DNA from: Bryobacterales bacterium
GTDB taxonomy: Bacteria > Acidobacteriota > Terriglobia > Bryobacterales > UBA6623
Length of the DNA stretch: 64,000 nucleotides
Reading direction: 5' to 3'
NCBI GenBank assembly: GCA_965219585.1
Contig: CBDCOA010000003.1
Coordinates: forward strand, 4,898,625-4,962,624
Shown one piece after another: positions 1 through 64,000 of this stretch (position 1 is the first letter of the stretch; every line of letters starts with the position of its first letter). Below the pieces are notes generated by a model that ran no database searches, was not told the DNA's origin, and worked only from the letters and a program-made list of their open reading frames with translations. The translations under genes and the position numbers were made by a program.

Positions 1-2
1 AG

Positions 3-212
3 CAGCCGGGCCACTACACCGCTACGATCTACGACGGACCCAAGGGCAACATCATCTTCAACGCCGCGACCATCTGGTGGGCCAACGGTCTGTCGAGCCC
101 GCCGGGTCACGCCACTCCCGTGAGACACGGGGTGACGCAACAAGGGGTAGACGAGCGAGTGCAGCGAATCACCCACAACCTGTTTAGGCGCATCGTTGGT
201 CAAAAGGCTTGA
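3..212 (+). CDS. 3' fragment (cut by window edge) of a paralog of the next gene; N,N-dimethylformamidase large-subunit-like family (tentative)
   Basis: Frame 3 is open from the window edge to TGA 210-212. The product ...HYTATIYDGPKGNIIFNAATIWWANGLSSPPGH...VDERVQRITHNLFRRIVGQKA is collinear with the C-terminus of the 252..1832 product (...ATIYDGPKGNVVFNAGTIWWAQGLSSPPGH...VDSRVQRMTENLFKRFTA). Confidence 0.7.
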   Translation, partial: QPGHYTATIYDGPKGNIIFNAATIWWANGLSSPPGHATPVRHGVTQQGVDERVQRITHNLFRRIVGQKA

Positions 213-251
213 GCCAGTTTGCTCCCTAAAGGAATCTGCAACGAAAAAAAG

Positions 252-1832
252 ATGCGGAAACAGCCAAACGATCGACCGAGCGGGCTCCCTCGTCGCGGCG
301 TCATCAAAGGCGTTGCAGCGGCGGGATTGGGATTGTCTGCACTCGGGCGCGGCCCGAACGCCGCCCGAGCCGCATCGGATCTCATTCGCCAGGAGAACGC
401 CAAGCCCGGTACGCGGGACTGGATGCTCACCAAGACAAACATCACCCACGTCGAGCCGGACTCTTTGTGGCGTTCTCCCGCGATCGAGGGCTATTGCTCC
501 GAGACGAGCGTTCGCACCGGCGACACATTGAGAGTGATGGTGAGCACGAACCCCGTGTCGGAATTCGATTTGGAAATTTTCCGGACCGGTTACTACGGGG
601 GAGACGGCGGGCGGAGCATGAAGCGGTTCCGTTCATTGCAAGGCAAGACTCAACCCGATCCGTCGATCGGCGCCGACCGCCTGCGCGAATGCAAGTGGGA
701 GCCGTCAGTGGAATTCGAGATTCCAGACGACTGGTTGAGCGGCGTCTACCTCGGCAAGCTCACTGCCAAGAAAGAGGGCCTCCAGAGCTACGTCATCTTC
801 ATCGTGCGAGACGACCGTGCCTGCGACCTGCTCTTCCAATGCAGCGACATGACTTGGGCCGCCTACAACAGCTGGCCGAATAACGAGTTCTCTCTTTATC
901 ACAACGACAAGAATGGCTACACCGGATACAAGAAAAGGAAAAAGTGGAGCACCGATCCCAGCGACACCGGGTGGGTGAGCTTTGACCGTCCCTACGCGCA
1001 GTACTGCCAGGATCACCTGATCGACAGACCCTCTTCGGTGGGTTCGAGCGAGTTTCTTCTTTGGGAATTCCCTCTTTCCTGTTGGATCGAGCAGCATGGC
1101 TACGACGTGTCATACATATCAAACGTCGACACGCATACGGATGGGCCGGGACTACAGCGGGCAAAGGGCTTCATCTCAGTGGGGCATGACGAGTATTGGA
1201 CGCGCGAGATGTACGACAACGTCAGCGCGGCCCGCGACGCCGGGGTCAATCTCGCGTTCCTAAGCGGCAATTCGGTGTGGGGCGTTGTGCCCTTGCTGCC
1301 CTCCGCGGAGGGCCAGTCCTGTCGGGTGATTCGACGGGAAAGCCATTTTCTTGGCGAGAAACTCGCCCAGATGTTCTACACGCGACGAGGCTTTGAATTC
1401 AACAACCAACCGGGACCGGACGGGGCGCTGCTCATGGGTGGACGGACCGGCGGCGTCGGCGGCGGCGACTGGGTTTGCACCAAGCCCGATCACTGGCTGT
1501 GTGAAGGCACGGGCATGAAGGAAGGCGACGCAATCAAAGGCCTCGTGGGCTGGGAGTGGCACGGCTATCCTCTCCTCGACCTGCCCGGCATGGAAGTCCT
1601 GACTCATGGTGAGACGAAAGCCGGCAGAGCGCCCGGAACGCCTCATGAAGCAACGATCTACGACGGCCCCAAAGGCAACGTCGTCTTCAACGCCGGGACC
1701 ATCTGGTGGGCGCAAGGTTTGTCATCGCCCCCAGGCCACGTGCTTCCCGCCCACAGGGCCGCTCAGCCGCAAGGTGTGGATTCGCGCGTGCAGCGCATGA
1801 CGGAGAACTTGTTCAAGCGATTCACGGCATAG
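252..1832 (+). CDS. Tat-signal secreted protein, N,N-dimethylformamidase large-subunit-like family (function tentative)
   Basis: Lies in ORF 219..1832. ATG 252 gives MRKQPNDRPSGLPRRGVIKGVAAAGLGLSAL, a twin-arginine signal. Motifs DMTWAAYNSWP..SLY and DEYWTREMYDNVSAARDAGVNLAFLSGNS match my recollection of this family. Confidence 0.6.
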   Translation: MRKQPNDRPSGLPRRGVIKGVAAAGLGLSALGRGPNAARAASDLIRQENAKPGTRDWMLTKTNITHVEPDSLWRSPAIEGYCSETSVRTGDTLRVMVSTNPVSEFDLEIFRTGYYGGDGGRSMKRFRSLQGKTQPDPSIGADRLRECKWEPSVEFEIPDDWLSGVYLGKLTAKKEGLQSYVIFIVRDDRACDLLFQCSDMTWAAYNSWPNNEFSLYHNDKNGYTGYKKRKKWSTDPSDTGWVSFDRPYAQYCQDHLIDRPSSVGSSEFLLWEFPLSCWIEQHGYDVSYISNVDTHTDGPGLQRAKGFISVGHDEYWTREMYDNVSAARDAGVNLAFLSGNSVWGVVPLLPSAEGQSCRVIRRESHFLGEKLAQMFYTRRGFEFNNQPGPDGALLMGGRTGGVGGGDWVCTKPDHWLCEGTGMKEGDAIKGLVGWEWHGYPLLDLPGMEVLTHGETKAGRAPGTPHEATIYDGPKGNVVFNAGTIWWAQGLSSPPGHVLPAHRAAQPQGVDSRVQRMTENLFKRFTA

Positions 1833-1846
1833 GGAAGGGAACGATC

Positions 1847-3304
1847 GTGGGGAAACTTGCAGTGAAGTTTCACAGGGGGGCCGCGATGGTCGCCTTAGCC
1901 GCGCTGGTCCTCGCTCTGCTCTCGTCTCCCGATGCGGTTCAAGGACAGGCCGACCGACCCAATGTCCTCTTCATCGCGATCGATGATTTGAATGACTGGA
2001 CGGGCGCCCTTGAGGGCAACCCTCAGGCCCGGACGCCGCACATGGACAAACTGGCTTCCAAGGGCATGGTGTTCACCAATGCGCACTGCGCGGCTCCAGC
2101 TTGCGGTCCTTCAAGGTCTGCCCTTATGACTGGGATGCGCCCTTCGACGTCGGGTAATTACGTGAATCAAAATTCGTTCACAAAAAACCCCATCCTGAAT
2201 CGCTCGGTGCTCTTGACTGAGTTGTTGCAACAGAATGGCTACTATGTAGCCGGCTCCGGCAAGTTGTTTCACGGCGCTCATTTTAAGAATGAAGTACAGG
2301 GTCGGGGCTTTGATGACTATTACCCGAGTAAGACGCAGGACCTATTCCCGTTTATAGACAGATTCGCATCTCCGAGACCTCTCAATGGGATGACGAAGGG
2401 AGTCGCAAGATACGCCGACTGGGGCCCCTATGCTCCCGATGTCACCCTGGAGGATGTCAACGATGGGAAAACTGCGAAATGGGCGGCAGAGACATTGCTG
2501 GGAGGCGAGCTGAAAGAACCCTTTTTTGTAGGCGCCGGCATCTTCCAACCACATCTGCCCAACTACGCACTTCAGGAATATTTCGATCGATTCCCTCTGG
2601 ATGAGATAGAGATCCCGGAAGGCTACCTGGAAGATGACTTGGAAGATGTGCCTGCAGCGAGTTCAAAGCAGCGGCATATCGCGTGGGCCAAGGCGATCAG
2701 GGCTGCGGGTCAGTGGAAGCACGCCATTCAGGCTTACCTGGCGTCCAGTGCCATGACCGATGAGCTGATTGGTCAGATGGTCGGGGCGCTCGAGAAGTCA
2801 CAGTACGCCGACAATACGATTATTGTGTTGTGGAGCGACCATGGCTTTCAGCTGGGTGAAAAAGAACGTTGGGCAAAATATTCCCTCTGGGAAAGGGCCA
2901 CGCGGGTCAATATGATATGGGTGGCGCCGGGCGTGACCACGCCTGGCTCGACCACGGCCAAGCCGGCGAACCTGCTGGATATTTATCCGACCTTGGCCTC
3001 ACTGACCGCAATCGATCCGCCTGAGGGACAGCTGGAAGGGAACGACCTCTCTGTCTTGATGAAAGACCCTGACGCCGCCTGGGACAAAGTCTCTTTGACT
3101 ACCTTTGGCTTCAAGAATTACGGCGTTCGCTCCGAACGGTATCGATATATCGTGTACGAGGATGGCTCGGAAGAACTGTACGACCACCAAGTCGACAAGT
3201 GGGAATGGCACAACCTCGCGAATGATCCTGAATACGCGGCTATCAAAACCAAGATGCGCAGAGCGATCCCCACGCATCATGAACCCATCGGCGCTATGCA
3301 ATGA
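1847..3304 (+). CDS. sulfatase (formylglycine-dependent arylsulfatase family), secreted
   Basis: RPNVLFIAIDDL...HCAAPACGPSRSALMTGMRP contains the sulfatase C-x-P-x-R signature, and a later WSDHG motif is present. Signal peptide AMVALAALVLALLSSPDAVQG. GTG 1847 is preceded by AGGGAAGGGA; ATG 1886 is the alternative start. Confidence 0.85.
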   Translation: MGKLAVKFHRGAAMVALAALVLALLSSPDAVQGQADRPNVLFIAIDDLNDWTGALEGNPQARTPHMDKLASKGMVFTNAHCAAPACGPSRSALMTGMRPSTSGNYVNQNSFTKNPILNRSVLLTELLQQNGYYVAGSGKLFHGAHFKNEVQGRGFDDYYPSKTQDLFPFIDRFASPRPLNGMTKGVARYADWGPYAPDVTLEDVNDGKTAKWAAETLLGGELKEPFFVGAGIFQPHLPNYALQEYFDRFPLDEIEIPEGYLEDDLEDVPAASSKQRHIAWAKAIRAAGQWKHAIQAYLASSAMTDELIGQMVGALEKSQYADNTIIVLWSDHGFQLGEKERWAKYSLWERATRVNMIWVAPGVTTPGSTTAKPANLLDIYPTLASLTAIDPPEGQLEGNDLSVLMKDPDAAWDKVSLTTFGFKNYGVRSERYRYIVYEDGSEELYDHQVDKWEWHNLANDPEYAAIKTKMRRAIPTHHEPIGAMQ

Positions 3305-3615
3305 GCCCAACGGACCATGATCCCGAGCGCCAGGTCCCAACAAGCTATCCAGCGCGCTATCCATCCGAGAAGAGGACACACCATGAACAAAGCTAACGGC
3401 CGAGCGCTGCCGAGCTGGCCGAAGACCTGGGCGTGGATGCCACGTTCGAGGAGTTGACGGCCGCGGTTGTGCGCCCCGCGAAGATCCGCCACGTCAAGCC
3501 CGAGCGCAAGCGCTGACTAGCGCCGCGCATTGGGTCATCTCGTATATGATCCCCAAAAGTAATCCCAAGCAACACTGGGAGGGACAGCCGTGGTTTCCAG
3601 GCAGTTTCCGAAGCC

Positions 3616-3876
3616 GTGAAGATTGACCCGGAAATGCGCGAGCGCATGAAGCGCCTCGCAGAAAGGCGGCAGCGCACCCCAGACTGGCTCACGCGTGACG
3701 CGGTCCGTCAGTACGTAGAGCGGGAAGAGGCACGTGACGCATTCCTGCAGCAGGCGCGTGACGCTTGGCAGGAACATCGACAGACTGGTCTGCAGGCCGG
3801 CGCTGAGGAGGTTCTAGAGTGGCTCGCGACTTGGGGCGGGGAATCCGAGACGGCGGCCCCGGTGTGCCACGAGTGA
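3616..3876 (+). CDS. ribbon-helix-helix (CopG/ParD-type) antitoxin
   Basis: 86 aa with a GTG start. The N-terminus VKIDPEMRERMKRLAERRQRTPDWLTRDAVRQYVEREE has the RHH pattern. The stop overlaps the downstream toxin start by 4 nt (GTGA at 3873-3876). Confidence 0.75.
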   Translation: MKIDPEMRERMKRLAERRQRTPDWLTRDAVRQYVEREEARDAFLQQARDAWQEHRQTGLQAGAEEVLEWLATWGGESETAAPVCHE

Positions 3877-4146
3877 GCTTCGCCCCAGCCGCGGTGCGCG
3901 ACTTGCAGCGCCTGTACGCGTTCATGCAGCCCAAGAGTGCGCCGCGCCCCAGCTCTCATCACTGAAGCAGCGAGGGGCCTCGGGCAGCACCCCGGGCTCG
4001 GCAGGCCTGCCGAGGAAATGCCGCAGTATCGGAAGCTGTTGATCGCATTCGGCGACAGCGGCTACATTGCTCTGTACCGGCACGACGGCGATCAGGTGAC
4101 CGTGCTCGCCCTGCGGCACTACTGTGACGCCTGCTATCGCGCATAA
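3873..4146 (+). pseudogene. ParE/RelE-family toxin interrupted by a frameshift
   Basis: The frame from GTG 3873 reads VSFAPAAVRDLQRLYAFMQPKSA... and stops at TGA 3963-3965. The +1 frame (ORF 3937..4146) continues RRAPALITEAARGLGQHPGLGRPAEEMPQYRKLLIAFGDSGYIALYRHDGDQVTVLALRH. Together these form one ~90-aa ParE-like toxin. Confidence 0.6.
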
Positions 4147-4285
4147 GCCCTCTGTATCCGCAGTCAGCTCGTCAATTGCGCGCACAGGCCTGAGCTCAGG
4201 GACTCGTGAGGGCGTCGAATATCAAAAAGTCCCGCGGCGTCCTTACTCAGGCCCATCCCTCTCCCAATAGGCATAAAATAGGCAC

Positions 4286-6034
4286 TTGTACCGCCTTCCC
4301 ACGCTGGTGCTATTGCTCGCGGGCGTGCTCCCAGGCCAAGACTTCTTCCCGATCGAGCAGGTGCAGGCCGGCCAGCGGGGCGTCGGCCGCACCGTCTTCT
4401 CGGGCACCGAGGTCGAGGAGTTTGACGTCGAGATCCTCGGCGTGCTGAAGAACTTCTCGGGCCCGAAGACATCGGTGATCTTCGCGCGCCTCGACGGCGG
4501 CCCGCTCGCCGATACGGGCGTGCTGGCCGGTATGAGCGGCAGTCCGGTCTATATCGACGGGCGCTTGGCGGGTGCGGTGGCTTTCATGTACCCGTTCCAG
4601 ACCGAGCCGCTGGCCGGAATTCGACCGATCGGCGAGATGGTCCGCGGTGTCCCGTCGCAGAGTCAGGCCGCGGCCACGCCGTTGGAGGCATGGCGCGAAG
4701 TGGCGGGGCTTCCGAGTCGCCGGCCGGAAGAGCCTGGCGAGCGCTCCCGGCGACTCCAGCCGATTGCCACTCCGGTGGCGCTCGGGGGGTTCGCGGAGCG
4801 CACCTTGGATGTGTTTCGGGACGAATTCCGACGGCTCGGCTTGCAGCCGATGCAGGGTGCCGGGGGAGCTGTGGACGTCGAGGCCGGGCAGCCTTTGGTG
4901 CCCGGTTCGATGATCAGCGTCGGGCTCATTCGCGGCGACATGGACTTCTCGGCTTCCGGGACTGTCACGCATGTACAGGGCGACACCGTGTTCGCCCTCG
5001 GCCACCGGTTTCTTTCCGCCGGCACCACCGAGATGCCGATGATGCGGGCTGCCGTGATGGCGCTGGTGCCGAACCTGAACTCATCGTTCAAGCTCAGCGG
5101 CACCGGGCCGCTAATCGGCAAGGTCACGCTGGACCGCGAGGCGGGCATCGCGGGCGAGCTCGGGCCCGGTCCGTCCATGGTGCCCTGCACGATCCGCTTG
5201 CGGCAGTCTGGCGGGCAGTCCGCGGACTACTCCATGGAGCTCGTCCGCGACGCTCAGCTGACGCCCTTCCTGTTGCAGCTCGCACTGTTCTCTTCGATCA
5301 GCGCCAGCGAGCGTATGCTCGGGCCTCTGACGGTGCGAGTCCGCGGCGGGGTGGAGTTCAAGCAGGGGCTTCCACGCTTGGTTCTCGACGATATATACAC
5401 GGGCAGCGGTGGCGTGGGCCAGGTGGCTGCGCTGTCCACGGCCGTTCCTCTGGCGTACCTGATGGAGACGGGTCACGCCGGGCTTGAGATCGACTCGATC
5501 GACCTAGAGATCGAGGCCGAGCCTGCCGACCGCTATACCGACTTGGTGAGGGGCTGGCTTTCGCACGAGCAGGTCAGGCCGGGCGAGACGGTAGAGATTC
5601 GCATCGCCGCCAAGCAGCCCGATGGCAGCGAGCAGACGCGCACTGTCTCGTACGATGTCCCGGCCTCGCTCTCCGCTGGCCCGGTGCAGGTCACCATAGG
5701 TGATGGGTTCACGGCGAACCTGCAAATGTGGCGCGGGCTGTTCGCGGGCCGCAAAGTGCGCGACGCCGCGTCCACGATTCGATTCCTGAACAGCCTCCGC
5801 GGCAGCGACCAAGCCTATTTGCGAGTGTGGCGGCGCAAGCGCTCGTTGTGGCTGCACTCCGACCACTTGAATTCCCCCCCGGCTTCGCTGCGAGCGGTCC
5901 TGGCGACTACCTCAGGTCGGGCGGCGGGCGCCCTCGATGCACTCTCCACCACGATCGAAGACAGAAAGATCGAAGGATTCGGGGGCGTGGTCCGAGGGCG
6001 CCTCAGCCTCCAGTTCGTGGTCACGGGCAGCTGA
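4286..6034 (+). CDS. secreted serine-peptidase-like protein (SpoIVB/S55-type GMSGSPVY motif; tentative)
   Basis: 582 aa with a TTG start. Signal-like N-terminus YRLPTLVLLLAGVLPG. Contains LAGMSGSPVYIDGRLAGAV, a serine-protease-type motif. Confidence 0.5.
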   Translation: MYRLPTLVLLLAGVLPGQDFFPIEQVQAGQRGVGRTVFSGTEVEEFDVEILGVLKNFSGPKTSVIFARLDGGPLADTGVLAGMSGSPVYIDGRLAGAVAFMYPFQTEPLAGIRPIGEMVRGVPSQSQAAATPLEAWREVAGLPSRRPEEPGERSRRLQPIATPVALGGFAERTLDVFRDEFRRLGLQPMQGAGGAVDVEAGQPLVPGSMISVGLIRGDMDFSASGTVTHVQGDTVFALGHRFLSAGTTEMPMMRAAVMALVPNLNSSFKLSGTGPLIGKVTLDREAGIAGELGPGPSMVPCTIRLRQSGGQSADYSMELVRDAQLTPFLLQLALFSSISASERMLGPLTVRVRGGVEFKQGLPRLVLDDIYTGSGGVGQVAALSTAVPLAYLMETGHAGLEIDSIDLEIEAEPADRYTDLVRGWLSHEQVRPGETVEIRIAAKQPDGSEQTRTVSYDVPASLSAGPVQVTIGDGFTANLQMWRGLFAGRKVRDAASTIRFLNSLRGSDQAYLRVWRRKRSLWLHSDHLNSPPASLRAVLATTSGRAAGALDALSTTIEDRKIEGFGGVVRGRLSLQFVVTGS

Positions 6035-6045
6035 CGGAACCTAGA

Positions 6046-8208
6046 ATGCGCTGGCTTGCCTTTCCGTTGCTGTTCGCACTGCCAGCCGGCGTTGTCTCCG
6101 GAGCGGCCCCGCAGAGTTGGGAGCTGTCGACCTACGGGCAGTACCTGGCGGGCACGTTCACGAACATTGCCTTGGAGCGCGAGGGCGTCGTGCGCGTGGC
6201 CCCGTCGCTCGATGTCGTGCATGAGTCTGAACAGGCCGTGGTCTGGTCGGTGGCGCGCTCGCCGGACGGCAGCGTGTACTACGGGACCGGCCATCAGGGC
6301 GCGGTATTTCGAGTTGCGCCGGGCGGTTCCGGGCAACTGCTATGGCAGGCTCCTGAGATCGAGGTGTTTGCCCTCGCGGTAGGAGCGGATGGAGTCCTGT
6401 ACGTCGGCACCTCTCCCAAAGGCAAGGTTTACAAAGTTACCGCGGACGGGGCCGCCAGCGAGTTCTTCGATCCCGGCGAGGAGTACATCTGGTCGCTTGC
6501 ATTTGACGCGCAGGGTCGCCTCCACGTGGGCACGGGCGCCGCCGGCAAGGTCTATCGCGTAACGCAAGACGGCACGGGCCAGGCTTGGTTCGAGTCCGGC
6601 CAGCGCCACGTGATGAGCCTTGCGGTCGATGCCGCGGGCAACGTGCTCGTTGGCACCGACCCCGACGGGATTCTCTACCGCGTCTCGCCCGAAGGCAAGG
6701 CGTTCGCGCTGCACGATTCGGATCTGCCGGAAGTGAAGGCCATCGCGGTCGACGAGGATGGCGCGATCTTCTTTGCCGCGATGGGAGGCGGCATGGATCG
6801 CATCTTGCAGGCCATACCCGCCCAGCAGGCCCCTGTCGCGGGTACCGCCACGATCGCGCCGGCAGGTGCCGCAGTCGCCGTCCAGGGGGTTTCGTCGGTC
6901 GTCAGCTATGCGCAGCCTCAAGTGGTCTACGCCGGAGAGCGCTCGGCGCTGATGAAGATCGTCGACGGACGGGCCGTGGAAAAGCTGTGGACGTCCAACG
7001 AAGAGCAACTCTTGGGCATGTCGCTGGGCGATTCCAGCGATGCGGGAGTGCTGTTCGCGACCGATCGAGGAGGGCGCATCTACCGCACTGGATCGGACCG
7101 GCAGCTGAGCTTGGTTTCACAGACCGGCAAGTCCCAAATGACGGTGCTGATGGGCGGCAGCGACGGAATGCTCGCCGGATCCGCCCATGGCGGCGCGCTT
7201 TACCGGCTGAACCCCCAGCCGGCCGCGAGCGGGGTCTACGAGACGGCGCCGCGCGACACCGGCGGGGTCTCGTCCTGGGGACAGCTCTCTTGGCGCGCCA
7301 GTGTGCCGGACGGCTCGCAGCTGGAGATTCGCACGCGAAGCGGGAACATGCACCGGCCGGGGCCGGGATGGAGCCCGTGGTCCGAGCCGCTGGCCGACAG
7401 CGAGGGTTCTGCGGTATCGTCTCCGCCGGCTAGGTTTTTGCAGTGGCAGGCGACGTTGCGGGGCGAGGCGAGATTGAGATCGGTGCGCGTGCACTACCTG
7501 CCGCAGAACTCCGCCCCGGTCGTGCGCTCGGTCAACGTGGTGCCTGAGACTGTCGAGGCGGATTCGGCGTCCGACAGCCAGTCCTCAAGCGCCAACAGCA
7601 GCTATAGCATCACCGTCTCGGCCTCTGGCGAGTCGTCTCCTCCCACGCCGACGCCCCAACAAGCCGGAGCGGGATCGGTGCGCAAGCTGGCAGTGATCTG
7701 GAGCGCCCAAGACCCCGACGGGGACAAGCTCCGTGCCGAGGTGTCGTTCCGCGGCGAGGGGGAGACCGTTTGGAAGACCATTCGCAAGGACCTGCCGGGA
7801 CCGAAGTTCTCGATTGACAGCGATGCGCTTGCCGACGGCCGCTACGAATTTCGGGTGCGCGTGGACGATGGCTTGGTCAATCCCGCCGAGCGGTCGCTGA
7901 GCGCCGACAGGATCAGCAGCCCGGTGCTGGTGGACCAGACACCTCCGAGCGTCACGGCGCTGGCGGCCGGCGCTGGCGGCGAGCCGCGCTTTCAGGCCAG
8001 CGACGCGGCTTCTGCCATTCGAGTCGCCGAGTACTCGGTGGATGCTGGCGAATGGAAGCCCGTTCTGTCCGACGACGGGATCCTGGATGCTCGCACCGAG
8101 ACCTTCACGCTGCGGCTGGGGGACTTGGAGCCGGGCGAGCACTTGGTTGTGCTGCGAGTGCGTGACCGGGCCGGCAACACCGCTCTCGGCAAGGCGCTGC
8201 TGCGCTGA
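6046..8208 (+). CDS. secreted beta-propeller repeat protein with C-terminal Ig-like region
   Basis: ATG 6046 lies within ORF 5728..8208, 12 nt after the upstream stop. Signal peptide MRWLAFPLLFALPAGVVSGAAP. Carries repeated units of the type DG.(L/V)YVGT...GKVY(K/R)V. Confidence 0.55.
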   Translation: MRWLAFPLLFALPAGVVSGAAPQSWELSTYGQYLAGTFTNIALEREGVVRVAPSLDVVHESEQAVVWSVARSPDGSVYYGTGHQGAVFRVAPGGSGQLLWQAPEIEVFALAVGADGVLYVGTSPKGKVYKVTADGAASEFFDPGEEYIWSLAFDAQGRLHVGTGAAGKVYRVTQDGTGQAWFESGQRHVMSLAVDAAGNVLVGTDPDGILYRVSPEGKAFALHDSDLPEVKAIAVDEDGAIFFAAMGGGMDRILQAIPAQQAPVAGTATIAPAGAAVAVQGVSSVVSYAQPQVVYAGERSALMKIVDGRAVEKLWTSNEEQLLGMSLGDSSDAGVLFATDRGGRIYRTGSDRQLSLVSQTGKSQMTVLMGGSDGMLAGSAHGGALYRLNPQPAASGVYETAPRDTGGVSSWGQLSWRASVPDGSQLEIRTRSGNMHRPGPGWSPWSEPLADSEGSAVSSPPARFLQWQATLRGEARLRSVRVHYLPQNSAPVVRSVNVVPETVEADSASDSQSSSANSSYSITVSASGESSPPTPTPQQAGAGSVRKLAVIWSAQDPDGDKLRAEVSFRGEGETVWKTIRKDLPGPKFSIDSDALADGRYEFRVRVDDGLVNPAERSLSADRISSPVLVDQTPPSVTALAAGAGGEPRFQASDAASAIRVAEYSVDAGEWKPVLSDDGILDARTETFTLRLGDLEPGEHLVVLRVRDRAGNTALGKALLR

Positions 8209-8273
8209 GCCCCACGCCTTGGCGCGGCATTGTTACCCAACTATTACAGAAGGCGAATTGCCGCGCTGGTATC

Positions 8274-9257
8274 TTGGACATTCTTAGGTTGCATCCCGAT
8301 GCGGCGGCTGCCGCTTCGTCGCGCCTGAAGTTTCCGTCGGCGAGTGTTGGAGGCCAGAGCTACGTGAACGATACCCTGCAGACACCTGCGTTGGAATTCG
8401 GCGACCGGTCGAAGCTGAACACGGGCACTACGGTTGCCTTGGGTCTCTTCCACCTTGGCGCGCTGGCTGCGCCGTTCTTCTTTAGTTGGACGAACTTGGC
8501 CGTGGCGCTTGCCTTGTACTGGGTGTCGATGAGCTGGGGCATCGGGATGGGCTACCACCGCCTGCACACGCATCGCGGCTACAAGGTTCCCAAGCCATTG
8601 GAGTACTTCCTAGCGGTCTGCGGCACGCTGGCGCTGGAGGGCGGTCCGATCTACTGGGTCGCGGCGCACCGCTGCCACCACCAGCACTCGGACACGGATC
8701 ACGATCCCCACACTCCGCGGCACGGCGGATTCTGGGCGCACATGGGCTGGATCCTGTTCGGCGAGACGATGCATTCCAGCACGACCCTGGCGGACAAGTA
8801 TGCGCCTGATTTGGGCAAGGATCGGTTCTACCGGATCCTCAGCGCTTGGCACTGGGTTCCGCTGACAGTCCTCGGAGTTGTGATCTTGCTGGTCGGCGGC
8901 GTCGGGATGATGCTGTGGGCCATTCCGCTGCGAGTGGTCGCCGGCTTGCACGCGACCTGGCTGGTCAACTCGGCCACGCACATGTGGGGCGGGCGGCGAT
9001 TCCGCACCACCGACGATTCGCGCAACCTATGGTGGGTCGCGCTGATCTCGTTCGGCGAGGGCTGGCACAACAACCACCATGCCAACCCGGTCTCGGCGCG
9101 GCACGGAGTGGCTTGGTACGAATTGGATCTGACCTACTGGCAGATCCGCCTGCTCGAAAAGCTTCGCATCGCCAAGGCGGTGTACGCGCCCGGCTTGGCC
9201 GAATTGGAGGGCCAGCAGGAAAAAGACGTGGCCTCCGGCCTGAAGGCCGCCGCGTAA
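8274..9257 (+). CDS. membrane fatty-acid desaturase (acyl-CoA/acyl-lipid delta-9 type)
   Basis: Three histidine boxes are present: HRLHTH, HRCHHQHSD and HNNHH (GEGWHNNHHANP). The start is uncertain: TTG 8274, or GTG 8364 preceded by GGAGG. Confidence 0.85.
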   Translation: MDILRLHPDAAAAASSRLKFPSASVGGQSYVNDTLQTPALEFGDRSKLNTGTTVALGLFHLGALAAPFFFSWTNLAVALALYWVSMSWGIGMGYHRLHTHRGYKVPKPLEYFLAVCGTLALEGGPIYWVAAHRCHHQHSDTDHDPHTPRHGGFWAHMGWILFGETMHSSTTLADKYAPDLGKDRFYRILSAWHWVPLTVLGVVILLVGGVGMMLWAIPLRVVAGLHATWLVNSATHMWGGRRFRTTDDSRNLWWVALISFGEGWHNNHHANPVSARHGVAWYELDLTYWQIRLLEKLRIAKAVYAPGLAELEGQQEKDVASGLKAAA

Positions 9258-9420
9258 GCGCCCGTGCGTTCAACCGCGCACGGCATGTTCGGCTCGTAGC
9301 CGTAGGGCGCTTGTAGGGATACCGAGAGACTCTAAGCGCCGTCCACGGCCTCCCGGACGGTTGCTTCGCTTCCTCTGCTGGAGCGTCCCGAGCCCGCGGG
9401 GAATTGCTCCGCAGGCCCGG

Positions 9421-11271
9421 CTACTCCAAGGTCGTGAAGAAGATCGCAGCGAGAAAACCCATCAGCGTCGAAATGCCGATCACCGGGCCCGCCTTGAGAT
9501 AGGCGTCGGGCACCATCGTCTGCGCAATCATGGTCAACATCGCTCCGGCCGCGATTCCTTGCACTAGGCCGAAGGCGTGCGGATCGGCCCCGACGAAGAA
9601 TATGCTGCCGAGTGCCGCCCCGATGCCGGTCAGCACCATGAGCGAGGTCCACATGAACAGGACCCTCGCAAAGCTCATCCCTTGCTGTTGCATGCCGACC
9701 GAACTCGACAACGCCTCGGGGTAGTTGGACAGGAACAGACCGGCAATCAGGGAAGCACTGACGGGACCGTGAATGAGCGAACTGCCGATGACCGCGGATT
9801 CGGGAATGCCGTCCAGCAGGATGCCCAGCCAGATGGCGAGGGGCGCGCCCTTGTGGAGATTGGCATGTACGGCCATGTCCGAGACCGACGGCATGAGACG
9901 ACCGCTGTCGACGCTGCGCGTGGCGCGACTGATCCAACGCTGCACTTCCCGCGCGGCGAACCCCTGCACGTCCGTCAAGTAGTCCTTGTTCTCCACCCCC
10001 GACAGGTAGTCCCTGACCTTCTCGTGAATAGCCGGATTGCTCCGCATCAATGCGTCGAAGTCGGACTTGCGGAGCACCCAAAGCTCCGTCGGATCGATTG
10101 CGATGGAACTGTAGAAGCGGCGGGCATTGGTGATGAACGATTTGCCGCCGAGCGCTTCGCCCGGTTCTGCGGTCAGGCGCCGGAGAGCCCGGCCCGCAGG
10201 GGGAATCAACGCCACCTGCCCGCCCGCCACGATGTAGAGGCGGTCCGCCAGCTCGCCGTGGCGGTAGATCGTCTCGCCCCGTTCATAGCGGACGCAGAAC
10301 AGCCGGTCGGCGACGGCGCTCAAGTCCGCCGGTGACAGCCCGCGGAAGATCGGAAGACTGCGGAGTCCGGCGGACGTGCGGACGAACTCGTCGCGATTGC
10401 GTTCGATGGTGACGGCATTCGGCAGCACGCCCGCAGTGACGCCGGCCAGAGCGCTCTCCCGCCATCGAGCGACTTGCTCGGCAGTGAGCCTCTGGCGCTC
10501 CTTCAAATAGCGGCTGACGGAATCGTCGGAAACGAGCTTCATGACGGCGGCGGCGAGCGGTGCCGAGATCGCCAAGGCCCGCTGAAACTCCTCGCGGGGC
10601 AGCATCCAGATCTGCGAGTCCTGGGTCGCGACCGCATGCCTGGTGTGAGGGGACCCGGTGATGAAGGCATGCTGTCCGGGAGTCCCTCCAGCGCGGTGCA
10701 CCGAAGGCGGATCACTTGGGAGCGCCGGGTCCGTGGCCGACACCTCCCCTTCCGCGACCACATAGAGAAAGTCGGAGGGGTCGCCAACGCTGAAGACTGT
10801 CGCGCCATCCTCGAATTCGGCGTAGACGGCTGCGGACGCCACTTCCTCGAGGTCGTGTCGCTTCAGGTCGCGAAACGTGCCGATCCGCTCCAGTTCGGCG
10901 AGTGCCTTCCGGAAGCGCTTGCGGTTCCTGCGCCGGAGGTAGTTCACTACGGTCGAAGACTTGCGCAGGAATCCCCCGTGGTTGTTGATGACGTTGTTGA
11001 GTCCGACAAACATCCCGCCGCCGAGCACGCAGCCGGCCGCCAGCCAGGGGAAGTGCCCCTGTGCGAGCGCAGAGGCGACCAGATCGAGCGTCAGCGCCGC
11101 GAGGAGCGCGCCGCCGCCGAAGGCCATGAGGATCCCGACGGAGCGATCATCGGGCCGCCAGAACAGGGTCGTGAGCGTTCCAAGCGGCAGCGAGCATGCG
11201 CTCAGAATTCCCATCGAAAGCGCAAGAAGGGTCAGGGGTTCCAACACCGCAAATGCCTCCCAACTGCTCAA
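9421..11271 (-). CDS. ZIP-like metal transporter with two cyclic-nucleotide-binding domains inserted in the central cytoplasmic loop
   Basis: 616 aa. N-terminal TM helices are followed by two cNMP-binding-like segments (FRDLKRHDLEEVASAAVYAEFEDGATVFSVGDPSDFLYVVAEGEV and PIFRGLSPADLSAVADRLFCVRYERGETIYRHGELADRLYIVAGGQV). The C-terminal TM bundle carries ZIP-like motifs LLDGIPESAVIG and LSNYPEALSSS. Confidence 0.7.
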   Translation of the reverse strand: MSSWEAFAVLEPLTLLALSMGILSACSLPLGTLTTLFWRPDDRSVGILMAFGGGALLAALTLDLVASALAQGHFPWLAAGCVLGGGMFVGLNNVINNHGGFLRKSSTVVNYLRRRNRKRFRKALAELERIGTFRDLKRHDLEEVASAAVYAEFEDGATVFSVGDPSDFLYVVAEGEVSATDPALPSDPPSVHRAGGTPGQHAFITGSPHTRHAVATQDSQIWMLPREEFQRALAISAPLAAAVMKLVSDDSVSRYLKERQRLTAEQVARWRESALAGVTAGVLPNAVTIERNRDEFVRTSAGLRSLPIFRGLSPADLSAVADRLFCVRYERGETIYRHGELADRLYIVAGGQVALIPPAGRALRRLTAEPGEALGGKSFITNARRFYSSIAIDPTELWVLRKSDFDALMRSNPAIHEKVRDYLSGVENKDYLTDVQGFAAREVQRWISRATRSVDSGRLMPSVSDMAVHANLHKGAPLAIWLGILLDGIPESAVIGSSLIHGPVSASLIAGLFLSNYPEALSSSVGMQQQGMSFARVLFMWTSLMVLTGIGAALGSIFFVGADPHAFGLVQGIAAGAMLTMIAQTMVPDAYLKAGPVIGISTLMGFLAAIFFTTLE

Positions 11272-11730
11272 CCAGAACCGACTTAGCCTTCAGCTCTTCG
11301 CAAGGACCCTCCGTCGGAACAATCGGACCGGTTGGTTCGCTCGTCGCAGCCTTCAGAGCCGCTCCGAGCTCATCCAATCAACTCTCCATTCCCCGCTGGG
11401 CGGCACCTTCTGACGGAACAGAGCAGCCGTCCACCAATCCGGACACCAGCACGAGTCCCGCGACCCCTCCAAGAGCAATGGCCGGGCCGCGCATCCAATC
11501 CAGCCTACCAACGCTCATCCTCTGGCCCGGGAGCAGCAGGTCAAGCAGCTGTCACCTTCAGACTCTTCGCCACCGTCGGTCTGCTTCACGGCCCACTCGG
11601 CCGAGCACTCTCGATGCGACTGGCCGATGCGGCGAGCTGCCGGGCACCTTCGCTCAGGGCGCTAGGCATCAGCGCACTGTCAGGCAAGGTCGTCGAGTGC
11701 CTGGCCGCCGAAGAAGGCTATCCTAACCGC

Positions 11731-12798
11731 ATGCGACTGATCTTGGCTGTCCTAGTTGCCTCGTCCGGAATGCTGGCGGGTACTGCTGATACGCTCGCCG
11801 GCACGGGCATCTCCGGCGCGACGGGGGACGGCGGTCAGGCGACCGCCGCTCGGGTCGGAAATCCCTACGGCCTCACCCTGGGTCCGGACGGCGCGCTGTA
11901 CGTTTGCGAGATCGACACTGATCGGATCCGTCGCGTCGACATGGGCGACGGCACGATTTCGACGGTGGTGGGGACGGGCGAGACCGGCTACTCCGGCGAC
12001 GGCGGACCCGCCGTCGAGGCCGAGCTCAACGACCCGTATGAAGTTCGCTTCGATGACGACGGCAACATGTACTTCGTCGAGATGCTCAGTGCCGTGGTCC
12101 GACGGGTCGATGCCGGTGACGGCACGATCACGACGATCGCCGGCACTGGCGAGCGCGGGTTCTCCGGCGACGGCGGCCCGGCAGTGGAGGCGACGTTCAA
12201 CCGCCCGCACTCGATCGCTCTGGACGGAAAGGGCTCCTTGTATATCGCGGACATCGGCAATCACAGGATCCGGCGGGTCGACCTTGCCACCGGAACCGTG
12301 ACCACGTTTGCAGGCACGGGCGAGCGCGAGCCTACGCCGGACGGCGCTTCGCTAGCCGGAACGCCTCTTAACGGTCCGCGCGCGCTAGCGTTCGCTCCCG
12401 ACGGAGACATGTACATCGCCTTGCGCGAGGGCAACGCGGTGTATCGGCTGGATATGGAGGCAAAGCGCCTCTACCACGTCGCCGGAACCGGCGCCAAGGG
12501 CTACACCGGTGATGGGGGGCCTGCGTCCGAGGCCACCCTGGCGGGCCCGAAGGGCATCGAGGTCGGCCCCGACTTGGCGGTGTATCTTGCCGATACCGAG
12601 AATCACGCGATTCGCCGGATCGATGCCGCAAGCGGCGCGATCTCCACGGTGGCGGGCGACGGCACGGTCCACGACGGCCCGGACGGCGATCCGCTCCAAT
12701 GCGGCCTGGCGCGGCCCCACGGTGTCTACGTGGACCGAGTTGGCAACGTCTACATCGGGGACAGCGAGAACCATAGGGTCCGCGTCGTGCGCCCCTAG
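11731..12798 (+). CDS. secreted NHL-repeat (six-bladed beta-propeller) protein
   Basis: ATG 11731 lies within ORF 11332..12798. Signal peptide MRLILAVLVASSGMLAG. Repeats of G(Y/F)SGDGGPA.EA.L..P..(I/V)..D..G..Y(I/V)(A/C)(D/E)..N.RIRR(V/I)D. Confidence 0.8.
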   Translation: MRLILAVLVASSGMLAGTADTLAGTGISGATGDGGQATAARVGNPYGLTLGPDGALYVCEIDTDRIRRVDMGDGTISTVVGTGETGYSGDGGPAVEAELNDPYEVRFDDDGNMYFVEMLSAVVRRVDAGDGTITTIAGTGERGFSGDGGPAVEATFNRPHSIALDGKGSLYIADIGNHRIRRVDLATGTVTTFAGTGEREPTPDGASLAGTPLNGPRALAFAPDGDMYIALREGNAVYRLDMEAKRLYHVAGTGAKGYTGDGGPASEATLAGPKGIEVGPDLAVYLADTENHAIRRIDAASGAISTVAGDGTVHDGPDGDPLQCGLARPHGVYVDRVGNVYIGDSENHRVRVVRP

Positions 12799-12869
12799 TT
12801 CCGGCGCAGCGGGTGTGCCATCATGGCGACGGGGCACGCCCATTCACGGCTGTCCGCGGGAGGGACGAA

Positions 12870-13241
12870 ATGCGCGGAATTGCAATCATCTGTCTGGCCG
12901 CCTGTATGGCGCTCCCGGCAGTTGCCGAGCGGGTTTTCGACATCGATGGCCCGATGGAATTGCACATCTGGATGACGGCCAAGAGCGGCCAGGCCGAACA
13001 ACTCGAGAAGACGTTCGCCGAGGTGTTCTACCCGGCCGTGAGCAGCATGCCCGGCTTCCGGAGCGCGCTGTTGATGCGCAAGCCCGCGACCTCCGAGTTC
13101 ACAGTGCGTCTCAGCTTTGACACCGAGGAGCAGCGGATGGAGTGGGTTGCCTCGGACAAGCACCAGCGGGCTTGGCCCGCGCTATCGTCGCACTCGCAGG
13201 AGACGCGCTACGACGGCTTTGCGGTCGTGCATCCGAAATAG
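12870..13241 (+). CDS. small secreted ABM/Dabb-like (ferredoxin-fold) protein, tentative
   Basis: ATG 12870 is preceded by GGGAGGGA. Signal peptide MRGIAIICLAACMALPAVA. Mature part is about 100 aa and includes ...GFRSALLMRKPATSEFTVRLSFDTEEQRMEWVASDKH. Confidence 0.4.
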   Translation: MRGIAIICLAACMALPAVAERVFDIDGPMELHIWMTAKSGQAEQLEKTFAEVFYPAVSSMPGFRSALLMRKPATSEFTVRLSFDTEEQRMEWVASDKHQRAWPALSSHSQETRYDGFAVVHPK

Positions 13242-13262
13242 TCCGGCGCCACGTTGCGAGCG

Positions 13263-13718
13263 TCAGGGTTTCTTCTGCTCGCTGGACGGACGCGACTTGG
13301 CTTTGTCAGGATCGGATGCTTCGACGAACCCGTTCAGGATGCCGTTCATGAACCGCGTCGAAGCGTCGCCGTCGTAGCGCTTGCCGATCTCGAGAGTCTC
13401 GTTGATGACAATCGCGGGGTGCGTGTCGCCGCTGCGCAGTTCCGCCAGAGCCAGTCTCAGCAGGTGTCGCACGACAGGTTCGATGCGACTCGGCTGCCAG
13501 CGGTCGGCGCTGTGGCGCGCAATGATTGCGTCCAGCTCCGCAACGTTTTCGGCGGCCTCGCGAAACAGCCGCTCGGCAAAGGCATCCACCGGCTGGGGAT
13601 CATCGGACGCGAGGCGGCCGAAGAAGTCCGCAACGACCTGGTCCGGGTCCGCTCCCCCAGCGTCCCACTGGTAGATCATTTTCAGGGCGCACTCGCGGGA
13701 TCGGCGTCGGGAGAGCAT
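13263..13718 (-). CDS. nusB: transcription antitermination factor NusB
   Basis: 151 aa. Contains SRECALKMIYQWD...VVRHLLRLALAELR...PAIVINETLEIGKRY...FMNGILN. Lies downstream of ribH, the classic ribH-nusB arrangement. Confidence 0.9.
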   Translation of the reverse strand: MLSRRRSRECALKMIYQWDAGGADPDQVVADFFGRLASDDPQPVDAFAERLFREAAENVAELDAIIARHSADRWQPSRIEPVVRHLLRLALAELRSGDTHPAIVINETLEIGKRYDGDASTRFMNGILNGFVEASDPDKAKSRPSSEQKKP

Positions 13719-13742
13719 GGCGTAACGCTGTGGCCGCTGCGG

Positions 13743-14228
13743 TCAGATGGCGCGGATCGCGCTGAGCAAGTGGGCCATTTCGATGGCTGAGGCGGCGGCT
13801 TCGGCCCCGGCGTTGCGGCTCTTGGCTCCGGAGCGATCCATCGCCTGCTCGACGGTATCGCAGGTCAGCACGCCGAAGATGGTCGGCACGCCGGTCTCGG
13901 GTCCGACGCGCGCGATCTGGCTCACCGCCCCCGATGCCACGTGCTCGTAGTGCGAAGTCTCCCCGCGAATCACGGCTCCCAGGCAGATCAAGGCATCGAA
14001 ATTGCCGCTCTGCGCCAGGGCCCGGGCGGCGGTTGCCAACTCTAGCGAACCGGGCACGCGGGCCACGAACACCTTGTCCGCGTCGCCGCCGTGACGGCGG
14101 ATCGCGTCCAGCGCCCCTGCGAGCAGCCGGTCCGTGATGAAACTGTTGAAGCGCGACACGACGCAGCCCAAGCGCAGATCCGCTGCCTCGAGCCCGCCTT
14201 CCAGTTCCGTGAATCCTTCGCGCGACAT
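13743..14228 (-). CDS. ribH: 6,7-dimethyl-8-ribityllumazine synthase
   Basis: 161 aa. Contains VVSRFNSFITDRLLAGALDAIRRHG...VPGSLELA...FDALICLGAVIRGETSHYEHVA...GVPTIFGVLT. Confidence 0.9.
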   Translation of the reverse strand: MSREGFTELEGGLEAADLRLGCVVSRFNSFITDRLLAGALDAIRRHGGDADKVFVARVPGSLELATAARALAQSGNFDALICLGAVIRGETSHYEHVASGAVSQIARVGPETGVPTIFGVLTCDTVEQAMDRSGAKSRNAGAEAAASAIEMAHLLSAIRAI

Positions 14229-14285
14229 TGCAGGCGCAACTTCATCCTAGCCAATGGGGCGGCGTCGAGTTTCGACGCGACCGGC

Positions 14286-15341
14286 TCAGCGGCGCAGGGC
14301 TTCCGGCACCCGTGTGCGATCGTGCTGCTCGAATCGGACCGTCCATTCCAGGGGCACGGTCGTCGGCAGGTAGCAGACCTTGTCGTCGCATGCTTGGTAG
14401 CGCAGGCTCCCGCTAATCTTCAGCGCGCCGTCTTCGAGCAGATCGCCGACTTCGTTCGCTTGGCCGATCATGATGTCGCGCACTAGGCGGAACTTGCCCT
14501 CGTAGACGGGCACGCGCTCGTCGATCGCTGGAAGGTGCAGGGTCTTTGCGTCCGGAAACTCCGTGTCGTAGAGGGTCACGCCAGAGCCTTCGTCCATGGT
14601 CCAAGCGATGGGAATGTAGCCCTCGACCTCCGGCGCGTAGACGTGCATCTTGTCGTTGAGTTCGATGTCGAGCACCAGGGCGAATCGATTGCCGCCGCGC
14701 ACGGTCTCGTCGCTTGCCCAGCTGGTCAGCTTCAGGTGCGATGTCCGCTGCTGTGTCCGCGCGCCTCCCGCGTCGGAACCCAGTTGGCGGACCAAGATGC
14801 GGCCGGCAGTGAAGCGATCCCTGTAGTTTTCCTCGTGAAACTTTTCCGCCACGGTCCGGTCGGGATTCAGCAGGAGCTCGACCGGATGCGGGATGCCGTA
14901 GAACTGGTGCGTTTCCGGCACGTCCTCGTTCAGCACTCCGAAGGCGCGGATGATCTCGGAGTCGGGGTCGGAAAGCAGCGGGAATCCGATTCCGGCCCGC
15001 TCGGCGAAATTGCTCAGGGCCTCCCGCTTGTCGTAGCTAATGCCGGCGATGTTGACGCCGCTGGCTTCGAGGGCTTGGCGCTTGCGTTCCAGCTGCACGA
15101 GCTGGCCTTTGCAGAACGGTCACCAGTCCGCCGAGCGGAAAAACAGCAGCAGCAGCCCCTGCTCTCCCGTCAGGCTGGCGAAGTCGCGGGCGTTGCCCGA
15201 CTGGTCGATGGCCTCGAAGGCCGGGGCGGTCTCCCCGACTTCCGGGCCGGCTGCGATAGCTGAAGCCAGTGCGGACATAAGGAACAGTGACGCCGCCAGG
15301 CCAAAGGCCCAGTTGCGTCGGCGTGAGCCGGGTCGGAACAT
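14286..15341 (-). CDS. secreted redoxin (AhpC/TSA-like thioredoxin fold) fused to a DsbD-alpha-like domain; candidate selenoprotein with UGA (15122..15120) read as Sec in a U-P-F-C motif
   Basis: ORFs 15120..15341(-) and 14286..15098(-) are in one frame (1056 nt = 352 codons) split by a single TGA, reading LLLFFRSADW-TGA-PFCKGQLVQLERKRQALEASGV. N-terminal signal MFRPGSRRRNWAFGLAASLFLMSALASAIA. The C-terminal domain carries YQACDDKVCYLP. A hairpin starts 14 nt after the TGA. Confidence 0.65.
15089..15105 (-). promoter_or_regulatory. candidate bacterial SECIS upper stem-loop
   Basis: mRNA sequence CCAGCU-CGUGC-AGCUGG forms a perfect 6-bp stem with a 5-nt loop containing GU. It starts 14 nt 3' of the in-frame UGA. 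A possible 3-bp lower stem (UGC/GCA) lies across an internal loop. Confidence 0.5.
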
Positions 15342-15374
15342 TCGTTCAGTGTATGCCAGATTGCACTCATGTGT

Positions 15375-15383
15375 CCCCCACTG
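15375..15383. repeat. target-site duplication of IS copy 1 (outer side), CCCCCACTG
   Basis: Identical 9-mer directly abuts the other end of the IS at 18127..18135. Confidence 0.85.
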
Positions 15384-18126
15384 CTAGCGACCGGACATTG
15401 TTGATGCTGGGAGATTGGAGACATTGGTGGGCTGATGCTCACATTCGGTTTAGATGATGCCGAATGGACTTTCCGGATACTTGAGGGCGAGAAGAGGCAG
15501 ACCGGCGCAGTGCGGCAGACGCAGGCATCTGGCAGCACCGGGTTGGGGCTGCCCGGCCAGCGTTGCCGTGCCGGTTATTGCGTTGCGCAGGGGTCCCATG
15601 CGGCCGTCACGCAATGGATGGGAACACGGATCACCGGCGACCATCGGACAGGCTTCGAGTTGCGCCAAGGAGCGGTTCCCGACGCGGCCCGCAGCAAGGC
15701 CGGCGAGAGGATTCCCGACCCACGACAGTGCATCCAGGAGAGCGTTCTGCACTCCTGCTGACGATCCCCTACGGCGGCCCCCGCAACGTCTGCCGGTAGC
15801 GCACCATCGTTTGCAGCTGCCGGTACGCCTGCCACAGCACTTCGTTGCCCGGCAGTTCCCGGTGTTTCTTCGGACGCCAGCCCCGCATGCGCGCCAGCAG
15901 CAGCACCCAACTGCGAATGCCCGCTCCCACCGGCTGGCCGCGTTCCCGCGGCGGTCGCAAGCGCTCCGCCTCCGTCACGGCCTCGATCACGGCCAGCTCG
16001 TCCGCCGTGAGCACCTCCTCCGCCGGCGTGTCCGGCGCGTCCCGCGCGTAGCGGTCCAAGCTGAACACTCTCCAGGCCGTGATCGCGTCGAACACCAAGC
16101 ACTTGCCCAGCGCCTCCGCGTCCCGCAAGCGCCGGTCCTCGATCCGCGTGCCGCTCTTGAGCAGCCGGAAATACTCCTCGATCGCCCAGCGCCGCTCGTA
16201 CCAGCCCACGATCCGCTCGGCCCACTGTGCTGTCGCCGCCCCCTCGCTGCACAGCAGCAGCCACTCCAAGCCATCTTCCCCGGCTGGCGGGTTCGGCTCC
16301 AGCACCCGCACCAGCCACACTGGCAACGGCTGCGCCTGCCCGGCCTGCCCCTGCGGCGGCAGCAACTCCACCCGGCCGATTCGGATCTCCGTCACTGCCG
16401 TGCGCTTCTCCCGCGCCCGCTGCCCCCCTTGCGAGTCGATCTCCACCTTGCGGCCACTCACCAGCACCTCTTCGAAGTCCGGCTGCGCCTCGATCGGCCG
16501 GATCATCTCCGCCGCGAACGCCGCGTCCCACACCCGTACCTTGCGCTGTCGCCCCAAGTGCACCCGCACCAGCAACCCGGCCTCCTGCCGACGTTCCGCC
16601 TGCTGTTCGAACAAACCGAAAATGTCGCTCTCGCGGTCGCCCACCACCACGACCCGCGTCTGCGGACTGCAGCGCCCCAGTTCCTGACCCTGCTCGAACC
16701 CCCGGAACCAGCGCTGGCTCTCCTTCTCGCGCTCCGCCTCCCGGCCCGGGTCCTGCAACGGCCGCGCCCACTGCTCCAGACCGCTCACCCCCAGCGGACG
16801 CCCGCCTGCGGTGAATCCCACCGCCGCGTGCACGAACAGCCCGCGCGCACTGCTGGCGCGGTCCTTTAACGGCCCCAACCCGCTCGTGCAATCCTTCAGC
16901 TGCGTGTAGTTCAGCGTCGTGGTGTCCTGCACCAGCAACACCGTCGACTCCACCTGCACCCGCTCCAGCAAGGCCTCCCGGTGCGGTTGCAGAATGTCCT
17001 TGTCGCTCACCCTGCCATTGTGCAGCAGGCGCGTCGCCGCCCGCAGGTCCGCCTCGTGCGGGAAGATCGCCGGCAGAGCCTCCCCCGGGTGCCGCTCCCA
17101 GCTCTGCCCCATCTGCTCCAGCCGCTGGCGCAAGCGCCCGTCCGGCAGGTCCGAACGCAGGTACTCCCGGCGCGCCCAGTTCGCCTCCTCCTCCAGCACC
17201 AGCTCCGGGTACTGCCCCAGCTTCCGCTGCGGCTGCTGGCTCAGCTTGGGCTGCCAGTCCGGCTCCAAACCGAGCAGCCAGACCGCCTTCGCCGCGCCCG
17301 CCGCGCCCGCTCCCGGCGGCTGCCCCTGCGTGTGTCCCACGCACTGCCAGCCGGCCGCCTTGTAACTCGTGCCCGGGCGCGCGCTGTCCACGCAGGTCTC
17401 CACCAGCCAAGGCTGCACTCCGTGCGCCTGTTGCCAGTCCCGGGCCAGCGCCCGGATGGCCCTGCCCAGCACGTGCGAGGCTAGGTGCGGCACCTGCACG
17501 CCCGGCACGAGCAGGAAGCGATCGTTGTTCAGGACCCGCTCGATGTGCGCTCCGCGCGTGCGCTCGTCCCACTGCAGGAAGGCATCGCGCGGCCCCAGCC
17601 GGAACGGCGCCGCCACGAACGAGAGCACGCCCAGCGGCCCGCACTCGGCGCTGAGCAGATAGCTCAGCCGACAGCCGGGCGCCCGGGCCGAGCCCAGCGG
17701 ATGGTGCTGGTCCAGCAGGGCGGCGCACTGCCGCCGCTGCTCGGCGGAACTGGCCAGACCCACGCGCACCTCGCCGAGTTCCTGCAGCGAGCCGCGGAAG
17801 CTGGCCGCTGGCAATGACGGGTCCGCGCTGAAGCGTGGGCCGCCGGCGGGCGGCCCCGGCTGGGCTGCCGGCAGCGGCAGGCCCAGTTGGGCGGCCAACT
17901 CGGGCAGCGCCTTGCGCGCCGAGGCCGTGCAATACTCGCCCTTGGGATTGCGCCAGTCGTCCTGCTCGCAGACCCCGCGCCCCAAGGCCGCCCGCGACAG
18001 CTGGCCCTGCAGCAAGGCCTCGCGCAGCCAAGTGATCGTCTTCGGACGGAAGATGCGGAGCCCTACCCGCACTACTCCCGTTCTACACAGAACACCGTGC
18101 CTGTGTCAAGTATGTCCAGTCGCTAG
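15384..18126 (-). mobile_element. IS4-family (Tn5/IS50-like) insertion sequence, copy 1, 2,743 bp
   Basis: Reverse complement of 30299..33041: coordinates of all twin ORFs sum to 48425 and their translations are identical. Imperfect terminal IRs are 15384 CTAGCGACCGGACATTGTTGA and, at 18126 (reverse complement), CTAGCGACTGGACATACTTGA. Flanked by a 9-bp direct repeat. Confidence 0.9.
15769..18072 (-). CDS. Tn5-like DDE transposase with N-terminal DUF4338-like extension (767 aa)
   Basis: Identical to the 30353..32656 product. Tn5-like blocks are LLVQDTTTLNY (D), VVVGDRESDIFGLF (D) and YERRWAIEEYFRLLKSG (E). Confidence 0.9.
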   Translation of the reverse strand: MRVGLRIFRPKTITWLREALLQGQLSRAALGRGVCEQDDWRNPKGEYCTASARKALPELAAQLGLPLPAAQPGPPAGGPRFSADPSLPAASFRGSLQELGEVRVGLASSAEQRRQCAALLDQHHPLGSARAPGCRLSYLLSAECGPLGVLSFVAAPFRLGPRDAFLQWDERTRGAHIERVLNNDRFLLVPGVQVPHLASHVLGRAIRALARDWQQAHGVQPWLVETCVDSARPGTSYKAAGWQCVGHTQGQPPGAGAAGAAKAVWLLGLEPDWQPKLSQQPQRKLGQYPELVLEEEANWARREYLRSDLPDGRLRQRLEQMGQSWERHPGEALPAIFPHEADLRAATRLLHNGRVSDKDILQPHREALLERVQVESTVLLVQDTTTLNYTQLKDCTSGLGPLKDRASSARGLFVHAAVGFTAGGRPLGVSGLEQWARPLQDPGREAEREKESQRWFRGFEQGQELGRCSPQTRVVVVGDRESDIFGLFEQQAERRQEAGLLVRVHLGRQRKVRVWDAAFAAEMIRPIEAQPDFEEVLVSGRKVEIDSQGGQRAREKRTAVTEIRIGRVELLPPQGQAGQAQPLPVWLVRVLEPNPPAGEDGLEWLLLCSEGAATAQWAERIVGWYERRWAIEEYFRLLKSGTRIEDRRLRDAEALGKCLVFDAITAWRVFSLDRYARDAPDTPAEEVLTADELAVIEAVTEAERLRPPRERGQPVGAGIRSWVLLLARMRGWRPKKHRELPGNEVLWQAYRQLQTMVRYRQTLRGPP

Positions 18127-18135
18127 CCCCCACTG
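18127..18135. repeat. target-site duplication of IS copy 1 (inner side), CCCCCACTG
   Basis: Matches 15375..15383 exactly. Confidence 0.85.
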
Positions 18136-18298
18136 TTAGACCCGTGATTCAGCAGCCCAGCGACATGCGCGCACCGCCGGACCGCGGTCCATCGAGCGCC
18201 CGCAACCGCTCTTTCCCGACTGTCTCAGGTAGCTGTTAGGGTGAGAGATGGCGTGGGCCTCTCTGGAACCCCGCTAGGTCCGCGAGCTTAGTTCAGCG

Positions 18299-20326
18299 AT
18301 GGCAACCCACTTGATAGAAGTCGCAGAGGGTATCGTCCCCTCCGAAGTGCTTCGGGAGCTATACGAGAAAATGCTCCAGTGCTACTACGTCGAGGAGCGC
18401 GCCAAGGTCTTCCTGAAGCAGGGCAGGCTGGCCTTCTATGCCTCGACTCGCGGGCACGAGCAGGTTCAGGTCGGCGTGCCGATGCTGATGCGCCCGGGCC
18501 ACGACTGGTTCTACACCTACTACCGCGAGAAGAGCGTGGCCGTCACGCTCGGAATGCCCTACAAGGACATCTTCCTAGGCCTGCTCAGCCGTGACGGGGA
18601 TCCCAATTCCGGGGGTGTCAACATGCCCGAGCAGTGGTCTTCCCGCGATCTCAGGCTCGTGGCGCAGAGCGCCGCCACCGGCACCCAGTACCTGCCGGCC
18701 CTCGGCGCTGCCCGCGCCATGCGCTACGACGGCTCCGACGCGATCGTCTATGCGTCCTCTGGCGAGGGTGCCACCAGCGAGGGAGAGTTCTTCGAGTCGC
18801 TCAACTGGGCCGCGCGCGAGCGCCTGCCGGTGCTGTTTGTCGTGCAGAACAACGGCTACGCCATCAGCGTGCCGCAGAAGTACCAGACGGCTTCCAAGAT
18901 CCACAGGATCGCCGAGGGCTTCGGCCTGCCCGCCTACGAGCTGGACGGCACGGGCACCTTCGACGAGATCTACCGGCTCGTGCCCGGCCTGATCCGCGAT
19001 ATCCGAGCCGGCAACGGGCCGGCGCTGATCGAGTTCAACGTGGTCCGCTTGGACAATCACTCCTCGTCCGACGACCAGCGCAGGTACCGCAGCGAGTCCG
19101 AGATCCAGTCGGCCGTCTCGCGCGATCCGGTGCTGCAGGCCGAGCGTCAGGTGTTGGACGCCGGCATCATGACCCCGGCCGAGATCACGGACTTGCGCGC
19201 CAGCATCAAGGCGGAGGTCGACCAGGCTGCGGAGGAGGCAAGCGGCCATCCGCATCCGCAGAACTACGACGTCACGCAGCACGTGTTCTCGGATCAATTG
19301 CCCGTGACCGAGGAATCGCAGCCGAACTTCACAGGGTCCAAGGTGTCGATGGTCCAGGCCATCAATTCCGCGCTGCGCGAGGAGATGTCGCGCAACCCCA
19401 AGATCGTCATGTGGGGCGAGGATATCGAAGACCCGAAGGGCGGGGTGTTCGGCGTGACCAAGGGCCTGGCCGACGAATTCGGCCAGGACCGCTGCGTGAA
19501 CGCTGCCCTGGCCGAGGCTTCGATCTTGGGTATTGCCGGTGGCATGGGCACGGCGGGCTACATGCCGATCGTGGAGATCCAGTTCGGAGACTACATCTGG
19601 CCGGCATTCATGCAGATGCGCGACGAGATCGCGCCGATGCGCTGGCGCAGCGCCGGCGCTTGGGGCTGCCCGATGGTCTGCCGTGTCGCCGTGGGCGGTC
19701 ACATCAAGGGCGGCCCGTGGCACTCGGCCAACATCGAGGGCTTCTTCGCCAACATTCCGGGCTGGTACATCGCCTACCCTTGCTCCGCCCAGGATGCCAA
19801 GGGCCTGCTCAAGACGGCCGCGCGGATGCAGGACCCGGTCCTGTTCCTCGAGCACAAGGGCCTCTACCGGGCCATGCCCGCGCGGACCCCGGAGCCGGAC
19901 GAGAACTATCTGATCCCGTTCGGCAAGGCTTCGACGAGGCGCTCCGGCACCGACCTTACAGTCGTCACCTGGGGCTACACGGTGCACCAGGCCGAGGCGG
20001 CCGCCAATGCCTTGGCCGAAGAGGGCGCGGGCTCGGTCGAAGTGATCGACTTGCGCACCATCGTCCCGTGGGACAAGCAGGCGGTGTTCGACAGCGTCCG
20101 GCGCACCAACCGCGTCTTGGTGGCCCACGAGGACAGCCTCACCATGGGATTCGGGGCCGAGGTTGCCGCCGAGATCTCGCAGCATTGCTTCGACCGCCTC
20201 GACGCTCCTGTCGCCCGCATCGGGGCACAGGATTGCTTCGTACCGTCGGCGGTCAATCTCGAGCGCGAGACCCTGCCCTCGCAGGAATCCGTCAAGCTCG
20301 CAATGTCTCGGCTGCTAAAGTACTAG
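18299..20326 (+). CDS. thiamine-diphosphate-dependent 2-oxoacid dehydrogenase E1 component, fused alpha/beta subunits
   Basis: 675 aa. The N-half is E1-alpha-like (YASSGEGATSEGEFFESLNWAARERLPVLFVVQNNGYAIS). The C-half is E1-beta-like (IVMWGEDIEDPKGGVFGVTKGL...RCVNAALAEASILG...EIQFGDYIWPAF). Confidence 0.8.
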   Translation: MATHLIEVAEGIVPSEVLRELYEKMLQCYYVEERAKVFLKQGRLAFYASTRGHEQVQVGVPMLMRPGHDWFYTYYREKSVAVTLGMPYKDIFLGLLSRDGDPNSGGVNMPEQWSSRDLRLVAQSAATGTQYLPALGAARAMRYDGSDAIVYASSGEGATSEGEFFESLNWAARERLPVLFVVQNNGYAISVPQKYQTASKIHRIAEGFGLPAYELDGTGTFDEIYRLVPGLIRDIRAGNGPALIEFNVVRLDNHSSSDDQRRYRSESEIQSAVSRDPVLQAERQVLDAGIMTPAEITDLRASIKAEVDQAAEEASGHPHPQNYDVTQHVFSDQLPVTEESQPNFTGSKVSMVQAINSALREEMSRNPKIVMWGEDIEDPKGGVFGVTKGLADEFGQDRCVNAALAEASILGIAGGMGTAGYMPIVEIQFGDYIWPAFMQMRDEIAPMRWRSAGAWGCPMVCRVAVGGHIKGGPWHSANIEGFFANIPGWYIAYPCSAQDAKGLLKTAARMQDPVLFLEHKGLYRAMPARTPEPDENYLIPFGKASTRRSGTDLTVVTWGYTVHQAEAAANALAEEGAGSVEVIDLRTIVPWDKQAVFDSVRRTNRVLVAHEDSLTMGFGAEVAAEISQHCFDRLDAPVARIGAQDCFVPSAVNLERETLPSQESVKLAMSRLLKY

Positions 20327-20332
20327 GCCCGC

Positions 20333-20845
20333 ATGCTACCGCGCGGACAGCGCGCTGCGCCTCGGCCCGGCCTCCCGGGCTTGGCGCCGCTGGCAATCCT
20401 TGCCTTGGCCCTGTGGGCCGCTTGCGGCGGGCCGCCGCAAGCGGCCCCGGGCGGCTCGGAGCCGGCGCAGCTTCCGACCACGCAGGTCACTCTGCCTGAC
20501 GGGGCCCTGATCGAAGCCGAGCTGGCGATTTCGTCTGAAGAGCAGGCGCGCGGGCTGATGTTCCGCGCCGAGCTGCCTCCGGATCGCGGCATGCTGTTCG
20601 TCGGCAGCCGCTCGACCCAGCGTTCGTTCTGGATGTACCAGTGCCTGATCCCGCTGGACATCATCTGGATGGACGGCGCGCACCGCATTGTCGAGATCGT
20701 CCGCTCGGCGCCGCCTTGCGCCTCGACGAATCCGGGCGGTTGCCCCAGTTATGGAGGCAACGCCAACTCGGTCTACGTCCTGGAACTGGCTGCTGGCCAG
20801 TCCGACGCTCACGGGCTGAGTATTGGCGATCGGCTAGACTTCTAG
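20333..20845 (+). CDS. DUF192 domain protein, probable lipoprotein/secreted
   Basis: 170 aa. Signal with LAILALALWAACGG. The DUF192-like core is ARGLMFR..LPPDRGMLFV......FWMYQCLIPLDIIWMD...IVEI. Confidence 0.65.
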   Translation: MLPRGQRAAPRPGLPGLAPLAILALALWAACGGPPQAAPGGSEPAQLPTTQVTLPDGALIEAELAISSEEQARGLMFRAELPPDRGMLFVGSRSTQRSFWMYQCLIPLDIIWMDGAHRIVEIVRSAPPCASTNPGGCPSYGGNANSVYVLELAAGQSDAHGLSIGDRLDF

Positions 20846-20916
20846 ACGTAACCCTACTGGCAGGGATTCCGCCATCCTTTGTCAGGGGTTGGTGCGTCCG
20901 CTCGCCCCCGCAGACT

Positions 20917-22200
20917 ATGTCCAAGAAGCGCCTCATCGCCATCGTGTTCGGCATCGCGATCGTCTACCTGGTGGGCAGCAGGGTGTACGAGGCCAACCAG
21001 CTGGCGAACGCTCCGGCCAAGAAGAAGGCCGCAGGCCGCGTGGTCAACGTCGACGTGACCCAGGCCCGCATCGGCTCCATCCGCGAGGAGCTGCTGCTGA
21101 CGGGCTCGCTGAAGCCGAAAGAGACCGTCGATATCAACCCGAAGATCACCGGCCGCATCGAGAAGATCAACTTCTTGGTCGGCGACTGGATGGCGCAGGG
21201 CGCGGTTGTCGCAGAAATCGAAGTCGACGAGCTGGCGCAGCAGGTCAGGCGCTCGGAAGCGTCCTATTCGGTGAGCGAGGCCAACATTTCCGCCCGCAAG
21301 GCCGAGCTGGCCCGTGCCAAGGCGGACCTTGACCGCGCCAAGCTGCTGTTCGACGAAGATCTGCTCTCGCCCCAGGAATTCCAGCAGTCCCAGACTTCTC
21401 TGGAGGTGCTGGAGGCCCAGGTCGAACTCGCCGAGGCCCAGCTCGAACAATCCACCGCGGAACTGACCGAGCTGCGCATCCGACTTGAGCAGGCCAAGAT
21501 CTACGCGCCCATGAGCGGCTTGGTCTCGGCCCGCTACGTAGACCCGGGCGCGCTCGTGACCCCGGGCAGCCCGATCATCCAGATCGTGAACCTTTCGACG
21601 ATGGTCACGCGCGGCAACGTGCCCGAGCGGAACATCGACAAGCTGGCCGTCGGCAACACGGCGGCCGTGCACGTGGACGCTATCCCTGGGCAACAGTTCG
21701 AGGGACGCATCGCGCGCATCGCGCCGGTGCTTGACGCGGCCACCCGCAGCGCCATCATCGAGATCGACATCCGCAATCCCGAAGCCGTGCTCAAGGCCGA
21801 GATGTTCGCGCGCATCACTCTGGACTTGGGCTCGACCCGCGAGGCCACACTGATCCCGCGCGACGGCTTGGTCTATCGCGGCCAGCAGCCCGGCGTCTAC
21901 GTGGTCCCGGACGAGCAGGACCGGCCGGTCTTTCGCGTCATTGAGACGGGGCTCACGCGCGAGGGGCAGATCGAGGTCCTGGCGAACCTGGACGCTGGCA
22001 CGCGCATCGTCGGCCGCGGGGCGACCATGCTGCGGGATGGCGACCGCATTAGCACCGGCCCGGGCGGCGGCCGCGGTGGTGCTGGCCCAGGCGGTGGCGC
22101 TGATGCAGGCGGTGGCCGCGGTGGTGCTGGCGGGGGTGGCGGCGGCCCCGGCGGTGGTGCCGGCGCGGCCCAGAAGGCTGCCACCAAGAGCGCCAGCTAG
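20917..22200 (+). CDS. efflux RND transporter periplasmic adaptor (MFP) with Gly-rich C-terminal tail
   Basis: ATG 20917 lies within ORF 20641..22200. N-terminal anchor MSKKRLIAIVFGIAIVYLVG. Has a coiled-coil hairpin region (AELARAKADLDRAKLLFDEDLLSPQEF...) and beta-barrel motifs (IYAPMSGLVSARYVDPGALV). The tail is GPGGGRGGAGPGGGADAGGGRGGAGGGGGGPGGG. Confidence 0.85.
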   Translation: MSKKRLIAIVFGIAIVYLVGSRVYEANQLANAPAKKKAAGRVVNVDVTQARIGSIREELLLTGSLKPKETVDINPKITGRIEKINFLVGDWMAQGAVVAEIEVDELAQQVRRSEASYSVSEANISARKAELARAKADLDRAKLLFDEDLLSPQEFQQSQTSLEVLEAQVELAEAQLEQSTAELTELRIRLEQAKIYAPMSGLVSARYVDPGALVTPGSPIIQIVNLSTMVTRGNVPERNIDKLAVGNTAAVHVDAIPGQQFEGRIARIAPVLDAATRSAIIEIDIRNPEAVLKAEMFARITLDLGSTREATLIPRDGLVYRGQQPGVYVVPDEQDRPVFRVIETGLTREGQIEVLANLDAGTRIVGRGATMLRDGDRISTGPGGGRGGAGPGGGADAGGGRGGAGGGGGGPGGGAGAAQKAATKSAS

Positions 22201-22207
22201 GCGTTTT

Positions 22208-22229
22208 CCCGGCCAGCCGGGCGATTTTT
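22208..22229 (+). terminator. weak intrinsic-terminator-like hairpin between adaptor and first RND gene
   Basis: CCCGG-ccag-CCGGG is followed by CGATTTTT, 8 nt after the adaptor stop codon. The stem is short (5 bp). Confidence 0.3.
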
Positions 22230-22308
22230 CTCGGCGCAAACCCCGGTTGCGGCGGGACTTGCTCGGGCTCGCGAGCTTGGAGCGAGCTAAGATTGGGCAG
22301 GGTGAGTT

Positions 22309-25300
22309 GTGAACTTTAGTCTCTCGACCGCATCCATCCACCGCCCCGTAACCGTCTTGATGGCGTGCTTGGTCGCCATCCTGCTGGGGGCGGTTGCGTT
22401 CGTCAACATCCCCGTCGACTTGATGCCGGAGATCGTCTACCCGACGATCAGCGTCAGGGCCGAGTACGCCGGCGTGGCCCCCGAAGAGATGGAGACGCTG
22501 GTGGTGCGCCCGCTGGAGGAGGCCTTCTCATCGGCCCCGCACGTGGAGCGCATCTCCAGTTCCGTGTACGAGGGACTGTGCTACGTTCGCGTCGGTTTCG
22601 ACTACGGGGTCGACATCGACGAAGCGGCCAATGAGCTGCGCACTCGCCTGGACCGCAGGCGCCGCTACTTGCCGGAGGACATGGATCCGCCGAGCATGTA
22701 CAAGTACGATTCCTCGCAGTATCCCATCATGTACCTAGCGGTTTCGGCCCGCGAGATGGGGCCGAAGGACCTGCGGCACTACGTCGAAAAACAGATCCAG
22801 CCGCGCCTCGAGCGAGTTCCCGGGATCGCCGCGTTCACGGTGCGCGGAGGGCTGCGCCGCGAGATCCACGTCGACCTGGATCTGAAGAAGCTGCGGGCGC
22901 TCGACCTGTCCATCCCGCACGTGGTCCAGATCTTGCGCCAGGAGAACATGAACCGCCCGGTCGGCCCGGTCGACGAGGGCCGCTTCGAAGTGCTGCTCCG
23001 CACGCGCGGCGAATTCCAGAGCTTGGAGGAGATTCGCGACGTCGTGTTGACCACGCGCAATAACGTGCCCGTGCATGTGCGGGACATCGCCACGGTTCAC
23101 GACAGTCACGAGGACATCGACTATCTGGTGAGCGTGGACGGCGAGCCCGGCGTGCGCATGTACGTCTACAAGCAGGCCGGGGCGAACACGGTCGAGGTCT
23201 CGGACGCCTTGTGGGTCGAGGTGGATCGCATCCACGAGGCCTTCCCCAATATCCGCATCGAGAAGACCCGCGACAGCGCCGACTTCATTCGCGCCTCGAT
23301 CGCCAACGTGCGCGGCGCCATGCTGCAGGGCGCCGGACTCGCGGTCGTGGTGCTGCTGTTCTTTCTGCGCAGCGTGTCGAGCACCCTGATCATCGGCATC
23401 GCGATCCCGATTTCAGTCATCGCCACGTTCGCGCTGATGTTCTTCAACGGGTTCACGCTCAACACCGTCTCGTTCGGCGGGCTGGCGCTGGGCGTCGGCA
23501 TGCTGGTCGACAACGCGATCGTGGTGCTGGAGAACGTCTACCGCCACCGCGAGGGAGGCAAGGCTCCGCTGGATGCGGCGGTCGAAGGCAGCCGCGAGGT
23601 CTCGATGGCGATTACCGCCTCCACGCTGACGACTGTGGCGGTCTTCGTGCCGGTGCTGTTCGTCGGGGGCATCGCCGCTCAGACCTTCAAGCAGCTCGCG
23701 TACGTGGTCAGCTTCGCGCTGCTGTGCTCGCTGGCGGTCGCGCTGATGGTGGTTCCGGGCTTGTGTGCGAAGTTGGCCAGCCGCCGCGGGCCGGGCGCGC
23801 AGGTCACCCAGATCAGCGATATGGCGCGCACCTGGCAGCGCAACATGGCCGCCGCATACGGCGGATCGCTGCAGTGGTCGCTCAACCACAAGGCCCCGGT
23901 AGTCGTGGTGGCGGCGCTGCTGTTCGCCGTGGCGGTCTACTTGATGCCGTATCTCGGCGTCGAATTGCAGCCGGAAGTTGATGAGGGCGAGGTCCGTGTC
24001 AGCGTCGAGCTCGAGCCCGGCACGCGGGTCGAGGTCACCGACAGCGTGATGCAGCACCTGCGCGCGGTCGCGATGGAGACCGCGCCGGAAATCACCACGG
24101 CCATGGTGACGGCCGGCGGGAGCTCCCGCAGCAGCGGATCGGGCGCCCATCTCGGCGAATTGCGCCTCAATCTCGTTCCAAAGACCGAGCGCAGCCGGTC
24201 GGCCCGCGATGTGGCCAACGAGCTGCGCGGGGCCTTGCAGATCCAGCCGGGCATGCTGGTCAGGACGCGCGTCTCGGGCGGCATGTTCAGGAGCCGGGGC
24301 AGCGATTCCGACGACGACCGCCTTTCGGTGGAGATCCGCGGGCACAACATGGACACGGCGGCCCAGCTGGCCGAGACGATCCGCGAGACCATGGAGCGCA
24401 CCCCGGGAATCGCCGAGCCTACGATCAGCCAGCGCCCCGGCATGCCGGAAATGCTGGTCGAGGTCGACCGCATGCGCGCTTCCAACATGGGCCTCAACGT
24501 GTCCGAGATCGCCCTCACGCTGGAAACGGCGATCGGCGGCGCTCGCAGTTCGATGTACCGCAAGGAGGGCGACGAGTACAACATCCTAGTGCGCCTGCGG
24601 CAGGAGGATCGCCTGGATCTTGACAACGTGGGGCGCATCCCCCTGACCACCCCGCTCGGTACGACCATCACGGCCGGAAGCGTGATCGAACTCCGGCGGC
24701 AGGAAGGCCCGACCTACATCAGCAGGGTGAACCAAGAGCGGCGGATGTTCGTCTCCGGAGCGCTGGCGGACCGGGACCTGGGCAGCATCGTCAACGATCT
24801 GGCGACCGAGTTCCGGGGGATGGCAATGCCCGAGGGGTTCTCGATCGAGTACGGCGGCGAGTACGAGGAACAGCAGGAGACCTTCCGCAACCTGTTCTTC
24901 GCGTCCATTCTGGCCCTGGTCTTGGTGTACATGGTGATGGCGGCGCAGTTCGAATCGCTCAAGGACCCCTTCCTGATCCTGTTTTCCGTGCCGCTGGCGG
25001 CCATCGGTGTCGTGCTGGTGCTCCTGCTCACCGAGACAACCTTCAACCAGCAGGCGTTCCTGGGCTTGATCGTGCTGCTCGGCATCGTGGTCAACAACGC
25101 CATCGTGCTGGTGGACTACACCAACCTGCTGCGCCGCGAGCACGGCTTGGGCCTGTACCGGGCCGCGGTGACCGCCGGCATGCGGCGGATGCGGCCGATC
25201 CTGATGACGACCATCACAACCGTGCTGGGCCTGGCTCCGATGGCGCTAGGGCTGGGCGAGGGTTCGGAATTGCAAGCTCCGATGGCGCGCGTGGTGATCG

Positions 25301-25434
25301 GCGGGCTGGCGACGTCCACGGTGATCACGCTGGTATTCATTCCGGTGATGTATGTCGCCTTCGAGGAACTGTTCTACCGGGGGCGGGTCGCTCAGCCGAC
25401 CATGCGCGCAGCCGAGTCCGTTGCGGGCGACTGA
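22309..25434 (+). CDS. efflux RND transporter permease subunit (AcrB/MdtB-like), paralog 1
   Basis: 1041 aa with a GTG start. N-terminus SIHRPVTVLMACLVAILLGAVAFVNIPVDLMPE. Twelve-TM RND layout with conserved GMLVDNAIVVLENV and VVNNAIVLVDY. Confidence 0.9.
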   Translation: MNFSLSTASIHRPVTVLMACLVAILLGAVAFVNIPVDLMPEIVYPTISVRAEYAGVAPEEMETLVVRPLEEAFSSAPHVERISSSVYEGLCYVRVGFDYGVDIDEAANELRTRLDRRRRYLPEDMDPPSMYKYDSSQYPIMYLAVSAREMGPKDLRHYVEKQIQPRLERVPGIAAFTVRGGLRREIHVDLDLKKLRALDLSIPHVVQILRQENMNRPVGPVDEGRFEVLLRTRGEFQSLEEIRDVVLTTRNNVPVHVRDIATVHDSHEDIDYLVSVDGEPGVRMYVYKQAGANTVEVSDALWVEVDRIHEAFPNIRIEKTRDSADFIRASIANVRGAMLQGAGLAVVVLLFFLRSVSSTLIIGIAIPISVIATFALMFFNGFTLNTVSFGGLALGVGMLVDNAIVVLENVYRHREGGKAPLDAAVEGSREVSMAITASTLTTVAVFVPVLFVGGIAAQTFKQLAYVVSFALLCSLAVALMVVPGLCAKLASRRGPGAQVTQISDMARTWQRNMAAAYGGSLQWSLNHKAPVVVVAALLFAVAVYLMPYLGVELQPEVDEGEVRVSVELEPGTRVEVTDSVMQHLRAVAMETAPEITTAMVTAGGSSRSSGSGAHLGELRLNLVPKTERSRSARDVANELRGALQIQPGMLVRTRVSGGMFRSRGSDSDDDRLSVEIRGHNMDTAAQLAETIRETMERTPGIAEPTISQRPGMPEMLVEVDRMRASNMGLNVSEIALTLETAIGGARSSMYRKEGDEYNILVRLRQEDRLDLDNVGRIPLTTPLGTTITAGSVIELRRQEGPTYISRVNQERRMFVSGALADRDLGSIVNDLATEFRGMAMPEGFSIEYGGEYEEQQETFRNLFFASILALVLVYMVMAAQFESLKDPFLILFSVPLAAIGVVLVLLLTETTFNQQAFLGLIVLLGIVVNNAIVLVDYTNLLRREHGLGLYRAAVTAGMRRMRPILMTTITTVLGLAPMALGLGEGSELQAPMARVVIGGLATSTVITLVFIPVMYVAFEELFYRGRVAQPTMRAAESVAGD

Positions 25435-25554
25435 TTCGTTCGCCCGTAACCCGATGCCACCAAAGCCGCGCCATATACATAGTTGGAGACACCGGCTGTC
25501 CCGTGGCGCGCCCCGGGGGGTGCGGGTTGCGGCTAGCCTCGCGAGGTGTGACGA

Positions 25555-28500
25555 ATGAGCCTTCCTGAGTTTTCGATCAAGCGACCGGTCACGGTGCTGA
25601 TGGCGGTGATGGTCTGCCTCCTGCTCGGCTTCATCGCATTCACCGAGATCCCGGTGGATCTGATGCCGGAGGTCAACTATCCGACCCTGAGCGTCACCAC
25701 CGACTACGAGGGCGTGGGTCCCGAGGAGATCGAGACGCTCATCAGTCGTCCCCTCGAGCAGATTGTCTCAGCGGCCCCTGGCGTCGAGCGCGTCACCTCG
25801 ACTTCCAGCGAAGGCCGCTCCTCGGTGCGCATCGAGTTCGTCTTCGGCACGGACATCGAAGTTGCGGCGGACGAGGTGCGCTCGCGCTTGGACCGGGGGC
25901 GCCGCACGCTGCCGGACGACATCGAGCCGCCCACGATCTTCAAGTTCGATGTGACCCAGTTCCCGATCATGTTTCTCACGGTGGCCACCGACGAGATGGA
26001 CCCGCGCGAGCTGCGGATGTTCACCGAGAAGAACATCCTGTATCGCTTCGAGCGCATCAAGGGCGTCGGCCAGGTGCGCGTCGGCGGCGGCCTGCGCCGC
26101 GAGATTCACATCGACCTGAACCTGGAAAAGCTACGCGCCCTCGATCTGTCGGTGGCGCAAGTGGTCAATACGGTGCGGGACGAGAACCTCAACCGCCCGG
26201 TGGGCCCGGTCAAGGAGGGCCGCTTCGACGTCCTGCTGCGCACCAGCGGCGAATTCAACAACGTCAACCAGCTGCTCGATGTGGCCTTGGCTTCCCGCGC
26301 CGGTGTCCCCGTGTATGTGCGCGACATCGCGGAGGTCGACGACTCGCACCCGGACATCCGCCACTACGTGGGCGTGAACGGCTCTCAGGCGCTCCGCCTG
26401 ATCATGTTCAAGCAGTCCGGTTCCAACACGGTCAAGGTCTCTGAGGGGATTTGGGAAGAAATCGCCGAGATTCATCGCGACTATCCGCACATCAGGATCG
26501 ACAAGACCATGGACACCGCGGATTTCATCAACGCCGCGATCCGCAATGTCGAGGCCGCCGCCGCCGTGGGCGCGGTGCTCGCGGTGTTCGTGCTGCTGCT
26601 GTTCCTGCGCAGCCTGTCCAGCACCTTGATCATCGGTGCGGCGATACCGATTTCGGTTGTCTCGACCTTTGCCCTGATGTACTTCAACGGCTTCACCCTC
26701 AACATCGTCTCCTTCGGCGGGCTGGCCCTAGGCGTGGGCATGCTCGTCGACAACGCGATCGTGGTGTTGGAGAACATCTACCGCCATCGCGAGGAGGGCA
26801 CCGAGTCGCGGCAGGCCGCGCTCGTCGGCAGCCGCGAGGTGGGCATGGCGATCACGGCATCCACGCTGACCACGATCGCCGTCTTCGTGCCGGTAATGTT
26901 CATCGGCGGCTACGCTGCGCAGACCTTCCAGCAACTGGCGTATGTGGTCAGCTTTTCGCTGCTGTGCTCGCTGGTCGTGGCGCTGACGGTCGTGCCCGCC
27001 CTGTGCTCGCGGCGCACGGGCACCGCTAGCGGCGGCGGGATCCGCATCCTGCGCTACGCCGAGCAGGTCATGGTCGCGCTGTCTCGGAACTATTCCGAGA
27101 TTATCCGCTGGTCGCTGGCAAACCGCCTGGTGGTGACGGGATTGGCCGCTGGGCTGTTTGTTTGCGCGATCTGGCTGACCGGCTATGTCGGCGTCGAACT
27201 GGAACCGCAGGTCGACGAGGGCCAGATCCGCATCAACCTGGAATCCGAGCCCGGAACGCGAGCGGAGGTGACGAAGGAGATCGTCGATCAAATGGAGGCG
27301 ATCATCATGCGCGACGTCCCCGAGATCGAATACATCATGACCGAGGCCGGCAGCGACAGCCCCTTCCGCTCGATCGCCACCCACATCGGCGAACTGCGCA
27401 TCACCTTGGTCGACCAGAGCCAGCGCGACCGCACGGCCCGCGAGATCACCAACATGCTCAGGCCCAAGCTGATGGCCGTGGCGCCGGGCGTGCAGCTGCG
27501 CACGCGCATTTCCAGCGGCAACTTCGGACGGCGGCGCGGCGGCGGCGATGGTGCCGACGACCGCCTGCAGGTCACGATTCGCGGCTACGACCCGGACACT
27601 ACCGCTAACCTCGCCCTGCAGGTGCGCGACGCCATGCTGTCGGTCGACGGCGTGGAGGAGGCACAGATCAGCCGCCGGCCCGGCACTCCCGAGATGCTGG
27701 TCCGCGTCGACAGGCTCAAGGCTGCCAGCGTGGGCATGTCGGTAGCGGAGGTCGCAGCTACTCTCGAGACCGCCGTGGGCGGGCGCCGCTCGACCTTCTA
27801 TCGCGAGCAGGGCGACGAGTACGACATCGTGGTGCGCCTGCGCGAGGAGGACCGCCTGCAACTCGACCAGGTTGGGCGCATCCCTCTGCGCACGCCGCAA
27901 GGGAATCTCATCTACGCCAACGACGTCGTTCGCCTGAATCGCCAGGAGGGCCCGGTCGAGATCAACCGCGTCGACCAGGAGCGCATCGTCTATGTCTCGG
28001 GCACGATCGGTGATCGCAACTTGGGCGCCATCATTGCGGACTTGCGCGGCGAGGTCGCCCAGATCAACCGGCCCGACGGCTACGAGATCCGCTTCGGCGG
28101 CGAGTGGGAGGACCAGCAGGAGTCCTTCCGGGAGCTGACGTTCGCGGGCATCCTGGCGCTGCTGCTGGTCTACATGGTCATGGCGGCGCAGTTCGAGTCG
28201 CTGCGCGACCCGTTCATCATCTTGTTCTCGATCCCGCTGGCGGCCATTGGCGTTGTCACCATGCTCGTGATCACGGAGACCACCTTCAACATGCAGGGGT
28301 TCCTCGGCGTGATTGTGCTGGTGGGCATTGTCGTCAACAACGCGATCGTGCTCATCGACTACACGAACCAACTGCGCCGCGACCACGGGTACGGCATCAT
28401 GGATTCCGTCATCACGGCCGGCGGCCGCCGGCTGCGGCCGATCATGATGACCACGATCACGACCATCCTGGGCCTCACGCCGATGGCGCTCGGCCTGGGC

Positions 28501-28686
28501 GAGGGGTCGGAGCTGCAAGTGCCGATGGCGCGCGTGGTGATCGGCGGGCTGCTGACCTCCACGCTCATCACCCTCGTGTTCATCCCGGTGGTGTACGCCA
28601 CGTTGGAGGAGTTCGCCGAAAAGCTGGCGGGGCGTCGCCGGCGGGGCGTCGTGTCTGAGCCTTTGCAGCCTGCGGAGGGCGATTAA
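25555..28686 (+). CDS. efflux RND transporter permease subunit, paralog 2
   Basis: 1043 aa. Collinear with paralog 1 (SIKRPVTVLMAVMVCLLLGFIAFTEIPVDLMPE; GMLVDNAIVVLENI; VVNNAIVLIDY). Confidence 0.9.
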   Translation: MSLPEFSIKRPVTVLMAVMVCLLLGFIAFTEIPVDLMPEVNYPTLSVTTDYEGVGPEEIETLISRPLEQIVSAAPGVERVTSTSSEGRSSVRIEFVFGTDIEVAADEVRSRLDRGRRTLPDDIEPPTIFKFDVTQFPIMFLTVATDEMDPRELRMFTEKNILYRFERIKGVGQVRVGGGLRREIHIDLNLEKLRALDLSVAQVVNTVRDENLNRPVGPVKEGRFDVLLRTSGEFNNVNQLLDVALASRAGVPVYVRDIAEVDDSHPDIRHYVGVNGSQALRLIMFKQSGSNTVKVSEGIWEEIAEIHRDYPHIRIDKTMDTADFINAAIRNVEAAAAVGAVLAVFVLLLFLRSLSSTLIIGAAIPISVVSTFALMYFNGFTLNIVSFGGLALGVGMLVDNAIVVLENIYRHREEGTESRQAALVGSREVGMAITASTLTTIAVFVPVMFIGGYAAQTFQQLAYVVSFSLLCSLVVALTVVPALCSRRTGTASGGGIRILRYAEQVMVALSRNYSEIIRWSLANRLVVTGLAAGLFVCAIWLTGYVGVELEPQVDEGQIRINLESEPGTRAEVTKEIVDQMEAIIMRDVPEIEYIMTEAGSDSPFRSIATHIGELRITLVDQSQRDRTAREITNMLRPKLMAVAPGVQLRTRISSGNFGRRRGGGDGADDRLQVTIRGYDPDTTANLALQVRDAMLSVDGVEEAQISRRPGTPEMLVRVDRLKAASVGMSVAEVAATLETAVGGRRSTFYREQGDEYDIVVRLREEDRLQLDQVGRIPLRTPQGNLIYANDVVRLNRQEGPVEINRVDQERIVYVSGTIGDRNLGAIIADLRGEVAQINRPDGYEIRFGGEWEDQQESFRELTFAGILALLLVYMVMAAQFESLRDPFIILFSIPLAAIGVVTMLVITETTFNMQGFLGVIVLVGIVVNNAIVLIDYTNQLRRDHGYGIMDSVITAGGRRLRPIMMTTITTILGLTPMALGLGEGSELQVPMARVVIGGLLTSTLITLVFIPVVYATLEEFAEKLAGRRRRGVVSEPLQPAEGD

Positions 28687-28802
28687 TTCGCGGGCCGGGC
28701 GGTTTCTTGCAATTCCCGGTCGCGATCTGATCGCTGTGTTGTGTAGAATCAATGGTGCCCGACCAGCCTCGGGCGTGAAGATTCACTGAAGGAGTACCAA
28801 TC

Positions 28803-29498
28803 ATGAGAACCATCCGTTCGGCCAGCCTAGCCGTTCTCTGCCTCGCTTTGACGATGGGCGCGCTTTCCGCCGCCACGCTGTCCGGTCCCGAGATCCGCGG
28901 CAGCTACATCGAATCGCGCAACGCCGAGATCTACGCCTCGCACTGCTTCGCCAACAGCGAAGTCGGCATCACTGGCGATCTTGCCGTGATGGCGTGGGAC
29001 ATCGAGCAGGGCAGCTTCAAGGGCGTGTCCCTGGCGAATACTAGGGTCGTGGCCGTGGTCAACGCGACGTCCACTATCGGCAATCCGTTCGGCGACGCGC
29101 TCCCGGCGAAATCGATGCTGATCTTCGACGAGGCCACCTCCGTGCTGCAGCGCGGGGCCCTGGCGGCCTTCGTCAAGGCCCAGGCCGGCCCGCTCGTGCA
29201 CAACGTGGTCCACACCGACACGGCCCCGATCGAGATCGATTTCCACGGCAGCCTGCACGACCGCGTGGCGACCCTGCGCGCCGGCGAGATCGTCTCGCTG
29301 GAGACGCGGGAGATCCGCGGCAGCGATTCGCTGTGCCACCTTGACGACATCTACTACGAGCCTCTGGTCGCGCTGGATCACGCCATGCCGGCGTTTGCCA
29401 TCGAGCAGTCCTTCCGCGGCGACGGCCTTGGCCACCAGATGCGCGAGTACCGGCGCTCGAGCGCCTATCTGGGCACCTTCGCCGTCAGCGGAAGCTAG
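28803..29498 (+). CDS. hypothetical secreted protein
   Basis: 231 aa. Signal peptide MRTIRSASLAVLCLALTMGALSA. No family recognised with confidence. Confidence 0.5.
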   Translation: MRTIRSASLAVLCLALTMGALSAATLSGPEIRGSYIESRNAEIYASHCFANSEVGITGDLAVMAWDIEQGSFKGVSLANTRVVAVVNATSTIGNPFGDALPAKSMLIFDEATSVLQRGALAAFVKAQAGPLVHNVVHTDTAPIEIDFHGSLHDRVATLRAGEIVSLETREIRGSDSLCHLDDIYYEPLVALDHAMPAFAIEQSFRGDGLGHQMREYRRSSAYLGTFAVSGS

Positions 29499-29619
29499 GC
29501 CTCCCGCTCACACAGGCTGGATAGGTTCCGTGCCGGGGCCGCCGCTGTCGGCGGCTCCGGCTTGTCCCATTTGTTAGGTGTCGGCCGGACCGGCCGGCGG
29601 AGTTCGCGAGGAGAATTGG

Positions 29620-30258
29620 ATGCGACGCTCGTGCCGCTTTGCGATGGTTCTTGGGGCGCTCGCCCTGCTGCCAGCCGGGCTGGCCCAGAAGTACACGGCC
29701 GAGGGCGGCGCGCCGCTGCCCGCCAGCGTGCCGGAGGCGACGCGCGAGCTGGTGGCCGCCGAGGGTGTCGCCGTCAAGTCTGGCGACGAGGTGGTGATGC
29801 GCTTCTGGATGCGCACCGCACCGTTCGAGGGCGATCCCGCCAGCGGTTTCGGAGTGCGCTTCGACAACGTCCCCGAGGGCGCGTTCCTGGGCGTGCTCGA
29901 GTTCGTGGGGCGGGGCTCGGATTTCCGCGAGCAGTCCGTGCCCGCGGGCGTGTACACCTTGCGCTTCGGCCTGCACCCCGAGGACGGCAATCACATGGGC
30001 GTTGCCGCCAGCCGCGACTTCGGCTTGCTGGCCCCCGTGGAAAAGGACCTGGAGATCACCCGCAACTTCGATTTTGACGGCATCGTGGAATTGAGCGCCG
30101 ATGTCGGCAACCCGCACCCCACCGTCGCGCGCCTCGAGCTGCCGGAGGGCGATCAGGGGCCGCACCTTTGGGAGAACGACTACGAGCACTGGGTGCTCGA
30201 CGTTACGGTGGCCGACACCGTGGTCGGTATCGTGGTGGACGGCCATGCCGAGGAGTAG
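29620..30258 (+). CDS. hypothetical secreted protein
   Basis: ATG 29620 lies within ORF 29578..30258 and is preceded by GAGGAG. Signal peptide MRRSCRFAMVLGALALLPAGLA. No family recognised. Confidence 0.5.
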   Translation: MRRSCRFAMVLGALALLPAGLAQKYTAEGGAPLPASVPEATRELVAAEGVAVKSGDEVVMRFWMRTAPFEGDPASGFGVRFDNVPEGAFLGVLEFVGRGSDFREQSVPAGVYTLRFGLHPEDGNHMGVAASRDFGLLAPVEKDLEITRNFDFDGIVELSADVGNPHPTVARLELPEGDQGPHLWENDYEHWVLDVTVADTVVGIVVDGHAEE

Positions 30259-30288
30259 CCTGCCGCAGGGAGCGGTCTGACGCGAACA

Positions 30289-30298
30289 GTGGTTTTGC
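30289..30298. repeat. target-site duplication of IS copy 2 (inner side), GTGGTTTTGC
   Basis: Identical 10-mer abuts the other IS end at 33042..33051. This is 9 bp plus one possibly fortuitous base. Confidence 0.8.
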
Positions 30299-30315
30299 CT
30301 AGCGACTGGACATAC

Positions 30316-30345
30316 TTGACACAGGCACGGTGTTCTGTGTAGAAC
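30316..30345 (+). promoter_or_regulatory. candidate transposase promoter inside the left IS end (mirror site in copy 1 at 18080..18109, minus strand)
   Basis: Perfect -35 TTGACA (30316-30321), an 18-nt spacer, then TAGAAC (30340-30345). GTG 30353 lies 7 nt after the -10, so the mRNA would be near-leaderless. Confidence 0.3.
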
Positions 30346-30352
30346 GGGAGTA

Positions 30353-32656
30353 GTGCGGGTAGGGCTCCGCATCTTCCGTCCGAAGACGATCACTTGGCTG
30401 CGCGAGGCCTTGCTGCAGGGCCAGCTGTCGCGGGCGGCCTTGGGGCGCGGGGTCTGCGAGCAGGACGACTGGCGCAATCCCAAGGGCGAGTATTGCACGG
30501 CCTCGGCGCGCAAGGCGCTGCCCGAGTTGGCCGCCCAACTGGGCCTGCCGCTGCCGGCAGCCCAGCCGGGGCCGCCCGCCGGCGGCCCACGCTTCAGCGC
30601 GGACCCGTCATTGCCAGCGGCCAGCTTCCGCGGCTCGCTGCAGGAACTCGGCGAGGTGCGCGTGGGTCTGGCCAGTTCCGCCGAGCAGCGGCGGCAGTGC
30701 GCCGCCCTGCTGGACCAGCACCATCCGCTGGGCTCGGCCCGGGCGCCCGGCTGTCGGCTGAGCTATCTGCTCAGCGCCGAGTGCGGGCCGCTGGGCGTGC
30801 TCTCGTTCGTGGCGGCGCCGTTCCGGCTGGGGCCGCGCGATGCCTTCCTGCAGTGGGACGAGCGCACGCGCGGAGCGCACATCGAGCGGGTCCTGAACAA
30901 CGATCGCTTCCTGCTCGTGCCGGGCGTGCAGGTGCCGCACCTAGCCTCGCACGTGCTGGGCAGGGCCATCCGGGCGCTGGCCCGGGACTGGCAACAGGCG
31001 CACGGAGTGCAGCCTTGGCTGGTGGAGACCTGCGTGGACAGCGCGCGCCCGGGCACGAGTTACAAGGCGGCCGGCTGGCAGTGCGTGGGACACACGCAGG
31101 GGCAGCCGCCGGGAGCGGGCGCGGCGGGCGCGGCGAAGGCGGTCTGGCTGCTCGGTTTGGAGCCGGACTGGCAGCCCAAGCTGAGCCAGCAGCCGCAGCG
31201 GAAGCTGGGGCAGTACCCGGAGCTGGTGCTGGAGGAGGAGGCGAACTGGGCGCGCCGGGAGTACCTGCGTTCGGACCTGCCGGACGGGCGCTTGCGCCAG
31301 CGGCTGGAGCAGATGGGGCAGAGCTGGGAGCGGCACCCGGGGGAGGCTCTGCCGGCGATCTTCCCGCACGAGGCGGACCTGCGGGCGGCGACGCGCCTGC
31401 TGCACAATGGCAGGGTGAGCGACAAGGACATTCTGCAACCGCACCGGGAGGCCTTGCTGGAGCGGGTGCAGGTGGAGTCGACGGTGTTGCTGGTGCAGGA
31501 CACCACGACGCTGAACTACACGCAGCTGAAGGATTGCACGAGCGGGTTGGGGCCGTTAAAGGACCGCGCCAGCAGTGCGCGCGGGCTGTTCGTGCACGCG
31601 GCGGTGGGATTCACCGCAGGCGGGCGTCCGCTGGGGGTGAGCGGTCTGGAGCAGTGGGCGCGGCCGTTGCAGGACCCGGGCCGGGAGGCGGAGCGCGAGA
31701 AGGAGAGCCAGCGCTGGTTCCGGGGGTTCGAGCAGGGTCAGGAACTGGGGCGCTGCAGTCCGCAGACGCGGGTCGTGGTGGTGGGCGACCGCGAGAGCGA
31801 CATTTTCGGTTTGTTCGAACAGCAGGCGGAACGTCGGCAGGAGGCCGGGTTGCTGGTGCGGGTGCACTTGGGGCGACAGCGCAAGGTACGGGTGTGGGAC
31901 GCGGCGTTCGCGGCGGAGATGATCCGGCCGATCGAGGCGCAGCCGGACTTCGAAGAGGTGCTGGTGAGTGGCCGCAAGGTGGAGATCGACTCGCAAGGGG
32001 GGCAGCGGGCGCGGGAGAAGCGCACGGCAGTGACGGAGATCCGAATCGGCCGGGTGGAGTTGCTGCCGCCGCAGGGGCAGGCCGGGCAGGCGCAGCCGTT
32101 GCCAGTGTGGCTGGTGCGGGTGCTGGAGCCGAACCCGCCAGCCGGGGAAGATGGCTTGGAGTGGCTGCTGCTGTGCAGCGAGGGGGCGGCGACAGCACAG
32201 TGGGCCGAGCGGATCGTGGGCTGGTACGAGCGGCGCTGGGCGATCGAGGAGTATTTCCGGCTGCTCAAGAGCGGCACGCGGATCGAGGACCGGCGCTTGC
32301 GGGACGCGGAGGCGCTGGGCAAGTGCTTGGTGTTCGACGCGATCACGGCCTGGAGAGTGTTCAGCTTGGACCGCTACGCGCGGGACGCGCCGGACACGCC
32401 GGCGGAGGAGGTGCTCACGGCGGACGAGCTGGCCGTGATCGAGGCCGTGACGGAGGCGGAGCGCTTGCGACCGCCGCGGGAACGCGGCCAGCCGGTGGGA
32501 GCGGGCATTCGCAGTTGGGTGCTGCTGCTGGCGCGCATGCGGGGCTGGCGTCCGAAGAAACACCGGGAACTGCCGGGCAACGAAGTGCTGTGGCAGGCGT
32601 ACCGGCAGCTGCAAACGATGGTGCGCTACCGGCAGACGTTGCGGGGGCCGCCGTAG
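30353..32656 (+). CDS. Tn5-like DDE transposase with N-terminal DUF4338-like extension (767 aa)
   Basis: Residues ~300-767 are collinear with Tn5 Tnp as I recall it (Tnp DNA-binding N-domain, DDE blocks DTTTLNY / GDRESD / RWAIEEYF). Residues 1-~290 carry HHPLGS...NNDRFLLVPGVQVPHLASHVL...DW...GVQPWLVETCVD...GTSYKAAGWQCVGHTQG. Confidence 0.9.
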   Translation: MRVGLRIFRPKTITWLREALLQGQLSRAALGRGVCEQDDWRNPKGEYCTASARKALPELAAQLGLPLPAAQPGPPAGGPRFSADPSLPAASFRGSLQELGEVRVGLASSAEQRRQCAALLDQHHPLGSARAPGCRLSYLLSAECGPLGVLSFVAAPFRLGPRDAFLQWDERTRGAHIERVLNNDRFLLVPGVQVPHLASHVLGRAIRALARDWQQAHGVQPWLVETCVDSARPGTSYKAAGWQCVGHTQGQPPGAGAAGAAKAVWLLGLEPDWQPKLSQQPQRKLGQYPELVLEEEANWARREYLRSDLPDGRLRQRLEQMGQSWERHPGEALPAIFPHEADLRAATRLLHNGRVSDKDILQPHREALLERVQVESTVLLVQDTTTLNYTQLKDCTSGLGPLKDRASSARGLFVHAAVGFTAGGRPLGVSGLEQWARPLQDPGREAEREKESQRWFRGFEQGQELGRCSPQTRVVVVGDRESDIFGLFEQQAERRQEAGLLVRVHLGRQRKVRVWDAAFAAEMIRPIEAQPDFEEVLVSGRKVEIDSQGGQRAREKRTAVTEIRIGRVELLPPQGQAGQAQPLPVWLVRVLEPNPPAGEDGLEWLLLCSEGAATAQWAERIVGWYERRWAIEEYFRLLKSGTRIEDRRLRDAEALGKCLVFDAITAWRVFSLDRYARDAPDTPAEEVLTADELAVIEAVTEAERLRPPRERGQPVGAGIRSWVLLLARMRGWRPKKHRELPGNEVLWQAYRQLQTMVRYRQTLRGPP

Positions 32657-33041
32657 GGGATCGTCAGCAGGAGTGCAGAACGCTCTCCTGGATGCACTGT
32701 CGTGGGTCGGGAATCCTCTCGCCGGCCTTGCTGCGGGCCGCGTCGGGAACCGCTCCTTGGCGCAACTCGAAGCCTGTCCGATGGTCGCCGGTGATCCGTG
32801 TTCCCATCCATTGCGTGACGGCCGCATGGGACCCCTGCGCAACGCAATAACCGGCACGGCAACGCTGGCCGGGCAGCCCCAACCCGGTGCTGCCAGATGC
32901 CTGCGTCTGCCGCACTGCGCCGGTCTGCCTCTTCTCGCCCTCAAGTATCCGGAAAGTCCATTCGGCATCATCTAAACCGAATGTGAGCATCAGCCCACCA
33001 ATGTCTCCAATCTCCCAGCATCAACAATGTCCGGTCGCTAG

Positions 33042-33051
33042 GTGGTTTTGC
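33042..33051. repeat. target-site duplication of IS copy 2 (outer side), GTGGTTTTGC
   Basis: Matches 30289..30298. Confidence 0.8.
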
Positions 33052-33134
33052 AGTCCAGCCGGCCGCCATGTGCTAGGCTGGAGAGACCGCGTCGCGAGTG
33101 GACCCCGCTCGCCGGAAAGCGCCCTTCGGAGCGC

Positions 33135-33165
33135 TTGCACCATCGCGCGCGCGATGCTGTATGAT
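33135..33165 (+). promoter_or_regulatory. candidate promoter upstream of the str operon
   Basis: TTGCAC (33135-33140), a 19-nt spacer, then TATGAT (33160-33165). The spacer is longer than optimal. It would give a ~320-nt leader before rpsL. Confidence 0.25.
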
Positions 33166-33491
33166 GGATTGAGGAAGTGATTAGGGCGCGTTCGCGGGGT
33201 TCCGATTCCGAATCGGAGCCGCGGGGGCGTGTCAGCGCTTGTAGCGTACCGGCCGATCCTGCGGGGCGAGTCCCTTAGGAGCTTGGGCCGGGGGTTGGAC
33301 GGGGCCCGCCAATGGGCCTCGGGGGGTGCCGCCCCGCGCGAGCCGATGCCGAGAAGGTCCCAGTCGGGACTCGTTATGGCAGGGTGAGCAGGGGCTCAAC
33401 TTAGCTTTGCGAATGCGCGGGCAGCGCGTGCGCCATGCACGCGCTCCGGTGCGGACGCAGCGGGCGGTATCGCGGAGAGGTAGCCAGGATC

Positions 33492-33866
33492 GTGCCGACA
33501 TTCAGCCAATTGGTCCGCAAGGGCCGCAAGGCGCCGAAGTACAAGACGTCTTCGCCGGCCCTGCAGAAGTGCCCCCAGAAGCGCGGCGTTTGCACGCGCG
33601 TGTACACCGTCACTCCCAAGAAGCCGAATTCCGCGCTGCGCAAGGTCGCCCGCGTGCGGCTGACCAACAGCATCGAAGTCACCACCTACATCCCGGGCGT
33701 CGGCCACAACCTGCAGGAGCACTCGATCGTGCTCATTCGCGGCGGCCGCGTCAAGGACCTGCCCGGCGTTCGCTATCACGTGGTGCGCGGGACGCTGGAC
33801 GCCTCCGGCGTCGAGGACCGGCGCCAGGCGCGCAGCAAGTACGGCGCCAAGCGCCCGAAGAAGTGA
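33492..33866 (+). CDS. rpsL: 30S ribosomal protein S12
   Basis: GTG 33492 is preceded by GGAGAGG. Sequence [13 protein letters not shown]...[17 protein letters not shown]...[25 protein letters not shown]. Confidence 0.95.
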
Positions 33867-33886
33867 GCTAGGGAGGGACAGCAGCC

Positions 33887-34357
33887 ATGCCGCGCAGGCG
33901 AGAAGTTCCCGTTCGGGTCCCGGTGCCGGATCCGGTCTTCAACTCGACCTTGGTGTCGAAGTTCATCAACTGCATGATGTGGGACGGCAAGAAGTCCGTC
34001 TCCGAGCGCATCTTCTACGAGGCGATGGAGAGGATCCGCAGCAGCACCGGCGAGGATCCGCTGCCGATCTTCAAGAAGGCGGTGGAGAACGCCAAGCCCG
34101 TGGTCGAGGTGAAGTCCCGCCGCGTGGGCGGCGCGAACTACCAGGTGCCGATCGAGGTCCGGCCCAACCGCCGCCAGTCGCTGGCGCTGCGCTGGCTGAT
34201 CGGAAACGCCCGCAATCGCAGCGAGAACCGCATGGCCGACCGCCTCGGCTACGAGCTGCTGGAAGCCGCGCAGGGGCGCGGAAGCACCATCAAGAAGAAG
34301 GACGACGTCCACCGCATGGCCGAGGCCAACAAGGCCTTCGCGCACTTCCGCTGGTAG
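33887..34357 (+). CDS. rpsG: 30S ribosomal protein S7
   Basis: 156 aa. Sequence [10 protein letters not shown]...DPVFNS.LVSKFIN.MM.DGKKS; conserved position after rpsL. Confidence 0.97.
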
Positions 34358-34387
34358 TCCCGAGCCGCAAGTTCAGAGCCACTTCCG

Positions 34388-36478
<2,091 letters not shown>

Positions 36479-36511
36479 GCCTACCAGCACATCTAAGAAG
36501 AGAGGGAAACC

Positions 36512-37699
<1,188 letters not shown>

Positions 37700-37742
37700 G
37701 GCTAGCGCCGCGGTTGAGAGGGCTGGAAGGACAGCGAAAGCG

Positions 37743-38060
37743 ATGCCGAAGGAAAGAATCCGGATCCGCCTCAAGGCGTACGACTCCCGCGTCCTCGACC
37801 AGTCCACTGGCGAGATCGTCAACACTGCGCGGCGCACCGGGGCCCAGATCGTCGGGCCGATCCCGCTGCCGACCGTGAAGAACAAGTACACCGTGCTGCG
37901 CTCCGTGCACACGGACAAGCGGTCCCGCGAGCAGTTCGAGATCCGCACGCACAAGCGGCTGCTCGACATTCTCGAGCCGACGCAGGACACGGTCGACGCG
38001 CTGATGCGTCTCGACCTGCCCGCCGGCGTTGACGTGGAGATCAAGGCCTTCGGCGCGTGA
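37743..38060 (+). CDS. rpsJ: 30S ribosomal protein S10
   Basis: 105 aa. Sequence IRIRLKAYD...LD.S...IV.TA.RTGA...GPIPLPT. Confidence 0.97.
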
Positions 38061-38091
38061 GAGCGGCCCTGGCGCAGGAGAGGATGGAGCG

Positions 38092-38721
38092 ATGGCACCC
38101 GGGATCCTAGGAAAGAAGATCGGGATGACGCAGTTCTTCGACGACGAAGGACGCGTCGTGCCGGTCACGGTGCTCCAGGCCGGCCCTTGCGTGGTCGTGC
38201 AGCGCAAGAACGTCGACCGCGACGGCTACGAGGCGATCCAGGTCGGCTTGGTCGACTTCATGCGCGAGAAGCTGGTCAAGAAGCCGCAGCGCGGGCATTT
38301 CGCCAAGGCCGGCGTGGCGGCCATGCGCTTCCTGCGCGAGTTCCGCCTGGAAGACGGCGCCGAGGGCTTCGAGCCGGGCGACCGCATCCTGGCCGAACAC
38401 TTCAAGCCGAGGGAAAAGGTCAGCATCACCGGGACGAGCAAGGGCAAGGGCTTTCAGGGCGTCGTCAAGCGGCACGGCTTCCGCGGCGGGCGCAAGACTC
38501 ACGGCTCGATGTTCCACCGGGCGCCCGGATCCATCGGCCAGAGCGCTTGGCCGTCGCGCGTCTTCAAGGGCGTGCGCCTGCCCGGCCGCATGGGCGGGGA
38601 TCGCGTCACGGTCAGCGGCCTCGAGATTGTCGAGGTCCACGCTGACGACAACGTCATCTTGGTGCGAGGCGCCGTGCCGGGCCCCAATGGCGGGTACGTG
38701 CAGATCCGGAGAGCGAGGTAG
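38092..38721 (+). CDS. rplC: 50S ribosomal protein L3
   Basis: ATG 38092 lies within ORF 38029..38721. Sequence [33 protein letters not shown]. Confidence 0.95.
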
Positions 38722-38727
38722 ACGGCG

Positions 38728-39351
38728 ATGCCGACGGTAGACGTAGTCGATCTGAACAACGAGAAGGTGGACACGCTCGAGCTGTCCGACGCCGTGTTCG
38801 CGGTGGAGGCCAACGAGGGCTTGGTGCACCAGGTGATCGTCGCTTACCAGGCAAACCAGCGCGCCGGCACCCACAAGGCCAAGACGCGCGGCGAGGTGGC
38901 CGGCTCGGGGCGCAAGCTGTGGCGCCAGAAGGGCACCGGCCGCGCCCGCGTCGGCTCGCGCCGCTCGCCGATCTGGCGCGGCGGCGGAACCGTGCACGGG
39001 CCGCGCCCGCGCAGTCACCACCAGAAGGTGCCGCGCAAGATGCAGGTCGCGGCGCTGCGCTCGACGCTGTCGGAGCGCCTGCGGGAGAACTGCATCACGG
39101 TCGTCCGCGACTTCGAGCTGCCGAGCCACAGGACCAAGGAGTTCCGGCTCGCGCTGGAGACGCTCGGCCTGGGGGGCAACGTGCTGGTGGTGGAAAACCA
39201 GCCCAGCCAGAACCTGGAACTGTCGAGTCGCAACCTGCCCGAGGTGAAGCTGCTGCCGAGCTCGCGGCTCAATCCCTATGTCGTGCTCAAGTACAGGCGC
39301 ATCCTGATGTCCGCCAGCGCCGCCCGCGCGTGCAGCGAGGTGCTCGCATGA
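38728..39351 (+). CDS. rplD: 50S ribosomal protein L4
   Basis: 207 aa. Sequence ...[43 protein letters not shown]. Confidence 0.96.
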
Positions 39352-39635
39352 GCCCGTACGAAGTCATTATCAGCCCGCACATCACGGAGAAGGCCGAGAT
39401 GGCTCGCGTCCAGGACGAGACGCTCTGCTTCCGCGTGAATCCGAAGGCCACCAAGACGGACGTCAAGCACGCGGTGCGTGCGATCTTCAAGGTCGAGGTC
39501 GATTCCGTCCGCACGGCGAGATATATGGGCAAGATGCGCCGGCAGGGGCGCTTCCAGGGGCGCCGCCCGGCTTGGAAGAAGGCCTACGTGAAGCTGAAGC
39601 CGGGCCAGAAGCCGGTGGAGTACACGCAGGTGTAG
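39348..39635 (+). CDS. rplW: 50S ribosomal protein L23
   Basis: ATG 39348 overlaps the rplD stop (ATGA). Sequence [18 protein letters not shown]...F.V...ATKT.VK.AV...F.V.V.SV.T. Confidence 0.95.
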
Positions 39636-39648
39636 GGGGCTGGAGTCG

Positions 39649-40485
39649 ATGCCGATCAAGACGTACAGGCCGAGGACGCCCACGCGGCGTTTCCAGACCA
39701 CCACGACGCGGGAAGAGCTCACCCGCGACCGGCCCGAGAAGTCCCTGACCAAGGGCAAGGTCAAGCACGGCGGCCGCAACAACCGCGGCCGCATCTGCAT
39801 CCGCTTCCGCGGTGGCGGCAACAAGCGCCGCTATCGCGAGATCGACTTCAAGCGGCAGAAGCATGGCATTCCGGCCAAGGTCGCCGAGGTCGAGTACGAT
39901 CCGAACCGGTCGGCCAACATCGCCCTGCTGCACTACGTGGACGGCGAGAAGCGCTACATCCTGCAGCCGGTCGGGCTCAAGCCGGGCATGCAGGTCGAAT
40001 CCGGCGAGAACGCCGACATCTTGGTGGGCAACGCGCTGCCGTTGCGGCGCATCCCGCCCGGCACGCTCGTGCACAACGTCGAGCTCAAGCCCGGCAAGGG
40101 CGGGCAGATGGCCCGTGCCGCCGGGTCCGAGATCCGCCTGATCTCGCGCGAGTCGGGCCACGCCCTGCTGCGCCTGCCGTCCGGAGAGGTGCGCCGCGTG
40201 CTCGAGGACTGCATGGCGACCATCGGCCGGGTCGGCAACGTCGATCACGGCAACGTCTCGCTGGGCAAGGCGGGCCGCAAGCGCTGGCTCGGCAGGCGCC
40301 CGCACAATCGCGGCGTGACGATGAACCCGGTCGACCACCCGCACGGCGGCGGCGAGGGGCGCACTTCCGGCGGGCGCCACCCGGTCACGCCGTGGGGCAA
40401 GCCGACGCGCGGCTACAAGACGCGCAGCAATCCGCGCACCGACCGCTACATCGTGTCCCGGCGCGGGAGCAAGAAGAAGGGCTAG
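39649..40485 (+). CDS. rplB: 50S ribosomal protein L2
   Basis: 278 aa. Sequence [15 protein letters not shown]...GGRNN.GRI..R.RGGG.KR.YR.IDFKR. Confidence 0.97.
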
Positions 40486-40496
40486 GGGGCATCCAG

Positions 40497-40778
40497 ATGG
40501 GTCGTTCATTGAAAAAGGGGCCGTTCTACGACGAGCACCTTCACAAGAAGGTGGAGGCCCTGAACAACTCTGGCGAGAAGCGCGTCATCAAGACTTGGTC
40601 GCGCCGCTCCACGGTGCTGCCCGAGTGGGTCAGCCACACCATCGCCGTGCACAACGGGCGCAAGTTCATCCCGGTGTTCATCACCGAGAACATGGTCGGG
40701 CACAAGCTGGGCGAGTTTGCCATGACGCGCACGTTCCGCGGGCATGCCGGCAGCGCGAAGTCCGGGCGTGGAGGGTAG
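40497..40778 (+). CDS. rpsS: 30S ribosomal protein S19
   Basis: ATG 40497. Sequence [19 protein letters not shown]...[26 protein letters not shown]. Confidence 0.96.
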
Positions 40779-40782
40779 CCGG

Positions 40783-41145
40783 ATGGATGCTGTCGCGAAA
40801 TGGAACTATGTCCGGGTCTCGCCTCAGAAGGCGCGATTGGTGGCCGACCTGGTGCGCGGTTTGGATGCCGAGGAGGCGGTGGACGTGCTGCACCGCACCA
40901 ACAAGCGCGCGGCCGGGCAGATTCTCAAGGTGCTGCAGTCGGCGGTCGCCAACGCCGAGGACCTCGGCGGCGAGGTCGAGGAGCTGCGGATCAAGTCGAT
41001 CGTGGTCAACGAGGGGCCGCGCATGAAGCGCATGCGCGCCTCCGCCCGCGGCCGCCCGGCGCCATACGTGCACCGGCTGGCGCACATCGTGGTGACGGTC
41101 ACCGATGATGGCGCCGGAGAGCAAGAGGAGTCCCAGGCAGCCTAG
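40783..41145 (+). CDS. rplV: 50S ribosomal protein L22
   Basis: ATG 40783. Sequence MDAVAKWNYVRVSPQKARLVADLVRG..AEEA..VL. Confidence 0.95.
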   Translation: MDAVAKWNYVRVSPQKARLVADLVRGLDAEEAVDVLHRTNKRAAGQILKVLQSAVANAEDLGGEVEELRIKSIVVNEGPRMKRMRASARGRPAPYVHRLAHIVVTVTDDGAGEQEESQAA

Positions 41146-41175
41146 GCTGCGGGAGATTGCCGCGAAGGAGACGTG

Positions 41176-42054
41176 ATGGGCCAGAAAGTTCACCCCTACG
41201 GATTCCGCCTGGGCTACACCAAGGTCTGGCGGTCGCGCTGGTACGCCCAGAAGGGCTATGCCGACTTGGTCAACGAGGACATCGAGCTCAAGGCCATGCT
41301 GCGCAAGCGCCTCAAGGCCGCCGGCATCAGCTCGATCGAGCTGGACCGCCCGGGCAATCGGCTGCGCATCGCGATCCGGGCGGCGCGCCCGGGCATCATC
41401 ATCGGCAAGAAGGGCTCCGAGATCGAGAAGCTCAAGGCCGAGCTGCAGCAGAAGACCAAGCGGGACATCTACATCGACATCCAGGAGGTCCACCGGCCCG
41501 AGCTGGACGCGCAGCTGGTGGCCGAGTCGGTGGCCGTGCAGATCGAGAAGCGCGTCAGCTTCCGGCGCGCCATGCGCAAGTCGGTCGAGTTCGCCCAGCG
41601 CTTCGGCTGCAAGGGCATCAAGATCTGGGTGGCGGGCAGGCTGAACGGCAAGATGATCGCCCGCAGCGAGTGGCACTTGCACGGGCGGCTCCCGCTGCAG
41701 ACGCTGCGGGCCGACATCGACTACGGCTTCAGCGAGGCCAACACCACCTACGGCGTGCTGGGCGTGAAATGCTGGATCTACAAGGGCGAGATCATCGACC
41801 CGCGCGGGGCGGCCGTGCGCAAGACCGGCCGCGAGGATCCGGAGCCGGCCCGGCGGCGCGAGGCGCGCAGCCAGGCCGAGCAGGAGCGCGAGCGGCTGCG
41901 CCGCCCGACGGTCGCGGCTGCGGAGGAAACCGCCGAGACCGCCGCGCCGGTCGCGGCGCCTCCGGAAGCGCCGGTTTCGCCGCCCGCGGAGTCTGCCTTC
42001 CAGCCGCCGATGGCGGACACTGCCGGCGCCGACGCCAGCGAAGGGGAGGAATAG
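41176..42054 (+). CDS. rpsC: 30S ribosomal protein S3 with ~75-aa Ala/Glu/Pro/Arg-rich C-terminal extension
   Basis: ATG 41176 lies 5 nt after GAAGGAG (the ORF track starts at GTG 41173). Sequence [24 protein letters not shown]. Confidence 0.95.
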
Positions 42055-42058
42055 CGCC

Positions 42059-42481
42059 GTGTTGATGCCCAAGAAGACGCGCTATCGCAAGATGCACCGC
42101 GGCAACCGCCGCGGCAAGGCGTGGCGCGGTTCCGGCCTGGACTTTGGCGACTACGGGCTCAAGGCGCTCGAGGCGGCTTGGATCACCGACCGCCAGATCG
42201 AGGCCGCCCGCATCGCCATCAGCCGCCGAGTCAAGCGCGGCGGCAAGCTGTGGATTCGGATTTTCCCCGACAAGTCGATCACCAAGAAGCCCGCCGAGAC
42301 CCGCATGGGCAAGGGCAAGGGGGCTCCCGAGCAGTGGGTCGCGGTGGTCAAGCCCGGGCGCATGATGTTCGAGATCGAGGGCGTCGACGAAAGCGTGGCG
42401 CGCCGCGCCATGCAGCTGGCCGCGCAGAAGCTGCCGATCCCGGTCAAGTTTGTCAGCCGGTTCAGCGGAGAGTTGCTATGA
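42059..42481 (+). CDS. rplP: 50S ribosomal protein L16
   Basis: GTG start giving [21 protein letters not shown]....FG.YGLKA. Confidence 0.95.
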
Positions 42482-42696
42482 GGGCCAGCGAATATCGCGA
42501 TCTGACTCTCGCCGAGCTCCAGCAAAGGGAGTCCGAGGCGCGGGAGCAGCTGTTCAGGCTGCGTTTCCAAATTTCGATGGGCCAGGCCGAGGGCGTGCGC
42601 AAGTACCGCGCCACCCGCAAGGACCTCGCTCGCATCCTCACGGTGGCGGGCGAGAAGCGGCGGGCCGCGGCGGCAGCGGAGGACACCGATGCCTGA
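42478..42696 (+). CDS. rpmC: 50S ribosomal protein L29
   Basis: ATG 42478 overlaps the rplP stop (ATGA). Sequence [31 protein letters not shown]. Confidence 0.92.
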
Positions 42697-42994
42697 GCAG
42701 GGCTACAAGAACCGCAAGGTCGGCGTGGTGGTCTCCACCAAGGCCGCGAAGACAATCGTCGTGGAGGTCAGCCGGCGCGTGCAGCACTCGCTGTACCGCC
42801 GCTACATCACGCGCAAGAAGAAGTTCATGGCGCACGACGAGCACGAGACGGCCAAGATGGGCGACCGGGTCCGCATTGTCGAGTGCCGCCCGCTGTCGAA
42901 GCGCAAGCGCTGGCGGCTCGAGGAAGTCGTGCTGAAGGCGCCCCAGGTTGAGATCAAGGTCCGCCGCCCGCAGCGGGAGGCGGCAGCCCGCTAG
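42689..42994 (+). CDS. rpsQ: 30S ribosomal protein S17
   Basis: 101 aa. Sequence [39 protein letters not shown]....K.GD.V.I.ECRPLSK.KRW.L. Confidence 0.95.
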
Positions 42995-43020
42995 GCCGGG
43001 GCCGACAGGAGGCAGACAGC

Positions 43021-43389
43021 ATGATCGGAATGCAGACTAGGCTGGTGGTGGCCGACAATTCGGGCGCCCGGCGCCTGATGTGCATCCTGCCCCGCGGCGG
43101 GTCGACCGGCCGCCAGGCCGGGCTGGGCGATGTTGTCATGGCGTCCGTGAAGGAGGCCGTGCCGGACTCGAACGTCAAGAAGGGCTCGGTCGTGCGGGCG
43201 GTCGTGGTGCGCATGCGCAAGGAGACGCGGCGCAAGGACGGCACGTACATCCGCTTCGACGAGAACGCGGCGGTGCTGGTCAACGAGCTGGGCGAGCCGG
43301 TGGGCACGCGCGTGTTCGGGCCGGTGGCGCGCGAGTTGCGCGACAAGCGTTTCATGAAGATCGTCTCGCTCGCGCCGGAGGTGCTCTGA
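43021..43389 (+). CDS. rplN: 50S ribosomal protein L14
   Basis: 122 aa. Sequence [22 protein letters not shown]. Confidence 0.97.
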
Positions 43390-43658
43390 TGCCGAAGATG
43401 CGCCGACACCGCAAGCCCCTGGTCATGCACAAGACCAAGGTCAAGAGGAACGACACCGTTGAGGTGCTGACGGGCCGCAGCAAGGGCTTGCGCGGCCGCG
43501 TGCTGCAAGTGGACCGCAAGCGGGGCCAGTTGTTGGTGGAAGGGGCCAACATGGTCAAGAAGCACGTCCGCCCCAATCCGCAGAAGCAGGTCAAGGGCGG
43601 CATTGCGGAGCGCGAATCGATGATGGATCTGTCGAACGTAAGGGTGGTGACCGAGTGA
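43389..43658 (+). CDS. rplX: 50S ribosomal protein L24
   Basis: ATG 43389 overlaps the rplN stop by 1 nt. Contains the KOW segment [25 protein letters not shown]. Alternative start at ATG 43398. Confidence 0.9.
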
Positions 43659-44278
43659 TGGCCGGGCCGCGACTGAAAGACAAGTATTCCGAATCGGTGG
43701 CGCCGGCGCTCCGCGAGGAGTTCGGCTACAGCTCACCGATGGCGATTCCCAGGCTGGTCGCCATCAAGCTCAACGTCGGCATCGGCAAGATCATCTTGCA
43801 GAAGCAGGACAGCGGCCAGAAGAAGAAGGCTGCCAAGGCCGCCGATGCCCAGTCCGGCCGCCGCGTGCCGGTCAACCAGCGCGTGGTCGACAGCACGGTC
43901 AAGGAGCTGGCGGCGATCTCGGGCCAGAAGCCCGTCGTGACGCTGGCCAAGCGCCCGATCGCGGGGTTCAACCTGCGCGCCGGGGTGCCGGTGGGCTGCA
44001 CCGTGACCTTGCGCGGGACGCGGATGTGGGAATTCTTGGACCGCTTGATCGCGGTCTCGCTGCCGCGCGTGCGCGACTTCCAAGGCGTCTCGCCGAAGCT
44101 CGACGGACGCGGCAACTACACCCTGGGGATTCAGGAGCACACGATCTTCCCGGAGATCGACTACACCAAGGTCGAAGTGATGAAGGGCATGAACGTAACC
44201 ATGATTACGACTGCTCGCACCGACCGCGAGGGCCACATGCTGCTCAGGCTGCTGGGCATGCCGTTCCGCGCCGAGTAG
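43658..44278 (+). CDS. rplE: 50S ribosomal protein L5 (with ~26-aa Lys/Ala-rich internal insertion)
   Basis: ATG 43658 overlaps the rplX stop (the ORF track starts at GTG 43655). Sequence ...[47 protein letters not shown]...LPRVRDFQG. Confidence 0.95.
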
Positions 44279-44303
44279 GGCGGCGAGGAAGGCGAGGAGA
44301 ATC

Positions 44304-44489
44304 ATGGCAACGAAGGCCAAGATAGCGCGCGAGCGCAAGAACCTGAAATTCAAGGTGCGCTACCGCAACCGCTGCCGGCGCTGCGGGCGCCCGCGCGGCT
44401 ACATGCGCAAGTTCGAGCTGTGCCGCATCTGTTTCCGCGAACTGGCGCTGAGCGGCGAACTGCCGGGCGTGGTCAAGAGCAGCTGGTAG
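44304..44489 (+). CDS. rpsN: 30S ribosomal protein S14, type Z (zinc-binding, 61 aa)
   Basis: Sequence [46 protein letters not shown]...[11 protein letters not shown]. Two CxxC pairs. Confidence 0.96.
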
Positions 44490-44497
44490 GAGGCGAG

Positions 44498-44893
44498 ATG
44501 CACAGCGATCCGATCGCCGACATGCTGACGCGCATCCGCAACGGCATGGCGGCCAAGCACCACAAGGTGGAGATCCCGGGCTCGAAGGTCAAGATCGAGC
44601 TGGCCCGGATTCTGAAGGAAGAGGGCTATGTCGCCAACTACCGCGTGGCGACCGACAACAACAAGAAGACCCTGAAGGTGTATCTCAAGTACCGCCCGGA
44701 CAACCAGCCGGTGATCACGCGCCTGACGCGCATCTCGAAGCCGAGCCGCCGGGTGTACGTCGACGCCCAGCATATCCCGCGGGTGATCGGCGGCATGGGT
44801 GTCAGCGTGCTGACGACGTCCAAGGGCGTGATGACGGGCCGGCAGGCCAAGGGCCTGGGCATCGGCGGCGAGGTGCTGTGCACGGTCTACTGA
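44498..44893 (+). CDS. rpsH: 30S ribosomal protein S8
   Basis: ATG 44498. Sequence MHSDPIADMLTRIRNG.AAKH..V.IP.SK.K.E.ARILKEEGY. Confidence 0.96.
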   Translation: MHSDPIADMLTRIRNGMAAKHHKVEIPGSKVKIELARILKEEGYVANYRVATDNNKKTLKVYLKYRPDNQPVITRLTRISKPSRRVYVDAQHIPRVIGGMGVSVLTTSKGVMTGRQAKGLGIGGEVLCTVY

Positions 44894-44921
44894 GAATCGT
44901 GGCCGCTGTGGGAGAGAGACG

Positions 44922-45455
44922 ATGTCGAGAATTGGGAAGTTGCCGATCGCGGTGCCGGACGGCGTCAAGATCGGAATCGAGCCGGGTCGCTTGAACGTGA
45001 CGGGCCCCAAGGGCGAGCTTAGCGTTCCCGTTCCTGACGGCGTGGCCGCGGAGCTCGAAGAGAGCACCCTGCGCATCACCTGCGCGGATGCTTCGAACGG
45101 GGCCATGCAGGGGCTGACCCGTGCGCTGGCGAGCAACTCCGTGCAAGGCGTGACCCAGGGCTTCAAGAAGCGCCTGGAGATTGTCGGCGTCGGCTACCGG
45201 GCCCAGAAGCTGGGGCGCGTGCTGAGCTTGCAGCTGGGCTACTCGCACCCGATCGAGGTGCTGCTGCCCGATGGCGTGGAGGCCAGCATCGAGGGCAACA
45301 CGAAGATCGAGCTGTCCGGGATCGACAAGCAGGTGGTGGGCCAGGTGGCGGCCTCGATCCGCTCGCTGCGCAAGCCCGACCCGTACAAGCAGAAGGGCGT
45401 GCGGTACGAGGGCGAGCGCCTGCGCAGCAAGGAAGGCAAGAGCGGCGCCGCATAG
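44922..45455 (+). CDS. rplF: 50S ribosomal protein L6
   Basis: 177 aa. Sequence MSRIGKLPIAVPDGVK. Confidence 0.96.
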   Translation: MSRIGKLPIAVPDGVKIGIEPGRLNVTGPKGELSVPVPDGVAAELEESTLRITCADASNGAMQGLTRALASNSVQGVTQGFKKRLEIVGVGYRAQKLGRVLSLQLGYSHPIEVLLPDGVEASIEGNTKIELSGIDKQVVGQVAASIRSLRKPDPYKQKGVRYEGERLRSKEGKSGAA

Positions 45456-45482
45456 GCGGCCGATTGACGGAGCGAAGCAGAG

Positions 45483-45923
45483 ATGGTTTCCCAGGTTAAC
45501 CGGAGTGCTCGGCGGCGGCGGGTGCATGCCCGCATCCGCAAGCGGTTGCGCGGCACCGCCGCGCGCCCGCGGCTGGCCGTGTTCCGCTCGCTGCGGCACA
45601 TCTACGCGCAGGTCATCGACGACGACGCCCAGCACACCTTGGCGACGGCGTCCACGGTCGGCGCCGATTTCAGCGATTATGGCGGAAACGTGGCCGCCGC
45701 CACCAAGGTCGGCGAGATGATCGCCGAACGCTCGCGCGAGGCCGGGATCGAGCAGTTGGTGTTCGACCGCGGCGGGCACAATTTCAAGGGCCGCGTCCGG
45801 GCCGTGGCCGAGGCCGTGCAGCGGGCCGGCTTGCTGCCGCCCACGCGCGAACGCCGGACGGGCGATGAGCCCGCCGCGGCGGGCCAGGGCGGCCAGTCCG
45901 GCAAGGGTCGCAAGGCCAAGTAG
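45483..45923 (+). CDS. rplR: 50S ribosomal protein L18 (C-terminal extension)
   Basis: 146 aa. Sequence [37 protein letters not shown]...VFDRGGH.F.GRV.A.AEA. Confidence 0.95.
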
Positions 45924-45949
45924 GCCGGACCGGGAGAGGGCAGGGATCA

Positions 45950-46468
45950 ATGGAACCGAAACAGAACATTGAGCACGCCGAGCTTCAGCTCACCGACGAG
46001 GTGGTGGAGATCAATCGCGTTACCAAGGTCGTCAAGGGCGGCAAGAACCTGAGCTTTTCCGCGCTCGTGGTGGTGGGCGACCCCGAGAAGCATGTCGTGG
46101 GCTTTGCCAAGGGCAAGGCCAAGGAGGTGCCTTCGGCGATCCGCAAGGCGATCGAGAAGGCGAAGAAGAATCTGATCCAGGTGAACGTGCAGGGCCCGAC
46201 GATCCCGCACGAGGTGCTGGGAGTGTACGGAGCGGGCCGGGTCCTGCTCAAGCCGGCCCGCGAGGGCAAGGGCAAGATCGCCGGCGGCGCGGTGCGCAAG
46301 GTGGTCGAGGCCGCGGGCATCCAGAACGTGCTGACCAAGTGCATCGGCTCGCGCAACCCGCACAACGTGATCAAGGCGACGTTCGACGGCCTGCAGCAGC
46401 TGCGCCACCACGAAGAGATCGCGCGGCTGCGCGGCAAGAGCGTCAGCGAGATCCGGGGCGGTGTGTGA
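45950..46468 (+). CDS. rpsE: 30S ribosomal protein S5
   Basis: 172 aa. Sequence [27 protein letters not shown]...[15 protein letters not shown]. Confidence 0.96.
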
Positions 46469-46647
46469 TGGCTGACATGATCAAGATCCGGCTCAAGCGG
46501 AGCACGATCGGCGTTCCGGGCAAGCTCAAGCGGGTGGTTCGCGGCCTCGGGCTGCGCAAGATCGGCCAGGTGGTGGAGCGGCCCGAGGGCCCGGCCACGC
46601 GCGGCATGGTCGCGAAGGTTCCGCACCTGGTGGAAGTCATCGACTAG
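46468..46647 (+). CDS. rpmD: 50S ribosomal protein L30
   Basis: ATG 46468 overlaps the rpsE stop by 1 nt. Sequence [37 protein letters not shown]. Confidence 0.92.
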   Translation: MADMIKIRLKRSTIGVPGKLKRVVRGLGLRKIGQVVERPEGPATRGMVAKVPHLVEVID

Positions 46648-46659
46648 GCGGTAACAGCG

Positions 46660-47121
46660 ATGAAACTCAGCGAACTTCGTCCAGCCCCGGGAGCGCGCCG
46701 GCCGCGCAAGCGCCGCGGCCGCGGTCCGGGATCGGGCCTGGGAGTCACGGCGGGGCGCGGCCAGAAGGGCCAGCGCTCCCGCTCGGGCTACAGCGGAAAG
46801 CGCGGCTTCGAGGGCGGCCAGATGCCGCTCGTGCGGCGCGTGCCCAAGCGTGGCTTCAAGAATCCGAACCGCAAGGTATACGCCGTGCTGAACGTGCAGC
46901 GTTTCGAGGAATTGGCCGGGGACGAGTTTACGCCGGACAGCTTGCTCGCCGCCGGCACGGTCAGCAGGCTGCGTGACGGCCTCAAGATCCTGGGCAACGG
47001 GGAGATCAGCCGGCCGATCACGGTGACGGCGCACAAGTTCTCGACCGTGGCGCGCGAGAAGATCGAGAAGGCGGGCGGAACGGCTCTGCTGGTCGGAGCG
47101 GAGGCGCAAGCGCAATCATGA
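46660..47121 (+). CDS. rplO: 50S ribosomal protein L15
   Basis: 153 aa. Sequence [35 protein letters not shown]. Confidence 0.96.
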
Positions 47122-48503
47122 AGTGGCTCGAAGCCTGCGTGAACGTGTTTCGCGTCCCGGACCTGCGCACTCGGCTCCTGTTCACGCTGTCGATGCTGGC
47201 GGTCTACCGCGTGGGCGGGCACATCCCCACGCCCGGCGTGAATACCGAGGAGCTGCAGCGCATCTTCGAGGCCGCGCGCGGCACGGCCCTGGGCTTCCTG
47301 GACCTGTTCTCCGGAGGGCAGCTCAGCCAGCTGACCATCTTCGCCCTGGGCATCATGCCGTACATCACGGCATCGATCATCTTGCAGCTGCTGACCGTGG
47401 CGGTGCCCACGCTGGAGCGGCTGCAAAAGGAGGGCGAGCTGGGCCGGCGCAAGATCACGCAGTGGACGCGCTATCTGACGATCGGCATCGCCATCGTGCA
47501 GTCGTTCGCGTACGCGCAGCTCGTGGTGCAGCAGGGCCTTGCCTACAACCCCGGCTGGGGCTTCCGCCTGATGACGATCTTGACGCTCACCACCGGTACG
47601 GCATTCATCATGTGGCTGGGCGAGCAGATCACCGAGCGGGGCATCGGCAACGGCATGTCGCTGATCATCTTCGCCGGCATCGTGGTCGGCCTGCCCGGAG
47701 CGACCCAGAACATCTACGAGAACGTCTTCGTGACGGGGCAGTGGAACGTGCTGGCAGCGGTGGTGATCGTGGTCGCGATGGTGCTCGTGGTCGGCTTCAT
47801 CGTGTTCGTCGAGCGCGGCGAGCGCAGGATCCCGGTGCAGTACGCGCGGCGCGTGGTGGGCAGGCGCATGATGGGCGGGCAGTCCACGCACCTGCCGCTG
47901 AAGGTCAACGCCGGGGGGGTGATCCCGGTGATTTTCGCCTCGTCGATCCTGTCGCTGCCGCAGACGCTGACCTTGATGTTCACCGAGAGCCCGTTCCTGT
48001 CGCGCCTGCTGGAATCGGTGCGGCCGGGCGAGCCGCTGTACGAGCTGATCTACGTGGTCGGCATCGTTTTCTTCTGCTTCTTCTATGTTTCGATCATCTT
48101 CAATCCCAACGAGGTGGCCGACAACATGCGCAAGTACGGCGGGTTCATTCCGGGCATCCGCTCCGGCAAGCCCAGCGCCGAGCACATCAACGACATCCTG
48201 ACCAAGCTGACCTTGGTCGGCGGGCTGTACCTGGCCACGATCTCGCTGATACCGGACCTGATGCTCCACGGGGCGAAGATCCACCACTTGCCCCTGATCG
48301 GCAACTGGGCCGACGCGAACATGCCGCGCTGGCTGCTGGACGGGCTGAATGTCAACTTCTACTTCGGCGGCACTTCGCTGCTGATCGTCGTCGGCGTGGC
48401 GATGGACACGGTCAATCAGATCGAGTCGCAACTGCTGATGCGTCACTACGAAGGCTTCACGCCGCGCGCGGGCAGGATCCGGGGGCGCCATTCGCTTGCC
48501 TAG
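47118..48503 (+). CDS. secY: preprotein translocase subunit SecY
   Basis: 461 aa; ATGA overlap with rplO. Sequence [27 protein letters not shown]...[30 protein letters not shown]. Confidence 0.97.
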
Positions 48504-48543
48504 CGGCGGTGCGCCCTGTGGGCGCGACGCGGAGAACTTGGCC

Positions 48544-49314
48544 ATGATCGTGCGCAAGAGTCCGATGGAGATCGACCGGATGTACGCCAGCGGGCAGCTC
48601 GTCGGCCGCGTGCTGGCCGCGCTGCGCGCCATGGTGCGCCCGGGCGTGACGACCATGGACTTGGAGGACAAAGCGGTCGCGATGATTCGCGAGGCCGGCG
48701 CCACGGCGGCCTTCAAGGGCTACTACGTGCCGGCGGCGCGCAAGAAGTTCCCGGCGGCCCTGTGCACGTCGGTGAATGACGAGGTCGTGCACGGCATCCC
48801 GTCGCGCAAGCGGGTGTTGCGCGAGGGCGATATCGTCAAGGTTGACTGCGGCGTGCTGCTGGACGGCTACTACGGCGACTCGGCCACGACCATACCGGTC
48901 GGCGCTGTCTCGCCCGAGACGCAGTTCTTGTTGCGGGTCACGGGCGAGGCTCTGGACCTGGCGATCGAGCAAATGGTCGAGGGGCGCCGCCTGCACGATC
49001 TCAGCCGCGCCGTGCAGGGACATGTCGAGAGCGCGGGGTTCTCGATCGTGAAGGAGTTCGTGGGCCACGGCATCGGGCGCCAGTTGCACGAGGACCCGCA
49101 GGTGCCCAACCACGTAGACCCGAAGGTGCCGAACCCGCGCCTGCGGGAGGGCATGGTGCTGGCGATCGAGCCGATGGTTGCCGCGGGCGACGCGCGCACG
49201 CGAATCTTGCGGGATCGCTTCACGGCGGTCACCCGGGACGGTTCCAACGCCGCCCATTTCGAGCACTGCGTGGCCGTCACGGAAAACGGCCCGCGGCTGC
49301 TGACAGCGGTTTGA
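48544..49314 (+). CDS. map: type I methionine aminopeptidase
   Basis: ATG 48544 lies within ORF 48496..49314. Sequence ...CTSVNDEVVHGIP....L.EGDIVKVD.GV..DGYYGDSA.T...G...GHGIGR.LHE.P.V. Confidence 0.93.
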   Translation: MIVRKSPMEIDRMYASGQLVGRVLAALRAMVRPGVTTMDLEDKAVAMIREAGATAAFKGYYVPAARKKFPAALCTSVNDEVVHGIPSRKRVLREGDIVKVDCGVLLDGYYGDSATTIPVGAVSPETQFLLRVTGEALDLAIEQMVEGRRLHDLSRAVQGHVESAGFSIVKEFVGHGIGRQLHEDPQVPNHVDPKVPNPRLREGMVLAIEPMVAAGDARTRILRDRFTAVTRDGSNAAHFEHCVAVTENGPRLLTAV

Positions 49315-49334
49315 AGGATGGAACGCGGGCGAGC

Positions 49335-49580
49335 ATGGGCGCAGGGCGCGGAGCGAGGCGGGGCGGCGGCGAGGCCGCGGAAGTTTCGGGCACGGTCTTG
49401 GAAGAGCTGCCGAGCCTGCTGTACCGCGTGCGGCTTGACGGCGGCCACGTCGTGGCCGCGGCGGCGACCGGACGGCATCGGCTGGATTTCCTCCGGCTGC
49501 TGCCGGGAAGTCGAGTGCGGCTGCGCTTGTCGCCGCAGGACTCGACCAGGGCGAGGATTGTAGGACGGTTGGAGCAATGA
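49335..49580 (+). CDS. infA: translation initiation factor IF-1, unusually divergent
   Basis: Sits at the canonical position between map and rpmJ. The S1-like core [60 protein letters not shown] keeps the IF-1 skeleton. The start is uncertain: ATG 49335 or TTG 49311. Confidence 0.7.
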
Positions 49581-49690
49581 AGGTACGGGCATCGGTGAAG
49601 AGGCTTTGCAAGAATTGCAAGATCATCCGGCGGGAGGGCATCCTGCGGGTGATCTGCATCAATCCCAGGCACAAGCAGCGCCAGGGGTGA
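49577..49690 (+). CDS. rpmJ: 50S ribosomal protein L36 (zinc-ribbon form)
   Basis: Not in the ORF track (37 aa). ATG 49577 overlaps the infA stop (ATGA). Translation [37 protein letters not shown], with TGA at 49688-49690. Confidence 0.93.
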
Positions 49691-49709
49691 GCTGGCTAGG
49701 AGAGCGAAC

Positions 49710-50090
49710 ATGGCGAGACTGGAAGGCGTCGACATTCCCGACAACAAGCGGGCGGAAGTGTCGCTGACATATCTGTACGGCATCGGGTTCACGCGGGCGC
49801 GCTCGCTGCTGCACCGTGCCGGCATCGATTTCGGCAAGCGCATGGGGGACCTGGACGACCGGGAGATCACCGCCCTGCGCAAGCTGCTGGAAGAGGAGCA
49901 GGCGGTCGAGGGCGATCTGCGCAAGGAAGTGCAGCTCAACATCCGGCGCTTGATGGAGATCGGCTGCTACCGCGGCCTGCGCCATCGGCGCGGACTGCCG
50001 GTTCGAGGCCAGCGGACGCACACCAACGCGCGCAGTCGCAAGGGTGCGCGGCGGGGACAGATCGCGAACAAGAAGAAGGCGACCAAGTAG
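49710..50090 (+). CDS. rpsM: 30S ribosomal protein S13
   Basis: 126 aa. Sequence [25 protein letters not shown]. Confidence 0.97.
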
Positions 50091-50109
50091 GCGCTAGGAG
50101 AGTGGACTG

Positions 50110-50511
50110 ATGGCAAATCCGAAGGGCAAGGGCAAGAAGCGCTTCAAGAGCCGCCAGAAGAAGAACGTGCCGGTCGCGATCGTGCACGTCCAGGCGACCT
50201 TCAACAACACGATCGTCACCTTCACCGATCTCGAGGGGCGCACGATCTCGTGGTCGAGCGCCGGCTCGCTGGGCTTTCGCGGGTCCCAGAAGGGCACGCC
50301 CTTCGCGGCGCAGCAGGCCAGCCTGACGGCCGCCAACGCGGCCAAGGAACACGGCGTGGGACGCGTCGCGGTGCGCGTGAAGGGGCCCGGCGGCGGGCGC
50401 GAATCGGCGATCCGCGCGCTTGCGACCGCGGGCATCCAGGTGACGCACATCAAGGACGTCACACCGATCCCGCACAACGGCTGCCGGCCGCCGAAGAAGC
50501 GCCGGGTCTGA
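50110..50511 (+). CDS. rpsK: 30S ribosomal protein S11
   Basis: 133 aa. Sequence ...[17 protein letters not shown]...SWSSAGS.GF.GS.K.TPFAAQ. Confidence 0.97.
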
Positions 50512-50527
50512 CGGCAGGGAGAATCGC

Positions 50528-51145
50528 ATGGCACGAAACCGAGGGCCGGTCGTGCGCCGTTCGCGGCGACTGGGCATGGCATTGGATCCGAAGTCGGAGC
50601 GCTTGCTCGACAAGCGCCCGTATGCGCCGGGCCAGCACGGCAAGACACAGCGCCCGCGCAAGATGCTCGGCTACGCCCTGCAGATGCAGGAGAAGCAGCG
50701 CGCGCGCTTCATGTATGATGTACTTGAGCGCCAGTTCCGCGGGTACTACGAGCGCGCCGCCCGGCAGCCGGGTGTCGTGGGCGACAACCTGCTGACGATG
50801 CTGGAGCGGCGCTTGGATAACGTGGTCTTCCGCATGGGCTTCGCCGTTTCGCGGCGCCAGGCCCGGCAGATCGTCAACCACGGTCACGTGCAGGTCAATG
50901 GCGGCAAGGTCGACATCCCCTCGTATCAGGTGGCGGACGGCGATGTTGTCGAGATTCGCGAGCGGAGCCGGGAGCACGGCGGCGTACGGCTAGCCTTGGA
51001 GGCGCCGGTTTCGGCGTCCCTGCCAGCGTGGCTGGAGCGGGCGTCGGACGGGCTCCGCGGGCGGGTGCTCGCAGCGCCGTCCAAAGAGGACCTCGAGAAC
51101 ACGCAGATCAACGCGCAATTGATCGTCGAGTTGTACTCGCGGTAG
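50528..51145 (+). CDS. rpsD: 30S ribosomal protein S4
   Basis: 205 aa. Sequence [16 protein letters not shown]...[29 protein letters not shown]. Confidence 0.97.
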
Positions 51146-51197
51146 CGCCTGGGCAGTCCAGGTCGCAAGCGCAGAGGAAGGGAGAGGCAGACATCAG

Positions 51198-52193
51198 ATG
51201 TTGTGGAAAGGATTCCAGAAGCCGAAACGCCTAGCGGTCAACTCGGACTCCCTCAACGAGAAGTACGGCAGCTTCAGCGCCCAGCCGTTCGAGCGGGGCT
51301 TCGGGACGACCATCGGCAATTCGCTGCGGCGGGCGCTGCTGAGCTCGATCGAGGGCGCGGCGATCACCGCGGTCCGCATCGAGGGCGTTTCCCACGAGTT
51401 CAGCTCGATCCCGGGCGTTGTCGAGGACGCGTCGGATATCATCCTGAACCTGAAGCAGATCCCTCTGCAACTCCACGGCGAGGGCGCGCGCACGATCCGG
51501 CTGCGCGTCACCGAGCCGGGCGACGTGACCAGCGGGGCGATCGAGGCGGACTCGGGCGTGGTGATCTTGGACCCGAACGTCCATATCGCCACGATCAACG
51601 ACGAGGCCGTCTTGGATATCGAGATGCGCGTCCGGATAGGGCGCGGGTACGTCTCGGCCGAGAAGAACTACGAAGAGGATCTGGCGGTGGACTTCATTCC
51701 GATCGATTCCGTCCATTCGCCGGTTCACCGGGTCAAGTACGGAGTCGAGCAGGCGCGCCTCGGCCAGACGACTGACTTCGAGAAGCTGAACCTCGAGTTG
51801 TGGACCAACGGCGCGGTGACGCCGCAGGATGCGATCGGCCTGGCCGCGAAGCTGCTGAAAGATCACATGCAGATCTTCATCAACTTCGAGGAGGATGCCG
51901 CGCTGGAAGACGTGCTGCCGGAGGCCGAGGGCGATCTCACGGCTGAGCACTTCAACAAGTCGATCGAGGATCTCGAACTGTCAGTGCGGTCGTTCAACTG
52001 CCTGAAGAACGCCAACATCCAGACGATCGGGGACCTGGTGGTGCGCACCGAGAGCGACATGATGCGCGTGAAGAACTTCGGCCGCAAGTCGCTGTTGGAG
52101 ATCAGCGACATCTTGCATTCGATGGGCTTGGAGTTCGGCATGTTGCAGGACGAGCGCGGACGGCTGGTTCCGCGGCAGTCCAGCGAAGGGTAG
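51198..52193 (+). CDS. rpoA: DNA-directed RNA polymerase subunit alpha
   Basis: 331 aa. Sequence [45 protein letters not shown]-terminal domain [23 protein letters not shown]. Confidence 0.97.
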
Positions 52194-52212
52194 AGAGCGG
52201 GGAGCCACGGCG

Positions 52213-52725
52213 ATGAGGCACAGGAAGGGCGGCTTCAAGCTGCAGCGCAACCCCTCGGCGCGACGCGCATTGCTGCGCGGCTTGACCACGAGCTTGATCT
52301 TGCACGAGCGGATCGAGACGACGGTCACGAAAGCGAAGGCCGTGCGGCCCAGGGTGGAGCAGGTGATCACGCTGGCCAAGCGCGACACGTTGCACGCCCG
52401 CCGTCAGGCGGCCGCATATCTGTTTGAGCCGAAGGCGGTGAAGAAGCTGTTCGACACGATCGGCCCGCGTTTCGCGGACCGCCAGGGCGGCTATACGCGC
52501 ATCATGCGCTTGGGCACCAGATCCGGCGACGGCGCCGAGACGGCCATTTTGGAACTGCTCGGAGCCCAGTTGGAGAAAAAGGCCGAGACCAAGCGGAAGC
52601 GGCGGGAGTCGCGCATGAAGCAGGAATCTGAGGCTGCGGCCGAGACCGCGGCGGAGCCCGTCGAAGCGGCCGAGGCTGCGCCGGAAGCCGGAGCGCCCGA
52701 CTCCGAAGACAAGCCCAAGGATTGA
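52213..52725 (+). CDS. rplQ: 50S ribosomal protein L17 (acidic/Ala-rich C-terminal extension)
   Basis: 170 aa. Sequence [40 protein letters not shown]. Confidence 0.96.
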
Positions 52726-53801
52726 CGCCGTTGGCGCTATCGGGGACCCTCTCCTGCCAGCTGCCGAGGGCAGGTGCAGCGCCCGCTGCGCTCGTTTGCC
52801 TGCTGGCGTGGCCGGCCTGCCAACAGCCCGGCGGGGAGGAGCTCGTGGCCGAGGTCAATGGCGAGCGGATCACGTCCGCCGACCTGGACCGCTACCGCTG
52901 GTCGAAGTTGCCGGACAGCCAAGAGCTGGCCGAGCCGGCCGATGCCGGCCAGGAGACCTCGCAACGCTTCGCGCTATTGCGCGAATTGATCGACCAACGG
53001 ATGCTCGTGCAGCGCGCGGCCGACCTGGGCTTGGTCGCGACCGACGCGGAGGTTGACGCGGTCGTAGAACGCCACGTGGTCGAATATGGCACGCAAGCGG
53101 CCCTAGAGGGGTTTCTCGACGACAAGGGGCTGTCTCTTGGTGACTTCCGGACGGAACTGCGCCACAGGCTGACCATCGAGCGGCTGATCCAAGCCGAGAT
53201 TTCCTCTCGCGTGCAGGTCGGCGCGGACGAGATGCGGGAGTACTACGACAGCCACGAGAGCGCCTTCTCCGTGTACGAGGAGCAGATGCACTTGGCTCAG
53301 ATCCTTGTCTCCGCCTCGCCGGTGTCGCCGGTCCCGAACCTGCGCAACGATGACGCCACGGGACCCGACGCGGCGCGCGAGAAGATCGAGTGGATTCGCG
53401 AAGAGCTTGCGAGCGGGGCTGACTTTGAAACGATGGCGCGGGAATACTCCGAAGACCCGATCTATGCCGCCACTGGGGGCGATATGGGCTTCATTCCGCA
53501 GTCGGCCCTGGAATCGACCGACATCCGCCTGAGACGCGAGATGGTCGTGTTGAAGCCGGGCGAGTATTCGAAGATCGTGGAGACGGACGGCGAGTTCCGC
53601 ATCCTGCACCTGATCTCGATCGAGCCCGCAGGGCAGCGCCCGTTCGAAGACGAAGACGTGCAGCGCTCGATCCGGTCCGTGCTGATGAATCGCAAGGAGC
53701 AGGTGCTGCGGGCGGCATTCTACGAGGTCGAGCGCAATCGAGCCACGATTCGAAACTATCTCGCCGAACGGATCACGGCCGAGTACGGCGTGGCGAACTG
53801 A
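52722..53801 (+). CDS. SurA/PrsA-like parvulin peptidyl-prolyl isomerase, exported (start uncertain)
   Basis: 359 aa from TTG 52722. N-terminal chaperone-like domain, then a PpiC-type segment HLAQILV...[40 protein letters not shown]...[20 protein letters not shown]. Confidence 0.75.
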
Positions 53802-53844
53802 GCTTCCGCGGCTGTCGCGGGAGCGTGATATACTCCCATCTCCG

Positions 53845-54432
53845 GTGCATGTCGCAGACGGCATTCTACCAGTCGCCGGCTGCGTCGCCGCGCATGTGGC
53901 GAGTGGCGCCTGGCTGGGCCTAAGTTGCCGCAAGGTCGAAGTCGCGGAGGCTTCCAAGATGGGGCTCGGCGCTGCGGCGGCGTTCGTTGTGTCGCTGATT
54001 CAGTTCCCGGTGCTGGGCGTTCCGATGCATCTGGGCCTATACGGGCTGCTTGGCATCGTGCTGGGGCGCAGGGCGTTTCCGGCGCTGTATGCCAGCCTGT
54101 TGTTCCAGGCCCTGCTGCTCCAGCACGGCGGGCTGCTGTCGCTCGGCGTAAATGCCGTGAACATGGGCTCGGGCACCCTGATCGGCTGGGGGACGTGGCG
54201 GCTTTCGCGGGTGCCGCCGGCCGCTCGCGCCGCCGCCGGGGGCTTTCTCGGAGCCATGGTCCCCGTGCTGCTGCTGGCGTGGGAGTTCAAGCTGGCGGAC
54301 TACGGGCGCGGCTTGTTCGCTGTGGCCGCGGTTCTGGCCTCCGTGGCCGTGCTGGAAGCGGCCGTGACACTCTTGGCGGTAGGGTTTTTCGAGCGCGTGA
54401 AGCCCGAGATCTTGCTGCCGGAGCAACCATGA
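53845..54432 (+). CDS. cbiM: ECF-type cobalt/nickel transporter substrate-capture component CbiM/NikM
   Basis: GTG start giving N-terminus MHVADGILP, the conserved Met-His metal-binding N-terminus. Multi-TM, 195 aa. Confidence 0.8.
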   Translation: MHVADGILPVAGCVAAHVASGAWLGLSCRKVEVAEASKMGLGAAAAFVVSLIQFPVLGVPMHLGLYGLLGIVLGRRAFPALYASLLFQALLLQHGGLLSLGVNAVNMGSGTLIGWGTWRLSRVPPAARAAAGGFLGAMVPVLLLAWEFKLADYGRGLFAVAAVLASVAVLEAAVTLLAVGFFERVKPEILLPEQP

Positions 54433-54863
54433 GCGGCCGGACTGCCCTGATCGCGGCAGTGGGTCTCTTGCTGCCGGCGGGGGCGAGCGCCCATGGCTTG
54501 ACGGCTGAACTCATTCCCTCGCAGCGGGCCGTGACTGTGAAATGCTCCTATACCAACGGCGATCCGGCCGAGGCGGAGGTATTGGTCAAGTCCCCGTCTG
54601 ACGCCACCAGCTACTTCGCGATCATTCGCACCGATCCGTCCGGGGTGGCGCACTTCGAGCCCGACGTTGCCGGGAGGTGGATCTTGACCGCGGACGATGG
54701 CTTGGGCCATCGGGCCAGCTTGGAATTCAGCGTGGACGGCGACGGTGTCGTCCGGAGCGTGGAGGGCGGAGCCGGTCCGCTCGTCCGCTACGCGCTGCTG
54801 GCGCTAGCCTGCACGGGGCTATTGGCCTGGTGGCTGCTGCTCAAGCGCAGGGTGAGCGCATGA
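54429..54863 (+). CDS. accessory exported component of the Cbi/Nik transporter (signal peptide + beta-sandwich + C-terminal TM anchor); not a canonical CbiN
   Basis: ATG 54429 overlaps the cbiM stop (ATGA). Sequence MSGRTALIAAVGLLLPAGASA-HGL...; the mature N-terminal His resembles DUF4198/NikK-type proteins. The C-terminus LLALACTGLLAWWLLLKRR is a TM anchor. Confidence 0.5.
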   Translation: MSGRTALIAAVGLLLPAGASAHGLTAELIPSQRAVTVKCSYTNGDPAEAEVLVKSPSDATSYFAIIRTDPSGVAHFEPDVAGRWILTADDGLGHRASLEFSVDGDGVVRSVEGGAGPLVRYALLALACTGLLAWWLLLKRRVSA

Positions 54864-55570
54864 GGCCGTTCGACGCCGCCCTTGCGGCACCCGCCTCTCC
54901 GCTCGCGGCGGCGGACCCGCTCGTCAAGCTGAGCGCGGCGCTGTGCGCGGTGCTGGTGATTTCGACCTTCCGGCCCGGCGTTGACTGGCGCTGCCTCGCG
55001 GCCATCGGGATTCTGGCCGCGTTGTGGCTGGCGGCGCGCGTGCCGGCGCTGTACGTAGTCCGGCGGCTCCTCGTGGCGACGCCGTTCATCGCGATGGCTG
55101 CGGCCCTGCCCCTCGCTGCCAGCCTGCCGCAGGGCGGGGCGGTATCCTTCGCGGTCGTGTGGAAGGCCTATTCCGCCATTCTGCTGCTGTCGTTACTGGC
55201 GGCAACCACACCCGTCGAGGACGTTGTCGACTCCTTGCGCAGGCTAGGAGTGCCTAGGGGCTTCGCCTTGACAGTGGTGCTGATGCACCGCTATCTGTTC
55301 GTGCTGCTCGAGGAGTGGCGGGGAATCGCCCGGGCGCGCGAATGCCGGACTGGCGGCACCGTTAGGGTCGGTCGCGTTCGCATGCTTGCCATTCAGGTCG
55401 CGATGGTGTTCGTGAGGGGCTGGGACCGCTCCCAGCGAGTGGCGCAAGCCTTGGTGACGCGGGGCTTTCAGGGAGATTTCCCGCGCCCCGGACGGCCGCG
55501 GCCATCCCTGAGCCAGATCGGTTGCGGCGTGGCGCTGCCGCTCGCGATCGGGCTGTTACGGATTGCGTAG
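54860..55570 (+). CDS. cbiQ: ECF transporter transmembrane (T) component CbiQ/EcfT
   Basis: ATG 54860 overlaps the upstream stop (ATGA). 236 aa, multi-TM, with ...VLMHRYLFVLLEEWRGIARARECR typical of CbiQ. Confidence 0.75.
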   Translation: MRPFDAALAAPASPLAAADPLVKLSAALCAVLVISTFRPGVDWRCLAAIGILAALWLAARVPALYVVRRLLVATPFIAMAAALPLAASLPQGGAVSFAVVWKAYSAILLLSLLAATTPVEDVVDSLRRLGVPRGFALTVVLMHRYLFVLLEEWRGIARARECRTGGTVRVGRVRMLAIQVAMVFVRGWDRSQRVAQALVTRGFQGDFPRPGRPRPSLSQIGCGVALPLAIGLLRIA

Positions 55571-56377
55571 GTCCAGGCGGCGCGCCCAGATGTTGCGGTA
55601 GCGCACTGGGTTGCCGTGTGCCTGCAGCAGCACGCCCAGCTCTGCTTCGTGCGGAGTGTACTCGCTAATCCTGCGGGGCCGCATGGGCCCCATCAGTTTC
55701 TTGCGGTGGTGCAGCAGCACGCCGTTGTGGAACACGGTGACGAACGCCGGCTTCTCCAACTTGTCGCCATCGAAACGCGGCGCCTCGAAGATGATGTCGT
55801 ATGTCTGCCACTCGCCCGGCTTGCGCGACGCGTTGACCATTGGCGGGTATTGCCCGTAGATCGCTCCCGCCTGGCCGTCGGCATAGCTGATGTTGTCGTA
55901 CGAATCCAGGACCTGGATCTCGTAGAGTCCCATGATCAAAATGCCGCTGTTTCCGCGCTGTTGGCTGTTTCCGCGCGGCTCGGCTGGAGTGGCCCACTCG
56001 ATATGCAGCTGCACGTCGCCGAACTTCTGCTTGGTGAGGTGGCTGCCGGTGCCGGGCACGACCTCCATGTATCCGTTCTCGACCTTCCAAGTCGGCGCCG
56101 AAGTCTCGCCGCGCTTGCGCTCGAGCCAGTTCGACAAGTCGCGGCCATCGAAGAGCACGATCGCGTCCGATGGCGGCAGGCCCGGCTTGGACTGCGTGCT
56201 GGCCGTGCCGGGCTCGACTACGCGAGGCCGTGGCCTGGCGTCGTCGTGCACGCGCCAGCGATCGCCGGGCAAGAACGGCGTGTCGGTGTAGCCGGTCGGG
56301 GCCGGGCGACCGTCGTTGTCGGCCGCTGTGGCCACGGCCAGCATGCTGAACAGTGCAATGGCGATGCTTCTCTTCAT
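55556..56377 (-). CDS. DUF1080 (3-keto-disaccharide hydrolase-like) family secreted protein
   Basis: 273 aa. Signal peptide MKRSIAIALFSMLAVATA. Sequence ...LFDG.DLSNW.....W.VENGYMEV....G.L.T...FGD.QLHIEW......GNSGI.I.G.YE.QVLDS. Confidence 0.8.
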   Translation of the reverse strand: MKRSIAIALFSMLAVATAADNDGRPAPTGYTDTPFLPGDRWRVHDDARPRPRVVEPGTASTQSKPGLPPSDAIVLFDGRDLSNWLERKRGETSAPTWKVENGYMEVVPGTGSHLTKQKFGDVQLHIEWATPAEPRGNSQQRGNSGILIMGLYEIQVLDSYDNISYADGQAGAIYGQYPPMVNASRKPGEWQTYDIIFEAPRFDGDKLEKPAFVTVFHNGVLLHHRKKLMGPMRPRRISEYTPHEAELGVLLQAHGNPVRYRNIWARRLDLRNP

Positions 56378-56380
56378 GGG

Positions 56381-56395
56381 AGTCTCTCAGAGACT
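56381..56395. promoter_or_regulatory. perfect 7-1-7 palindrome AGTCTCT-C-AGAGACT immediately upstream of the DUF1080 start codon
   Basis: Read directly from the sequence. It lies 4 nt upstream of ATG 56377 (minus-strand gene), over the expected RBS. Confidence 0.35.
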
Positions 56396-56401
56396 ACAGT
56401 A

Positions 56402-56427
56402 TTCCACAAGACAGCCTTCCACAAGAC
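56402..56427. repeat. two direct copies of TTCCACAAGAC spaced 15 bp start-to-start in a divergent intergenic region
   Basis: 56402-56412 and 56417-56427 are identical 11-mers. Candidate regulator binding site. Confidence 0.35.
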
Positions 56428-56468
56428 CGGGCCGGAGCATACCCGGTCTGATAGACTGCCTGAGTCGT

Positions 56469-56717
56469 ATGCAACCGCCACGCACTGAGGACAGCTTGGT
56501 GACCGTGTTCTCTTCAAGGAGCCATTTGGCCAATGTCGAGGCAGAAGTCATTCAGTCGCTGCTCGAATCAGTCGGAATCAAGTGCTGGCTGGCACGGGAG
56601 AACGTAATCCAGCAACCGGTAGGCAACGTGTTGGTGAAAGTGCTGGAGTCCAATGCCGACGATGCGAAGGCCCTGCTGCGCGACGCCGTGGCGGCGTCCG
56701 AGGCCGACGAGCCATGA
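56469..56717 (+). CDS. DUF2007-like small protein (putative signal-transducing domain)
   Basis: ATG 56469 lies within ORF 56316..56717. 82 aa. Sequence LVTVFSSRSHLANVEAEVIQSLLESVGIKCWLARENV...VLVKVLESNADDAKALL. Confidence 0.55.
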   Translation: MQPPRTEDSLVTVFSSRSHLANVEAEVIQSLLESVGIKCWLARENVIQQPVGNVLVKVLESNADDAKALLRDAVAASEADEP

Positions 56718-58345
56718 ACCGTACCGCGCAATGGCTGGCTTGGGTGTGCGCGCTGGCAGCGTTGGCGCTGGCGGTGGCTTTGACCCGACCAAGCCGTGAG
56801 CTTCCGCCACGGCTGGTAGTGCTGCTTGCGATCGACCAGCTGCGCGCCGACTACATCACTCGATTCGAGTCGCACTACAGCGGGGGACTGGGCTGGCTGC
56901 TGGAGCACGGGGCCTACTTCACCGACTCCTGGTATCGGCACTCCGGCACGGTGACCGGCGCTGGGCACGCGACGGTCGCGACGGGCATGCATCCGTCCAC
57001 CCACGGAATCGTGGGCAACTCTTGGCGGGAAGCGGGCAAGGGCTCGATCTATTGCGTGAGTGATGACCGGCATGCCGCGGTGGGCGGCCCCGGCGACGGC
57101 GCCTCGCCGCACGCGCTGTTGGCGGACACGCTGGGCGACAGGCTCAAGGCGAGCAGCCCGGAATCCGTAGTCTACTCGCTGTCGACCAAGGATCGCTCGG
57201 CCGTGCTGCTGGGAGGGCGGCGCGCCGATGGCGCCTTCTGGTATAGCCGAGATTGCGGCTGCCTCGTCTCGTCGACGTACTACGGTGGCGCGCTTCCGGA
57301 TTGGCTGCGGGAATTCAACGACACTGGGCCGGCCTCGTCCTATGCGGGGCGTGACTGGACCAGGCTCGGGGATGATATCGCACTCTACGAACGGCTGGCG
57401 CGCGCGGATTCCTTCCCGACCGAAGGCGGAGGCACAGACAGCGTGTTTCCGCACAGCCTCGGCGACACGGGCTTTGAATCCGCGCTGATCAGGACCCCGT
57501 TCTCGGATGAAATCGTCTTGGATGCGGCGCTGGCAGCCGTCCGCTCGGGCGAGCTCGGCGCTGATGCAGCTCCCGACCTGCTCGCGATCGGTCTCTCGGC
57601 GACAGACGCGATCGGGCACAGGTACGGCCCGTTCAGTCAGGAGGCGATGGACAACCACTTGCGCCTGGACCGTCGATTAGGGCAGTTTCTGTCTGTCTTG
57701 GATGAGGAGGTGGGCTTGGAGCGGGTCGCGATCGGTTTGACCGCGGACCACGGCGCGCTCCCGCTGGTGGAACAGCTGGCTGCCGAAGGGGTTGACGCCC
57801 TGCGGCTGTCCACCGAGGAATTCTGGGATGCGGCCCGGCCCGGGATCGAATCGTGCGGGTCCGGCGGCATGGCGGAGATCGTCGACAGTGCCGGGGGCCG
57901 CAATCTCTATTGGAACGAGGCCGGATTGTCGGCGCGGGGCGTGTCGCGGCTCGACGCCAGCCGGTGCGTGGCCGAGCTGCTGCTGTCGCAGCCCGTCGTC
58001 GAGGAAGTTTGGACTGCCGAGCAGCTCGCCGCCGGCGGCGGCCGCGGCGTTGCGCTGCTGTTTGAGAATTCTTACTTCGCATCGCGCTCTCCGCACTTGC
58101 AGGTGCAGTTTCGCCCCCACGTCTATCCGGGCGGGTCCACCGGCACCGGCCACGGCACAGCGCACGACTACGATCGCCGCGTGCCCGTGCTGCTGGCGGG
58201 ATCCGGCATCGTGCCGGGACGCTATCGCGACGTGGCGGGGCCGGAAGACGTGGCTCCCACGCTGGGGGCCGTTCTGGGACTGGACATGAGCGTCGAGCGC
58301 GACACCCGCGTGTTGCGGGAGGCGCTGCTCCGCCGTAGCGAATGA
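56714..58345 (+). CDS. alkaline-phosphatase-superfamily phosphodiesterase/phosphatase, exported
   Basis: ATG 56714 overlaps the upstream stop (ATGA). Signal/anchor WLAWVCALAALALAVAL. Sequence LLAIDQLRADY...TVTGAGHATVATGMHPSTHGIVGNSW and GLTADHG. Confidence 0.7.
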   Translation: MNRTAQWLAWVCALAALALAVALTRPSRELPPRLVVLLAIDQLRADYITRFESHYSGGLGWLLEHGAYFTDSWYRHSGTVTGAGHATVATGMHPSTHGIVGNSWREAGKGSIYCVSDDRHAAVGGPGDGASPHALLADTLGDRLKASSPESVVYSLSTKDRSAVLLGGRRADGAFWYSRDCGCLVSSTYYGGALPDWLREFNDTGPASSYAGRDWTRLGDDIALYERLARADSFPTEGGGTDSVFPHSLGDTGFESALIRTPFSDEIVLDAALAAVRSGELGADAAPDLLAIGLSATDAIGHRYGPFSQEAMDNHLRLDRRLGQFLSVLDEEVGLERVAIGLTADHGALPLVEQLAAEGVDALRLSTEEFWDAARPGIESCGSGGMAEIVDSAGGRNLYWNEAGLSARGVSRLDASRCVAELLLSQPVVEEVWTAEQLAAGGGRGVALLFENSYFASRSPHLQVQFRPHVYPGGSTGTGHGTAHDYDRRVPVLLAGSGIVPGRYRDVAGPEDVAPTLGAVLGLDMSVERDTRVLREALLRRSE

Positions 58346-59496
58346 TGCCGGTCCGATGGCGCAAGGGCGCCCGCGGCCCGTCAGAGCGCGCGACGTTCCG
58401 CGATCCCGAGACCGGGGTTCGCGTGCATCGCCTGACCGATCACGCCTCGATCAGCCATCCCACCTACTTCTTGCAGTGCTCGTTCACTCCGGACCAGTCC
58501 GGTGTGCTGTTCACCGGCTACCGCAGCGGCACGGCGCAGCTGTTCACGGCGGGGTTTCAGGACGGGGAGATCCGCCAGTTGACGGATGGTGCGGCGATCC
58601 ATCCGTTCTCGGCACTGATGGCGTCCGACGGCGCGATCCTTTTCGTGAGGGCGGGCTCGATTTGGCGGCTCGAGCCCGACAGCTTGGAGGAGAGTTTGAT
58701 CCTCGAAAGCGGCGGGCAGCTGGGCGAGTGTTCCCTCAGCGCCGACGGAGAGTGGTATGTGGCCGCCTGCAAGCGCCCGGACGGCTGGGGCCTGGTCGTT
58801 GGCACGCTGGACGGCAGGGCGAGCGGATTCATCGAATTCCCGCGCACGGTCATCCACCCGCAGTTCAATCCCGTGAATCCCGAGTGGATCGAATTCGCCG
58901 GCGATCCGGCGCCGCGCATGCACCGCGTGCGCCGCGACGGCACCGGCATGGAGTGCCTCCACGAGCACGGCAATGACGAGTTCATCGTGCACGAGACGTT
59001 CTTGGGGCAGCGCGAGGACTTGGTGTTCTGCGTCTGGCCGTTCGCGCTCCGGCGCCTGGATTGGCACAGCGGCGAAATTTCGACCGTCAGCGAGTTCAAC
59101 GCTTGGCACATCACGCCGAATCGGGCCGGCACGCAGGTTCTGTGCGACACGGCGCATCCCGACATCGGGCTGCAGCTCGTTGACGTGGCCAGCGGGTCGC
59201 GCAGGCAGCTGTGCCGATCCGGGGCGAGCTCGCAAGGCACGCAGTGGCACCTGTCGCGCTACGCACTGGCTGAAGACTGGGAGCGGGCGCGCGCGGCTGC
59301 TGACAAGCGGCAGTCGCTGAGTTGGATGGAGATGGCCGCAGACAGCGTGTACGGGCCCCAGTGGACACATCCCCATCCATCGTTCTCCCGCGACGAGACG
59401 ATGGTCGTCTTCGCAAGTGACATGTCGGGCTGCACCCAGGTCTACGTGGCAGAGATCGCGGAGCGGGCTTCGCGCTCAGTTGGCGAGGTTGAATAG
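58342..59496 (+). CDS. TolB-like beta-propeller protein (oligogalacturonate-lyase-family-like; tentative)
   Basis: ATGA overlap with the upstream gene. N-terminus FRDPETGVRVHRLTDHASISHPTYFLQCSFTPDQSGVLFTGYRSGTAQLF resembles that family. Confidence 0.5.
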   Translation: MMPVRWRKGARGPSERATFRDPETGVRVHRLTDHASISHPTYFLQCSFTPDQSGVLFTGYRSGTAQLFTAGFQDGEIRQLTDGAAIHPFSALMASDGAILFVRAGSIWRLEPDSLEESLILESGGQLGECSLSADGEWYVAACKRPDGWGLVVGTLDGRASGFIEFPRTVIHPQFNPVNPEWIEFAGDPAPRMHRVRRDGTGMECLHEHGNDEFIVHETFLGQREDLVFCVWPFALRRLDWHSGEISTVSEFNAWHITPNRAGTQVLCDTAHPDIGLQLVDVASGSRRQLCRSGASSQGTQWHLSRYALAEDWERARAAADKRQSLSWMEMAADSVYGPQWTHPHPSFSRDETMVVFASDMSGCTQVYVAEIAERASRSVGEVE

Positions 59497-60258
59497 GCCG
59501 CGGAAGTTCGCGCTGGTCTGCAGCGCCACTTCCTCGAGCGCGACTCCCTTCACGCTTGCCAGCATGCGCGCCGTCTCCACGACGAAGCGCGGCTCGTTGC
59601 GGCGGACCTTGCGGTGCGGCGCCGGCGTGAGGTACGGCGAGTCCGTTTCGACCAAGACCCGGTCCATGGGCGTCCAACGGGCGGTCGCGCGCAAGTCCTC
59701 GGACCGAGCGAAAGTCAGCACGCCCGAAAACGACAGCAGAAAGCCCATCTCCAAGCACCGCAGCGCCTGAGCGGAGTCGCCCGTGAAGCAGTGCATGACG
59801 CCGCCGATGCCGGTGCCGGCCCAGTGCGCGCCGAGCAGGTCGAGGGTGTCGTCCCAAGCGTCGCGCGTATGGATCGAGATCGGCTTGCGGCGGCTGGCGG
59901 CGATCTCCATCTGCCGGACAAAGACCCGCCGCTGGACCTCGCGCGGCGAATTGTCGTAGTGATAGTCGAGTCCGATCTCTCCGACCGCCAGCACTTTGGG
60001 GTGGTCGCACAGGGCCTCGACACGGGCGGCGGCGGCCGCGTCGAACTTGGCCGCGTCGTGGGGGTGCACTCCCACCGTGGCCGCGATGTCCTCGTGCCGG
60101 TCGGCGATGCGGATGGCCGCTTCCAAGTCCGGAGGACCGTTCCCCGTTCCGATGGCGAGCATGTAGGAAACACCCGCCTGGCGCGCCCTGGCGATCACTT
60201 CCTCGCGATCGTCGTCAAACACGGCGCCATCGAGATGGCAATGGGAATCGACCAGCAT
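59476..60258 (-). CDS. tatD: TatD-family metal-dependent hydrolase (DNase)
   Basis: 260 aa. Sequence MLVDSHCHLD...EIGLDYHY...Q..F..Q...A......P..IH.R.A..D. Confidence 0.88.
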   Translation of the reverse strand: MLVDSHCHLDGAVFDDDREEVIARARQAGVSYMLAIGTGNGPPDLEAAIRIADRHEDIAATVGVHPHDAAKFDAAAAARVEALCDHPKVLAVGEIGLDYHYDNSPREVQRRVFVRQMEIAASRRKPISIHTRDAWDDTLDLLGAHWAGTGIGGVMHCFTGDSAQALRCLEMGFLLSFSGVLTFARSEDLRATARWTPMDRVLVETDSPYLTPAPHRKVRRNEPRFVVETARMLASVKGVALEEVALQTSANFRGLFNLAN

Positions 60259-60280
60259 CTTCGGCGGCCGGGAACGGGCT

Positions 60281-62236
60281 CTAGCCGAGGCGAGCCCCGA
60301 TCGGGGCCTCGGCCGGAAAGTCCGCCAAGTGCGGTTCGCCGTCCTCCAGTGTCGCGGCGATCAACATGCCCTGGGACAGCTGTCCCATCATCTTGCGCGG
60401 CTTGAGGTTGGCGACCAGCGCAATGCGCCTTCCCACCATCTCGTCCGGCCCGTATTTCTCGGCAATGCCTGCGAGGACCGTGCGCGGCTCGGCCTCGCCG
60501 ATGTCCACCGACAGTTGCAGGAGCTTGCGCGACTTCTTGACCCGTTCGGCTGCCCGCACCACGCCCACCCGCATGTCGACCTTGGCGAAGTCGCCGATCT
60601 CGATCTCGGGAGTGTCGATTTCGAGCGCCTGCGGCGCGGACGCCCCCATCAGCCGGGCCTGCTCCGCCAGTGCCTCGGCCTCGAGTTCCTCCATGCCTTC
60701 TACGGATTTCGCGACATCGAGCCGAGGATAGATCGCAGCCTGCGCGCCGACCGTTGTTCCGCCGGTCAGCCCGCCCCACTGCAGTTGGTCCAGTCGTTGC
60801 TCGGCGACGGCACCGGATTGTCCCAGCAGTTCCCAGATCCTCTGCGCGCCCGCAGGGATGACCGGCGCCAGCAGCACGCAGGCGATGCGCAGCGCCTCGG
60901 CGGTGTTGTAGAGGGTGGCCTCGAGCTGGATTCTGGAATCCGAGTCGTCTGCTCGCGCCAGTTCCCACGGTTTGTGCTCGACGATGTACTTGTCGGTCCG
61001 TGCGAGTAGCGACCAGATCGTCTCTAGCGCCTTGGAGAACGCGAACTTGCGATAGAGTTTGATGGCGTCCAGAATGCAGATCGTCGCCAGCTGCGGCAGG
61101 CCGCCGCTGTCAGTGCCTGTGACCGCCTCCGGGATCTTGCCGCCGCAGTAGCGGGCCAGCATGGACGATGTGCGGCTGGCCAGGTTGCCGATACCGTTTG
61201 CCAGATCGGCGTTGTAGCGCACCGTCAGCGCCTCGTGCGAAAAGTTTCCGTCCTGGCCGAAAACGATCTCGCGCAGCAGGTAGTAGCGCAGGCCGTCCAC
61301 CCCCACGACCCGCTTGATGGGCAGCGCTCGCACGATGTTGCCCTTGGTCTTGGACATCTTGCCGCCTTGGAAGATGAGCCAGCCGTGGGCCCACACCTGC
61401 TTGGGCAAGGGCAGTTCGGCCGCCATCAGGAACGCGGGCCAGTAGACGGCGTGAAAGCGGACGATCTCCTTGCCGACCAAGTGGACGTCAATCGGCCACA
61501 GGCGCTCGTAGTCCGACCCCGGACCGTCGCGTTCGCCAAAGCCCACCGCGCTCATGTAGGTCGTGAGCGCGTCGAACCAGACGTAGAACACGTGCTCGGG
61601 ATCGTTTGGCAGGGGGATTCCCCAGCGCAGCGTGGAACGGCTGATCGACAGGTCGTTCAGGCCCTCCCGCACGAATGCCATGACCTCGTTGCGCCGGGCA
61701 TCGGGCTGGACGAAGTCAGGCTGGGATTCGTACAGCTCCAGCAGCTTGTCCTGAAAGGCGGAGAGGCGGAAGAAGTAGTTCTCCTCGGTGACCGTCGTGA
61801 TGAATTCCGGATCAGCGGACGCGGCTTCCTCATCGGTGACAAAGGCTTCGTCGCCGAGGTGATACTTGCCGGTGTAGGTGCCCTTGTAGATCGCCCCGTT
61901 GGCCAGGCAGCGCTCGAAGATCTTGCGCACGGCCAGGGCATGGCGCGGGTCGCTGGTGCGCCGGAAGAAGTCGCATTCCAGGCCCAGTTCGTCCCATTCC
62001 GCGCGAAACGCCTGCGAGACGCGATCGGTGAACTGCTGCGGCTCCAGACCCGCGGCCGCCGCTGACCGCTCGACCTTCTGCCCGTGCTCGTCGCTGCCCG
62101 TCGTCAGGTAGGCATCGTCGCCCAGCATGCGCCGGATCCGCTTGATCGTATCGGCCACGATCGTCGTATAGGCATGCCCGATGTGGGGCGCGGCGTTGAC
62201 GTAGTAGATGGGCGTCGAGATATAGAATTTCGGCAT
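60281..62236 (-). CDS. metG: methionine--tRNA ligase with C-terminal tRNA-binding domain
   Basis: 651 aa. HIGH motif (PIYYVNAAPHIGHAYT) and KMSKS motif (GGKMSKTKGN). C-terminal EMAP-like OB domain. Confidence 0.95.
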   Translation of the reverse strand: MPKFYISTPIYYVNAAPHIGHAYTTIVADTIKRIRRMLGDDAYLTTGSDEHGQKVERSAAAAGLEPQQFTDRVSQAFRAEWDELGLECDFFRRTSDPRHALAVRKIFERCLANGAIYKGTYTGKYHLGDEAFVTDEEAASADPEFITTVTEENYFFRLSAFQDKLLELYESQPDFVQPDARRNEVMAFVREGLNDLSISRSTLRWGIPLPNDPEHVFYVWFDALTTYMSAVGFGERDGPGSDYERLWPIDVHLVGKEIVRFHAVYWPAFLMAAELPLPKQVWAHGWLIFQGGKMSKTKGNIVRALPIKRVVGVDGLRYYLLREIVFGQDGNFSHEALTVRYNADLANGIGNLASRTSSMLARYCGGKIPEAVTGTDSGGLPQLATICILDAIKLYRKFAFSKALETIWSLLARTDKYIVEHKPWELARADDSDSRIQLEATLYNTAEALRIACVLLAPVIPAGAQRIWELLGQSGAVAEQRLDQLQWGGLTGGTTVGAQAAIYPRLDVAKSVEGMEELEAEALAEQARLMGASAPQALEIDTPEIEIGDFAKVDMRVGVVRAAERVKKSRKLLQLSVDIGEAEPRTVLAGIAEKYGPDEMVGRRIALVANLKPRKMMGQLSQGMLIAATLEDGEPHLADFPAEAPIGARLG

Positions 62237-62288
62237 AGCGAGACGCTAGTTCTAGTCTTGCACGGCGGCCGGCCCGGAGATCGGGCCG

Positions 62289-63470
62289 CTACGCGTCCCG
62301 GCTCTGCAGGTACGCTCGGTGCGCCTGTTCCCAGACCCGCTTGAACGGCACGCCGTGCTCGCGCGCCAGCTTGCGGCAGTCCTCGTACTCGGGAGCGAAC
62401 GTTGCTCCCGGGCCGCCGGCCGGCCCGGACGTCTTCACGCGCACCGGGCCGTAACTGGTGCTGACCTCGGTCCACGCGCGCGGCAGAGCTCTGCGCCTGG
62501 CCGAGACTTCGCGGATCCCGAGCGTCGAGGTCTCCGCCAGGATCATCCCTCCGAGTCGTTCGCGGTCGTGAGGGCCGGCCAGCACGGTCAAGGTGAAGCC
62601 GGGGCGGTTCTTCTTCATTTGCACCGGCGTGAGTGTCACGTCGAGGGCTCCGGATTCGAGCAGGCGCTCCATCGCGAATCCCGCCATCTCCGGAGTCATG
62701 TCGTCGATGTTCGCTTCGAGGATCCAGACTTGTTCGGGCGGCGTGTCGGCCTGCTCGGCCTCGCCGATCAACACGCGGACCAAGTTGGCCCGCTCCGCAA
62801 AGTCGCGCGATCCGGCACCGTAGCCGCTCTGCGAGATGCGCATCGCCGGGGGCGGGCCAAAGCCTTCGCTGAGCGTCACGGCGAGGGCCGCGCCCGTCGG
62901 CGTGGTGAGTTCTACGCTCGGGCCGTCCGAGTAGGTCGGCACCCCTTCCACCAAGCGCGCCGTGGCCGGCGCCGGCACCGGCATCGTGCCGTGCGCCGCC
63001 TGCACGGTCCCGCTGCCTAGGTTGATCGGAGAACACCAAACCTTGTCGATCCCCAGGGCGCGCAGGCCGGCGCAAGCGCCGACGATGTCCGCGATCGAGT
63101 CGTACGCTCCGACTTCGTGGAAATGCACCTTCTCGACCGGAATTGCATGGGAGCGAGCCTCGACCTCGCCGAGGCACCGGAACACGCTGGTGCTGTCTCG
63201 CTTGACGCGTTCGTCCAAGGTTGACTCGGCGATCATGCGCTCGATCGTTGCGAGCGAGCGGTGGCTGTGGTCGTGCCTAGCCTCGACACTGACCTTGGTG
63301 CCCGCAAGACCGCCCCGCTTGACCGGTTCGGCGTGCAGCGTGAGGCCGTCTACTCCGAGCTTGGCGATCTCGGCCTGGAGTGCGGCAACATCCAAGCCGG
63401 CGTCCACCAAGGCACCCAGCAGCATGTCGCCGGCGATTCCGGAAAAGCAGTCGAGGTAGCAGATTCTCAC
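62289..63470 (-). CDS. larC: nickel-pincer cofactor biosynthesis protein LarC (DUF111 nickel insertion protein)
   Basis: 393 aa. Sequence MRICYLDCFSGIAGDMLLGALVDAGLD...FHEVGAYDSIADIVGA. Confidence 0.85.
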   Translation of the reverse strand: MRICYLDCFSGIAGDMLLGALVDAGLDVAALQAEIAKLGVDGLTLHAEPVKRGGLAGTKVSVEARHDHSHRSLATIERMIAESTLDERVKRDSTSVFRCLGEVEARSHAIPVEKVHFHEVGAYDSIADIVGACAGLRALGIDKVWCSPINLGSGTVQAAHGTMPVPAPATARLVEGVPTYSDGPSVELTTPTGAALAVTLSEGFGPPPAMRISQSGYGAGSRDFAERANLVRVLIGEAEQADTPPEQVWILEANIDDMTPEMAGFAMERLLESGALDVTLTPVQMKKNRPGFTLTVLAGPHDRERLGGMILAETSTLGIREVSARRRALPRAWTEVSTSYGPVRVKTSGPAGGPGATFAPEYEDCRKLAREHGVPFKRVWEQAHRAYLQSRDA

Positions 63471-63542
63471 GGGAACGGGAACGGCAGCGCCGGCCTGCTG
63501 GGATGCGCCCAGACTAGCACGCGTGCTCCCCCCGCCACGTGC

Positions 63543-64000
63543 CTACGCTTCTGGAATCGGTGCCCCGACCAGTTCCAAGAACGCCCGCGACGCCTGCGAG
63601 AGATACCGGCCTAGCGGATAGACGAGGTGGATCTGGCGCTCCATTTGGAGCTCGCGCACTACGACCTCGCAGAGCGTGCTGCTCTCGATTTGGCGCTCCA
63701 CGCACATCTTCGGCAGGAACGCAACGCCGAGATTTCTCTGCACCAAGCGCCGGATCGTCTCGATCGTGGGCATCTCGATCTCCATGTTGAGCGGCACCGA
63801 GTGCAGTCGGAATGTCTCGATCACGCGCGCCCTGTATGGCGAGACCACGTTGTGGGCGATGAACGTCTCCGAGCCGAGTTCGGCGATGCTGACGCTCCTG
63901 CGGCCGGCCAAGCGGTGATCGGGGGAGACGACGAAGGCCAGGCGGTCGTCGTAGAGCCGGAACAGGCTCAGGTTGGGGTCGGCCGGGTCGTAGCTGATGG
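63543..64000 (-). CDS. LysR-family transcriptional regulator, C-terminal effector domain (5' part beyond window)
   Basis: The minus-strand frame is open from the window edge to the stop at 63543-63545. Sequence ...LYDDRLAFVVSPDHRLAGRRSVSIAELGSETFIAHNVVSPYRARVIETF...IEMPTIETIRRLVQRNLGVAFLP. Confidence 0.75.
   Translation of the reverse strand, partial: ISYDPADPNLSLFRLYDDRLAFVVSPDHRLAGRRSVSIAELGSETFIAHNVVSPYRARVIETFRLHSVPLNMEIEMPTIETIRRLVQRNLGVAFLPKMCVERQIESSTLCEVVVRELQMERQIHLVYPLGRYLSQASRAFLELVGAPIPEA

Follow-up and report, generated by a model that had tools for sequence, protein, structure and literature searches.

The reverse strand of the window (the whole 64-kb stretch of DNA analysed here) very probably carries, at 14286..15341, one gene for an exported selenoprotein of 351 residues, whose in-frame UGA at codon 74 would be read as selenocysteine (Sec) by means of a SECIS element. 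We read the TGA as a Sec codon because it is conserved among relatives, because Sec and Cys exchange at its column, because selection acts on both sides of it and because a covarying hairpin follows it in the relatives. The selenoprotein itself is already known: an orthologue from a related soil bacterium was published in 2006.

A conserved reading frame across the TGA

The coding sequence at 14286..15341(-) comprises 352 codons (351 residues and a terminator). Its translation has a single internal stop, in the context ...FFRSADW*PFCKGQLVQLERK..., and this stop is the TGA of codon 74 (15120..15122(-)), at the first position of a W-U-P-F-C redox motif. The two ORFs on either side of it, 15120..15341(-) and 14286..15098(-), share the frame. 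The true terminator, as read from the sequence, is also a TGA (14286..14288(-)). The initial annotation had proposed one 352-codon frame broken solely by the TGA at 15122..15120, with the motif W-[TGA]-P-F-C, and the translation bears this out; every coordinate that it gave for the ORFs, the TGA and the hairpin proved correct on re-reading the sequence. A scan of the window for other genes with an in-frame TGA returned only the ribH stop with nusB in frame after it, at thresholds that also missed the known case.

Relatives found by tblastn align across the TGA, covering query residues 1-351; there are at least 512 loci in all, and the closest complete chromosome, OZ241997.1, carries a 94% identical one (L002). 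The ortholog set was drawn from loci of Acidobacteriota genomes, 78 of 81 of which matched a motif regular expression that itself demands Cys77; protein identities range from 37 to 99%. Codon 74 is TGA in 70 of these 78 loci and TGC or TGT in the other 8. The initial annotation had asked whether this column has Cys in most homologues and TGA in some; both are found, with TGA in the majority. The comparative genomics of Zhang and Gladyshev asks that two or more differing sequences share the in-frame TGA, and that Cys homologues align to it. Here the 70 TGA loci have 53 distinct DNA sequences in the 45 nt after the TGA, and numerous full-length proteins with WCxxC align to it, as does a Cys orthologue from a syntenic locus. 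The full-length Cys homologues, uninterrupted throughout, read WC(P/G/I)(F/Y)C at the Sec column, and a single syntenic slot holds a Sec form in one locus (L084) and a Cys form in others (L085/L086), at 59% identity.

Coding conservation extends to both flanks of the TGA, and purifying selection acts on each of them in one shared frame. The 42 residues upstream are 50–100% identical to those of the relatives overall; in distant loci they are 50–60% identical, versus 37–44% downstream. Neither side has a dN/dS ratio anywhere near 1 (against the locus L009, 0.079/1.017 upstream and 0.138/0.835 downstream). The initial annotation had named decay downstream of the TGA in relatives as the mark of a pseudogene; such decay was looked for and is absent, both flanks being intact and selected.

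It is highly improbable that the TGA is a true stop, either separating two genes (one of 73 aa and one of 270 aa starting at the GTG at 15098) or marking a nonsense pseudogene. Gene calls do contain a separate 73-aa ORF, and nearly all database entries of close homologues are 270-aa products. Such a product, however, would start partway through helix 1 of the thioredoxin fold, with the whole active site missing, and its GTG ‘start’ is a Val codon in the loop of the hairpin described below. Moreover, 70 genomes preserve the TGA together with its frame and the peptide before it, at dN/dS values well below 1; the Cys homologues are continuous, and a frameshift is found in only 1 of the 70 Sec loci (L050). 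Genome-wide reassignment of TGA is ruled out because these genes also use TGA as an ordinary stop: it ends the window gene and 35 of the 70 orthologues, the remainder of the Sec loci ending in TAG (26) or TAA (9).

An error of sequencing or assembly that turned TGC or TGT into TGA has a negligible chance of being the explanation, with nothing in its favour beyond the prior possibility that attaches to any single in-frame stop. An independent assembly (L081, Logan SRR33343648) is identical at 1056/1056 nt, TGA included. The same TGA is present in a 99% identical locus (L001) and in 68 other genomes, which stem from a wide range of projects and sequencing technologies. Whether other reads or assemblies have TGC or TGT in its place had been raised at the outset; the independent assemblies show TGA, and on the strength of these and of L001 we exclude a sequencing error.

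The hairpin and the decoding of the UGA

A spacer of 14 nt (15119..15106) separates the UGA from a stem-loop, CCAGCUCGUGCAGCUGG (15089..15105(-)), in which the arms CCAGCU and AGCUGG form a 6-bp stem around the loop CGUGC, with its conserved G-U. The GUG within the loop (15098..15096) is the codon for Val82, and is the false start of the 270-aa gene call. The initial annotation had held that a nonsense mutation would be unlikely to fall by chance in front of such a hairpin, but as an argument from a single sequence this is weaker than stated. A 66-nt stretch with the hairpin folds no better than its shuffles (z = +1.3), and scores are z = 0.1 for a 42-nt stretch and z = -2.2 for the bare 17-mer. 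A comparable perfect 6-bp hairpin follows ∼3.3% of the positions in the window and, among the 708 TGA triplets of that strand, 27. Taken alone, the hairpin in the single window sequence is weak evidence.

Only once the related sequences are compared does the hairpin stand far above chance. Pairing holds in 95.1% of the stem cells of the 53 distinct sequences, versus 14–46% when the partner columns are slid, and the covariation score was reached by 0 of 500 shuffles. Pair 18-34 is GC in 26 sequences and CG in 25. Pair 21-31 is GC in 39 and AU in 12, and its bases are the wobble base of a Gln codon and the first base of a Leu codon, both synonymous sites. G30 and G33, again at synonymous sites, are invariant; in the loop of the 53 sequences G25 never varies, and U26 is kept in at least 90%. 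The position of the hairpin is fixed in all 70 TGA loci. The compensatory changes that the initial annotation had looked for in TGA-containing orthologues are thus present, synonymous sites included. Sec loci retain 5–7 of 7 stem pairs. The counts for Cys loci are 3, 4, 3, 5, 3, 6, 4, 5 and 3, and the Val (GUN) codon of the loop is gone in half of these loci; the stem decays in the Cys forms. In the window lineage the seventh pair is missing, leaving a 6-bp stem and a 5-nt loop where the usual form among the orthologues has 7 bp and 3 nt, and the lower UGC/GCA pairing of the window hairpin is not conserved in the orthologues.

The published model of bacterial SECIS elements (bSECIS) has an apical loop of 3–9 nt on an upper stem of 4–16 bp, with a G at loop position 1 or 2 and, as a rule, a G or U after it (PMC13188914, Fig. 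2 legend); the distance from UGA to loop is 16–37 nt and the minimum free energy is -7.5 kcal/mol or lower (PMC13188914). When the hairpin was checked against this model, it agreed with all four constraints: the window has 6 bp and 5 nt, its loop is C-G-U-G-C, the loop lies 20 nt from the UGA (21 nt in the 7-bp form), and the 42 nt that begin at the UGA fold at -10.7 kcal/mol (the bare 17-mer at -7.4). Like the bSECIS consensus and the minimal SECIS of Escherichia coli fdhF, it is a stem-loop inside the coding sequence just past the UGA, with a small loop of G then U; unlike them, it has neither a bulged U nor a conserved lower stem. Rfam at the gathering threshold gave no match in the whole 64-kb window, but the SECIS elements of bacteria are too short and too varied for such a result to weigh against one.

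In the mechanism that we propose, the UGA of codon 74 would be read as selenocysteine during translation. The 17-nt stem-loop 14 nt past it would be the bacterial SECIS, bringing SelB with Sec-tRNA(Sec) to the ribosome, where it would compete with release factor 2.

The machinery for this was sought near the gene. ARAGORN found no tRNA of any kind in the 64-kb window, tRNA-Sec included, and no tRNA-Sec in 60 related loci. Searches by tblastn with E. coli SelA, SelB and SelD covered the window and 80 related loci, and brought up no selA, selB or selD. The SelB query matched nothing but EF-Tu (36554-37534) and, in L077, a CysN/CysC-like gene, so the sel genes are not linked to the selenoprotein gene. 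In the genome of Solibacter usitatus there are SelA, SelB and two FdhA with U (PMC1794560 supplements). SelA is common in Bryobacteraceae MAGs, the best 120 SelA matches all being at least 72% identical to the Solibacter query.

These searches bear on another possibility, that the UGA is recoded to a residue other than Sec: to Cys, through a selC* tRNA-Cys and a SelB paralogue, or to some other residue through an acidobacterial suppressor ‘allo-tRNA’, with the hairpin recruiting likewise. A selC* tRNA-Cys with a UCA anticodon beside a second selB is reported in some bacteria, Sec and Cys at a SECIS-dependent UGA are indistinguishable by sequence analysis, and the 64-kb window shows no Sec machinery. 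We nevertheless regard such recoding as improbable. The reports of selC* are from Firmicutes, Thermodesulfobacteria, Nitrospirae and Proteobacteria and not from Acidobacteria, while canonical SelA, SelB and Sec-FdhA are present in Solibacter, a relative at the level of the order, and SelA is widespread in Bryobacteraceae. A TGC codon is also a cheaper route to Cys, and is the one taken in 8 lineages; since TGA and SECIS are retained in 90% of loci, a benefit specific to Sec is indicated. We infer that Sec is what this organism inserts at codon 74.

Genomic context

An IS element of 2743 nt (15384-18126), with 9-bp target duplications, lies 33 nt upstream of the start codon of the selenoprotein gene. 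A second copy is 100% identical, so the insertion is recent. A composite transposon was ruled out by the target duplication that each IS copy has of its own. The locus L081 preserves the empty site, with 205 nt of intergenic DNA between the selenoprotein gene and a divergent E1 dehydrogenase gene. Downstream, ribH and nusB lie on the same strand. No redox partner gene was found beside the selenoprotein gene in five contexts.

The IS element stands between the gene and its native promoter region, and a selenoprotein gene by descent might have been silenced or mis-regulated by it in this genome. We consider this unlikely, although the insertion is recent and 33 nt upstream, and L081 shows the site without it. 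The coding sequence is identical at 1056/1056 nt to the uninterrupted allele, and so has not decayed. IS ends often carry outward promoters, and ribH and nusB, genes of essential type, presumably still need transcription, for which an own promoter is possible.

Domains, relatives and proposed function

A signal peptide was recognized by eye in residues 1-31 (15249..15341(-)), with an RRR n-region, a hydrophobic core and the small residues ASA/IAA, and export is predicted from it. The N-terminus is hydrophobic in all homologues and variable in sequence. For structure we used the AF2 model of P0034, a Cys homologue 58% identical to the window protein rather than the window protein itself; it begins with a low-confidence helix followed by a disordered linker.

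Residues 35-166 (14844..15239(-)) form an AhpC-TSA domain, Prx-like and of thioredoxin fold (PF00578, E 8.1e-27, 94.1 bits against a cut-off of 26). With the homologue model, Foldseek matched BcpB, AhpE, Bcp and ResA (TM to target 0.7–0.8). Residues 217-328 (14358..14693(-)) form a DsbD_N (alpha)-like domain (PF11412, E 1.8e-9, 38.1 bits against a cut-off of 25). The fusion of a redoxin with a DsbD-alpha-like domain, as first annotated, is therefore upheld by two Pfam domains that both exceed their gathering scores. The DsbD-alpha-like region of the P0034 model consists of beta strands throughout (pLDDT >90). nDsbD was absent among the 50 Foldseek matches listed, a list filled by matches to the N-terminal domain, and phmmer with the C-terminal domain found no match among PDB sequences.

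The resolving partner of Sec74 in the UxxC motif is Cys77 (TGC, 15111..15113(-)), which is invariant in a set whose regular expression requires it and which aligns with the TPGC Cys of Xanthomonas BCP. The Sec74 column aligns with the conserved Thr of the Prx motif PxxxTxxC, and Cys77 with the peroxidatic Cys of BCP/PrxQ. The TGA had been said to sit on the redox-active Cys; this holds insofar as it is the first position of a thioredoxin-like UxxC, and fails for the Prx peroxidatic Cys, the column being that of the Thr. With Sec at that Thr column the site is therefore thioredoxin-like, as the literature has it for the ‘Prx-like’ family (PMC1088965). True peroxiredoxins of the BCP/PrxQ/AhpE type have PxxxTxxC, where the window protein reads S-A-D-W-U-P-F-C, with Ser for the Pro and Sec for the Thr, and among the NCBIfam peroxidase models the highest score is 66.6 bits, where the cut-off is 140. 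None of the NCBIfam models reached its cut-off on the window protein, and NCBIfam has no model for this family.

The DsbD-alpha-like domain has a second redox motif, Y-Q-A-C318-D-D-K-V-C323-Y-L-P (14373..14390(-)), in which Y315, Q316, A317, C318, D319, D320, C323, Y324 and P326 are invariant in 47 homologues. An hhalign comparison, short, weak and of 13% probability, placed C318/C323 on the YQGC...CYPP of E. coli DsbD-alpha, with one residue less between the two Cys.

The published orthologue is that of Solibacter usitatus Ellin6076, listed as a selenoprotein under the name ‘Prx-like thiol:disulfide oxidoreductase’ (Zhang, Romero and Gladyshev 2006, PMC1794560, Additional file 4). It has 343 aa, with the sequence ...FYRSADWUPYCKTQLVELE...LRYQACDDKKCYTPETVPLEW (PMC1794560), and is 45% identical to the window protein and collinear with it over 327 residues. 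The two have in common the signal peptide, RSADW-U-P-[FY]-C with its Sec position, the C-terminal YQACDDKxCY domain, and the QLVEL peptide past the Sec, which encodes the hairpin. They come from different organisms, that of the window belonging, as judged by the nearest loci, to a marine or sponge-type Bryobacterales lineage. Members of the Prx-like family are defined by PF00578 with UxxC in place of TxxC/TxxU, both of which the window protein has. The published Geobacter and Rubrobacter members differ from it in lacking the DsbD-alpha-like domain (PMC1794560). A 2026 review still describes the Prx-like family as ‘predicted with high confidence’, that is, without biochemical proof, and we found no discussion of the Prx-like/DsbD-alpha-like fusion in the literature examined on Prx-like selenoproteins.

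Other known systems are related more loosely. Sec-containing peroxiredoxins share the Pfam family (PF00578) and the fold, but carry Sec at the peroxidatic Cys (TxxU), whereas in the window protein it is at the Thr (SxxxUxxC against PxxxTxxC). The selenoproteins related to SelL or ResA-like, with WAxxUGC (NCBIfam NF040769, NF041054), likewise have a redoxin fold and Sec in a CxxC-like motif; their models score 46.8 and 25.6 bits on the window protein against cut-offs of 120 and 300, and motif and architecture differ. The DsbD (DipZ)/ScsB/CcdA systems resemble it in joining a thioredoxin-fold xCxxC-type site and a putatively immunoglobulin-like YQxC...CYxP domain in one exported polypeptide. Unlike DsbD or ScsB, the window protein has no transmembrane (beta) domain, and no CcdA gene adjoins it in the five contexts. 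The domain order is the reverse of that in DsbD, the redoxin coming first; four residues rather than five separate the two Cys (x4 against x5); and the redoxin domain is Prx-like rather than DsbD-gamma-like, and uses Sec.

The most likely function, by analogy, would be a two-centre thiol/selenol-disulfide relay in the cell envelope. The redoxin active site would be a thioredoxin-type U74-x-x-C77 working through a selenenylsulfide/selenol-thiol couple, not a Prx TxxC, and the second redox pair would be C318-x4-C323 in the fused DsbD-alpha-like beta-sandwich. The DsbD-alpha-like domain may exchange electrons with the Sec redoxin domain, which would then reduce an oxidised substrate in the envelope or a peroxide. 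This relay is drawn from the analogy with DsbD because no redox partner gene is linked.

The practical value of the finding is in annotation. Gene callers split the selenoprotein gene into ORFs of 73 and 270 aa, and almost every public gene call of the orthologous group is the 270-residue stump that starts at the Val codon of the SECIS loop and is devoid of the active site. With such stumps and no NCBIfam model, the selenoproteomes of acidobacteria, including sponge and soil MAGs, are undercounted. The gene opens no new kind of system, but with 70 Sec and 8 Cys forms and covariation at synonymous sites it offers an unusually clean natural data set on the constraint that a SECIS places on codon choice. 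It also indicates a lineage that spends selenium on a redox protein predicted to be exported.

More tentatively, the fusion of Prx-like(UxxC) and DsbD-alpha-like domains might be a distinct subfamily typical of Acidobacteriota, a self-contained, exported, selenium-dependent redox module of the envelope. Its DsbD-alpha-like domain might dock on the Sec redoxin and recycle it without a DsbD membrane partner, the gene might be under ECF sigma/NrsF envelope-stress control in some lineages, and Sec might be kept in ∼90% of lineages by the advantage that it confers. Such a role has no prior description, the literature only lumping the Solibacter sequence into ‘Prx-like’. If it were true, the ∼90% retention of Sec would be the reverse of the usual dominance of Cys.

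A probable selenocysteine codon within a redoxin gene

The read-through coding sequence (15341..14286, minus strand) translates as 352 codons with one internal stop, a TGA at 15122..15120 (UGA74) in the context ...GEQGLLLLFFRSADW-*-PFCKGQLVQLERK..., and ends at a second TGA (14288..14286). The hairpin CCAGCUCGUGCAGCUGG (15105..15089, minus strand), a perfect 6-bp stem with the loop CGUGC, lies 14 nt past the internal TGA. Frame, TGA and hairpin are as described in the initial annotation, which proposed selenocysteine (Sec) at this codon. In a protein database search, homologues with 58–92% identity were almost all 270 residues long, covering only 77% of the query, with calls beginning at a GTG shortly 3′ of the TGA. 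This GTG (15096–15098, minus strand) encodes Val within the apical loop of the Sec-directing hairpin (SECIS) and is taken by gene finders as the start of the 270-residue product, and nearly all database entries of this protein family are cut short there, because no NCBIfam model reaches its cut-off with the window protein. Full-length homologues (340–380 residues, 50–59% identity) have WCPFC, WCPYC or similar at the TGA column.

A genome scan using one genome per species gave at least 80 related loci, nearly all in Acidobacteriota MAGs (Bryobacterales, Terriglobia and Vicinamibacterales); the closest are from sponge-associated and marine bins. The motif RSADW-x-xxC is present in 78, its codon being TGA in 70 (Sec loci) and TGC or TGT in eight (Cys loci), so that the Cys/TGA exchange anticipated for this column is found both here and in the full-length proteins. 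In this orthologous group there are thus about nine Sec forms for each Cys form; in selenoprotein families it is usually the Cys form that is commoner.

The frame upstream of the TGA is open in all Sec loci except L050 (OZ253507.1), where a single frameshift (∼2780–3045) puts the N-terminal part out of frame with the TGA and the remainder; the locus is a genuine pseudogene or else carries an error of long-read assembly. The 42 residues upstream of the TGA are conserved at least as well as the 277 downstream, and dN/dS (Nei-Gojobori) is well below 1 on either side (0.079/1.017 upstream and 0.138/0.835 downstream against the related locus L009), with none of the downstream decay in TGA-bearing relatives that would indicate a pseudogene. 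The conserved TGA, open frame and selection on both sides therefore exclude a pseudogene, and the same evidence, with the upstream peptide kept in frame, excludes two separate genes. Sequencing error is likewise excluded, since the TGA recurs at other loci and in an independent assembly (L081, Logan SRR33343648) identical at 1056/1056 nt. Genes at the Sec loci terminate with TGA in 35 cases, TAG in 26 and TAA in nine; TGA is therefore an ordinary stop in these genomes.

The stem-loop and its decoding

In the window sequence alone the hairpin exceeds chance only weakly. Dinucleotide shuffles of its region fold at least as well (z = +1.3 over 66 nt and 0.1 over 42 nt). In the window (66% G+C), ∼3.3% of positions have a perfect 6-bp hairpin 8–20 nt downstream, and a comparable one lies 3′ of 27/708 TGA triplets on the same strand. 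The original argument, which held it unlikely for a chance nonsense mutation to precede such a hairpin, is therefore suggestive, but not decisive.

Among relatives, the stem-loop occupies identical columns, 18–34 from the U of UGA, in 70/70 Sec loci. In an alignment of 53 distinct sequences, standard pairing holds in 95.1% of stem cells and falls to 14–46% once the 3′ partner columns are slid by 1–3, and 0/500 column shuffles matched the observed pairing or covariation score. Compensatory change, suggested at the outset as a check, is seen at the closing pair (G-C in 26 sequences, C-G in 25) and at pair 21–31 (G-C in 39, A-U in 12). Pair 21–31 joins a Gln wobble base (column 21) to the first position of a Leu codon (CUG/UUG, column 31); the two columns covary through synonymous changes, so protein-level selection is no explanation. 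No sequence departs from G30 and G33, at synonymous sites, or from G25 of the loop, and U26 is kept in at least 90%. The eight Cys loci keep 3–6 of 7 pairs, and the loop Val codon has become Ala in half of them; within one syntenic slot, Sec locus L084 has 6/7 pairs versus 3/7 in the 59% identical Cys loci L085/L086.

The published bacterial SECIS model has a loop of 3–9 nt and a stem of 4–16 bp, G at the loop start usually followed by G or U, a UGA-to-loop distance of 16–37 nt and MFE ≤ −7.5 kcal/mol (PMC13188914). The window hairpin falls within all four constraints (distance 20 nt, or 21 nt in the 7-bp form; MFE −10.7 kcal/mol), its lineage having a weaker variant of 6 bp with a 5-nt loop.

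SelB carrying Sec-tRNA(Sec) would bind the stem-loop and bring Sec to UGA74, a route well supported by the covariation and by analogy with fdhF. The 64-kb window contains no tRNA and no Rfam match, and no tRNA-Sec, selA, selB or selD was found there or in the fetched related loci; SelA is abundant among Bryobacteraceae MAGs. Reading of the UGA by a tRNA-Sec-like suppressor, either a selC* tRNA-Cys or an acidobacterial allo-tRNA, is a disfavoured, minority alternative to SelB-dependent Sec insertion.

Protein architecture and gene neighbourhood

With the stop replaced by Cys, residues 35–166 match AhpC-TSA (E 8e-27) and residues 217–328 match DsbD_N (E 1.8e-9), both above the Pfam gathering score. 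Judged by sequence, the protein begins with a probable Sec-type signal peptide (MFRPGSRRRNWAFGLAASLFLMSALASAIAA), and homologues have comparable hydrophobic N-termini. For a Cys homologue with 58% identity, a confident AlphaFold model (pLDDT 90.7, pTM 0.83) has a thioredoxin-fold domain, matched by Foldseek to BCP, PrxQ, AhpE and ResA, and then an all-beta domain. HMMER alignment to Xanthomonas BCP places Sec on the Thr of the Prx motif PxxxTxxC and Cys77 on the peroxidatic Cys, while the Pro of that motif is Ser in the window protein, which is therefore not a canonical peroxiredoxin. The initial placement of the TGA on the redox-active Cys is thereby corrected for the Prx alignment, in which the peroxidatic position falls to Cys77.

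The C-terminal domain has a motif invariant among homologues, YQAC-DDKx-CYLP, which hhalign sets, in a short, weak match, on YQGC-ADAGF-CYPP, the redox pair of E. coli DsbD-alpha. The alpha domain of DsbD passes electrons to thioredoxin-fold clients; the window protein fuses a client-like Sec redoxin to an alpha-like domain, without the membrane domain. It is probably a two-centre redox relay in the cell envelope. No CcdA, DsbD-beta or reductase gene adjoins the selenoprotein gene in the five genomic contexts examined.

Downstream of the gene in the window lineage come ribH (lumazine synthase, 13743–14246) and nusB (13263–13742), both on the same minus strand; an E1 dehydrogenase gene is divergent from it. 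The ribH stop (TGA, 13745..13743), with nusB in frame after it, was flagged by the in-frame-TGA scan as a trivial false positive. In other Acidobacteriota, Sec and Cys orthologues lie directly 3′ of same-strand ECF sigma and NrsF-type anti-sigma genes (L084 4212–5626; L085/L086 4638–5950) in a conserved his-operon/dksA neighbourhood; this pair, absent from the window lineage, hints at envelope-stress control where it occurs. In two of the eight Cys loci a tRNA-Cys(GCA) lies ∼1.3 kb downstream (L039 5212–5284, L041 5277–5349), probably by coincidence.

A 2743-nt IS element (ends CTAGCGAC.../...GTCGCTAG) also occurs twice in the window, as inverted copies with 100% identity; its 778-aa ORF matches DruA, Tnp_DNA_bind and, weakly, DDE_Tnp_1. 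Copy 1 (15384–18126) is flanked by CCCCCACTG (15375–15383 and 18127–18135) and copy 2 (30299–33041) by TGGTTTTGC (30290–30298 and 33043–33051); these separate direct target duplications mark two independent recent insertions and rule out a composite transposon. Copy 1 lies upstream of the selenoprotein gene, 33 nt from its start codon, and may affect expression of the gene in this genome; L081 keeps the empty site. Between the copies are two tandem paralogous ORFs of ∼1043 aa (22306–25434 and 25552–28686; 72–81% DNA identity, repeat matches D1–D4), which by synteny with the related locus L082 are RND (ACR_tran) efflux pumps, 3′ of an HlyD-type membrane-fusion gene (20539–22200).

A known selenoprotein family

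Zhang, Romero and Gladyshev (2006) listed a Solibacter usitatus selenoprotein, MRSIV...FYRSADWUPYCKTQLVELE...LRYQACDDKKCYTPETVPLEW..., among Prx-like thiol:disulfide oxidoreductases (PMC1794560, Additional file 4), with SelA, SelB and two U-containing FdhA from the same organism in the supplements and three selenoprotein families credited to Acidobacteria in Table 2. A 2026 review still has the Prx-like family as ‘predicted with high confidence’. The window protein is 45% identical to the Solibacter usitatus protein, collinear over 327 residues, and shares its Sec position and C-terminal domain; this makes the window gene an orthologue, as yet unannotated, of a selenoprotein already in print. 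Together with the Sec/Cys exchange and the hairpin covariation, this orthologue upholds the selenocysteine reading of the TGA, and the feature is already known, not new. Its importance is modest: it bears on the quality of annotation and illustrates SECIS covariation neatly, but is not a new system.

Follow-up and report, generated by a model that had tools for sequence, protein, structure and literature searches.

Two copies of an insertion sequence (IS) lie in inverted orientation around 12.2 kb of DNA in the window (the 64-kb stretch of DNA that was analysed), raising the question of whether the bracketed block arrived as a composite transposon or whether its flanking elements were inserted separately. 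The explanation preferred here, with a probability of about 0.9, is that two separate insertions of an IS4-family IS (IS50/Tn5 subgroup), opposite in orientation, took place in different intergenic regions of an acidobacterial chromosome of Bryobacterales-like character (Table 1).

Table 1. Positions of the IS copies, their flanks and the bracketed genes, numbered from the first nucleotide of the window.
Feature	Position	Strand	Remarks
IS copy 1	15384..18126	- (transposase minus strand)	2,743 bp; 100% reverse-complement identity with 30299-33041
IS copy 2	30299..33041	+	2,743 bp; transposase 30353-32656, plus strand
Copy 1 left target-site duplication	15375..15383	.	CCCCCACTG, 9 bp; single in L014 and L015 empty sites
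Copy 1 right target-site duplication	18127..18135	.	CCCCCACTG, 9 bp; single in L014 and L015 empty sites
Copy 2 left flanking repeat	30289..30298	.	GTGGTTTTGC, 10 bp; without IS and 10 bp, gap-free alignment with L009
Copy 2 right flanking repeat	33042..33051	.	GTGGTTTTGC, 10 bp; L009 alignment likewise
A-end (transposase-distal) terminal repeat, copy 1	15384..15404	+	CTAGCGACCGGACATTGTTGA; outer end of pair; fits IS50-subgroup end consensus
B-end (transposase-proximal) terminal repeat, copy 1	18106..18126	-	CTAGCGACTGGACATACTTGA; inner end
B-end terminal repeat, copy 2	30299..30319	+	Inner end; end-pattern search
A-end terminal repeat, copy 2	33021..33041	-	Outer end; end-pattern search
Non-coding tail, transposase stop to A-end repeat	15405..15768	.	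385 nt including repeat
Transposase gene, copy 1	15769..18072	-	767 aa, GTG start; start position matches homologues
Transposase, helical subdomain	aa 1-63		
Transposase, GNAT-fold DUF4338/DruA domain	~aa 95-280		
Transposase, Tn5-type DNA-binding domain	aa 298-355		
Transposase, DDE/YREK catalytic core	to aa 757		
Bracketed native chromosome	18127..30298	+	12,172 bp; same genes and order without IS in L004-L011, L014-L016
Fused E1 dehydrogenase	18299-20326	+	Pfam
DUF192	20333-20845	+	Pfam
RND membrane-fusion protein (MFP)	within 20641-22200	+	Pfam
RND permeases	22309-25434 and 25555-28686	+	Pfam
DUF1326	28803-29498	+	Pfam
212-aa signal-peptide protein	29620-30258	+	

Repeat search and string comparison showed the two copies to be exact reverse complements over 2,743 nt, 100% complementary and with 12172 nt between the arms; the preliminary description, made from the letters of the window, had reported identical reverse complements and had all coordinates right. 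It had also recognized imperfect terminal inverted repeats, which read CTAGCGAC(C/T)GGACAT(TG/AC)TTGA and are identical at 18/21 positions. The end pattern of the element, CTAGCGACYGGACAT, occurs in degenerate form exactly 4 times in the 64-kb window, compared with 0.01 expected, and a BLAST search of the window with the element returned these two copies only. As a caveat on recency, gene conversion or metagenome consensus polishing could account in part for the 100% identity. The separate matched duplications claimed for each copy can be read directly from the junctions: 9 bp at copy 1 (...TGTGTCCCCCACTG / CTAGCGACC...GTCGCTAG / CCCCCACTGTTAGAC) and 10 bp at copy 2 (...GAACAGTGGTTTTGC / CTAGCGACT...GGTCGCTAG / GTGGTTTTGCAGTCC). 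From the base composition (66% G+C), the chance of a fixed-register match is ~9e-6 for 9 bp and ~2.5e-6 for 10 bp. The outermost flanks of the pair differ, being CCCCCACTG on one side and GTGGTTTTGC on the other.

The empty site of copy 1 (...TGTGTCCCCCACTGTTAGAC...) was found verbatim and uninterrupted in two contigs, L014 and L015, that are 99.4-99.9% identical to the window. At the site of copy 2, the 212-aa gene runs straight into rpsL in seven contigs (L004-L007, L009-L011; ~95-98% identity to the window, MAG GCA_022828025.1 included), and excluding the IS and 10 bp makes the alignment to L009 gap-free. No near-identical (>99%) relative shows this second site, L008 (99.7% identical) having a 100-N scaffold gap there, and a scan of JGI metagenomes with the left flank of copy 2 gave no match, so that neither an empty nor a filled near-identical site was available from them. 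Copy 1 occupies a divergent promoter region, with the start codon of an AhpC/DsbD_N-type gene 42 bp off on one side and the fused E1 dehydrogenase 172 bp off on the other, and copy 2 follows the stop of the 212-aa gene by 40 bp and precedes rpsL by 450 bp. The ancestral order is AhpC-like gene, E1 dehydrogenase, DUF192, MFP, two RND genes, DUF1326, 212-aa gene and rpsL; the IS-free relatives keep this cargo in the same order and orientation, bordered at one end by the AhpC-like gene/ribH/nusB and at the other by rpsL/rpsG/fusA. From this gene order it follows that the IS arrived in two independent, simple insertions, that the interval shows no net inversion, and that no composite transposon was imported. 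The claim of independent insertions into intergenic DNA is thereby borne out at both sites, as are the absence of net inversion (matched duplications together with ancestral orientation) and the view that the 17.7-kb unit did not arrive whole. The 12.2-kb interval is evidently ancestral chromosome in its ancestral orientation, and the composite layout of the 17.7-kb unit is an accident of two insertions.

Related copies were found by scanning GTDB genomes with the end pattern. Fourteen are full length, 13 in Bryobacterales MAGs and 1 (L030) on a contig assigned to an Alphaproteobacteria bin; 11 of them have perfect 9-bp duplications and one matches at 8/9, while matched duplications are absent from the copies of two other MAGs (L018 and L041). 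When the L001 copy is counted with the 11 from GTDB, perfect 9-bp duplications flank 12/15 other full-length copies, and together with copy 1 a 9-bp duplication is present in 13 of the 17 full-length copies examined. The related copies measure 2,739-2,814 bp. In one MAG (GCA_022828025.1), a 97.9%-identical IS sits at another locus, where a 9-bp duplication of its own, TTCGTCCGG, flanks it. The 5.86-Mb (5,858,096-bp) contig from which the window comes holds elsewhere at least one further copy, a third and disrupted one (P0130, 360 aa). Because the duplication of the family is 9 bp, the 10 bp of copy 2 are an exception, and they call for an unusual stagger of 10 bp or for a single additional base that came along with the element. 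A 9-bp duplication plus a base brought from copy 1 was also considered and rejected: the bases beside the ends of copy 1 are wrong, and therefore copy 1 in its present context was not that donor.

A true composite transposon, transposed here as a whole 17.7-kb unit with the E1 dehydrogenase and RND genes, would fit the layout of two identical inverted IS copies around a cargo, for which RND efflux genes are plausible. It is nevertheless extremely improbable: the outer flanks are mismatched, the duplications are separate for the two copies, cargo and flanks have the same G+C content, and synteny refutes it, the cargo and both neighbourhoods being the same in relatives without the IS here. Misplacement of one or both copies by the assembler could be suspected because identical repeats commonly cause misassembly and because L008 has a scaffold gap at the copy 2 site. 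Yet the junctions are precise, and the sequence that is perfectly duplicated at them (9 or 10 bp) occurs once in relatives; since a misjoin would not create such duplications, an artefact of this kind has hardly any likelihood.

Both insertions are evidently young, as judged from the identity of the copies and from the closely similar contigs that lack copy 1. That they are instead old, their identity being due to gene conversion or to assembly polishing onto one consensus, is quite unlikely, even though the source contig is probably metagenome-assembled, repeat copies are prone to consensus homogenisation and inverted repeats 12 kb apart can convert. Copy 1 is missing in L014/L015, where the flanking DNA is only 0.1-0.6% different, so its insertion is younger than that divergence; the duplications are perfect; and the sister-MAG copy differs by 2%, which argues that diverged IS variants do get assembled. 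Unlikely, too, is an even number of inversions of the interval via the IS copies, or a population holding both isomers, of which the major one was assembled. The 2.7 kb of perfect inverted homology are an efficient recombination substrate, and the L018 and L041 copies lack matched duplications, as expected after IS-by-IS rearrangement, but the present arrangement is the ancestral one with its duplications matched, and zero inversions is the simplest account. The four junctions alone are uninformative about inversion isomers, and an assay has to span a whole IS copy, because inversion leaves the four local junctions unchanged and junction-only assays are blind to it. Inversion of the interval by homologous recombination between the copies could occur, and the unit could in principle move with its two identical outer ends synapsed; neither has left a trace here. 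The cargo had been called poised for mobilisation, which is apt for the architecture, but there is no sign that the unit ever moved.

Under the preferred reading of two separate insertions, the course of each event can be proposed from homology with Tn5. The 767-aa transposase would bind the ~21-bp terminal repeats and synapse two ends, the element would be excised by DDE-catalysed cleavage and integrated over a 9-bp staggered cut, and repair of this cut would produce the flanking duplication. One uninterrupted ORF, free of frameshifts, encodes the enzyme. Its residues 293-756 align with residues 10-463 of the Tn5 transposase (E=1.7e-26), the C-terminal 470 aa end to end, and Tn5 transposase chains are the sole PDB sequence matches of the ORF. 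D97, D188 and E326 are conserved in this alignment, and the Y-2-R-3-E-6-K signature, read as YERRWAIEEYFRLLK, aligns to Tn5 Y319/R322/E326/K333. NCBIfam transpos_IS4_3 matches at 1e-83, and Pfam detects the Tn5-type N-terminal DNA-binding domain PF14706. Around the gene, the 385-nt tail contains open frames without protein-level conservation, and no second gene was found; it has no Rfam match at the gathering score or at E<=1, and with fold z-scores of -0.65 and -0.55 and energies no better than shuffles, no structured RNA was seen. A promoter scan over copy 1 detected no sigma-70-type sites.

The transposase has 767 aa compared with 477 aa in Tn5, the difference being due to an N-terminal DUF4338/DruA (GNAT-fold) extension of 290 aa, in which Pfam PF14236 covers residues 96-250 (E=5.8e-18). 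An AF2 model of this domain (pLDDT 88.2) has 156 PDB structure matches at E<=1e-3, with TM up to 0.70; the best 50 of the 156 are all acyl/acetyltransferases, nearly all annotated GNAT, headed by CBU0801, RimI and SpeG. A GNAT fold is thus predicted for the domain. The position of the acyl-CoA motif (Q/R-x-x-G-x-G/A) reads QVPHLAS, with L197/A198/S199 invariant and no clear fit to the motif. The N-terminal domain is kept across 50 homologues, down to ~38% identity, and its fusion to a Tn5-type enzyme is seen in most of the 120 best homologues; the DUF4338/DruA domain family comprises 4,585 representative clusters. Among 72,556 plasmids no full-length match was found, and a nucleotide-level plasmid search gave no match. 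No paper on a fusion of DUF4338/DruA with a Tn5-type transposase was found in the literature; PMC13639185, where 'DruA' and 'IS4' are both present, proved irrelevant.

Altogether, the feature is real, correctly read and biologically ordinary, a well-documented kind of event, and its only uncommon part is the extra acetyltransferase-like domain on the transposase. Tn5-type enzymes that carry a conserved GNAT-fold domain at the N-terminus form a large family, which does not seem to have been described before. It may tentatively be imagined, although the odds do not favour it, that the element belongs to an undescribed and widespread IS50-like branch of ~2.7 kb, abundant among Acidobacteriota and further uncultured lineages from soil, whose transposase acquired a GNAT-fold (DUF4338/DruA) module that works in transposition and has common ancestry with Druantia DruA. 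If true, the module might serve, for example, acyl-CoA-dependent control of activity, lysine modification (of the host or the transposase) or target choice. The Tn5 transposase is a major laboratory tool, and for this reason natural variants whose added domain serves regulation or targeting could be of interest in practice. As a genome feature the pair is of little weight, a textbook case in which two IS copies inserted recently, but it is a useful strain marker, copy 1 being missing from the contigs of 99.4-99.9% identity to the window. Inverted homology of 2.7 kb now surrounds an efflux/dehydrogenase block by the str ribosomal operon, which makes the region inversion-prone and in principle mobilisable. 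Since copy 1 leaves 42 bp of upstream DNA, expression of the AhpC-like candidate selenoprotein gene may be affected.

On its sequence, the element falls in the IS50 subgroup of the IS4 family. Members of the IS4 family have a DDE transposase that is encoded without a frameshift and marked by Y-(2)-R-(3)-E-(6)-K (PMC2266710), as well as terminal inverted repeats and target duplications close to one helical turn in length (~8-13 bp). Here DDE and YREK are present in a single ORF, the ends are inverted repeats, and the duplications are 9 and 10 bp. For the IS50 subgroup, Table 1 of PMC2266710 gives the end consensus CW------Y---CA-A--W- and a length of 8-9 bp for the direct repeats; C1, T2, Y9, C13, A14 and T19 fit both ends and A16 fits one, and the closest transposase is that of IS50/Tn5. 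At 2,743 bp and 767 aa, the element exceeds the 1,350-1,550 bp and ~450-480 aa typical of the subgroup. The earlier label of a Tn5-like IS is right as regards homology, DDE, YREK and NCBIfam, but with 2.7 kb and an extra N-terminal DUF4338/DruA domain it is not a plain IS50-type element. DruA (DUF4338, PF14236) of the type I Druantia anti-phage system resembles the extension through the PF14236 match and the GNAT-like domain, a term used for DruA (PMC10853773) with which the AF2 model agrees; it differs in that the domain here is fused to a transposase within an IS. PADLOC matched no defence model, no druB-E genes lie nearby, and the domain is surrounded by transposon ends and by housekeeping or efflux genes. 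The Pfam name DruA is no indication of a role in defence.

IS10/Tn10 (IS4 family, IS10 subgroup) is similar in its inverted IS copies in composite layout, 9-bp duplication and 5'-CT ends, but differs in size and N-terminal domain as IS50 does, and its sequence similarity is much weaker, generic IS4 models alone matching at E 1e-5 to 1e-7. With IS50/Tn5 the element shares a catalytic region homologous over its full length, conserved DDE and YREK residues, a Tn5-type N-terminal DNA-binding domain, 5'-CT ends, the subgroup consensus, the 9-bp target duplication and two inverted copies around a DNA segment; it differs in being, at 2,743 bp, twice the usual size and in its 385-nt non-coding tail. 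The pair is arranged like a composite transposon, with a segment between two copies of the same IS whose ends and transposases are intact, but the outer flanks differ and the cargo sits in its ancestral context in IS-free relatives. In Tn5, the transposase 5' ends are at the outside ends, and IS50L and IS50R differ. The Tn5-type composite architecture named in the preliminary description is right about two inverted IS copies, but their polarity is the reverse of that in Tn5: in both copies here the transposase 5' ends point inward, to the cargo. The copies are also identical, one of them has a 10-bp duplication, and the cargo is native chromosome.

The window contains a single long inverted pair (2,743 nt per arm, 100% complementary in the repeat finder, arms 12,172 nt apart), and direct string comparison found the two IS copies exactly identical as reverse complements. 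The junctions of copy 1 read ...TGTGTCCCCCACTG / CTAGCGACCGGACAT...ATGTCCAGTCGCTAG / CCCCCACTGTTAGAC, and those of copy 2 read ...GAACAGTGGTTTTGC / CTAGCGACTGGACAT...ATGTCCGGTCGCTAG / GTGGTTTTGCAGTCC; by our own calculation, a fixed-register match at 66% G+C has a chance of ~9e-6 for 9 bp and ~2.5e-6 for 10 bp. The two ends of the IS are identical at 18 of 21 positions, and the window contains four matches to a degenerate end motif vs 0.01 expected. No further copies or fragments of the element were detected within the 64 kb by BLAST against the window. The coordinates and sequences of the preliminary description were all correct according to the repeat finder, the junctions and the string comparison; the paired insertion is real and had been correctly read, and it is an ordinary recent IS pair formed by an unnamed element of the IS50 subgroup.

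Features of the IS pair and its surroundings (positions in the window)
Feature	Position	Strand	Remarks
IS copy 1	15384-18126		transposase on minus strand
IS copy 2	30299-33041		transposase on plus strand
10-bp duplication, copy 2	30289-30298; 33042-33051
Transposase gene, copy 1	15769-18072	minus	767 aa, GTG start; sole long ORF consistent with homologues
Transposase gene, copy 2	30353-32656	plus	767 aa, GTG start
DUF4338/DruA N-terminal ~290 aa	17194-18072; 30353-31231	minus; plus	fused to complete Tn5-type transposase
Non-coding tail	15384-15768; 32657-33041		385 nt, transposase stop to outer end
AhpC/TSA + DsbD_N gene	15341-14286	minus	in-frame TGA at 15122-15120
GGC-rich imperfect repeat, 45 nt	22063-22167		end of membrane-fusion protein ORF
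RND permease genes	22309-25434; 25555-28686		tandem paralogues

Related contigs were recovered via exact-protein look-ups with queries from the window. One of them, L014 (Logan SRR33343648), matches the window at 99.4% over 5743-15387 and at 99.9% over 18127-24980 in abutting alignments; there and in a second contig, L015, the copy 1 site is empty and reads ...CATGTGTCCCCCACTGTTAGACCCGTG..., with a single CCCCCACTG, exactly as had been predicted. The copy 2 site is empty in seven contigs (L004-L007, L009-L011, including MAG GCA_022828025.1), in which the 212-aa gene leads directly into rpsL. These contigs match the window at ~95-98% over long alignments and at ~93% across 310 nt around the site, and the window minus the IS and one 10-mer aligns without gaps across the site with L009. 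The empty sites show that the flanking repeats of both copies are real target duplications, as had been proposed. In L008, the closest relative over the copy 2 region (99.7%), a 100-N scaffold gap (L008:7962-8061) replaces window 30140-33658; this assembly may have been broken by the same IS.

Gene order and orientation are the same in the IS-free relatives as in the window: nusB, ribH, the AhpC-like gene, (copy 1 site), E1 dehydrogenase, DUF192, membrane-fusion protein, RND, RND, DUF1326, the 212-aa gene, (copy 2 site), rpsL, rpsG, fusA. Because order and orientation are shared, sequence comparison supports the view that the 12.2 kb between the copies belongs to the ancestral chromosome and lies in its original orientation, and the earlier reading stands in three respects: the copies arrived by two separate simple insertions, the 17.7-kb unit (both copies and the interval between them) was not imported, and the interval has undergone no net inversion. 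Recombination within the IS would invert it with all four local junction sequences unaltered, merely swapping the linkage of inner and outer junctions, so detection of such isomers requires reads or amplicons across a whole copy. Copy 1 is younger than the 0.1-0.6% divergence of the window from L014 and L015. In the sister MAG GCA_022828025.1, the copy 2 site is empty (L005), and another locus (L001) carries an IS copy 97.9% identical, with its own 9-bp duplication TTCGTCCGG.

An end-motif scan of GTDB representative genomes yielded 26 stretches: three Bryobacterales MAGs contribute 25 (15, 8 and 2), and the remaining one is on a contig that was binned as Alphaproteobacteria. The isoform present in them is ~88% identical and 2.74-2.81 kb long, and L030 has a 97%-identical copy. 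A perfect 9-bp duplication flanks 11 of the 14 full-length GTDB copies, another copy matches at 8/9 and two have none, so 9 bp is the duplication length of this IS family. Perfect 9-bp duplications flank copy 1 and 12 related copies, and the 10 bp of copy 2 are exceptional, which would mean either that the cut was staggered by an atypical 10 bp or that the element brought in an additional base. Copy 1 was considered as donor of such a base, and the bases beside it do not fit. Two copies in Bryobacterales MAGs, L018:3616-6682 (3,067 bp) and L041:1618-5108 (3,491 bp), are longer than normal and without matched duplications, which would fit an insertion or duplication inside the element, or a rearrangement between IS copies in those genomes. 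The L030 copy (L030:805-3552, CBDCQT010000004.1), flanked by a 9-bp duplication and with its transposase split into 236 + 523 aa, lies on a 39-kb contig that was binned with an Alphaproteobacteria MAG, through either horizontal transfer or mis-binning. The source contig of the window, 5,858,096 bp long, carries at least one more, disrupted IS copy, whose product P0130 matches the transposase exactly through about residue 350 (...AATRL) and has a divergent sequence beyond it, with a tail absent from the window. Proteins that share 90% clusters with those of the window bear the names Bryobacterales or Terriglobia.

Copy 1 ends only 42 bp from the ATG of the AhpC-like gene and 172 bp from the E1 dehydrogenase gene, spacings that suggest a location within their divergent control region; a promoter scan in and around copy 1 gave no sigma-70-type sites. 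Copy 2 follows the 212-aa gene, with 40 bp between the stop codon and the IS, and precedes rpsL by 450 bp (33492, a position mapped via L006). Read-through from the cargo operon could reach the transposase gene of copy 2. The in-frame TGA of the AhpC-like gene occupies the first position of the redox motif (SADW-TGA-PFC, U/C-x-x-C), a small hairpin (CCAGCU-CGUGC-AGCUGG) begins 16 nt downstream of it, and both TGA and split gene call (73 + 270 aa) are also present in relatives L014-L016. The favoured reading of this TGA is a candidate selenocysteine codon, not the mark of a pseudogene; Rfam yielded no SECIS match, and the window contains no tRNA-Sec. The RND paralogues resemble an MdtB/MdtC-type pair, with 72-81% nucleotide identity over repeat segments of 197-300 nt spaced 3,240-3,243 bp apart (repeat finder).

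The first ~290 residues of the transposase have no counterpart in Tn5 transposase. Residues 96-250 match DruA/DUF4338 (PF14236, E=5.8e-18), and 22 positions of this N-terminal part stay invariant among 50 aligned homologues, the most distant of them 38% identical. The AlphaFold2 model of residues 1-293 (mean pLDDT 88.2) comprises a small helical subdomain (1-63) followed by an alpha/beta domain (~95-280). Of the 156 PDB matches returned by Foldseek (E<=1e-3), the top 50 are acyl/acetyltransferases, nearly all annotated as GNAT (TM up to 0.70; e.g. CBU0801, RimI, SpeG), and the predicted fold agrees with a remark that DUF4338 is GNAT-like (PMC10853773). Where an acyl-CoA motif would usually lie, the transposase reads QVPHLAS. 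Because PADLOC defence models gave no match, the Pfam name DruA is not to be taken as a defence function here. The transposase has 410 protein matches at E<=1e-10, and most of the best 120 are 745-800 aa long with PF14236 and PF14706; the N-terminal domain alone matched 4,585 clusters (50% identity level), with proteins of ~750-790 aa and of ~290-400 aa mixed among the best 150. The fusion is common and widespread in environmental genomes. None of 72,556 plasmids (PLSDB) gave a match covering 80% of the transposase, and plasmid matches were limited to the Tn5-like part (ordinary IS4 transposases, ~30% identity). A literature search found no paper on the fusion. The preliminary description had not noticed that the element departs in size and in this domain from described IS50-like elements, the sole aspect that might be worth further work.

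The remainder of the protein is of Tn5 type. Pfam places the Tn5-type DNA-binding domain (PF14706) at residues 298-355 and matches DDE_Tnp_1 weakly, NCBIfam matches transpos_IS4_3 at residues 345-757 (E 1e-83), and the PDB sequence matches are Tn5 transposase chains only (E=1.7e-26). Residues 293-756 align with Tn5 residues 10-463, including equivalents of the catalytic D97 (VQDTTTLNY) and D188 (VGDRESDI), and YERRWAIEEYFRLLK falls on Tn5 Y319/R322/E326/K333. In both copies, 54 nt lie between the inner end and the transposase start and 385 nt between the stop and the outer end, so the genes point away from the cargo. Tn5 and Tn10 have the 5' end of the gene at the outside end, whereas here the 5' ends lie at the inner ends; as the outer ends are mutually identical, and the inner ends likewise, either pair could be synapsed. 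The non-coding tail, long by IS50-like standards, is only ~81% identical to that of the ~88% isoform, with no conserved ORF, no Rfam match and no unusual RNA folding energy. The IS4-family review (PMC2266710, Table 1) describes IS50-subgroup elements as 1,350-1,550 bp long, with CW------Y---CA-A--W- ends and 8-9-bp direct repeats, and the present ends fit at C1, T2, Y9, C13, A14 and T19, with A16 at one end. The term 'Tn5-like' therefore holds for catalysis, ends and duplication but not for size, which is ~2x that of the subgroup. Compared with described IS50-like elements, this IS is set apart by its size and by the predicted GNAT-fold N-terminal domain of its transposase.

Follow-up and report, generated by a model that had tools for sequence, protein, structure and literature searches.

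A Tn5-type transposase from Bryobacterales carries, in front of its end-binding domain, an additional module of about 290 residues that is predicted to consist of a winged helix and a GNAT-fold domain of the DUF4338 family. Our best reading, to which we give a probability of roughly 40%, is that transposition is controlled or protected by this part of the protein, acting as a built-in module for acyl transfer or DNA marking. The gene belongs to one of two copies of an insertion sequence (IS) within the window, by which we mean the whole 64-kb stretch of DNA that was analysed. The features of the two copies are:

15384-18126, minus strand: IS copy A, 2743 bp, with its transposase ORF at 15769-18072 (minus strand)
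15375-15383 and 18127-18135: target-site duplication of copy A, CCCCCACTG, 9 bp
30299-33041, plus strand: IS copy B, IS4 family, Tn5/IS50-like, 2743 bp; ends and duplications were read directly
30289-30298 (left) and 33042-33051 (right): target-site duplication of copy B, GTGGTTTTGC, a 10-bp match
30299-30313, plus strand: left terminal inverted repeat of copy B, CTAGCGACTGGACAT, 15 bp
33027-33041, plus strand: right terminal inverted repeat of copy B, reverse complement CTAGCGACCGGACAT
30353-32656, plus strand: transposase ORF of copy B, 767 aa, with a GTG start 54 nt inside the left IS end
32657-33026, no strand: apparently non-coding 3' tail, 370 bp from the stop codon to the right inverted repeat

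Copies A and B are 100% identical over 2743 nt, as are the translations of their ORFs, and they lie inverted to each other. The left inverted repeat agrees with the reverse complement of the right one at 14 of 15 positions, and the repeats are kept in relatives, where changes are paired at both ends (for example CTAGCGGCCGGTCAT in the relative L013). Among 14 related copies checked, the duplication was exactly 9 bp in about nine and a 10-bp match in two more; the 15-bp inverted repeats and mostly 9-bp duplications are the pattern of the IS4-family Tn5/IS50 type. Bryobacterales genomes contain 21 intact relatives of the element with 80-83% amino-acid identity. Because there are two identical copies with their own duplications and 21 intact relatives with mostly 9-bp duplications, the element appears to be an active IS4-family, Tn5/IS50-type cut-and-paste insertion sequence carrying a single gene, in agreement with an earlier, sequence-only reading that had called it apparently active on the strength of the two copies and their intact duplications. 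A composite transposon, in which the two copies would have moved together, was rejected, since their outer flanks are different and a separate duplication borders each of them. The genes around the IS are those of an RND efflux operon and of ribosomal proteins.

The 3' tail can be aligned to relatives, but with indels whose lengths are not divisible by three and with inserts of variable length. It contains no ORF conserved across relatives and had no PHROG or Rfam match. A second gene in the tail was considered and discarded, its candidates of 108 aa (minus strand) and 100 aa (plus strand) being chance ORFs in high-G+C DNA that are broken by non-triplet indels in a 98%-identical copy and not conserved in an 80% relative. 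The Rfam scan of the whole window likewise gave no match, and a scan for sigma-70 promoters found none, only an isolated TTGACA at 30316-30321.

Within the ORF of copy B, the following regions were delimited:

30353-30541, plus strand: winged-helix-like domain, residues 1-63, three helices and short strands
30626-31192, plus strand: GNAT-fold domain (DUF4338/PF14236 core), residues ~92-280, from Pfam, Foldseek and conservation
31118-31243, plus strand: final strand and helix of the GNAT, followed by a poorly conserved linker, residues ~256-297
31244-31417, plus strand: Tn5-type end-binding domain (Tnp_DNA_bind), residues 298-355, PF14706 and NF049926
31418-32653, plus strand: RNase-H-like DDE core and putative C-terminal Tn5-like dimerisation region, residues 356-767, with D383, D479 and E632

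From residue ~291 onwards the protein is predicted to be a complete Tn5-like enzyme, comprising the end-binding domain, the DDE core and a dimerisation tail. When 51 full-length homologues were combined into a profile, it aligned with the Tn5 transposase (1MUH) at E 2e-60; the alignment is collinear and runs from Tn5 residue ~5-9 to 465-469, which bears out the collinearity with Tn5 Tnp that the sequence-only reading had given for residues ~300-767. The blocks LLVQDTTTLNY, VVVGDRESD and YERRWAIEEYFRLLK align with D97, D188 and Y319/R322/E326/K333 of Tn5, respectively. D383/D479/E632 correspond to the DDE triad D97/D188/E326 and Y625-R628-E632-K639 to the YREK motif, and across the 51 homologues each of these catalytic residues is either invariant or conserved to at least 90%. 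The end-binding domain matched PF14706 (E 4.4e-8, 33.2 bits, cut-off 24) over residues 298-355 and NF049926 (E 4.4e-10, 39.1 bits, cut-off 27), and the NCBIfam model transpos_IS4_3 (NF033590) matched residues 345-757 with 281.6 bits (cut-off 160). The fold gave a TM-score of 0.80 against Tn5, normalised to Tn5. The Tn5 dimerisation family PF02281 stayed under its cut-off of 26.7 (13.6 bits, E 0.086) and was matched by 12 of 43 homologues.

The likeness to Tn5/IS50 covers the end-binding domain, the DDE/YREK core and the C-terminal region, collinear over essentially all of Tn5 Tnp, as well as the short terminal inverted repeats and the 9-bp target duplications. In contrast to Tn5, the protein has the ~290 extra N-terminal residues (winged helix plus GNAT) and shares only ~24% identity with it, and the IS has inverted repeats that begin CTAGCGAC... 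and lack GATC Dam sites, and a ~370-bp non-coding tail. Among bacterial cut-and-paste transposases, that of Tn5 is the best understood, and tagmentation is based on it; a natural enzyme of this type with what may be an additional enzymatic domain can therefore be tested directly by existing assays.

The sequence-only reading had also assigned the first ~290 residues to DUF4338, and an HMM search placed them there with confidence: PF14236 (DUF4338, "DruA") matched residues 96-250 with E 5.8e-18 and 65.5 bits (cut-off 27), and residues 1-297 alone scored 68 bits. Structure prediction and fold search indicated that residues 1-290 fold confidently as a winged helix followed by a GNAT. The N-terminal AF2 model had a pLDDT of 87.8 and the order beta1-alpha1-alpha2-beta2-4-alpha3-beta5-alpha4-beta6; Foldseek returned 180 PDB matches at E<=1e-3, the top 50 of which were all GNATs with a probability of 1.00, RimI being among the top matches (TMt 0.70). 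A GNAT fold for DUF4338 is also stated in PMC10853773. The biochemical role of the domain, given as unknown by the sequence-only reading, can be narrowed to a GNAT fold whose nearest sequence relatives appear to be Mom-type DNA modifiers. Conserved residues of the GNAT domain, from an alignment of 157 domains, are H124, R162, D163, W168, R185, L197-A198-S199, E225, G234 and Y237. The pyrophosphate loop Q/R-x-x-G-x-G/A before alpha3 is missing; the window protein reads Q193-V-P-H-L-A198 at this place, with R/Q-V-P-H/N-L-A as the consensus of the family, and only 14 of the 157 domains have the central glycine.

Substitution patterns show that the N-terminal module is under purifying selection. 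Omega was 0.39-0.51 for residues 96-255, with a bootstrap CI below 1 in three comparisons, and 0.44-0.75 for the winged-helix-like part, a weak constraint; overall, the N-terminal part is held more loosely than the transposase part (omega 0.5 versus 0.3). The winged-helix-like part has a pLDDT above 90 over most of residues 1-63, and full-length homologues show no variation at its C35, W40, N42, C48 and P57. Residues ~256-297 have 60-67% amino-acid identity and a dN/dS of ~1.4 against the relatives L002, L006 and L009, versus 0.6-0.75 in comparisons with L013, and pLDDT drops at residues 285-297.

The GNAT Mom of phage Mu attaches glycine, taken from Gly-tRNA, to adenine N6 in dsDNA (PMC13219725). 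Mom-type GNATs seem to be the closest sequence-detectable relatives of the module, in a relationship that is statistically weak. Of 49 family members, 15 matched the PHROG phrog_1384, 'Mom-like DNA modification protein', the best with E 5.8e-8, and the window protein matched it with E 0.0055. The Pfam family Mom (PF25680) was matched by five of the 49 members (best E 4.5e-5) and had no match to the window protein at E<=1; in the reciprocal scan no Mom homologue matched PF14236. Alignment of the module with Mom by hhalign was collinear (E 0.8-1.9e-3) with a probability of only 14-25%. It mapped the active-site set of Mom, H48, Y49, R101, S114, D139 and Y149 (numbering of PMC7261163), onto the module as follows: H48 to H124 (153/156), Y49 to P/Y125 (P in 100, Y in 49), R101 to R185 (156/157), S114 to S199 (154/157), D139 to D/E229 (107/157) and Y149 to Y237 (140/156). 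The pairing of R185 with R101 was not consistent between alignment runs. Among viral structure matches, a protein annotated as Mom ranked 12th, below eleven uncharacterised or differently annotated proteins and above every match annotated as an acetyl- or acyltransferase, while the solved Mom structure 8bv8 was not in the top 50 PDB fold matches.

The module resembles Mom in its collinear GNAT core, the corresponding near-invariant residues H124, R185, S199, D/E229 and Y237, the H-Y pair of Mom in about a third of its members and the lack of the pyrophosphate-loop motif, including the canonical CoA P-loop glycine, and both are carried by DDE-transposing elements. It differs from Mom, a free-standing late phage protein, by a two-helix insert (residues 160-179) with the invariant R162, D163 and W168. 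The HTH-like insertion between beta6 and beta7, which is essential for Mom activity (PMC13219725), is absent; the module has a short Gly/Ala/Pro loop (residues ~250-261) at this place and, instead of the insertion, a winged helix at its N-terminus.

We infer that the GNAT module is catalytically competent and that it may belong to a Mom-like branch of GNATs. The transposase would bring it in cis to the element, where it would probably modify DNA at or close to the element by transfer of an acyl or aminoacyl group, with adenine N6 as the most plausible acceptor, and the result would be an element-owned epigenetic mark. Such a mark could license or restrain transposition and couple excision to replication, like Dam methylation for IS10 and IS50; alternatively, it could provide immunity or protect the DNA of the element. 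In IS10 and IS50, host Dam methylation at adenine N6 in the transposon ends or promoter couples cut-and-paste transposition to replication. The likeness would be one of functional analogy only, an adenine-N6 mark tied to cut-and-paste transposition: IS10 and IS50 are marked by a host enzyme, whereas here the element would supply the modifier, and the reaction would be acyl or aminoacyl transfer instead of methylation.

Alternatively, the module could be a protein (lysine or N-terminal) acetyltransferase that acts on the transposase or on a component of the host (for instance a nucleoid or defence protein or a repair factor) and tunes transposition to acetyl-CoA levels. Its best matches among solved structures are the protein and small-amine acetyltransferases RimI, SpeG and PaiA, the conserved E225 and Y237 occupy the positions of the general base and acid of RimI-type GNATs, and Mom itself is reported to bind acetyl-CoA (PMC7261163). 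None of the classical acetyltransferase Pfam families was matched by any of the 49 family members at E<=0.1, whereas Mom was, and the replacement of the pyrophosphate loop also argues against an acetyltransferase. The invariant R185 corresponds to R101, a residue described as specific to Mom and not general to GNATs (PMC7261163), and we consider an acetyltransferase unlikely.

It is still less probable that the module has no catalytic activity and gates transposase activity or target choice either by sensing a ligand (acyl-CoA or charged tRNA) or by providing a further domain for DNA binding or oligomerisation. The residues equivalent to the catalytic H, R, S and Y of Mom are 90-99% conserved in 157 domains with different partners, which is more enzyme-like, and the Tn5-type end-binding domain is already complete; the winged-helix domain ahead of the GNAT, the degenerate canonical CoA-binding motif and the full-length model, whose pTM of 0.79 suggests a defined arrangement of the domains, would be consistent with such a role.

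The module is portable, as judged from its genomic company: it is fused to, or encoded immediately ahead of, the transposases of six or more DDE lineages. A survey of its association with IS4-type transposases, as the sequence-only reading had proposed, found Tnp_DNA_bind in 34 of 43 long cluster representatives, and other DDE types as well. Further fusions are with ISAzo13, IS630-type DDE_3, a second DDE_Tnp_1 type, DDE_5 and ISAs1 transposases, and the module precedes Tn5-like, DUF4277+DDE_Tnp_1 and DDE_Tnp_1_assoc transposases as a separate ORF. Within the sampled family it is mostly transposase-associated. A literature search yielded no paper that pairs DruA with a transposase, papers naming DUF4338 or PF14236 did not concern transposases, and the pairing of the module with several unrelated transposase families is discussed in no paper that we found. 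Like IstB of IS21 and TnpB of IS66 and IS200/605, it is an accessory that travels with a transposase, in some relatives as a separate ORF directly upstream; it differs from these by its GNAT fold and by crossing several transposase families, which those accessories do not. Its presence with at least six transposase lineages points to a level of transposon biology that is general but so far undescribed, be it self-marking, regulation or protection.

A passenger function, with an anti-restriction, anti-defence or defence activity that benefits the element or host and a fusion that only secures co-inheritance, has a low probability. Druantia type I and DndF proteins carry DUF4338 (PMC10853773), the anti-restriction function Mom belongs to a transposing phage (PMC13219725), and in one family member the fusion partner is a nucleotide cyclase instead of a transposase. 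A passenger would not, however, need to be fused to or placed just upstream of the transposase in six DDE lineages. The expression of transposases such as those of Tn5 and IS10 is usually very low, and they act in cis; this fits a local rather than a genome-wide function.

The label "DruA", and with it a link to defence, holds at the level of the Pfam family only. No PADLOC DruA model matched the full protein at E<=1 or residues 1-297 at E<=10, and other IS-fused members gave only short local matches (E 1e-5 to 1e-7). The gene neighbourhood contains neither druB-druE nor a DruE (YprA-like) helicase, and the gene is the only conserved ORF in the 2743-bp IS. We therefore rejected the protein as a Druantia component or DruA orthologue, the models being unmatched and the druBCDE context absent. 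With DruA of Druantia type I it shares the family PF14236 and the winged-helix plus GNAT layout, which a 297-position profile spans in other IS-fused members, whereas it differs in being embedded in a 2.7-kb IS. Druantia type I gives a PacBio 'm6A' signal at CAGCTGNC despite having no methylase domain (bioRxiv 10.1101/2024.04.14.589459). It is conceivable, though we find it doubtful, that DUF4338/'DruA' is a Mom-like adenine-N6 acyl or aminoacyl writer that at least six DDE families captured repeatedly as a cis epigenetic module and that is also the missing modification enzyme of Druantia type I. With repeated capture, the module would license, time or protect transposition as a self-encoded counterpart of the Dam control of Tn5 and Tn10, and DruA would be the source of the orphan 'm6A' signal. 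If the Mom-like reading is true, it would offer a concrete, cheaply testable candidate for self-DNA marking in Druantia type I, and it would introduce a new class of enzymes that modify DNA and that transposases deliver to specific sites; if it is wrong, there is still a well-defined IS subfamily with an extra domain that merits a name in the IS classification.

Finally, it is extremely improbable that residues 1-290 are untranslated or a decaying remnant and that the true transposase start lies near residue 290: long open frames appear by chance in all frames at 70% G+C, and split forms with a separate upstream ORF occur elsewhere, but the significant family match, the confident fold, an omega below 1, a fused frame kept down to 39% identity and a linker in which no start codon is conserved in the homologue consensus all speak against it. 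In the split relative L037, a search for a programmed frameshift found no slippery heptamer at the 25-nt ORF overlap. All 21 full-length relatives keep the ORF intact, its N-terminus is always VRVGLRIFRP, and the GTG start is 54 nt from the IS end in all of them. The 767-aa frame stands as first proposed, an extra N-terminal domain in front of a complete Tn5-type transposase. Public data contain more than 100 full-length fusions with identities of 39-98%, which is far beyond chance, and the protein is annotated there as a plain "IS4 family transposase".

The transposase gene belongs to an insertion sequence (IS) present twice in the window.

Features of the insertion sequence
15384-18126, inverted relative to copy B: IS copy A, 2743 bp, 100% identical to copy B
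30299-33041: IS copy B, 2743 bp, holding the transposase ORF
30316-30321: perfect TTGACA hexamer within the left end and 32 nt before the GTG start
30353-32656, + strand: transposase ORF, GTG start, 767 codons
32657-33026: 3' tail after the stop codon, 370 bp in the window copy

The IS ends in 15-bp inverted repeats, CTAGCGAC(T/C)GGACAT. The sequence-only reading had called the element apparently active from two identical copies with target-site duplications, and this held: on either side of copy A stands a 9-bp duplication, CCCCCACTG, and on either side of copy B a 10-bp match, GTGGTTTTGC. Scanning one genome per species, we found 35 related loci (up to about 18 per genome), nearly all in metagenome-assembled genomes of Bryobacterales (Acidobacteriota). 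An intact frame of 767-769 codons, at 80-83% amino-acid identity and always beginning VRVGLRIFRP, is present in 21 of the 35. In all 14 related copies with located ends, the start codon is 54 nt in from the left end and the inverted repeats are kept, with changes matched at both ends; about nine carry an exact 9-bp duplication and two more a 10-bp match. The IS family is active, and its working transposase is the fusion.

Residues 298-355 of the window protein match the Tn5-type end-binding domain in Pfam (PF14706), and residues 345-757 match transpos_IS4_3 in NCBIfam (281.6 bits, cut-off 160). A profile of 51 full-length homologues matched Tn5 transposase structures with an E value of 2e-60, collinear from Tn5 residue ~5-9 to 465-469, and the three DDE blocks picked out by the sequence-only reading fall on Tn5 D97, D188 and the Y-R-E-K motif. 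The catalytic residues of the window protein are D383, D479 and E632, with Y625, R628 and K639 in the Y-R-E-K motif. Modelled whole with AlphaFold (pLDDT 87, pTM 0.79), the protein matched Tn5 transposase with a TM score of 0.80 normalised to Tn5 (E 4e-27). Because of these family, profile and fold matches, we conclude that ~290 extra residues precede a complete Tn5-type transposase, as had been claimed.

The extra residues match DUF4338 (PF14236, 'DruA') at residues 96-250 (E 5.8e-18, 65.5 bits, gathering score 27), the family that the sequence-only reading had proposed for them. In a confident model of residues 1-297, built with 48 homologues (pLDDT 87.8), residues 1-63 form a winged-helix-like domain of three helices and residues ~92-280 a GNAT fold; the stretch between them (64-91) is disordered. 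The top solved-structure matches are all GNAT acyltransferases, for example RimI, SpeG, PaiA, MccE and FeeM (probability 1.00, TM up to 0.70 normalised to target), and the Aravind group, writing on DndF fusions, also assigns DUF4338 to the GNAT domains (PMC10853773). Classical acetyltransferase Pfam families were absent from 49 family members at E≤0.1, and we consider protein acetylation by the module unlikely. The only GNAT family detected by sequence was Mom (PF25680), the DNA-modifying enzyme of phage Mu, in 5 of the 49 members (best E 4.5e-5, Pfam); phrog_1384, 'Mom-like DNA modification protein', matched 15 (best E 5.8e-8, PHROGs) and the window protein itself with an E value of 0.0055. 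Profile-profile alignments of the module with the Mom family are collinear over 120-182 columns and statistically weak (E 0.8-1.9e-3, probability 14-25%). Among viral structure matches, a protein annotated as Mom ranked 12th, below eleven uncharacterised or differently annotated proteins and above every match annotated as an acetyl- or acyl-transferase. The top 50 fold matches did not include the solved structure of Mom (8bv8), a reciprocal scan of 43 Mom homologues returned no PF14236, and the window protein lacks the HTH-like insertion that is essential in Mom.

The informative point of the Mom comparison is which residues appear to align.

Mom residues, their candidate counterparts in the window protein and conservation among 157 DUF4338 domains (pairing from one module-Mom profile alignment)
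Mom H48, window H124: 153/156
Mom Y49, window P125: P in 100, Y in 49
Mom R101, window R185: 156/157
Mom S114, window S199: 154/157
Mom D139, window D229: D or E in 107/157
Mom Y149, window Y237: 140/156

The paired Mom residues matter by mutagenesis, and R101 is conserved in Mom homologues and not across GNATs (PMC7261163; the same residues are numbered +10 in PMC13219725). The pairing of R185 with R101 was unstable between alignment runs. The GNAT fold of the module thus carries a putative active site that is conserved, and given these positions a role as a non-catalytic sensor or scaffold seems improbable. Judged from weak profile statistics and the paired residues, the module probably belongs to a Mom-like branch of GNATs.

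The module recurs with transposases. Residues 1-295, searched exhaustively with HMMER, matched 4586 clusters (50% identity) at E≤1e-3; our survey, which is not a census, covered the best 150 of these and nine neighbourhoods, seven around free-standing forms and two around plasmid matches. Forty-two of these 150 matches were at least 600 aa long and, with the window protein added, 34 of the 43 long proteins carry the Tn5-type end-binding domain; phmmer found a Tn5-like part after the GNAT domain in 53 of 131 further cluster representatives. Elsewhere the module is fused to ISAzo13 transposases (P0162, P0211), an IS630-type HTH+DDE_3 transposase (P0169), a different DDE_Tnp_1 protein (P0132), a DDE_5 transposase (P0052) and, on a Thiodictyon plasmid, an ISAs1-family transposase. 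Free-standing forms are about 300 aa long. They overlap the start of a Tn5-like transposase gene (two identical loci), overlap a DUF4277+DDE_Tnp_1 (IS1634-like) gene by 4 nt (one locus), precede a DDE_Tnp_1_assoc (ISAs1-like) gene by 280 nt (two loci) or lie upstream of an IS4 transposase with a nested IS91 between (one plasmid locus); three others are remnant-like. In this sample the module accompanies six different DDE lineages, fused or adjacent, and so most likely serves transposons as such.

Two further arrangements stood out. A metagenomic protein of 594 aa (P0174) joins the module to an adenylate/guanylate cyclase catalytic domain and has no transposase. At two places in one genome (L037/L038) the fusion is split: a 324-aa DUF4338 ORF (6001-6975), identical at both, ends in the linker, and the Tn5-like ORF runs from 6951, 25 nt upstream of the first stop, in the -1 frame. 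The overlap has no obvious slippery heptamer; this may be a working two-ORF element or a frameshifted one.

An active Tn5-type IS, a conserved fusion and a recurrent partnership with transposases are established. Mom transfers glycine from Gly-tRNA(Gly) onto N6 of adenine in double-stranded DNA (PMC13219725). The GNAT domain may be an enzyme of this type, carried to DNA by the transposase. Host Dam methylation regulates IS10 and IS50, and a self-made adenine mark could play the same role: fully modified ends or promoter would be kept silent, and excision would be allowed only just after replication, when the sister copy can repair the donor. Alternatively, the mark might confer target immunity or shield the element's DNA from restriction. 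We give the whole chain, a Mom-type module delivered by the transposase to mark DNA, a tentative probability of about 0.4. The element is a Tn5-type IS whose extra domain is probably enzymatic.

The sequence-only reading had also described the domain as defence-associated. The PF14236 match stands; PADLOC DruA models did not match the window protein even at E≤10 and gave only short local matches to other IS-fused members, and the gene is alone in its 2.7-kb IS, next to an RND efflux operon and ribosomal protein genes. We therefore reject a Druantia component; 'DruA' is here a Pfam family name and no evidence of a defence role. A passenger function in defence or anti-defence is doubtful. Druantia type I, whose DruA is a DUF4338 protein, gives a PacBio 'm6A' signal at CAGCTGNC though it has no methylase domain, and the gene behind the signal was not assigned (10.1101/2024.04.14.589459). 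A Mom-like DruA would explain this signal, a suggestion of ours and not of those authors. The architecture is already on record as a precomputed Pfam domain pair, in proteins named 'IS4 family transposase' (e.g. MXY70035.1) or 'hypothetical protein'. We found no literature tying DUF4338/PF14236 or DruA to transposases in a search that lay outside most subscription journals and ISfinder; as far as we found, the association across transposase families is a new observation, as is the Mom-like active site, and a prior description is possible.

Open frame length is weak proof that the N-terminal part is translated, since the 70% G+C DNA of the window has long open frames in all six frames. We estimated dN/dS between three lineages with bootstrap 95% intervals. 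Values were 0.39-0.51 for residues 96-255 (intervals below 1), 0.27-0.30 for the transposase part and 0.44-0.75 for residues 1-95 (intervals reaching 1 in two of three comparisons). Against L002, L006 and L009 the linker (residues 256-297) looks unconstrained (about 1.4); comparisons that include L013 give 0.6-0.75. Full-length fusions of 750-790 aa are found down to 39% identity, many in clusters of tens to more than 100 members, and the homologue consensus has no conserved start codon in the linker. Family match, fold, dN/dS and depth of conservation, together with this missing start, reject translation from near residue 290, and an untranslated or remnant N-terminus is extremely improbable.

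Outside the gene, GGGAG lies 2 nt ahead of the GTG start, and a consensus scan found no acceptable -10 partner for the TTGACA hexamer. The 3' tails of relatives (L002, L005, L006, L013) range from 370 bp to ~700 bp and consist of a common core beside the right end plus lineage-specific inserts, L002 having ~260 bp more than L005. We found neither a conserved ORF nor an Rfam family or terminator that would account for the tail.

Copies A and B bracket 12.2 kb (18127-30298) encoding a fused E1 dehydrogenase, an HlyD-type membrane-fusion protein, two tandem AcrB-type RND pumps, a DUF1326 protein and a hypothetical protein. In its layout the region is reminiscent of a Tn5-like composite transposon, but a separate duplication flanks each IS, so joint movement of the segment has not (yet) taken place; with outer flanks that also differ, a composite move is rejected and the copies inserted independently. 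Other Bryobacterales copies (L017, L020, L022, L028) are split by 1.7-2.5-kb insertions, and the split positions in several copies differ (IS nt ~300, ~620, ~670 and ~1710), which indicates other elements nested in the IS and accounts for many 'truncated' ~500-aa database proteins. The right flank of L002 (GAGAACTGC) equals the left flank of L031, and neither copy is flanked by its own matching duplication, the pattern left when two IS copies in that genome recombine (inversion or deletion). A 98%-identical copy (L001, 859-3159) lies in a bin labelled Alphaproteobacteria, all other relatives being Bryobacterales, and a single in-frame stop interrupts it at about codon 237, where the conserved Tyr otherwise stands; recent transfer, mis-binning or sequencing error could explain it. 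Public ENA contigs encoding P0216, P0515 and P0518 are 2742 bp long, one base below the IS length, and are most likely collapsed-repeat assembler products.

Among other repeats in the window, the tandem AcrB/AcrD/AcrF paralogues (22309-25434 and 25555-28686; 1041 and 1043 aa) are in register at a spacing of about 3240 nt, with 72-81% DNA identity. A 100-nt direct repeat (21-120 and 1650-1749; 79% identity, 1629 nt apart) probably comes from paralogous genes, and a short G+C-rich 45-nt imperfect tandem lies inside the HlyD-type gene (22063-22167).
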